Positions 1-25,206 of a DNA stretch of 25,206 bases are shown here, piece after piece. Source of the DNA: Promethearchaeota archaeon (lineage in GTDB: Archaea; Asgardarchaeota; Lokiarchaeia; Sigyniarchaeales; SOKP01); contig JABXKD010000053.1 in NCBI GenBank assembly GCA_013375475.1, forward strand, positions 1 through 25,206, given 5' to 3'. Both the position numbers and the translations under genes were made by a program. Numbering within the stretch: position 1 is the stretch's first letter; the number at the start of each line of letters is the position of its first letter. Under the pieces are notes generated by a model. That model did no database searches and was not told the origin of the DNA. It saw only the letters and a list, made by a program, of their open reading frames with translations.

Positions 1-288
1 TGGGATATATATGTTAGTCCCGAGCATGACACACCTAAATCAATTCTCATTAAAACTTTTATTTGCCACTTGCCCAATGCAACAATCAGTTTGGGTTTTC
101 TTACGATCTGGGGTAACTATGCCCTTTTTATACTGATCTTCATAATCGCATTACTCTCATCTGCTATTGCTCAAAAATTTCCTGCTCCATGGGCTAAAGG
201 GAACTTTCACGCTCCTATGGTTAAACCTGGTATTTTTGGTTTACCTTATGGTTCAGGATATATAGAAAAAAAGGATAATAATAAATAA
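1..288 (+). CDS. 3' end of an unknown membrane protein (5'-truncated by the window)
   Basis: Frame 1 is open from base 1 (WDIYVSPEHDTPKSILIKTFICHLPN...) to TAA at 286-288, so the track's 72-aa ORF is probably only the tail. It contains the hydrophobic segment YALFILIFIIALLSSAIA. Confidence 0.6.
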   Translation, partial: WDIYVSPEHDTPKSILIKTFICHLPNATISLGFLTIWGNYALFILIFIIALLSSAIAQKFPAPWAKGNFHAPMVKPGIFGLPYGSGYIEKKDNNK

Positions 289-289
289 T

Positions 290-306
290 AAAAAAATAAA
301 AAAAAA
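290..306 (-). terminator. Oligo-T terminator candidate for aclBA
   Basis: Reads T9-A-T7 on the minus strand a few nt after the aclA stop, in the gap between convergent genes. Confidence 0.5.
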
Positions 307-312
307 GATTCT

Positions 313-2148
313 CTAATCACTAAATAGAATCTCGTCCCAAGGTTGTCGGAATAAGCCAGCTCTCTGACGCTTCTGATCGAATACATGCCCCATCATTCCA
401 ATTGACCTTCCAAGTACAAAAAGACCGTTCAATGCTTCACTTTGGATTACATCTTCAATTTCTTCTTTGGTGAAATCTAAATTTTCAAGTAAATCCAGAA
501 ATGTAATGCCTATACAACCGTCAACATTCAGTATTAAATTATTTCTTTTCGAAGTCGTAAGTTTTTCCACTTCTAAAGCATAATCTAAGTGAGGATGTTT
601 TTCAAACTTTTTAAATACAAATTCTTTTAGTAGTGTAACTCGTACATCAGGATTTTGGACAGATTTGATTCGATGCCCAATTCCTGGGATATTAATTTGG
701 ATTACATCCTTCATATAACCCATAAATTCCAATGGTGCCATTTCTTTTTGCAAGGCTTCTCTAAAGTATTTAGCCGCATCAGAGATTGCTCCACCAAATC
801 TTGGACCAATTGTAAGAATTCCTGACGCAAGTGAGGACATTAGATCTTTTCCGGCACGGGCTGTAATTATTGAATTGTGAGCGCCTGAAACTGCTGGACC
901 GTGATCAGCTGTTAATTTGATAACCATCTCAATGAATTCTTGGGCGAAGTCCGGTAATTCTCTCTTAAACCATAATAAACCAATTACATATCCGATGGAT
1001 TTATTATCTTTAATAATAGTATCTAATCCAACGCCAGCGAAAGTAGGAACATCTCCTCTATCGTCAGATATGGTTACTATTACATCAGTTGGTCGTCTTA
1101 CTTTACCTAACCTTACAGCTTCGTTATAATCCAAGGGAATGGAAGGAGGTTCAAATTCTTCAATTGGTTGTATCTTACCTTCATGTTTTAGATTGTCGAA
1201 TGTTTTTCTAATTTCTTTGTCTAAATCTTCGTAAGATTCTGGAACAATTGCGCCAGCTTCTCGTAGGGCCTGATTTTTTGCATCCGCGGTTTCTTTTGAA
1301 CTATCTGCCATAGCACCCGCGTGACCAAACTGTAATCCTTTAGGCAGAATCTTCGCTGCTGTTCCAGTTACCCACACAACTATAGGTTTTGTTATTTTTC
1401 CGTTTTTCAAAGCGTCCACAATCGCATACTCATCGGTTCCACCAATTTCACCTAACACTACTAGCATTTTAATTTTAGGGTTCGCTTCGTATCGCATGAG
1501 ATGATCGATTAATCTCGAACCAGGATACCTATCGCCACCAATGGCAATGCCTTCGTAAACACCATCAGTTGTTTGGCTAATCATAAAATTCATTTCGTTG
1601 CTTAAACCACCTGATTTTGATACAAACCCGACTGATCCGGGACGATATAATTTGGATAGTATAATATTTTCTAAGGTCCCCGCTGTATTTCCAATTTTAA
1701 AAGCACCTGCCATAATTCCACCTACAGTAGCTGGACCAATGATATTTTTATTCCTCTCGTTTGCGATTTTTATTAAATGTCGACTTTGTCTTTCTGGAAT
1801 ACCTTCAGCTATTATAACAACCGTGCGAATTGTATCAGATTCAAGAGCTTCTTTACTAGTTTCGTACGAAGATCTAAAAGAAGCAAAATTTATCGTAACA
1901 TCCGCATTAGGGTGCTTTTTCATGGCTAATTCAAGCGTTTTATAGATAGGTATAACAATTTCCTTATTCCCATAAAAAACTTTGTGATAACTAATCGCCG
2001 CAGTTTGAGTTGGTCTAATTATTGCTGCTACTGACTGTTTTTCTCTCTTACTTACAAAGTCAAAATCAAGCATTCTTTGGATAGGATTTCTTTGAAATCC
2101 GTAGATTATTGCTTGGGTTTCTCTATTAAAAAGTTCATAATCTTCCAT
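313..2148 (-). CDS. aclA: ATP-citrate lyase large subunit (SCS-alpha-like plus citryl-CoA lyase domain)
   Basis: 611 aa. Motifs IAEGIPE, IIGPATVGG, FVSKSGGLSNE, phospho-His loop QFGHAGA, and citrate-synthase-like C-terminal motifs ADHGPAVSGAHN, IPGIGHRIKS, LILNVDG. GGAGG RBS lies in the end of aclB. Confidence 0.96.
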   Translation of the reverse strand: MEDYELFNRETQAIIYGFQRNPIQRMLDFDFVSKREKQSVAAIIRPTQTAAISYHKVFYGNKEIVIPIYKTLELAMKKHPNADVTINFASFRSSYETSKEALESDTIRTVVIIAEGIPERQSRHLIKIANERNKNIIGPATVGGIMAGAFKIGNTAGTLENIILSKLYRPGSVGFVSKSGGLSNEMNFMISQTTDGVYEGIAIGGDRYPGSRLIDHLMRYEANPKIKMLVVLGEIGGTDEYAIVDALKNGKITKPIVVWVTGTAAKILPKGLQFGHAGAMADSSKETADAKNQALREAGAIVPESYEDLDKEIRKTFDNLKHEGKIQPIEEFEPPSIPLDYNEAVRLGKVRRPTDVIVTISDDRGDVPTFAGVGLDTIIKDNKSIGYVIGLLWFKRELPDFAQEFIEMVIKLTADHGPAVSGAHNSIITARAGKDLMSSLASGILTIGPRFGGAISDAAKYFREALQKEMAPLEFMGYMKDVIQINIPGIGHRIKSVQNPDVRVTLLKEFVFKKFEKHPHLDYALEVEKLTTSKRNNLILNVDGCIGITFLDLLENLDFTKEEIEDVIQSEALNGLFVLGRSIGMMGHVFDQKRQRAGLFRQPWDEILFSD

Positions 2149-2149
2149 T

Positions 2150-3445
2150 TTATGCTCCTCCTGTTTCTTCTGCTTGTTTAATTAAATCGATAACTCTAGT
2201 CATATGAGTATATCTATCGTATACTTCTATTGGAATTCCGGTTTCCTGTCCTACTTGTTTCATAAGTTCAAGGCCTAGTTTCTCGTTTGGTCCTCCTCTT
2301 CGCACAAAAATTTTAACTTTCGCTTTTTTCAGTTTTTCAACCGAATTCTTGATGGCACTAACAATTCCAGTAAATGTAGCCTTTACATCCGTGAAGTTAG
2401 CAATTCCTCCGCCAATTATTAAGTATTTTGATCTCCCAGCGGGGTCAGGAGTTTCTGTGATGAGGTCAATTATCGTTTGAGCGTAAATTTCAGTATGTTC
2501 TCTTGATGGATTTCCAGAATATTCTCCATAATTCCCTAACTCTTCTCCAAATCCTAAGTCAACTATCGTATCAGTATAGATAACTGAAGCACCTCCCCCC
2601 GCAACCATAGTCCAAACTCGACCAACTGGATTTAAGATTTTCAGTTTTAAGGAAGCGCCTGTTTTCTCGTCTAATTCCCTTATATATGCTTCTTTTTCAG
2701 ACATAGTTTGTCCGAAACCAGCTGGAAATTCAATCGGATTGTTAGGATTTCCCCACGTGTCTGTGTGAAGAAACATAGCGGTATCGTCTAGTCTCGCTTT
2801 AACATCTAAAGGTACTACTTTGTTATCTTCAGTTATTGCGAAAGGATTGATTTCAAGAAAAGTAAAATCCTGATCAACGAACACCCGATATAGTCCCTTA
2901 ATAAACGGAATTAAGATGTTTTTAGAATCTCCTAAATCTGGCATTTTACCCTCTAAATCGAACGATGTAATATCCGTGCCTAACGGTATGGGTATGTGAA
3001 TAACTTTATCCCAATTTTCTTCTACGAAAATACCCCCTTCAAAACTGAAATGAATGACATCACCGTCTCTTTGGGTCGTTATTGAGACATAGTATTCTTT
3101 TTCGTGAGGAATAAAAGGTTCTACAAGTAAGCGTTTCAAGGCACCCCTCACGTTTCCAATCTCGCATACTCTATCTAAATTACTATAGCAAAAATCTTTC
3201 ATTTCATCACAATTTGCATCTAGTAGAAGTAAGTTTGCTTTCCCCCTTTTTCCAAAAAGCTGGTCAGGTTTAACGACAACCTTTTCTGTATTTATCCACG
3301 AATTATCTGAGATTGATTTCTCTAAATCAGTCTCGCAATCAATAACAACTAATTTGTTATGGTAATTAAATTCCGGAAAATACTTTGGTAATTCGCTCGC
3401 TATAAGCTTTTTCGCATCGTACTCATAAATATTTTTTTGAGCCAA
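2150..3445 (-). CDS. aclB: ATP-citrate lyase small subunit (ATP-grasp plus citrate-binding domain)
   Basis: 431 aa, TTG start. ACL-type motifs EYDAK, KPDQLFGKRGK, WTMVAGGGASVIY, NYGEYSGNP, GGGIANFTDV, VRRGGPN. Ends 1 nt before the aclA start. Confidence 0.96.
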   Translation of the reverse strand: MAQKNIYEYDAKKLIASELPKYFPEFNYHNKLVVIDCETDLEKSISDNSWINTEKVVVKPDQLFGKRGKANLLLLDANCDEMKDFCYSNLDRVCEIGNVRGALKRLLVEPFIPHEKEYYVSITTQRDGDVIHFSFEGGIFVEENWDKVIHIPIPLGTDITSFDLEGKMPDLGDSKNILIPFIKGLYRVFVDQDFTFLEINPFAITEDNKVVPLDVKARLDDTAMFLHTDTWGNPNNPIEFPAGFGQTMSEKEAYIRELDEKTGASLKLKILNPVGRVWTMVAGGGASVIYTDTIVDLGFGEELGNYGEYSGNPSREHTEIYAQTIIDLITETPDPAGRSKYLIIGGGIANFTDVKATFTGIVSAIKNSVEKLKKAKVKIFVRRGGPNEKLGLELMKQVGQETGIPIEVYDRYTHMTRVIDLIKQAEETGGA

Positions 3446-3512
3446 TTTTCTCTCTTTCTCTTATTTTTTTTTAATGTTATGTCAAAGAATTATAATTACT
3501 GTAAACTCAACC

Positions 3513-3529
3513 TTAATAAAAATTTTACC
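3513..3529 (-). promoter_or_regulatory. BRE/TATA promoter candidate for aclBA
   Basis: Minus strand reads GGTAAAA-TTTTTATTAA, about 70 nt upstream of the aclB start. Confidence 0.4.
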
Positions 3530-3650
3530 TACATGACTTATATGGGATTCTTTTCCCTTTTATATGGTAATCGCATGAATTTTTTCAAGTATAGGTATGA
3601 TTTTGAGTGTAAAGATAGTATATAACAAATTCTTTTGAACAAAATGAGCT

Positions 3651-3662
3651 AAAAAAAAAAAA
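3651..3662 (-). terminator. Oligo-T terminator candidate for the corrinoid/URO-D operon
   Basis: T12 run on the minus strand about 20 nt after the stop at 3684. Confidence 0.5.
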
Positions 3663-3683
3663 TTTTAGAAAATTAAATGAATT

Positions 3684-5264
3684 TTACAAAGCCATAATTT
3701 TGGCTAATTCTTGCATATTTTTCATGCCTTTAACTTTCAACTTTCCTGTGAGCATTTTTATTAACATACTAACCTTAGAAATCTTTCCACCAGTGAAGTC
3801 GAAAAATAAACTGGCAGTGCAAGCTATTGAACCATCAACTTCAATATTTTTAATAGTATCGCTATCATTTTCAATATGTTTTACATCTAGCGTTCCGTTT
3901 TCAACCGTAATTAACGCGCTATATCTTTGGTCAGTAAGATTGTAGAGAAAACTCATCTTTGCATCGGCATATTCTTCTTTGAATTTTTCATTTTGATTTA
4001 TCTGTCCCATTTGTTGCCATAATAATCCTGCAAGACCGCATCGTTGTTCTTTAGCTTCTTCTTTCATTTGAGCTTTTATAACAGATTCATTCTCAATTCT
4101 CCATTCTTTAAAAGGTTTTTTAGTTGGAATTTTTACTTCAATTTCATCTAGATTGTCTGCGATAGGGAGCTTTCCATAAGTATGAGCTGCGGCTACAGCC
4201 GCGTGAATGTGTTCTGAGGGAGTGTCTGCAGGAACATTTGATAAGAGAATACTTAGGTTATGATCTCGTCCAAAAGCATCAACGAATCTTTTAACATTAT
4301 CTACAATTTTCTCTATGGGTCCATCACGGAGCAATCGAGCATTAATCCCTGCTGTAATTGACACAGTTTTACCTTCTTTTCGAAATTTTTCAGTGTAATT
4401 ACGTACTGCTTCAAGAGGGTATTCATGCCATCGACCCATGACTAAGAACAATGCGGGGTTACCACCCATGCTTGCAATTTGTACATCAAAACTATCATGA
4501 AGTATTTTCTCATCAAATTTTTCTAATCGTTCTTCACAATAGTCTGCTGTCACATTCATCGTGATTACTCCAAATTCGTTGCATTTTTTTTCGAGTCGTT
4601 GATTATAGGGTACAATCAAATCCATCATCTCTTTGGGGGATAGATTTGGCACACTAGCCCACGCATCAGCTCCTATTCCCATTAAATTACCTGTTTTCTC
4701 ATTTTGTATCCTAATCCAAGGTGCTAAAACATCATCAACGGCGAAACTCATTACTCCATGATAAAATTTTGGGTCCTTTTTCATTGCTCTAACGAGTTTT
4801 GGAAATCCCATCAATCCAACTGCTAAGCTAAAAGGCGAGCAAAATATGCATAATCCACTCACCATTGAGCCTGAAGTCTTTAGGATCATCGGAAAGCGTC
4901 CAGCATTATAAAAATCGATTTTTTTATTTTTTAATTTTTCTAAATCTTCATAGTTCTTAATTAACGGTTGGCGGAAATCAATAGTAGGCATAGAATTTTC
5001 GCCATAAATTAATTTACCTCCTAACGCTTCTACTTCTAAATTATAGGAATCATATCCTCCTGCTGGACCATCTAACTCATAATATTTTCCCACTAATCCG
5101 CCTATTTCAAAATTTAAATTAAAATCAGTAAAAAAGGTTTTAGCTGGAACTTCTGCTAAATACATTACATGATCATGGCATTGAGCTGAAATAGCAATAT
5201 GCCCTTTATCACCAATCGAAAGAACACTTCCTAAATCCTTTTTCCTTTCACCTGTTTGAGCCAT
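3684..5264 (-). CDS. URO-D-family (cobalamin-dependent methyltransferase-like) TIM barrel fused to a C-terminal SCP2 lipid-binding domain
   Basis: The first ~400 aa show YNLEVEALGG, GRFP, SPFSLA, ADAWASVPNLSP, GINARLLRDGP and VPADTPSEHIHA, typical of URO-D/MtaA-like proteins. The last ~115 aa (ALITVENGTLDV...MLTGKLKVKG) match the SCP2 pattern. It starts 6 nt after a corrinoid protein gene. Confidence 0.8.
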   Translation of the reverse strand: MAQTGERKKDLGSVLSIGDKGHIAISAQCHDHVMYLAEVPAKTFFTDFNLNFEIGGLVGKYYELDGPAGGYDSYNLEVEALGGKLIYGENSMPTIDFRQPLIKNYEDLEKLKNKKIDFYNAGRFPMILKTSGSMVSGLCIFCSPFSLAVGLMGFPKLVRAMKKDPKFYHGVMSFAVDDVLAPWIRIQNEKTGNLMGIGADAWASVPNLSPKEMMDLIVPYNQRLEKKCNEFGVITMNVTADYCEERLEKFDEKILHDSFDVQIASMGGNPALFLVMGRWHEYPLEAVRNYTEKFRKEGKTVSITAGINARLLRDGPIEKIVDNVKRFVDAFGRDHNLSILLSNVPADTPSEHIHAAVAAAHTYGKLPIADNLDEIEVKIPTKKPFKEWRIENESVIKAQMKEEAKEQRCGLAGLLWQQMGQINQNEKFKEEYADAKMSFLYNLTDQRYSALITVENGTLDVKHIENDSDTIKNIEVDGSIACTASLFFDFTGGKISKVSMLIKMLTGKLKVKGMKNMQELAKIMAL

Positions 5265-5270
5265 ATTAAA

Positions 5271-5906
5271 TCACCCCATAACCTCTTTTGCTTTTTCTAC
5301 GGCATCAAATGCATCTTTACCCCAAGCGTCAGCTTTTATTTCATCAGCAAATTCTTGAGTACAAGGTACTCCACCAATTAACACTTTAACATTGTTTCTC
5401 AATCCTTCATTTTCAAGATGTTTGACTATTTCTTTCATCTCGAGCATTGTTGTGGTCATATAACATCCTAAACCCAAGATATCTGGTTTTTCTTCTTTAA
5501 CTGTTTTAATAAAGACCTCCTTCGATACATCTTCTCCTAAATCAATAACTTCGAAACCTCCTCCTCGAAGAGTTGCATTAACCATAGTTTTACCCAAATT
5601 ATGCATATCCCCCGCAACCGTTCCAATAACAATCTTTCCTGAGGACCCTCTTTCTCCAGCCGAAAGCTTTGGTTCAATATTTTCCATAGCTAGCCGGAAA
5701 GCTTCAGCACATAAAATAATATCTGTGTGAAAATATTCGTTTTGCTTCCACAATTCTCCAGCTTCTTGAATTCCTGGGATTATACCTTCATTCATAATTT
5801 TGTAAGGATCTAATCCCTCAGTTAGAGACTTTTCTGCAAGCTCAGCAGCTAAATCATCATCTCCTTCAAGAACTGCTTTTTTCAAATCAACTAAAATATT
5901 TCCCAT
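5271..5906 (-). CDS. Corrinoid (B12-binding) protein, MtaC/MttC-like
   Basis: N-terminal cap domain plus GTVAGDMHNLGK (DxHxxG), VIDLGEDV, VLIGG, ADAW. GGAG RBS upstream. Confidence 0.93.
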   Translation of the reverse strand: MGNILVDLKKAVLEGDDDLAAELAEKSLTEGLDPYKIMNEGIIPGIQEAGELWKQNEYFHTDIILCAEAFRLAMENIEPKLSAGERGSSGKIVIGTVAGDMHNLGKTMVNATLRGGGFEVIDLGEDVSKEVFIKTVKEEKPDILGLGCYMTTTMLEMKEIVKHLENEGLRNNVKVLIGGVPCTQEFADEIKADAWGKDAFDAVEKAKEVMG

Positions 5907-6051
5907 TTTTTGTTCTCCTTCTTATAAAATTAAGGTTAGTAATAGATAGATTAGATGTGATATAAATAATTATTCAAAAGTAGTTTAATCTTGATTGCAT
6001 TTTTTAAAAAAAGTAGAAATTTATTTTCTCTCAATATCTTTTTTTACAGAG

Positions 6052-6405
6052 CTATTTAGTAACATCCAGATTTTCCAGTGGAATCCATCCTAATTTTCCA
6101 CTTTCATTTTCTATCAATGCCCAATCGCTTTCTATCTCCTTTATTTTAACTAATTCTCCTTTTGATATGGTAATCTCATAAGAATTATAAGCACGATTGA
6201 ACTGGAACTCTTCAGTTGATTCCTTTACTGGAGTAAGGAAGGCTTTAGGGACCCAACCGTAAATTCCATTCTTAGTTCTACAATAAAGCCATCCTTCCCA
6301 TTGAGTAGGTTTTTCTTTACCAACGACAATCTCACCCTTTTCAGCTTGAAAAGGAATCAGCACCTCTGAATGATGAGATTTAATCACTTTTACTTTATTT
6401 GTCAT
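6052..6405 (-). CDS. Tandem SH3-domain protein
   Basis: Two SH3-like repeats ending WLYCRTKNGIYGWVPKAFL and WALIENESGKLGWIPLENL. ATG at 6405 (TTG at 6408). No signal peptide. Confidence 0.8.
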   Translation of the reverse strand: MTNKVKVIKSHHSEVLIPFQAEKGEIVVGKEKPTQWEGWLYCRTKNGIYGWVPKAFLTPVKESTEEFQFNRAYNSYEITISKGELVKIKEIESDWALIENESGKLGWIPLENLDVTK

Positions 6406-6458
6406 CAAAATTTTTCTTTTTTTCTAGATTTTATATTTAATTCTTACAGCGTATTTAC

Positions 6459-7319
6459 TTACATTAATTTTTGTATTATTTTTGGAACATCCCAGGGTAA
6501 ATCTGCTATTAATGCTCCAGCGTTTTCTAACGCTTGAATCTTTCCTTTTGCGGTCCCAAAATCGCCTGAAATGATCGCTCCAGCATGACCCATCCTCTTT
6601 CCATCTGGAGCGCTTTTTCCAGCAATATAAGCTATAACTGGTTTAGAAACGTTGCCTTTAATAAATTTAGCTGTCTTTTCTTCCTCGTCACTTCCAATTT
6701 CCCCTATAAGGACAATTATTTTTGTGTTAGGATCATCTGAATAATATGTGACAGCTTCTTGCATAGTAGTTCCTCTCACAGGGTCACCACCTATACCTAC
6801 ATAAGCAGAAACTCCGATACCACTTTTTCCTATTGCTTTTGTTATTTCGTATGATAAAGTTCCACTCTTTGAAATTACTGCGACATCGCCGTAATGACAC
6901 ATGTCGTCTGGCATTATACCCAATTTGATTTTATCGGGGATTAACATTCCGGGACAATTTGGGCCAATTAAATGTAACCTTTTTTCTCTAGCTTTCTCTA
7001 CAAGCCTAATCATATCAAAAATTGGTACATTCTCGGATATTATGCATGTCATGTTAATTCTGGCGTTTAGACTTTCCATTGTTGCCCCAAAAGTGAATTT
7101 TGCTGGAACAATGATTATGCTCGTATCTGCATCAGTATCTTGGATTGCCTCTTTCATTTTGTTAAACACTGGAACTCCATATACTTCTTGACCTCCTTTT
7201 TCAGGTGTTACTCCAGCAACAATTTTTGTGCCATAATCAAGCATCAGTTTAGTATGAAACATTCCTTGTTTTCCTGTTATGCCTTGAACTATAACTCTTG
7301 AGTTTTCATTTATATACAT
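6459..7319 (-). CDS. sucD: Succinyl-CoA synthetase alpha subunit
   Basis: VQGITGKQG, VAGVTP, IGPNCPG, SKSGTLSYE, GIGGDP, IGEIG and the phospho-His motif RMGHAGA. Confidence 0.93.
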   Translation of the reverse strand: MYINENSRVIVQGITGKQGMFHTKLMLDYGTKIVAGVTPEKGGQEVYGVPVFNKMKEAIQDTDADTSIIIVPAKFTFGATMESLNARINMTCIISENVPIFDMIRLVEKAREKRLHLIGPNCPGMLIPDKIKLGIMPDDMCHYGDVAVISKSGTLSYEITKAIGKSGIGVSAYVGIGGDPVRGTTMQEAVTYYSDDPNTKIIVLIGEIGSDEEEKTAKFIKGNVSKPVIAYIAGKSAPDGKRMGHAGAIISGDFGTAKGKIQALENAGALIADLPWDVPKIIQKLM

Positions 7320-7320
7320 A

Positions 7321-8445
7321 TTATTCGCTAAGCACCTCTTTTACTTTTTTAACAGCACTCATAATATCTTGAAACGCTTCTATGTTTGCTTGTTTAAGCA
7401 AGACAATTCCCTCCTTTTCGTTCGTTCCTGTTAATCTTATTATCATTGGCGGAGCGTTTGAAAAATCGCTAAGAGCCTGAATTATCGCTTGAGCCACTAT
7501 ATCGCAACGAGTGATACCTCCAAAAATATTCACTAAAACTGCACTAGGTTTTAATTTAAAAATTAATTCGAGTGCTTTATAGACTCTTTCCTTGCTTGCT
7601 CCTCCCCCAACATCCAAAAAATTAGCCGGCTTTAAACCTAATTCGGATAATATATCGAGTAATGCCATAGTAAGCCCAGCCCCATTTGCCAAGATCCCGA
7701 TATTTCCTGATAGTTCAACAAACGAAAACCCTGCATCTTTTGCTAACTTTTCTAAATCACTTAACTTTCTATCTTGTAATCTTTGAACGATTGGCTGCCG
7801 AAATGCCGCATCATCGTCTAAAATCATTTTGCCATCTACAGCAAATAATCCAGAAGGCGTCATTACCAGGGGATTTATCTCCACAAGCTGTGCCTCTAAT
7901 TTAAAGGCTATATCCCATAATTTCATGAATATTTGGGACGCCTCAGCATTTTGTTTACCACTAAGTCCCAATTGGTTGGCAATTCCGTTTGCTAACTCTT
8001 CAGAGATCCCATCTTGAAAGGAAAAACTCTCTTTAAGTATTGCGTCTGGTGTTGTTTTAGAAACCTCTTCAATATCAATCCCCCCTTCTTTGCTAGCAAT
8101 CAGATAAAATTGTCTCCCAGAAGCATCTAAGGCTACGGAACAATAATACTCTTGTTCTACTGTTACGAGTTCTTCAATAAGAATTGCTTCAACCTCAAAC
8201 CCCGCTACATTTCTTTTAAAATACTCATCACACAGTGAAATTGCCTCATTTGCAGATTTAGCAATTTTTATTAAGCCTGCTTTTTTTCTGCTTCCTATAG
8301 CGATTTGCGATTTAACTAATGCCGGGAATGAAAAATCTTTAACTTTTTCCTCAATATCTTCGCCCTTAAGAATCAACATATTATTAACTAATGGAATACC
8401 AAACTCACTAAAAATTTCCTTACTCTCGTATTCGAGCAATCTAAT
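7321..8445 (-). CDS. sucC: Succinyl-CoA synthetase beta subunit (probable ATT start at 8445; the track starts at TTG 8439)
   Basis: (M)RLLEYESK, EGGIDIEEV, EINPL, NGAGLTMA, PANFLDVGGGA, NIFGGITRCD, RLTGTNE. GAGGT RBS lies 7 nt before the ATT. Confidence 0.92.
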   Translation of the reverse strand: MRLLEYESKEIFSEFGIPLVNNMLILKGEDIEEKVKDFSFPALVKSQIAIGSRKKAGLIKIAKSANEAISLCDEYFKRNVAGFEVEAILIEELVTVEQEYYCSVALDASGRQFYLIASKEGGIDIEEVSKTTPDAILKESFSFQDGISEELANGIANQLGLSGKQNAEASQIFMKLWDIAFKLEAQLVEINPLVMTPSGLFAVDGKMILDDDAAFRQPIVQRLQDRKLSDLEKLAKDAGFSFVELSGNIGILANGAGLTMALLDILSELGLKPANFLDVGGGASKERVYKALELIFKLKPSAVLVNIFGGITRCDIVAQAIIQALSDFSNAPPMIIRLTGTNEKEGIVLLKQANIEAFQDIMSAVKKVKEVLSE

Positions 8446-8508
8446 GACAAAAACCTCTGTTAATGAATATATGGGAGAATTAGATTTGAATTAAAAATCG
8501 CTCAGTAG

Positions 8509-8524
8509 TTAATAAAACTTATTC
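8509..8524 (-). promoter_or_regulatory. BRE/TATA promoter candidate for sucCD
   Basis: Minus strand reads GAATAAG-TTTTATTAA, about 65 nt upstream of sucC in the divergent intergenic region. Confidence 0.4.
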
Positions 8525-8633
8525 TAATATTCTATAATTTGAATCAATCCCTTGTTTTTTGCTTCTTGGAAGAATACTTTAATAAATAATAGAACGAATA
8601 ACTAAATATCAAGAATAAACTCTGGAATAAAAT

Positions 8634-10058
8634 ATGACAACCTTAAATAATGATGCGAAGCCGGCTCAATCTGAAGAATCAAGTCTTATAAAGATGGCAA
8701 TGTTTTCAACCGGATATTTTTTGAATATTTTTTTAATGGTAGCCTTTACTAATTTTGTCTGGACATTCTATGTAAGTGAACTTGGTTTAAAAAGTATAGA
8801 AGGTTTATGGTATATATATATGGCAATCGCAAATGCCATATACACAATATGGAGTATGCTGATTAACCCTGTAATGGGATATCTTACCGATAGACCCTTC
8901 AAATGGACCAAAAAGCGAGGTTTTCATACTCCATGGATCATTATTGGAGGGGTTCCTACGATTATTCTTTTTTTTTTCCTATTTACACCTCCTCAAGTAA
9001 CAGGAATTGAGAGCGTATTGCCCATTCTAATCTACTACATAATAATCGTTTTATTATACGATTTATCGTATTCTCTTCTCCAAACTCATTCTTTTGGAGC
9101 TTTTGCTGCTCATTTTAGAGGAGATAAAAATCGTAGAAAAGGAGGAATATTAACACAAATTTTCACATTTATAGCAAATTTCTTAGCAATTACAATTTGG
9201 TCTCAAATAATTGATTCCGGGAATCCAACATCGTACACAATCGCTGCATTTATCAGCATTATTATCCTCTCATTTTCATTTGCGGTATTTATACCAGGAG
9301 CTAAGGAGGATAGCGTGATAAAAGAAAGATTTAGTGTAGGGCATGGCAGCTCGGATAAAATTTCCTTTTTAAAAACATTGAAGATATGTTTAAAACAAAA
9401 AAATTTCATGTTAGCTATATTCTCTTATCTTACATTCATGATTTCGTTTGGTCTAATGAGTATGAATGCAGTCAATTTTGTTGATGATGTTCTACAAGAG
9501 GGGCAATACATAAGAAGTTTAGGTTCAATCTTAATGCTTTTATCTTCATTTGTAACAATACCTATATGGGCTCGCTTAGCTAAAAAAATAGGCCATTCGA
9601 AAACTTACACAATAGGTTTAGCTTCCTACGGAGTAAGTTTATTATTTAATGTTTTTATTGCAGACGCCTTTCAATTCTATTTAATCAGCATCCTTAACGG
9701 AGCATCAAGCTCCTCGTTCTTAATTATGTTATCACCCGTTTTTGCCGATTGCTACGATGAAATCGCTTTGAAAATAAAGAAGCATCAACAGACTACACTA
9801 ATTGGAATTAGGAATGTTTTCCTTCGAATTTCCGTATCGATTCAGAGTTTTATAATAGCAATTATATACACACTCACACATTATGACCCGCGCAATGTTT
9901 CTCATCAATTTGAACCTTTACTAGGTCTTCGGATAATACAAGGATTACTTCCTTTCATTGTTTGCATCGTGGGTGCGTTAATTTTTTATAAGTGGTATGA
10001 TCTGAAAGGTACCAAAAAACAAGAAGTTACTCGTAAATTACGGGAATTAGGTTTGTAA
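8634..10058 (+). CDS. MFS transporter, glycoside-pentoside-hexuronide (MelB-like) family
   Basis: 474 aa with about 12 hydrophobic segments. NPVMGYLTDR, PIWARLAKKIG, PVFADCYDE and C-terminal YDLKG...LRELGL. Confidence 0.88.
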   Translation: MTTLNNDAKPAQSEESSLIKMAMFSTGYFLNIFLMVAFTNFVWTFYVSELGLKSIEGLWYIYMAIANAIYTIWSMLINPVMGYLTDRPFKWTKKRGFHTPWIIIGGVPTIILFFFLFTPPQVTGIESVLPILIYYIIIVLLYDLSYSLLQTHSFGAFAAHFRGDKNRRKGGILTQIFTFIANFLAITIWSQIIDSGNPTSYTIAAFISIIILSFSFAVFIPGAKEDSVIKERFSVGHGSSDKISFLKTLKICLKQKNFMLAIFSYLTFMISFGLMSMNAVNFVDDVLQEGQYIRSLGSILMLLSSFVTIPIWARLAKKIGHSKTYTIGLASYGVSLLFNVFIADAFQFYLISILNGASSSSFLIMLSPVFADCYDEIALKIKKHQQTTLIGIRNVFLRISVSIQSFIIAIIYTLTHYDPRNVSHQFEPLLGLRIIQGLLPFIVCIVGALIFYKWYDLKGTKKQEVTRKLRELGL

Positions 10059-10130
10059 TGATTACTAGAAGTGTTTTTGAGAAAATAATCCAAAAGAAAA
10101 AAAGTAGATGAAATTAATTCTTTAAGTTTA

Positions 10131-11618
10131 TTAGGAATACAAATTAATTAAGTAAAACAATAGAAATATAATAAATAATATCATCCCATTAACGAGAAAG
10201 GGTTTATTGTATGTTCGATATTTCTCGTTATCGATACACACTAGTTTTGCTGGTTTATTTCCCACTCGAGTTTTAAAATTTTTTGTTCTACGCCATTCCA
10301 TTTTACCAATGGCGAGTTTTTCTTCATGTCCCTGTAAAGGACCAATTTGGCATTTCATGATTATCCCGGAAATGTGCTTCTTTTTTCGAATGATATTGGC
10401 CCCTGAAGTAAAATTACCCGCCGAAAACACAGCTACTTTATTATAGGGAAAAGATTCTTTGTTTTTTATTTTAATTTCATCCGGAACTTTCATTATCGGC
10501 TGAAGCACGTGGGGATGATGAGCAAAAATGAGATCCCATTTGTGATCAGGATGAGCAAAAATACCTCTTAAAAATCTTTTTTTATAGATTTTTTTAAGTC
10601 CTCTATAGTTAGGCGTTATGCCAGTTAGTAGTGCTTTAGCATCCTTTTGGAATCTTGTCCTCACATATTTTTCGTTTTCGAAACCCCAATGGGGAAGGAT
10701 GATGTTGAACTTTGTATTTTTAATGAGAGGAAAAGGATATTTATCATTATCATTGTCAATATCGTCTGCATTGGCAGTAGTGGGGTTATTATATTTGAAA
10801 GTGTAGTTCCAAGTCTTTTGATTACTCCACTGCGTAGCACATGTTATAGTTATGTCTTTGTTTTCGTTACATATAAAAGATACATCTCGTCGTCCAAAGA
10901 CATCAAAATTAGGGCTATTTTGTATTTTATGTAAAGTTTTGTTAAATTGAGTACTACTAAAGTCTTCGCTGTGATTATTACTTAAACAAAGTAACCACTT
11001 ATTACTATCGCTTAACAAGCTTTCTAATTGTGTGAGGATACTTTCTTGATGTGCTTGCTTTAATCTTGGGCAGGGCTGATTAGAAATTGTCCCCTCTAAA
11101 TTACCAATTATTAGATCAGTGTCTTTAAAGAACGATTTAATGTCAGGATGAAATTCTAGACCAAATTTATTCATTTTCATGATATCGCCAACAAATCCTA
11201 TTTTATATTTTGGTTCAGTTATTTCATTAATAATAGGTTCGTAATTCTCCGCTTCACGTTTAATGATATATGGTCCCGGTAAATAAATAGCTCCTTCTTT
11301 GATTTTATATTTCCATCCTCTTATGAGCTCTCTCCCCACACTTAGAAGAAGGATTGCTGCTAAAGCGTAAATGACATAGCTCAATATTTCAATAAAAGAA
11401 TTCTCAAATATGCCAAATATGATCGTTAAAGGAATAAACACACCTACGATTCCCGGTAGCGCCAGGTGCTTACCAAAATAGTAGATTGTCTCTTCTATCT
11501 CGTAGGGGCTCATTCCCATTTTTTCGGCTTTTATATCCTCCTCAATCCCACCACTCTTTCCTTCGGGGGAGCTATAATACTCATCTAAGGATTTATTCTT
11601 TAAAGTTTGGAGTTTCAA
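10131..11618 (-). CDS. Membrane-anchored CapA-family metallophosphatase, copy A (likely start TTG 11618)
   Basis: GDIM, GNLEG, LSNNHSEDF, PHWGFENE, DLIFAHHPHVLQP, FSAGNF. Two N-terminal and one C-terminal TM segments. AGGTGA RBS precedes TTG 11618, and this start aligns with the paralogs' starts. Confidence 0.82.
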   Translation of the reverse strand: MKLQTLKNKSLDEYYSSPEGKSGGIEEDIKAEKMGMSPYEIEETIYYFGKHLALPGIVGVFIPLTIIFGIFENSFIEILSYVIYALAAILLLSVGRELIRGWKYKIKEGAIYLPGPYIIKREAENYEPIINEITEPKYKIGFVGDIMKMNKFGLEFHPDIKSFFKDTDLIIGNLEGTISNQPCPRLKQAHQESILTQLESLLSDSNKWLLCLSNNHSEDFSSTQFNKTLHKIQNSPNFDVFGRRDVSFICNENKDITITCATQWSNQKTWNYTFKYNNPTTANADDIDNDNDKYPFPLIKNTKFNIILPHWGFENEKYVRTRFQKDAKALLTGITPNYRGLKKIYKKRFLRGIFAHPDHKWDLIFAHHPHVLQPIMKVPDEIKIKNKESFPYNKVAVFSAGNFTSGANIIRKKKHISGIIMKCQIGPLQGHEEKLAIGKMEWRRTKNFKTRVGNKPAKLVCIDNEKYRTYNKPFLVNGMILFIIFLLFYLINLYS

Positions 11619-11676
11619 ATTGTCACCTTTTTTTTTAAAAATCAATCTTAATTGGATTATTTAACTCTTTATTAAC

Positions 11677-11735
11677 GATAAACATTGGATAGTTAGTTAT
11701 ACTCTCAGCTTATTTATATATCTTACTTTTTTGTA
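11677..11735 (-). repeat. Duplicated upstream/promoter element, copy 1
   Basis: 49 of 59 nt identical without gaps to 13444-13502, including two exact 15-mers. One contains TATA-like ATATATAA on the minus strand. Confidence 0.85.
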
Positions 11736-12029
11736 TATGTATAAGATAGTTAAAACCACACACAAAATAGAAATGTACAAAAAAAACGAAATTAGAGAAT
11801 TGCTAACAGGAATATTAAAAATTCTAAAAAAAAGAAATATTAGGAGGATTATCACCCCAATGGATGGCAACGCTATATGTTTACATAAATAATATAAAGA
11901 TTCTTGAAGATCGTACGGAGTAAGTCTCCACCACTTCTTCTCATTATTATTTGGACACCCTATTCCATGTAGTGAATGCGTACGATAGTAAAAATCTAAT
12001 GATATCCCATACTTAGTCGTTAATATCAT
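11697..12029 (-). pseudogene. Truncated CapA-like paralog (N-terminal membrane part only)
   Basis: WWRLTPYDLQESLYYLCKHIALP aligns with WWRLSPYNREETKNYVLKLIALP (copy B) and MSPYEIEETIYYFGKHLALP (copy A). There is no catalytic domain, and the last codons run through the promoter copy. Confidence 0.7.
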
Positions 12030-12033
12030 GGTA

Positions 12034-13416
12034 TCAGATTAGACCGAATAACTCAAGGACTTTAAGGAGCACTACCAAACCGATTACCGCAATACCTAAG
12101 ATAAGTGAATAGATTCTATTTATCCGATATTTCTCTCTATCTATACAAATGGTTTTGGTTCCTGATATAATATGTCTATCGTTATAAGTTTTACGCCATT
12201 CAACATCCCCTATAGCATATTGGTCTCTGCTTCCTGGTAGAAGACCGATTCGACATTTCATTATAATTCCATATATGTGTCTTTGTTCTCGGATTATAAC
12301 TGCTCCTGAAGTAAAATTCCCTCCCGAGAAAACGACTAATTTGTTTAATCCTGAATCAGGATCAGTGACTCTCTGTATCGGTTGACGAGTATGAGAATGT
12401 TGGCCGAAAATTAAATCCCATCTTTTAGCATTTCCAGTAAGAAGTGTATCTGCTTGATCTTGGATATCATCCCTGGTATATTTTTCGTTTTCGTAGCTCC
12501 AATGCGGAAAAAATATATTAACATGATCATCTTTATGGAGAGCACCAAATCCGTTATTTACATTTGTATTTGTATACTCGGAAATGCATTCCCAATTTTT
12601 CTGATTGCTCCATTGTGTAGCTGTAGCAATATTTATTGGGAAGCCATTAATAGTGACATTTGGAGTATCATGGCGGCCAAATACATGTATATTCGCTTGA
12701 GGTTGATTTCGTATTAGTTCTAAAGAGATGTCGAATTCTCTATTACCATAATCACTACTATGATTGTTACTTAAACATAATAACAATGGTTTATTAGGAC
12801 CTAATAAACCTTGCAACTTTCTGAAAATACTTGGGCAATGTGCTTGTTTTCCAAGTGTATCACCCGAGGCTCTAACAATTCCTTCGAGATTACCTACGAT
12901 TAAATCAACGTCACTAAAAAATTGTAAAACTAATGGATCAAAATCTAACTCATGGTTGTTTATCATCATAATGTCGCCTAAAAACCCTAAAGTATACTCA
13001 TGTGGATTCTGTATAGTATTTAGGTTAAATTTAAACAAACTAGCTTCCTGATTGATGTCGTAAGGGATTGGAACATCAATCAACCCATCTGCTACCGTAA
13101 TTTCATATCTATTTGCTCTTATAAGTTCTCGAGTGTAACTATTGAAAAAGAGCGCAGCGATGAAGACTAAAATTGTGCTTATAAGATGAATTATAGGATT
13201 ACTAAACAAACTCAGAATAAATATAAAGAAAAAGGCTGCTGAAGCCACCAACGGTAATGCAATCAATTTTAAGACATAATTTTTAGTTTCCTCTCTATTG
13301 TAAGGAGATAATCTCCACCAATCTGTCTCATCACTATCTTGACACGGTAGAGTTAAGCCTGGATTTTGATTATAAAAAGTTGTTAAATCCCTTCCATTTG
13401 GAGCCTTTAATACCAT
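12034..13416 (-). CDS. Membrane-anchored CapA-family metallophosphatase, copy B
   Basis: GDIM, GNLEG, LSNNHSSDYG, PHWSYENE, DLIFGQHSH, FSGGNF. Same TM layout as copy A, with shared blocks ATQWSNQK and GIIMKC. Confidence 0.82.
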   Translation of the reverse strand: MVLKAPNGRDLTTFYNQNPGLTLPCQDSDETDWWRLSPYNREETKNYVLKLIALPLVASAAFFFIFILSLFSNPIIHLISTILVFIAALFFNSYTRELIRANRYEITVADGLIDVPIPYDINQEASLFKFNLNTIQNPHEYTLGFLGDIMMINNHELDFDPLVLQFFSDVDLIVGNLEGIVRASGDTLGKQAHCPSIFRKLQGLLGPNKPLLLCLSNNHSSDYGNREFDISLELIRNQPQANIHVFGRHDTPNVTINGFPINIATATQWSNQKNWECISEYTNTNVNNGFGALHKDDHVNIFFPHWSYENEKYTRDDIQDQADTLLTGNAKRWDLIFGQHSHTRQPIQRVTDPDSGLNKLVVFSGGNFTSGAVIIREQRHIYGIIMKCRIGLLPGSRDQYAIGDVEWRKTYNDRHIISGTKTICIDREKYRINRIYSLILGIAVIGLVVLLKVLELFGLI

Positions 13417-13443
13417 TTTCTCATCTCTTACATATTTTTAGTT

Positions 13444-13502
13444 GATAAACATTGGATATTTAAATATTCCCCCAGATTGCTTATATATCTTACTTATTTG
13501 TA
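13444..13502 (-). repeat. Duplicated upstream/promoter element, copy 2
   Basis: Minus strand AAGTAAGATATATAA...TATCCAATGTTTATC, ending 28 nt before the ATG at 13416. Matches 11677-11735. Confidence 0.85.
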
Positions 13503-13619
13503 AATTCTCTCAAATCTTACTGTCTATCAATATTTGAAGAAAATTGGATGTAATATGAAAAATTATAAAAAATCTAAACCCATTGTATTGGTGTATATTA
13601 AATTCTGATAGGAGCTCTC

Positions 13620-14087
13620 ATGAATGTTAATGTGATATATGAGGAAACGCTTCAAATTCCCGTTGATAAAGCTTTCGAGCTCTCAATACAATGGGTAAGC
13701 AGTCAACATAAAGCTAAAATAAAAAAGAGTAATCTTCCTACTTTTATAGAGACTAAACAAGGGACTATGAATACTAATACGGGCCACGATCCGAATTGGA
13801 AGAAGCGAATTCGAATTAATATTTACGATTTGGAAAACGGTAAATCTTTGATTAGAGTAGAAGCTACACCTCTCTCAAGAACAATATTTCGGGTTGATAA
13901 ACTCAAAGAATCTTGGTATAATGGTCTGTTCTCTAGCTTATTTTCCCTACTTGAAAGAATGACAATAGTAATCCCTCCAAAAACCCTCCCTAAACAAAAA
14001 ATTGAAGCATTGCATTGTCACAACTGCGGAAATAAAATAGATAAAGAAGCGAAAATATGCCCGAATTGTGGAATCGATGTAGTGTGA
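13620..14087 (+). CDS. Hypothetical protein with C-terminal zinc ribbon
   Basis: CHNCG-x8-CPNCG at the C-terminus after a Pro/Lys-rich linker. AGGAG RBS upstream. Confidence 0.8.
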   Translation: MNVNVIYEETLQIPVDKAFELSIQWVSSQHKAKIKKSNLPTFIETKQGTMNTNTGHDPNWKKRIRINIYDLENGKSLIRVEATPLSRTIFRVDKLKESWYNGLFSSLFSLLERMTIVIPPKTLPKQKIEALHCHNCGNKIDKEAKICPNCGIDVV

Positions 14088-14269
14088 AATGAGATTAATC
14101 CCTAATATAGGTATAGTTCACCCAATTTTGTTATAAATCATAATAATTTCTATAACCTTAGTATTTATAAACTATAAAAAAAGGCTTTTTAATTTCAGAT
14201 ATGACTCTCTAATATAAGCTAAAAATAATTTGAGAAAAAAAAATCGTTTATTATAGGCTGTGAAAATTG

Positions 14270-16012
14270 ATGGGAAATCCAAATTATAATCAAGATCTCT
14301 CGATTGTTCTCTGTGGTGCTGCTGGGCAAGGAATTCAAACGGTTGAAGCATTACTTACAAAATCTTTGAAAAAATCAGGATTCTACGTGTTTGCTACTCG
14401 TGAGTACATGAGTCGAGTCAGAGGTGGAGTTAATTCCACAACCATACGTGTATCGTCGAAGGCCGTTCGCGCATATGTTGATCGAATTGATGTTTTGATT
14501 CCACTAAGCGATCAAGCAGTACCTCATCTAAAGGAGAGAATCTCACAAAATACTCTAATTATCGGTGAAAAACGATTTATAGATGTTATACCTGACCTTG
14601 CTAGCGAAAAGATTGAAATTTCTTTTGAAGAGTTATCAAAAAGCATTGGTGGTAAAATTTACGCCAACATTGTTGCTCTTGGGGCGATTATGCGTCTGTT
14701 TAAAGCTGATAACAAAATACTTCATTCCTTACTTTCTGAAATTTTTAAGAGCAAGGGCCAAGAAATTATAGAGAATAATATTAAAGCGTCTGATATTGGG
14801 TATGAAACCGCTGAAAGTTTGATTAAAAGCAACATCCTTAAAAAGGAAGTTGAGATTCAAAAAAACCCAGAAGTAACAGACGATTATATCATTGATGGAA
14901 CCCAAGCTATAGGTTTAGGCGCGATAGCTGGGGGGTGTAACTTCGCATGTTTCTACCCGATGGCACCATCCACGGGAATTGGAACATTTCTTGCTCAACA
15001 CGCACTTGATTTCGATATAATTGTAGATCAGTCTGAGGACGAAATTAGCGTAATTAATAAAGCGCTAGGGGCATCTTATGCTGGTGCTCGAGCGTTTATT
15101 TCTACCGCTGGAGGAGGTTTCTCTTTAATGTCTGAAGGTATTAGTTTAGCGGGTATGACAGAATTACCCCTTGTAATCGTTGTCGGAATGCGTCCAGGAC
15201 CCGCAACCGGAATGCCAACTAGAACTTGTCAAGAAGATATTGAGCTTGTTTTATATTCTGGAGCGGGTTTTTTTCCGAAAGTAATTTTTGCTCCCGGTTC
15301 TATTGAAGACGCTTTTTCACTTACACAAAGAGCATTTAATATAACTCAACAATATCACGTACCTGTATTCATTCTACCGGACCAATATTTAGTTGATTCC
15401 TACTACAATATTAATTCGCTAAATTTAGATTCTCTCGTAATTAATAAGAACTTAATTAAAACAGATTCGAGCTATGAAAGGTATAGGTTTACAGAAAGTG
15501 GGATTTCGCCCCGAGGAGTTCCCGGATATGGTGAAGGACTCGTTGATGCTGATTCTCATACTCATAACGAAAAAGGTGAAATTACCGAAGATCCAATAAT
15601 TCGTAAAAAAACAGTCCAGAAACGATTTAAAAAGCTAGGACTTCTAAGAAAAATCGCTTTACCTCCCGAATTCATTGGAAACGAAAATTTCAAGTATTTA
15701 GTTATCAGTTGGGGTAGTAATTACTATTTGATAAAAGAGGCTTTGGAGATGCTTTATAGAGACGATGTGGGGTTTCTATTCTTTAGGCAAATTTATCCCG
15801 TCCACAAAGCTGCCTTTGATTACTTAATAAAAGCTGAAATAAAAATTTCTATTGAACAGAATCCTACCGGTCAATTTGGAAAACTATTGGAAAATGAGAC
15901 GCACATCAATATGAATCACAGGATTTTAAAACATAGTGGTTACACATTTTCGGTTGAAGAAATACATGATAAATTAAAAAAAGTAATAGAGGGTGATGAA
16001 AATATCGAGTAA
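14270..16012 (+). CDS. korA: 2-oxoacid:ferredoxin oxidoreductase alpha subunit (gamma-alpha fusion), KorA-like
   Basis: GAAGQG, SRVRGG, YPMAP (YPITP-like), QSEDEIS, TAGGGFSLMSEG, RPGPATGMPT, EQNPTGQ. ATG 14270 (TTG 14267). Substrate specificity cannot be determined from sequence. Confidence 0.85.
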   Translation: MGNPNYNQDLSIVLCGAAGQGIQTVEALLTKSLKKSGFYVFATREYMSRVRGGVNSTTIRVSSKAVRAYVDRIDVLIPLSDQAVPHLKERISQNTLIIGEKRFIDVIPDLASEKIEISFEELSKSIGGKIYANIVALGAIMRLFKADNKILHSLLSEIFKSKGQEIIENNIKASDIGYETAESLIKSNILKKEVEIQKNPEVTDDYIIDGTQAIGLGAIAGGCNFACFYPMAPSTGIGTFLAQHALDFDIIVDQSEDEISVINKALGASYAGARAFISTAGGGFSLMSEGISLAGMTELPLVIVVGMRPGPATGMPTRTCQEDIELVLYSGAGFFPKVIFAPGSIEDAFSLTQRAFNITQQYHVPVFILPDQYLVDSYYNINSLNLDSLVINKNLIKTDSSYERYRFTESGISPRGVPGYGEGLVDADSHTHNEKGEITEDPIIRKKTVQKRFKKLGLLRKIALPPEFIGNENFKYLVISWGSNYYLIKEALEMLYRDDVGFLFFRQIYPVHKAAFDYLIKAEIKISIEQNPTGQFGKLLENETHINMNHRILKHSGYTFSVEEIHDKLKKVIEGDENIE

Positions 16013-16862
16013 AGACTTTGATTTGGATGAAGTTGAAATTTCGTGGTGCCCCGGTTGCGGTAACTATAACGCTTTAAAAGTAATGAAAGAAGCTTTAACC
16101 GATTTAGGAATTAAACCGCATGAATTTGTGTTAGTTTCTGGAATAGGACAAGCTGGAAAGTTTCCCCATTTTATAAAGGCTCAGAGTTTTAACGGATTAC
16201 ATGGTCGCTATTTATCAGCAGCTTTGGGAATAAAAGCATCTAATCCAGAACTCACAGTAATAGCAGTAAGCGGTGATGGGTGCACATTAAGCGAAGGAGG
16301 GAACCATTTTCTTCATACAATTAGATACAACCCTGATATCATAAATGTGATACATAACAATCAAGTTTATGGTTTAACCAAAGGTCAAGCATCGCCAACG
16401 AGTCAATTAGGTTTCAAAACAAAGGTCCAAGTTTTTGGAGTTATAAACGAACCTTTCAATGCTTTAGCAGTAGCGATTTCTCTTAATGCTTCCTTCGTAG
16501 CAAGAGCTTTTGTTGGTGATCTAGATAAGACAAAAGAAATTCTAAAACAAACGATTAATCATAAGGGTTACGCGCTAATCGATCTTCTCTGTCCTTGTGT
16601 TACTTTTAATCGCGTAAATACATATCAATGGTACAAAGAGAAGAGTTTTTACCTAGACGAGGCTCATGATCCATTTGATCAAATGAAAGCCATGAAATTA
16701 GCCCTGGATACTGATAAACTCGCGTTAGGAATTTTGTATAAGAATCCAAAAAGAAAGCCCTACCACGAAAATGTTCAAATATACAACGATGATAAGCGAG
16801 CTTTATATCAACGAGATCTAGATAAAGCTAAATTCAACCAATTGCTCGAAAGTTTCAAATAA
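15996..16862 (+). CDS. korB: 2-oxoacid:ferredoxin oxidoreductase beta subunit (TPP-binding), KorB-like
   Basis: WCPGCG, LHGR, GDG...NN TPP motif, YGLTKGQASPT, PCVTFN. Overlaps the korA end; GAGGGTG RBS. Confidence 0.87.
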   Translation: MKISSKDFDLDEVEISWCPGCGNYNALKVMKEALTDLGIKPHEFVLVSGIGQAGKFPHFIKAQSFNGLHGRYLSAALGIKASNPELTVIAVSGDGCTLSEGGNHFLHTIRYNPDIINVIHNNQVYGLTKGQASPTSQLGFKTKVQVFGVINEPFNALAVAISLNASFVARAFVGDLDKTKEILKQTINHKGYALIDLLCPCVTFNRVNTYQWYKEKSFYLDEAHDPFDQMKAMKLALDTDKLALGILYKNPKRKPYHENVQIYNDDKRALYQRDLDKAKFNQLLESFK

Positions 16863-16933
16863 GAATAATCTAGAAACATTTAAGTTTTAAATTCCACTCT
16901 TCCATTTGTTTCATATTAGGATAGTGGATTTTT

Positions 16934-17833
16934 GTGACAAAAAAGATACCAGTAATTCTTGACACTGATATAGGGTTGGACATTGATGATACATGGGCCT
17001 TAGGTTTATTGTTAAAATCCCCAGAATTAGACGTTAAATTAATAACAACGTCATCAGATAATACATCGCTAAAAGCAAAACTAGTTGCCAAATTCCTCGA
17101 AAGTGTTGGTCGAACTGACATTCCTATAGGGATTGGGGTTCCAGAAAATAGTAAAAAAGGGTGGCAGTATCCATGGGTAGAAGATTATGATATATCGCAA
17201 TACCCTGGTACTGTTCACAATAATGCTGCGGAAATGATCTGTTCTACAATAACCAATTCTATTACTCCTATAACGCTCATCTCTATTGGTCCCTTAGGTA
17301 CCGTTGCAGAAGCACTTAAACTGAATCCTAACATAGTAGATAACTCGCGTTTCGTTGGGATGCAGGGGAGTATTCGCAAGGGATATGGGGGCTCAGAAAC
17401 ACAACATAAGGAGTATAATGTGAAAAAGAACATAAAGGCGTGTAGAGAGGTATTTCAGGCTCAGTGGGAGAAAACGATTACGCCACTGGACACCTGTAGA
17501 GATGTTATACTAAAAGGTTCGCTTCTAGAGCGCTTTATGAAGAGCAACAATTTAGTTGTCCAATCAATAAAGGAAAACTATAATATATGGAAAAAGAAGC
17601 TTATTCCGAAATTAGTAATGGTTAAAAAGAACCAAACATCGGCCCTCTTTGACACCGTAGCGATTTATCTCGGTTTCTCTGAAGATCTACTTAATATTGA
17701 AGAATTAAAAATCGAAGTTACCCATAATGGCTTAACTCAAATTAACGAAAAAGGGAATCTGATACGGTGTGCAACTTCTTGGAAAGATGTCCAATTATTT
17801 AAAGAAATGCTAGTTGATCGACTCACAAATTAA
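16934..17833 (+). CDS. Nucleoside hydrolase (inosine-uridine preferring family)
   Basis: N-terminal Asp cluster DTDIGLDIDD, then IGPL, EYNV, TPLD, LFD. GTG start. Confidence 0.9.
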   Translation: MTKKIPVILDTDIGLDIDDTWALGLLLKSPELDVKLITTSSDNTSLKAKLVAKFLESVGRTDIPIGIGVPENSKKGWQYPWVEDYDISQYPGTVHNNAAEMICSTITNSITPITLISIGPLGTVAEALKLNPNIVDNSRFVGMQGSIRKGYGGSETQHKEYNVKKNIKACREVFQAQWEKTITPLDTCRDVILKGSLLERFMKSNNLVVQSIKENYNIWKKKLIPKLVMVKKNQTSALFDTVAIYLGFSEDLLNIEELKIEVTHNGLTQINEKGNLIRCATSWKDVQLFKEMLVDRLTN

Positions 17834-17944
17834 ATTATTTGTCCATTTTACTAATTTTTTCTATCTCTTACTACTTCTTTCATGAATACTTATATATATG
17901 ATAATGTTAAAATAAAATAACCAAATTTTAGAAAATTCAAAAAC

Positions 17945-19299
17945 ATGACATTCAATAGTTTTATTCGAAAATTTCCAACTGCTGTAACTTACATCTTTTT
18001 TTGCTTCCGTTCTTTAGCATAATGAGCCTAGATTCATACTTATCATCATACTTATTCTTTCATTACAACGTCGTAATAGGAATACCCATTTTCGTAATTA
18101 TTATTCCTACTGGACTAATAAGATTGATATTTCCATTCTTTCAACCCTTATTAGGATCTATTTCAGATAGAAACTATCCATTTACTCGAAACAAGGGAAG
18201 ACGCTTTCTTTGGATAATGATTTTTGGTTTTCAAATACCGATCTTTTTTGTACTTCTATTCTGGATACCCGCTTTAGATGTATTGATTTTTTTTATTATT
18301 TTCACAACTTTTTACATGCTTTATAATGTTGTCTTTTCACTCTTTACATCGAACTATTCGGCCTTATTGCTTAATAAGTTTAGAAATCCCAAAGAACGAT
18401 TGCTCATTGGGGTAGTAACGGAATTTATCAGTACAATTGGAATTTTTATTATATGGATTTTTGCACCACTTTTCATCGGTTATGGAGATCCTTCCTCTTT
18501 TCAAATTTTAGCTATTCCAGTTGCTATCGTATTTGCTGTTACGCTTTCACTTGGCATATTTGGATTATTAGAAGAGAAAGAGTTAATTGATACTTATTTC
18601 AGTCCAAAACAAACCCCGTAAAAAGGATTCTTGAGAGATATGTTCAAAGGTTTTGCTATTTTTAAACGCAAAAACTTCGTTGTATTACTATTTCGGTGGA
18701 TAACCTTCGGATTATTTAATTATCTCTTTCTTTCAGGATTATTTAATTACGCAATATTTGTTTTAGGAGCCCCTTATTTCATTGCATCATTTTTTTCTAT
18801 GGGATATATAATATGGTCTTTAATCGCACTCCCGCTTAGTTTCCTTCTTTCATATTTAATTGGGCACTTAAAAGTATCCATAATTTCAGGTTTTGTAATG
18901 GGAGCAACACTCCTTCCATTTCTCTTTATCAACGACATCTTTATAACAGTGATATTAACCTCTATAATTGGATTCACATTTGGTCTCGGAGCAGGATCAT
19001 TAATCCCTCTGGTGGGAGATGTGTTCGACGAACACGCAAATACTAATCGTAGACGCTCAGAAGGAGTTTCTTATGGAATATTGAAGATGTTTGGAGGTTT
19101 GGCTGTTATAATGGGGAATTTCATAACTTCTCTTTTTTACACTCTTATAGGATTCCCCGGATTGGGTATAAGAATACTTACTACAACGATTCCTGGTATA
19201 TTGATAATAATCGTGATGATTTTATTCACTGTGTTGTACGATTTAAAGCCAGAAAAAACGGAAGCCATTCGAATGGAACTTAAAGAACTCGAATTATAA
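17945..19299 (+). pseudogene. Disrupted GPH/MFS transporter (in-frame TAA plus probable frameshift)
   Basis: Track ORFs 18001-18621 and 18631-19299 share a frame and are separated by one TAA (CCG TAA AAA GGA). Together they give QPLLGSISDR...PLVGDVFDE...YDLKP...LKELEL. The ATG 17945 frame joins by a 1-nt shift in the T7 run at 17996-18002. Confidence 0.75.
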
Positions 19300-19300
19300 C

Positions 19301-19316
19301 TTTTTTTTTCTTTTTT
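19301..19316 (+). terminator. Oligo-T terminator candidate
   Basis: T9-C-T6 immediately after the stop at 19299. Confidence 0.55.
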
Positions 19317-19408
19317 AAACTAAGTTAAATTTGGATAAAGAATCTTTTCATATGTTTTTATTCTATAAGTAAAATCTTTTTATCTGATGTTGAGAGATAA
19401 GATCCTTA

Positions 19409-21121
19409 ATGAGAATCGAAGAATTTGACGTAGTTGTAGTAGGCGCAGGTCTTAGTGGTCTTAGAGCAGGCTTAGAATTATCGGAAAAATGGAACACTGC
19501 GGTTATTAGCAAAGTTTATCCTGTCAGAAGCCATTCAGGAGCCGCTCAAGGAGGGATCAATGCAGCATTGGGGAATTTAGAAGAGAGTAAAAATGACACT
19601 CCAGAAGGACATGCGTTTGATACGGTAAAAGGCTCAGATTACCTTGCAGATCAAGATGTAGTGATGTTTATGTGTAAGGAAGCTCCTAAAATCGTTGTAG
19701 AATTTGAAAGTATGGGAGCTCCATTTTCGAGATTAGATTCTGGTCTTATTGCACAACGTCCCTTTGGTGGAGCGGGGTTTCCTAGAACCTGTTATGCCGG
19801 GGATAGAACAGGACACGCGTTGCTTCACACATTAAACGAGCAGAGCGTAAGAAATAGCGTGGAATTCTTTAACGAATACTTTCTAATAGACCTTATCGTC
19901 GTTAACGAAAAAATTACGGGAATAATTACTTTAGATATAAATAAAGGCGAACTCGTAATTTTTCGGGCTCTGTATGTTATACTGGCAACAGGAGGATTTG
20001 GAAGGATTTTTAAAAATTCCACAAATGCCTTGATTAACACAGGGGATGGGGTGGGTGCTGCGTTTCGTGCTGGAGTCCCGATGCAAGACGTAGAATTCGT
20101 ACAATTTCACCCTACTACGCTTTACGGCACGAACATATTAATTACTGAAGGTGCGAGAGGAGAAGGCGGGTATTTGTTTAATACTGAAGGAGAAAGATTT
20201 ATGTCAAAAACAGCTCCAAAAGCTATGGAACTTGCTCCACGAGATATTGTTGCAAGGGCTAACGATATTGAAGTTCTAGAAGGAAGAGGTTTCGAAAATG
20301 CTTATGTTCATTTAGATCTTACTCATCTGGGTGCTGACCGTATAAAGGAAAGGTTACCGGGAATAAGAGATATATCCATTTTCTTTGCTGGAGTTGATCC
20401 AATAGAAGAACCTATCCCTGTCCAACCCGGTCAACATTATAGTATGGGTGGAATCGGGACGAAGTATAAGGGTATATACGGAGAAACAGATATCCTCGGT
20501 TTATATACAATTGGCGAGTGTTCTTGTCTTTCTGTTCACGGCGCTAATCGTTTAGGGGGAAATTCTTTATTAGAAACATCTGTCTTTGGCCGCTATATTG
20601 GAAGAAAGCTATTAGAAATTGGATTACCCCAAAAGACAGCATTAAGCGACATAAAAAGTGCCGAAGATAGTGTTATAGAGAATGTCGAAGGACTTCTAAA
20701 AAGCTGGGATACGAATACAGGCAAGAGACCAATAGAGATCAAAAATAGTATGGGTGAGACTATGAACAAGAATGTTGGAGTTTTTAGAACTCATAATGAT
20801 CTATCAAAAGCATGCGATGTTCTGGTTGGCCTACAAAGAGATTTTCTAAATGTCAAAGTTTCAACTGAAGATCGTAAATTTAATTATGGCTTACTCCGAA
20901 ATTTGGAACTTAGATCTATGTTAGACATTGCAGAAGCTACTGCGTATGCGGCCCTATGGAGAAAAGAAAGTAGAGGGGGACACTATCGTTGGGACTACGA
21001 TTCTCGCGATGATGATAATTTTCTTAGCCATTCAATGATATATCGAGTAAAAGATGGTCTGGAATTAAAAACTAAACCGGTCGTATTAGGAATATTTGAA
21101 GTAAAAGAGAGGAATTATTAA
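19409..21121 (+). CDS. sdhA: Succinate dehydrogenase/fumarate reductase flavoprotein subunit
   Basis: [16 protein letters not shown] (covalent FAD His), [42 protein letters not shown]. Confidence 0.95.
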
Positions 21122-21138
21122 GTGGAGTGTGATTAAAA

Positions 21139-21903
21139 GTGAGTGAGAAACAAAAATTTTTGGTGTATAGAAGTTTAGGAAATGGATCTGTTCGGTACGA
21201 AAGATACGAAGTACCTCTTTCGAAAGGAATGAGCATTTTGGACGCTCTTTTTTACATACAAGATTACCATGACTCTACCTTCGCATTTCGTTACGCTTGT
21301 AGAGGGGCAATTTGTGGTAGTTGCGGTATCATGATTGATAAAGTTCCTATGTTGGCTTGTAGAACTCAAGTTTCAACAATTAAAACAGCTAAGAAACCTT
21401 TGAATCTTCCCGAAGTAGTTTTTGGAGATATCACTGATTGGGACCATGAGAATGAAATTCTAATCGAACCTTTACCAAATATGAACAGCATTAAAGATCT
21501 TGTAGTAGATATGGAACCATTCTGGAAATACTATCGAGAAGTTGAGCCTTATTTTACAAGAGATTGGAACGATATCGCCCCTGAATCGGCTCAATCGCCT
21601 AACGAAATGAAAATAATAGAAAAGCTAGTCTATTGTATATTATGTGGAATATGTTGGATGTGCCCTGTAAACTCAAAAAATCCTGCCTACTTGGGTCCGG
21701 CTCAGTTAGCAAAATCAGACAGATTTGTAAGAGATTCGAGAATTGACAGCGAGAAACAAAAAAACTCTCTATCACGGGTTTTGCAAGATGACGCTGTTCC
21801 TGCTTGTGAAAAGTTATTCGTCTGTAATAAAGTGTGTCCTAAAGATGTTATGCCAGGAACGGCTATTAAAGATATCCGAGATAATTGGGTATCAGAAAGA
21901 TAA
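21139..21903 (+). CDS. sdhB: Succinate dehydrogenase/fumarate reductase iron-sulfur subunit
   Basis: CRGAICGSC...LAC (2Fe-2S), IKDLVVD, CILCGICWMCP, CEKLFVCNKVCP. GTG start with GGAG upstream. Confidence 0.93.
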   Translation: MSEKQKFLVYRSLGNGSVRYERYEVPLSKGMSILDALFYIQDYHDSTFAFRYACRGAICGSCGIMIDKVPMLACRTQVSTIKTAKKPLNLPEVVFGDITDWDHENEILIEPLPNMNSIKDLVVDMEPFWKYYREVEPYFTRDWNDIAPESAQSPNEMKIIEKLVYCILCGICWMCPVNSKNPAYLGPAQLAKSDRFVRDSRIDSEKQKNSLSRVLQDDAVPACEKLFVCNKVCPKDVMPGTAIKDIRDNWVSER

Positions 21904-21928
21904 TAAAAAAAGCTAAAAGAGATATAAT

Positions 21929-22777
21929 CTATTTCCATCGAGAAAGTGTAGGGTTCCACATTCCCAAATACAATCCTTCATCGAACTTATCTAAATTAGC
22001 CATATCATCCTCGGAAATAGTAAAATCAAAGATTTTGCTGTTTTCAATTATATGATTTTCATTAGATGATTTTGGAATTTCAATAATTTTATGTTGTAAC
22101 CCCCAACGTATTAGGATTTGAGCACTAGATTTACCATATTTGTTCGCTATATCCATGAGTTTTGGGTCTTTTAATTTTTTACCTCGTGTTAAGGGGCTAT
22201 ATGCTTCCAACATTATCCCTTTATTGTCGCAGTACTCTTTAAGCTCTTTCAAATAAAGATATGGGGTTAATTCAACTTGATTTACGGCAGGAATTATATC
22301 TGCTCCATTTAGTAATTCATCAAGATGATTTTCATAATAATTGCTAACACCAATTGAACGAGCTTTACCCTCTTTAAAAATCGATTCTAAGGCTTTCCAA
22401 GCTTCTTGCCGATAGGTTGGTTCTGGCCAATGTAGTAAATAAAGATCCACATAGTCTAATCCTAGATTGTTTAAACTTCTATCAAAAGCTTTTAATGCCT
22501 TCTCGTGTTTAAACGAATCAATCCAAAGCTTGGTAGTAATGAAGATATCTTCTCGATTAATACCTTGTTCTTCTAATGAGATCTTTAAACCCTTTCCAAC
22601 ACCATTTTCATTTCCATATATTCGAGCTGTATCAATGTGTCTATAGCCATTACTTATGGCCCATCGTACCACATTAATAATAGTGTCTCCTTCAGATATT
22701 TCCCATGTGCCTAATCCGAAAAGAGGCATCTCAACACCATTGTTTAATTTAATCTTTGTATTAATATTTAAACTCAT
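21929..22777 (-). CDS. Aldo-keto reductase (AKR5/2,5-DKG-reductase-like)
   Basis: GLGTW, GYRHIDTARIYGNE, ITTKLW, DLYLLHWP, IGVSN, VNQVE, AYSPL, IPKS. Confidence 0.95.
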   Translation of the reverse strand: MSLNINTKIKLNNGVEMPLFGLGTWEISEGDTIINVVRWAISNGYRHIDTARIYGNENGVGKGLKISLEEQGINREDIFITTKLWIDSFKHEKALKAFDRSLNNLGLDYVDLYLLHWPEPTYRQEAWKALESIFKEGKARSIGVSNYYENHLDELLNGADIIPAVNQVELTPYLYLKELKEYCDNKGIMLEAYSPLTRGKKLKDPKLMDIANKYGKSSAQILIRWGLQHKIIEIPKSSNENHIIENSKIFDFTISEDDMANLDKFDEGLYLGMWNPTLSRWK

Positions 22778-22874
22778 AATTTCTCACAATTCTGTTATAA
22801 TCGGTATTAAGTAAAGATAATTTTTAAGCATATAAATTATAAAATCAAAGAAAGATTAGAGATGATTGTTAAAA

Positions 22875-24347
22875 ATGAAAGAATATCGAATTAACGATAA
22901 ATGGATATTAGATCGAGTGTCTTCTCAAAGCACCAGTTTTAGTCAATGGATAGAGAATATAATGAAAACCGTCGAACAATCTTTAAAAGAAGTTAATCCT
23001 GAACAGCTAGAAGAGATCAAGAAAGATAAAAAGTTCAGCTCTCTTAAAGATATTGATAAAGAATTGGCTAATGCTAAAAGAGAAATCGCTAAAATGGGGA
23101 ATGTTGGAGGATTACGAAATAAAATGGGCTCAAATATATCCAATTGGGTAATGAAAACTATTGACCGAGAACTTGAGGAATCGCGATCTGAATTAGAGGA
23201 TCTTGATTTTGATATTGGCATGATTACTGGAAAACGAAAGAACTTATCTTCAGCTCTCTATGATGTATCAAAGGATCGGGGTATTGAGTCAAAAGGATTG
23301 TTATATTTAATAAAAGCTTTACCAGATCTAGAAGCATTCCTGTACAGTACAAGCGTACGAAAATACTATAGAGATCACACCGAACACGCCCTTCGCGTCG
23401 CAGTTTTAGGCGATTTTCTCTTAGAACAAGATCTTGGTCATGGGACTCTATCGGGAGTAATTTCTGATCTGACGGGATTAGACAAGAATCTCCTTAAAGA
23501 CAAGTATTGGTGGGTCACCGGATTAATCCACGATATCGGTTATCCTTTAGGAAAAATGACAACAGCTGTTAATTTTTCTCTTGTAAATCAATTGTTAAAG
23601 TGTTATCCAACTTTAGATTTAGAATTTTTACCATTTGAGATTTCTTTATCTTGGAAAGGCAATCAAGAGGAATATTTGAACATTATAGAGGATGGTTTAT
23701 CTAAAAACGCGCGAGCCTTGATAAGGGAAGGAGTAGGATTTAATAAATATAATAAAATCTCTCAAAAGCCCCATGTTTATTTAAGAACTGAAGATGGTCA
23801 CCCAGAATTTAATTACCAAAGTATTTTAAATTTGGATCACGGAGTAATCTCTGCTCTTTCTCTTTTAAACGGACTTGGTACTCCAGATGAGATTAAGAAT
23901 AATGACGAATACGAGGGATATATAATAACAGCAAAAGCGATAGCTCTTCATAATTTTAAAGCTCAACTTAAGGAATATACATTTGATAGCCATCCTTTAG
24001 CTTTTTTTTTGATGTTGATTGACGAATTACAAGAATGGGGAAGACCTATTCCAATTCAAGTTCGGGACACATATTTCACTACAGAAATAAAAAAAGTAAC
24101 ATTATTAGATGATATCTTATTAAATCTGGACGAGTTTTCTTGGTTAATGCAATTTAAGAATAATAGAGCTAAAAATTTGATGGAGTTTGACTTTAACTCA
24201 TTTTCTAAAGAAAAGGAAAAATCTTTCGGGAGGCTAGACCGTGGAGAAAGTTTTTCTAAAACAACTATCAATCTTCAAGACTTAAAAATAGGTAAAAGTA
24301 AAGATCGTAAAGGTGAAATACTTAACCAATCAACAATCGTTATCTAA
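22875..24347 (+). CDS. HD-domain phosphohydrolase with N-terminal coiled coil
   Basis: RDHTEHALRV, IHDIGYP, DHGVISA, AIALHN, LIDELQEWGR. Charged heptad-like N-terminus. ATG 22875 (TTG 22866). Confidence 0.75.
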   Translation: MKEYRINDKWILDRVSSQSTSFSQWIENIMKTVEQSLKEVNPEQLEEIKKDKKFSSLKDIDKELANAKREIAKMGNVGGLRNKMGSNISNWVMKTIDRELEESRSELEDLDFDIGMITGKRKNLSSALYDVSKDRGIESKGLLYLIKALPDLEAFLYSTSVRKYYRDHTEHALRVAVLGDFLLEQDLGHGTLSGVISDLTGLDKNLLKDKYWWVTGLIHDIGYPLGKMTTAVNFSLVNQLLKCYPTLDLEFLPFEISLSWKGNQEEYLNIIEDGLSKNARALIREGVGFNKYNKISQKPHVYLRTEDGHPEFNYQSILNLDHGVISALSLLNGLGTPDEIKNNDEYEGYIITAKAIALHNFKAQLKEYTFDSHPLAFFLMLIDELQEWGRPIPIQVRDTYFTTEIKKVTLLDDILLNLDEFSWLMQFKNNRAKNLMEFDFNSFSKEKEKSFGRLDRGESFSKTTINLQDLKIGKSKDRKGEILNQSTIVI

Positions 24348-24449
24348 AAATAAGCTAATGTTCAAACTTATTGTCTATTAGTATAAACTTTTTTTATTAA
24401 TCCGTTTCTAATAACCTTATACTTAAACAAATTTTGGTTGTTTTAAATT

Positions 24450-25206
24450 TTGAATTACCGCATAGAAAAAGATGTTTTGGGCGAAATAGAAGTCCCTAAC
24501 GATGTATTTTGGGGTATTAATACCCAGAGAGCATTGCAAAACTTTCAAATAAGTGGAAAGAAATTTCCTGATATATTTATCTTATCGCTAGCACAGGTAA
24601 AAAAAGCATGTCTATTAGCAAATATTGAGCTGGGTTTGATCGATAAAGAAAATGGAGATGCTATCCTACAAGCAGTTAACGAGATTTTAAAAGAAGATAA
24701 ATACTTGAATCAATTTCCAATCGATATTTATCAAACTGGAAGTGGAACTCAAACAAACATGAATATGAACGAAGTATTAGCTAACAGGGCATCTCAAATC
24801 TTAGGATTTCCTATGGGTAAAAAGCATCCAATACATCCAAATGATCATGTAAATAAAAGCCAATCTTCTAATGATGTCATCCCAAGTACAATGCATGTAT
24901 CTACTGCTCATATGATCAAGAAATTATTACCAGTATTAAATAGATTGAAAGAAGTTCTAGCTGCTAAAATAGAAGAATTCGAAGATATTATCAAAGTCGG
25001 AAGAACTCATTTACAGGATGCGGTCCCAATACCTCTATCGTTAGAGTTTAAAGTTTACAAAAACCAAATTGAAACTAATATTAAACGATTAAATAAGGTT
25101 TTGGATGAGTTGTTCTACATTCCAATAGGTGGAACTGCCTTAGGAACAGGATTAAACGCTCATGAGGATTTTGGCAGACTCACAGTATCCCATCTTTCTG
25201 AGATAA
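24450..25206 (+). CDS. fumC: Class II fumarate hydratase, 3'-truncated by the window (absent from the ORF track)
   Basis: Manual translation from TTG 24450: MNYRIEKDVLGEIEVP...WGINTQRALQNF...QTGSGTQTNMNMNEVLANRA...HPNDHVNKSQSSND...GRTHLQDAVP...GGTALGTGLN. QTGSGT favours FumC over AspA (QGGAGT). Confidence 0.93.
   Translation, partial: MNYRIEKDVLGEIEVPNDVFWGINTQRALQNFQISGKKFPDIFILSLAQVKKACLLANIELGLIDKENGDAILQAVNEILKEDKYLNQFPIDIYQTGSGTQTNMNMNEVLANRASQILGFPMGKKHPIHPNDHVNKSQSSNDVIPSTMHVSTAHMIKKLLPVLNRLKEVLAAKIEEFEDIIKVGRTHLQDAVPIPLSLEFKVYKNQIETNIKRLNKVLDELFYIPIGGTALGTGLNAHEDFGRLTVSHLSEI

Follow-up and report, generated by a model that had tools for sequence, protein, structure and literature searches.

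The 25.2-kb stretch of DNA analyzed here (the window, which is the whole of contig C237) carries a conserved TCA-type gene module in a Lokiarchaeota-type archaeon. On balance, it is probably a loosened, assembly-broken copy of the Lokiarchaeota-type citric acid cycle cluster centered on ATP-citrate lyase (ACL), encoding a reversible cycle that would run in a reductive or branched form and play an amphibolic role. DNA alone reveals neither the direction of the cycle nor carbon fixation. An initial annotation had listed nine genes for five TCA-type enzymes within 25 kb; all nine are present in open frames, at or near the positions it gave. The Lokiarchaeia-like Asgard host that it proposed also fits, as the aclB loci most similar to that of the window, with identities of up to 94%, come from MAGs titled Promethearchaeota, the phylum to which “Candidatus Lokiarchaeota” resolves in the NCBI taxonomy. 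The host genome comprises 3.92 Mb in 288 contigs, and because the window is an entire contig, there is no sequence past fumC to read.

The ACL genes are the core of the module. AclA (313..2148, minus strand; 611 aa) contains the Pfam domains CoA_binding and Ligase_CoA and a C-terminal, citrate synthase-like citryl-CoA lyase domain (Citrate_synt). It matches Methanosaeta concilii ACLY-B over its full length (6hxi_B, 782.7 bits) as well as residues 431-1033 of human ACLY (chain 6hxh_A, 740.6 bits), and it retains the catalytic His and Asp in the motifs QFGHAGA and NVDGCIG. AclB (2150..3445, minus strand; 431 aa) is the ATP-grasp/citrate-binding subunit (Citrate_bind, 258.3 bits; Citrate_synth_N, 221.7 bits). 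The ACL of Methanosaeta (Methanothrix) concilii (6hxi/6znw) has the same subunit split, domain order, and catalytic residues. However, the aclB of a Methanotrichaceae locus is only 52% identical to that of the window, and there, unlike in the window, no other TCA gene lies within 10 kb on either side. A genome-wide search with the Citrate_synt profile recovered aclA alone and no citrate synthase, making ACL the only citrate-forming enzyme.

The aclBA genes end a minus-strand run of sucC, sucD, an SH3 gene, a corrinoid gene, a methyltransferase gene, aclB, and aclA, spaced 6-238 b apart. The succinyl-CoA synthetase (SCS) subunits score above their family cutoffs (beta, sucC, 7321..8439, minus strand, NF001913, 370.8 bits against 370; alpha, sucD, 6459..7319, minus strand, NF004230, 378.2 bits against 336). 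Between sucD and aclB lie a 118-aa SH3-domain protein (6052..6408, minus strand; Pfam SH3_2), with a small SH3 gene in the same position in 11 of 75 aclB loci, and an insertion (3684..5906) encoding a B12-binding corrinoid protein (5271-5906, minus strand) and a 526-aa URO-D/MtaA-like methyltransferase (3684-5264, minus strand). None of the 75 loci has a counterpart of this insertion at ≥55% identity, and it is outside the TCA set. Divergent from sucC is a GPH-type transporter gene (8634..10058, plus strand; Pfam MFS_2, 131.9 bits), whose orthologs (≥55% identity) adjoin aclBA or sucCD in 31/75 loci. The TCA genes of the window, which use both strands, are interrupted by unrelated genes for the methyltransferase, transporters, a PGA_cap protein, and a nucleoside hydrolase.

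The remaining TCA-type genes are on the plus strand. The 2-oxoacid:ferredoxin oxidoreductase (OFOR) has a fused gamma-alpha subunit (14267..16012; TIGR03710, 583.6 bits, cutoff 482.75) and a TPP-binding beta subunit (15993..16862; TIGR02177, 342.2 bits, cutoff 261.9) that falls slightly short of the NF008821 cutoff (418.5 bits against 438). Its best solved matches share this alpha (gamma-fused)/beta architecture: Sulfolobus tokodaii OFOR (5b48_A for alpha; 5b48_B and 5b46_B for beta) and the Magnetococcus marinus enzyme (6n2n/6n2o; chains 6n2n_A and 6n2n_B), with moderate alpha scores of 244.7 and 237.4 bits, respectively. These nearest enzymes and the gene context, in which OFOR sits between sucCD and sdhAB in two compact clusters, L046 and L071, are the basis for calling it a candidate 2-oxoglutarate:ferredoxin oxidoreductase. 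The genome encodes further OFOR candidates, i.e., another two-subunit pair and two four-subunit enzymes that resemble Kor/Oor.

SdhA/FrdA (19409..21121, plus strand; 570 aa; TIGR01812, 737.3 bits, cutoff 567.3) carries a 10-residue motif that includes what we take to be the FAD-linking His, and NadB is the sole additional SdhA-like gene of the genome. With this His kept, either direction of SdhAB is possible. The iron-sulfur subunit SdhB/FrdB (21139..21903, plus strand; 254 aa; TIGR00384, 195.7 bits, cutoff 88) is not followed by a membrane anchor gene, and there is no Sdh_cyt match genome-wide, which speaks against succinate oxidation to quinone. The class II fumarase gene, fumC (24450..25206, plus strand), is cut by the contig end after 252 codons. 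This fragment scores level between fumC_II (305.2 bits) and the aspartase subfamily (304.1 bits); it contains SQSSND, presumably the fumarase motif, and the top 28 solved matches of its full-length ortholog in L046 are all fumarases.

Conservation of the gene cluster, which the initial annotation had left to a comparison with relatives, is evident among 75 aclB-related loci (67-94% identity), nearly all of them from Promethearchaeota MAGs. The most conserved link by far is aclBA-idh: a gene resembling isocitrate dehydrogenase (IDH) occurs in 57 of these loci, and in 46 it follows aclA at a distance of no more than 400 b. sucC or sucD lies beside aclBA in 32/75 and fumC in 24/75, while a fused 650-aa aconitase is found in 15/75 and sdhA (≥55% identity) in 4/75. 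At least three of the five window enzymes are encoded in 16 loci and all five in 2. In L046, L071, and the same-genus genome G017, the nine genes form a tight divergent cluster, fumC-sdhBA-oforBA facing sucCD-aclBA, followed by the IDH-like gene. A single G017 contig packs idh, aclB, oforA, sdhA, and an aconitase frame of 649 aa into 21.4 kb, and in the one-contig genome G032, acn, aclB, aclA, and idh are codirectional neighbors.

The genes for IDH and aconitase, absent from the window, are probably lost to gaps in the assembly. At the left edge are the last 95 codons (89 of which align) of a 255-aa hypothetical gene, orf1 (1..288, plus strand), 87.6% identical to its counterpart in locus L088 (13208-13975, minus strand). 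In the closest relatives (L024, L083, and L088), orf1 sits between aclA and the IDH-like gene, in the order aclB-aclA-orf1-idh. The last 44 codons of an IDH-like gene form the end of contig C28, and the rest of the gene is not in the assembly; from synteny, we infer that this end abuts the left edge of the window, with the IDH-like gene just beyond. The top 10 solved matches of the IDH-like protein are isocitrate dehydrogenases, and it retains SANVSMRR, which we take to be an isocitrate dehydrogenase motif. The genome-wide absence of Idh that the initial annotation had considered is thus not the case: the gene is present but broken. Aconitase, of which the same was asked, is indeed missing from the assembly in both its fused and AcnA forms, and its presence is suggested by two observations. 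Its conserved neighbors are on a 2,826-b contig, C65, that ends ∼220 b from them, where the aconitase gene should start, and aconitase is found in 31 of 41 relatives' genomes. Searches for pyruvate carboxylase (PYC_OADA), archaeal PEP carboxylase, and both PEPCK families found none in this genome, and since GTP-PEPCK is present in 10/10 relatives searched, the assembly clearly misses genes. A search for mdh recovered only Ldh_2-family candidates, all below every NCBIfam cutoff. Two tandem Ldh_2 genes lie on contig C166, together with two tandem glutamate dehydrogenase genes.

With IDH, aconitase, and the Ldh_2-type malate dehydrogenase candidate, the window enzymes would make up a ferredoxin-linked, reversible cycle. 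IDH and aconitase would convert 2-oxoglutarate to citrate, which ACL would split into oxaloacetate and acetyl-CoA; C4 acids would be reduced to succinate by fumarase and SdhAB, and SCS and OFOR would connect succinate with 2-oxoglutarate. For a strictly anaerobic host that lacks a quinone-linked complex II, the most likely mode would be reductive or branched.

A rival reading attributes autotrophic growth to this gene set. Chlorobium and Campylobacterota run a reductive TCA cycle of the ACL type, in which the irreversible steps are replaced by ACL, fumarate reductase, and a 2-oxoglutarate oxidoreductase that depends on ferredoxin. The window encodes all three markers, although its SdhAB is anchorless, its OFOR is of the two-subunit type, and its host, a putative autotroph at most, is an anaerobe equipped with the Wood-Ljungdahl pathway as well. 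A full, closed reverse cycle supplying cell carbon from CO2, as the initial annotation proposed and Bulzu et al. (bioRxiv 10.1101/385732) have published, would agree with the lack of citrate synthase, the syntenic IDH-like and aconitase genes of relatives, and the four PorA-like pyruvate synthase candidates that a search for por recovered. However, we consider it unlikely. CdhC of the Wood-Ljungdahl pathway is encoded, so a second fixation route is unneeded; the glutamate dehydrogenases, the IORs, and the many OFORs suggest that amino acids are used; and the assembly has no aconitase. Moreover, ACL is present in 30/41 same-genus genomes, but SdhA in only 11/41 (the window's own genome counted) and ortholog-level OFOR (≥62% identity) in 9/41, so in most relatives ACL works in a cycle that cannot close. 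What stands of the proposed reverse TCA or citrate-cleavage module is a real, conserved TCA-type cluster; carbon fixation is unsupported. With the Sdh/OFOR half in a minority of relatives, the general “autotrophic” reading in the passages of Bulzu et al. is also weakened.

The uneven conservation could instead mean that there is no cycle but two modules, one (aclBA-idh, with or without acn) interconverting 2-oxoglutarate and acetyl-CoA plus oxaloacetate and the other (fumC-sdhAB-sucCD) serving as the reductive arm to succinate in a fermentation of the propionate type via methylmalonyl-CoA. The contrast between idh (57/75 loci) and sdhA (4/75) is consistent with this, as are two MM_CoA_mutase-family genes in the genome and the listing of the SdhA flavoprotein under propionate fermentation in the relevant passage of Imachi et al. 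Yet L046, L071, and G017 hold both halves and the joining OFOR in one tight divergent cluster, an arrangement difficult to reconcile with parts that never act jointly, and we regard a strict separation as rather improbable.

An oxidative cycle is a poor candidate. Moller et al. reportedly described, in 1987, a citric acid cycle with ATP-citrate lyase in Desulfobacter postgatei, a precedent for reversed ACL acting as an ATP-yielding citrate synthase in the oxidation of acetyl-CoA to CO2. The window genome likewise has ACL as its citrate enzyme and no citrate synthase, and SdhA keeps its FAD-linking His. However, the Desulfobacter cycle is coupled to sulfate respiration, whereas here we found neither a membrane anchor nor a quinone-linked or other respiratory acceptor that would take electrons from succinate, and ATPase is the only oxidative phosphorylation component of Lokiarchaeia in the passages of Bulzu et al. 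(bioRxiv 10.1101/385732). Finally, the unrelated interrupting genes and the use of both strands might suggest chance co-location of housekeeping genes, but this is not credible, as random placement would bring five units of a 3.92-Mb genome into one 25-kb span with p ∼1e-8 (our arithmetic), and dozens of species-level genomes show the same linkage, tightly in some.

An ACL-based cycle is not new to these archaea. The novelty implied by the initial annotation is not borne out, for an ACL/IDH/KOR-based reverse TCA cycle was proposed for Lokiarchaeia in 2018 (Bulzu et al., bioRxiv 10.1101/385732), and at least three further papers note ACL in Asgard archaea. The passages of Bulzu et al. on this taxon describe the same ACL, isocitrate dehydrogenase, and 2-oxoglutarate:ferredoxin oxidoreductase, the absence of sdhC/D, the Wood-Ljungdahl pathway, and malate dehydrogenase only as COG2055 (Ldh_2 family). 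Those passages give no gene clustering, and compared with their reconstruction, the window copy contains insertions that loosen it and is interrupted by the assembly. The compact cluster of L071 is from a genome titled isolate AMARA_1; other AMARA and TEKIR MAGs are named in that preprint, so L071 appears to be linked to its dataset. The five-enzyme neighborhood is real and conserved, yet, going by those passages, an ACL-based cycle was published for these archaea as early as 2018. An amphibolic role is more probable than that of a stand-alone CO2 fixation pathway: the cycle would join glutamate and aspartate carbon, Wood-Ljungdahl acetyl-CoA, and biosynthetic precursors.

The nine TCA-type genes for five enzymes that the initial annotation had read from the sequence are real, and an ORF listing with Pfam and NCBIfam scans places them where it did. 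The window is all of contig C237 of the 3.92-Mb genome G000 (288 contigs, 32.5% G+C), which is rated 100% complete and 6.4% contaminated. No RNA data set for this genome appeared in a search of sequencing runs, whose single match shared 0.06 of the sampled words and was probably DNA. The suspicion of a Lokiarchaeia-like Asgard host also holds: an AclB scan returned 75 loci, nearly all titled as Promethearchaeota, Hermod-, Hod-, Heimdall-, Thor- or Odinarchaeota MAGs, and NCBI taxonomy maps 'Candidatus Lokiarchaeota' to Promethearchaeota. AclB identity runs from 67% to 94% across these loci, with one Methanotrichaceae locus at 52%. A locus titled 'Candidatus Nanopelagicaceae bacterium' (L041) carries Asgard-type aclBA (83-84% identity), has the MFS and PGA_cap neighbours as well, and is probably a mis-binned or mislabelled contig.

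By domains and residues, aclA (313-2148, -) and aclB (2150-3445, -) encode a predicted two-subunit ATP-citrate lyase (ACL). AclB has the ATP-grasp and citrate-binding domains (Citrate_synth_N, 221.7 bits against a cut-off of 83; Citrate_bind, 258.3 bits), the second of which is specific to ACL. In AclA, CoA-binding/ligase domains are fused to a citryl-CoA-lyase (citrate-synthase-like) domain, and the protein aligns over its full length with Methanosaeta concilii ACLY-B (6hxi_B, 782.7 bits) and human ACLY (740.6 bits). It retains the histidine motif QFGHAGA (GHAG) and the Asp of NVDGCIG, where the deposited variant 6znw_B carries Ala; we take this His and Asp to be catalytic residues of the lyase module. 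The products of sucD (6459-7319, -) and sucC (7321-8439, -) pass the equivalog cut-offs for the alpha and beta subunits of ADP-forming succinyl-CoA synthetase (SCS), at 378.2 against 336 bits (NF004230) and 370.8 against 370 bits (NF001913), respectively.

The 2-oxoacid:ferredoxin oxidoreductase (OFOR) is of the two-subunit OAFO_sf type, with a fused gamma-alpha subunit (14267-16012, +) and a beta subunit (15993-16862, +) that match the family models. Its nearest solved relatives, the OFOR of Sulfolobus tokodaii and the enzyme 6n2n from Magnetococcus, together with its place between sucCD and sdhAB in two related loci (L046 and L071), make 2-oxoglutarate a candidate substrate. Of the roughly ten OFOR/IOR alpha genes in G000, two are Kor/Oor-like and another belongs to a second two-subunit pair. 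One same-genus genome has a single in-frame TAA in its orthologue of the alpha gene (G018:C100:13779-15506).

SdhA (19409-21121, +) and SdhB (21139-21903, +) match their family models as well, and this SdhA is the sole true SdhA/FrdA of G000, the other candidate being NadB. SdhA keeps a ten-residue motif, presumably the covalent-FAD site, so the enzyme may work in either direction, fumarate reduction or succinate oxidation. No membrane anchor gene follows sdhB in the window, L046 or L071, and a genome search covering anchors of the Sdh_cyt family gave no match, so by these searches SdhAB is without the membrane anchor of a complex II. At the right edge, the contig end cuts off a class II fumarase-type gene, fumC (24450-25206, +), after 252 codons. 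The fragment scores almost equally against the fumC_II and aspartase subfamily models (305.2 and 304.1 bits), and its full-length orthologue falls below the fumC_II cut-off (580.9 against 664.75) and above that of the aspartase subfamily (517 against 510). These scores raised the possibility of an aspartase, which is less likely given that 28 fumarases rank ahead of the first aspartase when the full-length orthologue is compared with solved structures, and that the fragment contains SQSSND, which we take to be a fumarase motif. We therefore favour a putative class II fumarase.

Several other genes lie among these nine. A URO-D/MtaA-like methyltransferase (3684-5264, -; 526 aa, against roughly 340 aa for the family models) and an MtgC/MtbC-like corrinoid protein (5271-5906, -) separate aclB from sucD, a position from which the pair is absent in all 75 related loci; this insertion hints at a methyl-group system of methylotrophic or O-demethylase type. 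An SH3-domain protein (6052-6408, -) occupies the same place in 11 of the 75 loci, and a zinc-ribbon protein (13620-14087, +) does so in eight. Running divergently from sucC is an MFS_2/GPH-type transporter (8634-10058, +), orthologues of which adjoin aclBA or sucCD in 31 of the 75 loci; a carboxylate as its substrate is only a guess, and G000 is rich in MFS paralogues, with a related MFS protein matching 15 contigs. A second MFS_2 gene (18001-19299, +) is interrupted by a single in-frame TAA (18619-18621), with the family matched on both halves, as a pseudogene, a split gene or a sequencing error might explain. The two PGA_cap genes (10131-11645 and 12034-13416, both -) are CapA-like paralogues with a 110-aa ORF between them, the first having counterparts in 7 of the 75 loci. 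A nucleoside hydrolase (16934-17833, +) and an aldo-keto reductase (21929-22777, -) are also present. The remaining 493-aa ORF (22866-24347, +) matches no Pfam or NCBIfam family; in the ESM Atlas it falls among unnamed clusters only, the nearest comprising 260 hypothetical proteins, mostly from Promethearchaeota, and lower-ranked clusters weakly hint at HD-type domains.

Is the clustering conserved? We compared the window proteins with the 75 loci, using flanks of up to 10 kb on each side and counting as matches alignments of at least 55% identity over at least 40 residues. Because the flanks are limited and many loci are cut by contig ends, the resulting synteny counts are lower bounds. The conservation in relatives that the initial annotation looked for is there: aclB is accompanied by aclA in at least 73 of the 75 loci, by sucC or sucD in at least 32, by the MFS_2 orthologue in at least 31 and by fumC in at least 24, while oforA (at least 7) and sdhA (at least 4) are seen beside it less often. 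Three or more of the five enzymes occur together in at least 16 loci, and all five in at least two, L046 and L071. There, fumC-sdhB-sdhA-oforB-oforA faces sucC-sucD-aclB-aclA with almost no spacers, and a 402-aa Iso_dh-family (IDH-like) gene directly follows. ACL stands without another TCA gene in 5 of the 75 loci; apart from the one from Methanotrichaceae, these are either cut or only 3.0-8.6 kb in length. The IDH-like gene accompanies aclB in at least 57 loci, in 46 of these no more than 400 b downstream of aclA, and a fused 650-aa aconitase does so in at least 15. The best NCBIfam models for the IDH-like protein are isocitrate dehydrogenases, with every score below cut-off; its ten best solved matches are also isocitrate dehydrogenases, and SANVSMRR is kept.

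At the level of whole genomes, we sampled G000 itself together with 24 genomes of its genus and 16 of its order, 41 in all. ACL (Citrate_bind) is encoded in 30 of the 41 (22 of the 24 in the genus), the IDH-like protein in 26 (20 of 24) and an aconitase-family frame of at least 590 aa, by our own count, in 31 (19 of 24). SdhA is present in only 11 (8 of 24), and the window OFOR, at 62% identity or more, in 9 (6 of 24), 12 further genomes having matches at 45-51% identity only. These counts point to ACL-IDH(-aconitase) as the widespread core, and to SCS, OFOR, Sdh and fumarase as a half kept by a minority that includes G000. In the one-contig genome G032, acn, aclB, aclA and idh are neighbours on one strand; in the same-genus genome G017, a stretch of 21.4 kb contains idh, aclB, oforA, sdhA and an aconitase frame of 649 aa; and the two genomes nearest by SdhA (G002 and G008, 92% identity) have a loosened layout like that of the window.

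The initial annotation held that a genome-wide absence of Idh and aconitase would refute its interpretation; in G000 we found the end of an IDH-like gene and no aconitase of the fused or AcnA type. An Iso_dh-family search of G000 found one full gene, which is LeuB-like. With the relatives' IDH-like protein as query, tblastn matched its final 44 codons to the extreme end of the 7,295-b contig C28 (7293..7162, -; 82-84% identity); on the other contigs, searches for the rest of idh and for fumC returned this fragment only, and the 3' half of fumC was nowhere among them. The window starts inside orf1, a hypothetical gene, and the closest relatives (L024, L083 and L088) have the order aclB-aclA-orf1-idh, so C28 is most likely the left-hand neighbour of the window, with some 1-1.5 kb missing between the two.

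For aconitase, a family search of G000 found only two LeuCD/HacAB-type pairs, and not a piece of a fused or AcnA-type enzyme was present in the assembly. We considered the HacAB-like pair on contig C110 as a stand-in and rejected it, since genomes of the genus have a fused 650-aa aconitase in addition to this 419-aa type. Three of them show the fused gene running divergently from two HGD-D (2-hydroxyglutaryl-CoA-dehydratase-like) genes and one for a 163-aa protein (e.g., L109, 8349-11316), an association with a possible link to glutamate fermentation. The same neighbours fill the 2,826-b contig C65 of G000, whose end, some 220 b upstream of the 163-aa gene, coincides with the expected start of aconitase; an assembly gap is thus the likely cause, though a true loss of aconitase is still conceivable. 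That the breaks fall at genes as conserved as idh, aconitase and fumC suggests an effect of assembly. Searches of G000 for pyruvate carboxylase (PYC_OADA), PEP carboxylase (PEPcase_2) and PEPCK (PEPCK_ATP and PEPCK_GTP) found none, but GTP-PEPCK is present in 10 of 10 relatives searched, so its absence is probably also due to assembly, and anaplerotic searches cannot decide the direction of the pathway. With the ends of C28, C65 and C237 in or beside conserved TCA genes and GTP-PEPCK missing, the rating of 100% complete hides gaps. As for the other enzymes sought at the annotation's suggestion, G000 has no citrate synthase besides aclA and no Ldh_1-type malate dehydrogenase (no Ldh_1_C match); malate dehydrogenase candidates are limited to two tandem Ldh_2-family genes, below every NCBIfam cut-off. 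On contig C166, the intervals 20512-22553 and 41430-43748 contain these and two tandem glutamate dehydrogenase genes.

How might the system work? We lean towards a ferredoxin-linked, reversible cycle, reductive or branched, that serves intermediary metabolism rather than autotrophy. ACL would cleave citrate, the fumarase/SdhAB arm would reduce fumarate, and SCS and OFOR would join succinate with 2-oxoglutarate. With no quinone-linked acceptor, succinate oxidation is hard to place, which favours reductive or branched operation. The reverse TCA cycle of the initial annotation keeps its conserved TCA-type gene set, but the Sdh/OFOR half is confined to a minority of relatives and aconitase was not found in G000; a closed autotrophic version of the cycle seems rather unlikely. 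The genes could instead form two separate modules, the succinate arm feeding a propionate-type fermentation, and Imachi et al. do read SdhA under propionate fermentation; the compact cluster of L046 and L071 holds both sets of genes side by side, and we judge this division improbable. G000 also encodes the Wood-Ljungdahl protein CdhC, the two glutamate dehydrogenases and two methylmalonyl-CoA-mutase-family proteins. An oxidative cycle of the Desulfobacter type, in which ACL would stand in for citrate synthase and yield ATP, would suit the retained FAD-site motif and runs into the same difficulty of placing succinate oxidation, making it very improbable.

Beyond the reversible cycle that we favour, we offer a more speculative and, on balance, doubtful proposal, in which the conserved core would be a trio rather than the cycle. 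In an amino-acid-fermenting Asgard archaeon, aclBA-idh(-acn) might act as a stand-alone route of reductive carboxylation, converting glutamate-derived 2-oxoglutarate to acetyl-CoA and oxaloacetate, with the anchorless SdhAB/fumarase arm as a redox valve and the MFS_2 protein exchanging a carboxylate with syntrophic partners. The eukaryotic cytosolic IDH1-aconitase-ACLY route follows the same logic.

An ACL-based cycle in Asgard archaea is already published. Bulzu et al. (bioRxiv 10.1101/385732) proposed one for Lokiarchaeia, and they describe sdhC/D as lacking and malate dehydrogenase as present only as COG2055. MacLeod et al. (PMC6646929) report the rTCA gene in two genomes of Lokiarchaeota, and most Asgard phyla have ACL according to a 2022 preprint (10.1101/2022.10.25.513756). 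Asgard ACLA/B are discussed by Santana-Molina et al. (PMC11976288), and Sun et al. (PMC9723677) mention that Sif- and Jordarchaeia have a reverse TCA cycle in part. The available text of these works contains no description of the gene clustering, which the gene tables of Bulzu et al. and Santana-Molina et al. may show. To this, the window adds nine genes derived from, or related to, a compact cluster that survives in a same-genus genome, and an apparent lack of Idh and aconitase for which the assembly, broken at highly conserved genes, is most likely to blame. The patchiness of the Sdh/OFOR half among relatives argues against taking every Asgard ACL as the signal that a reverse cycle is closed. 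Because no known group is closer to the eukaryotic host cell than the Asgard archaea, the central carbon metabolism of these archaea matters for models of eukaryote origin, as it does for carbon cycling in anoxic sediments. If the ACL-based cycle works, these organisms would have a second way to handle CO2 and acetyl-CoA besides the Wood-Ljungdahl pathway.
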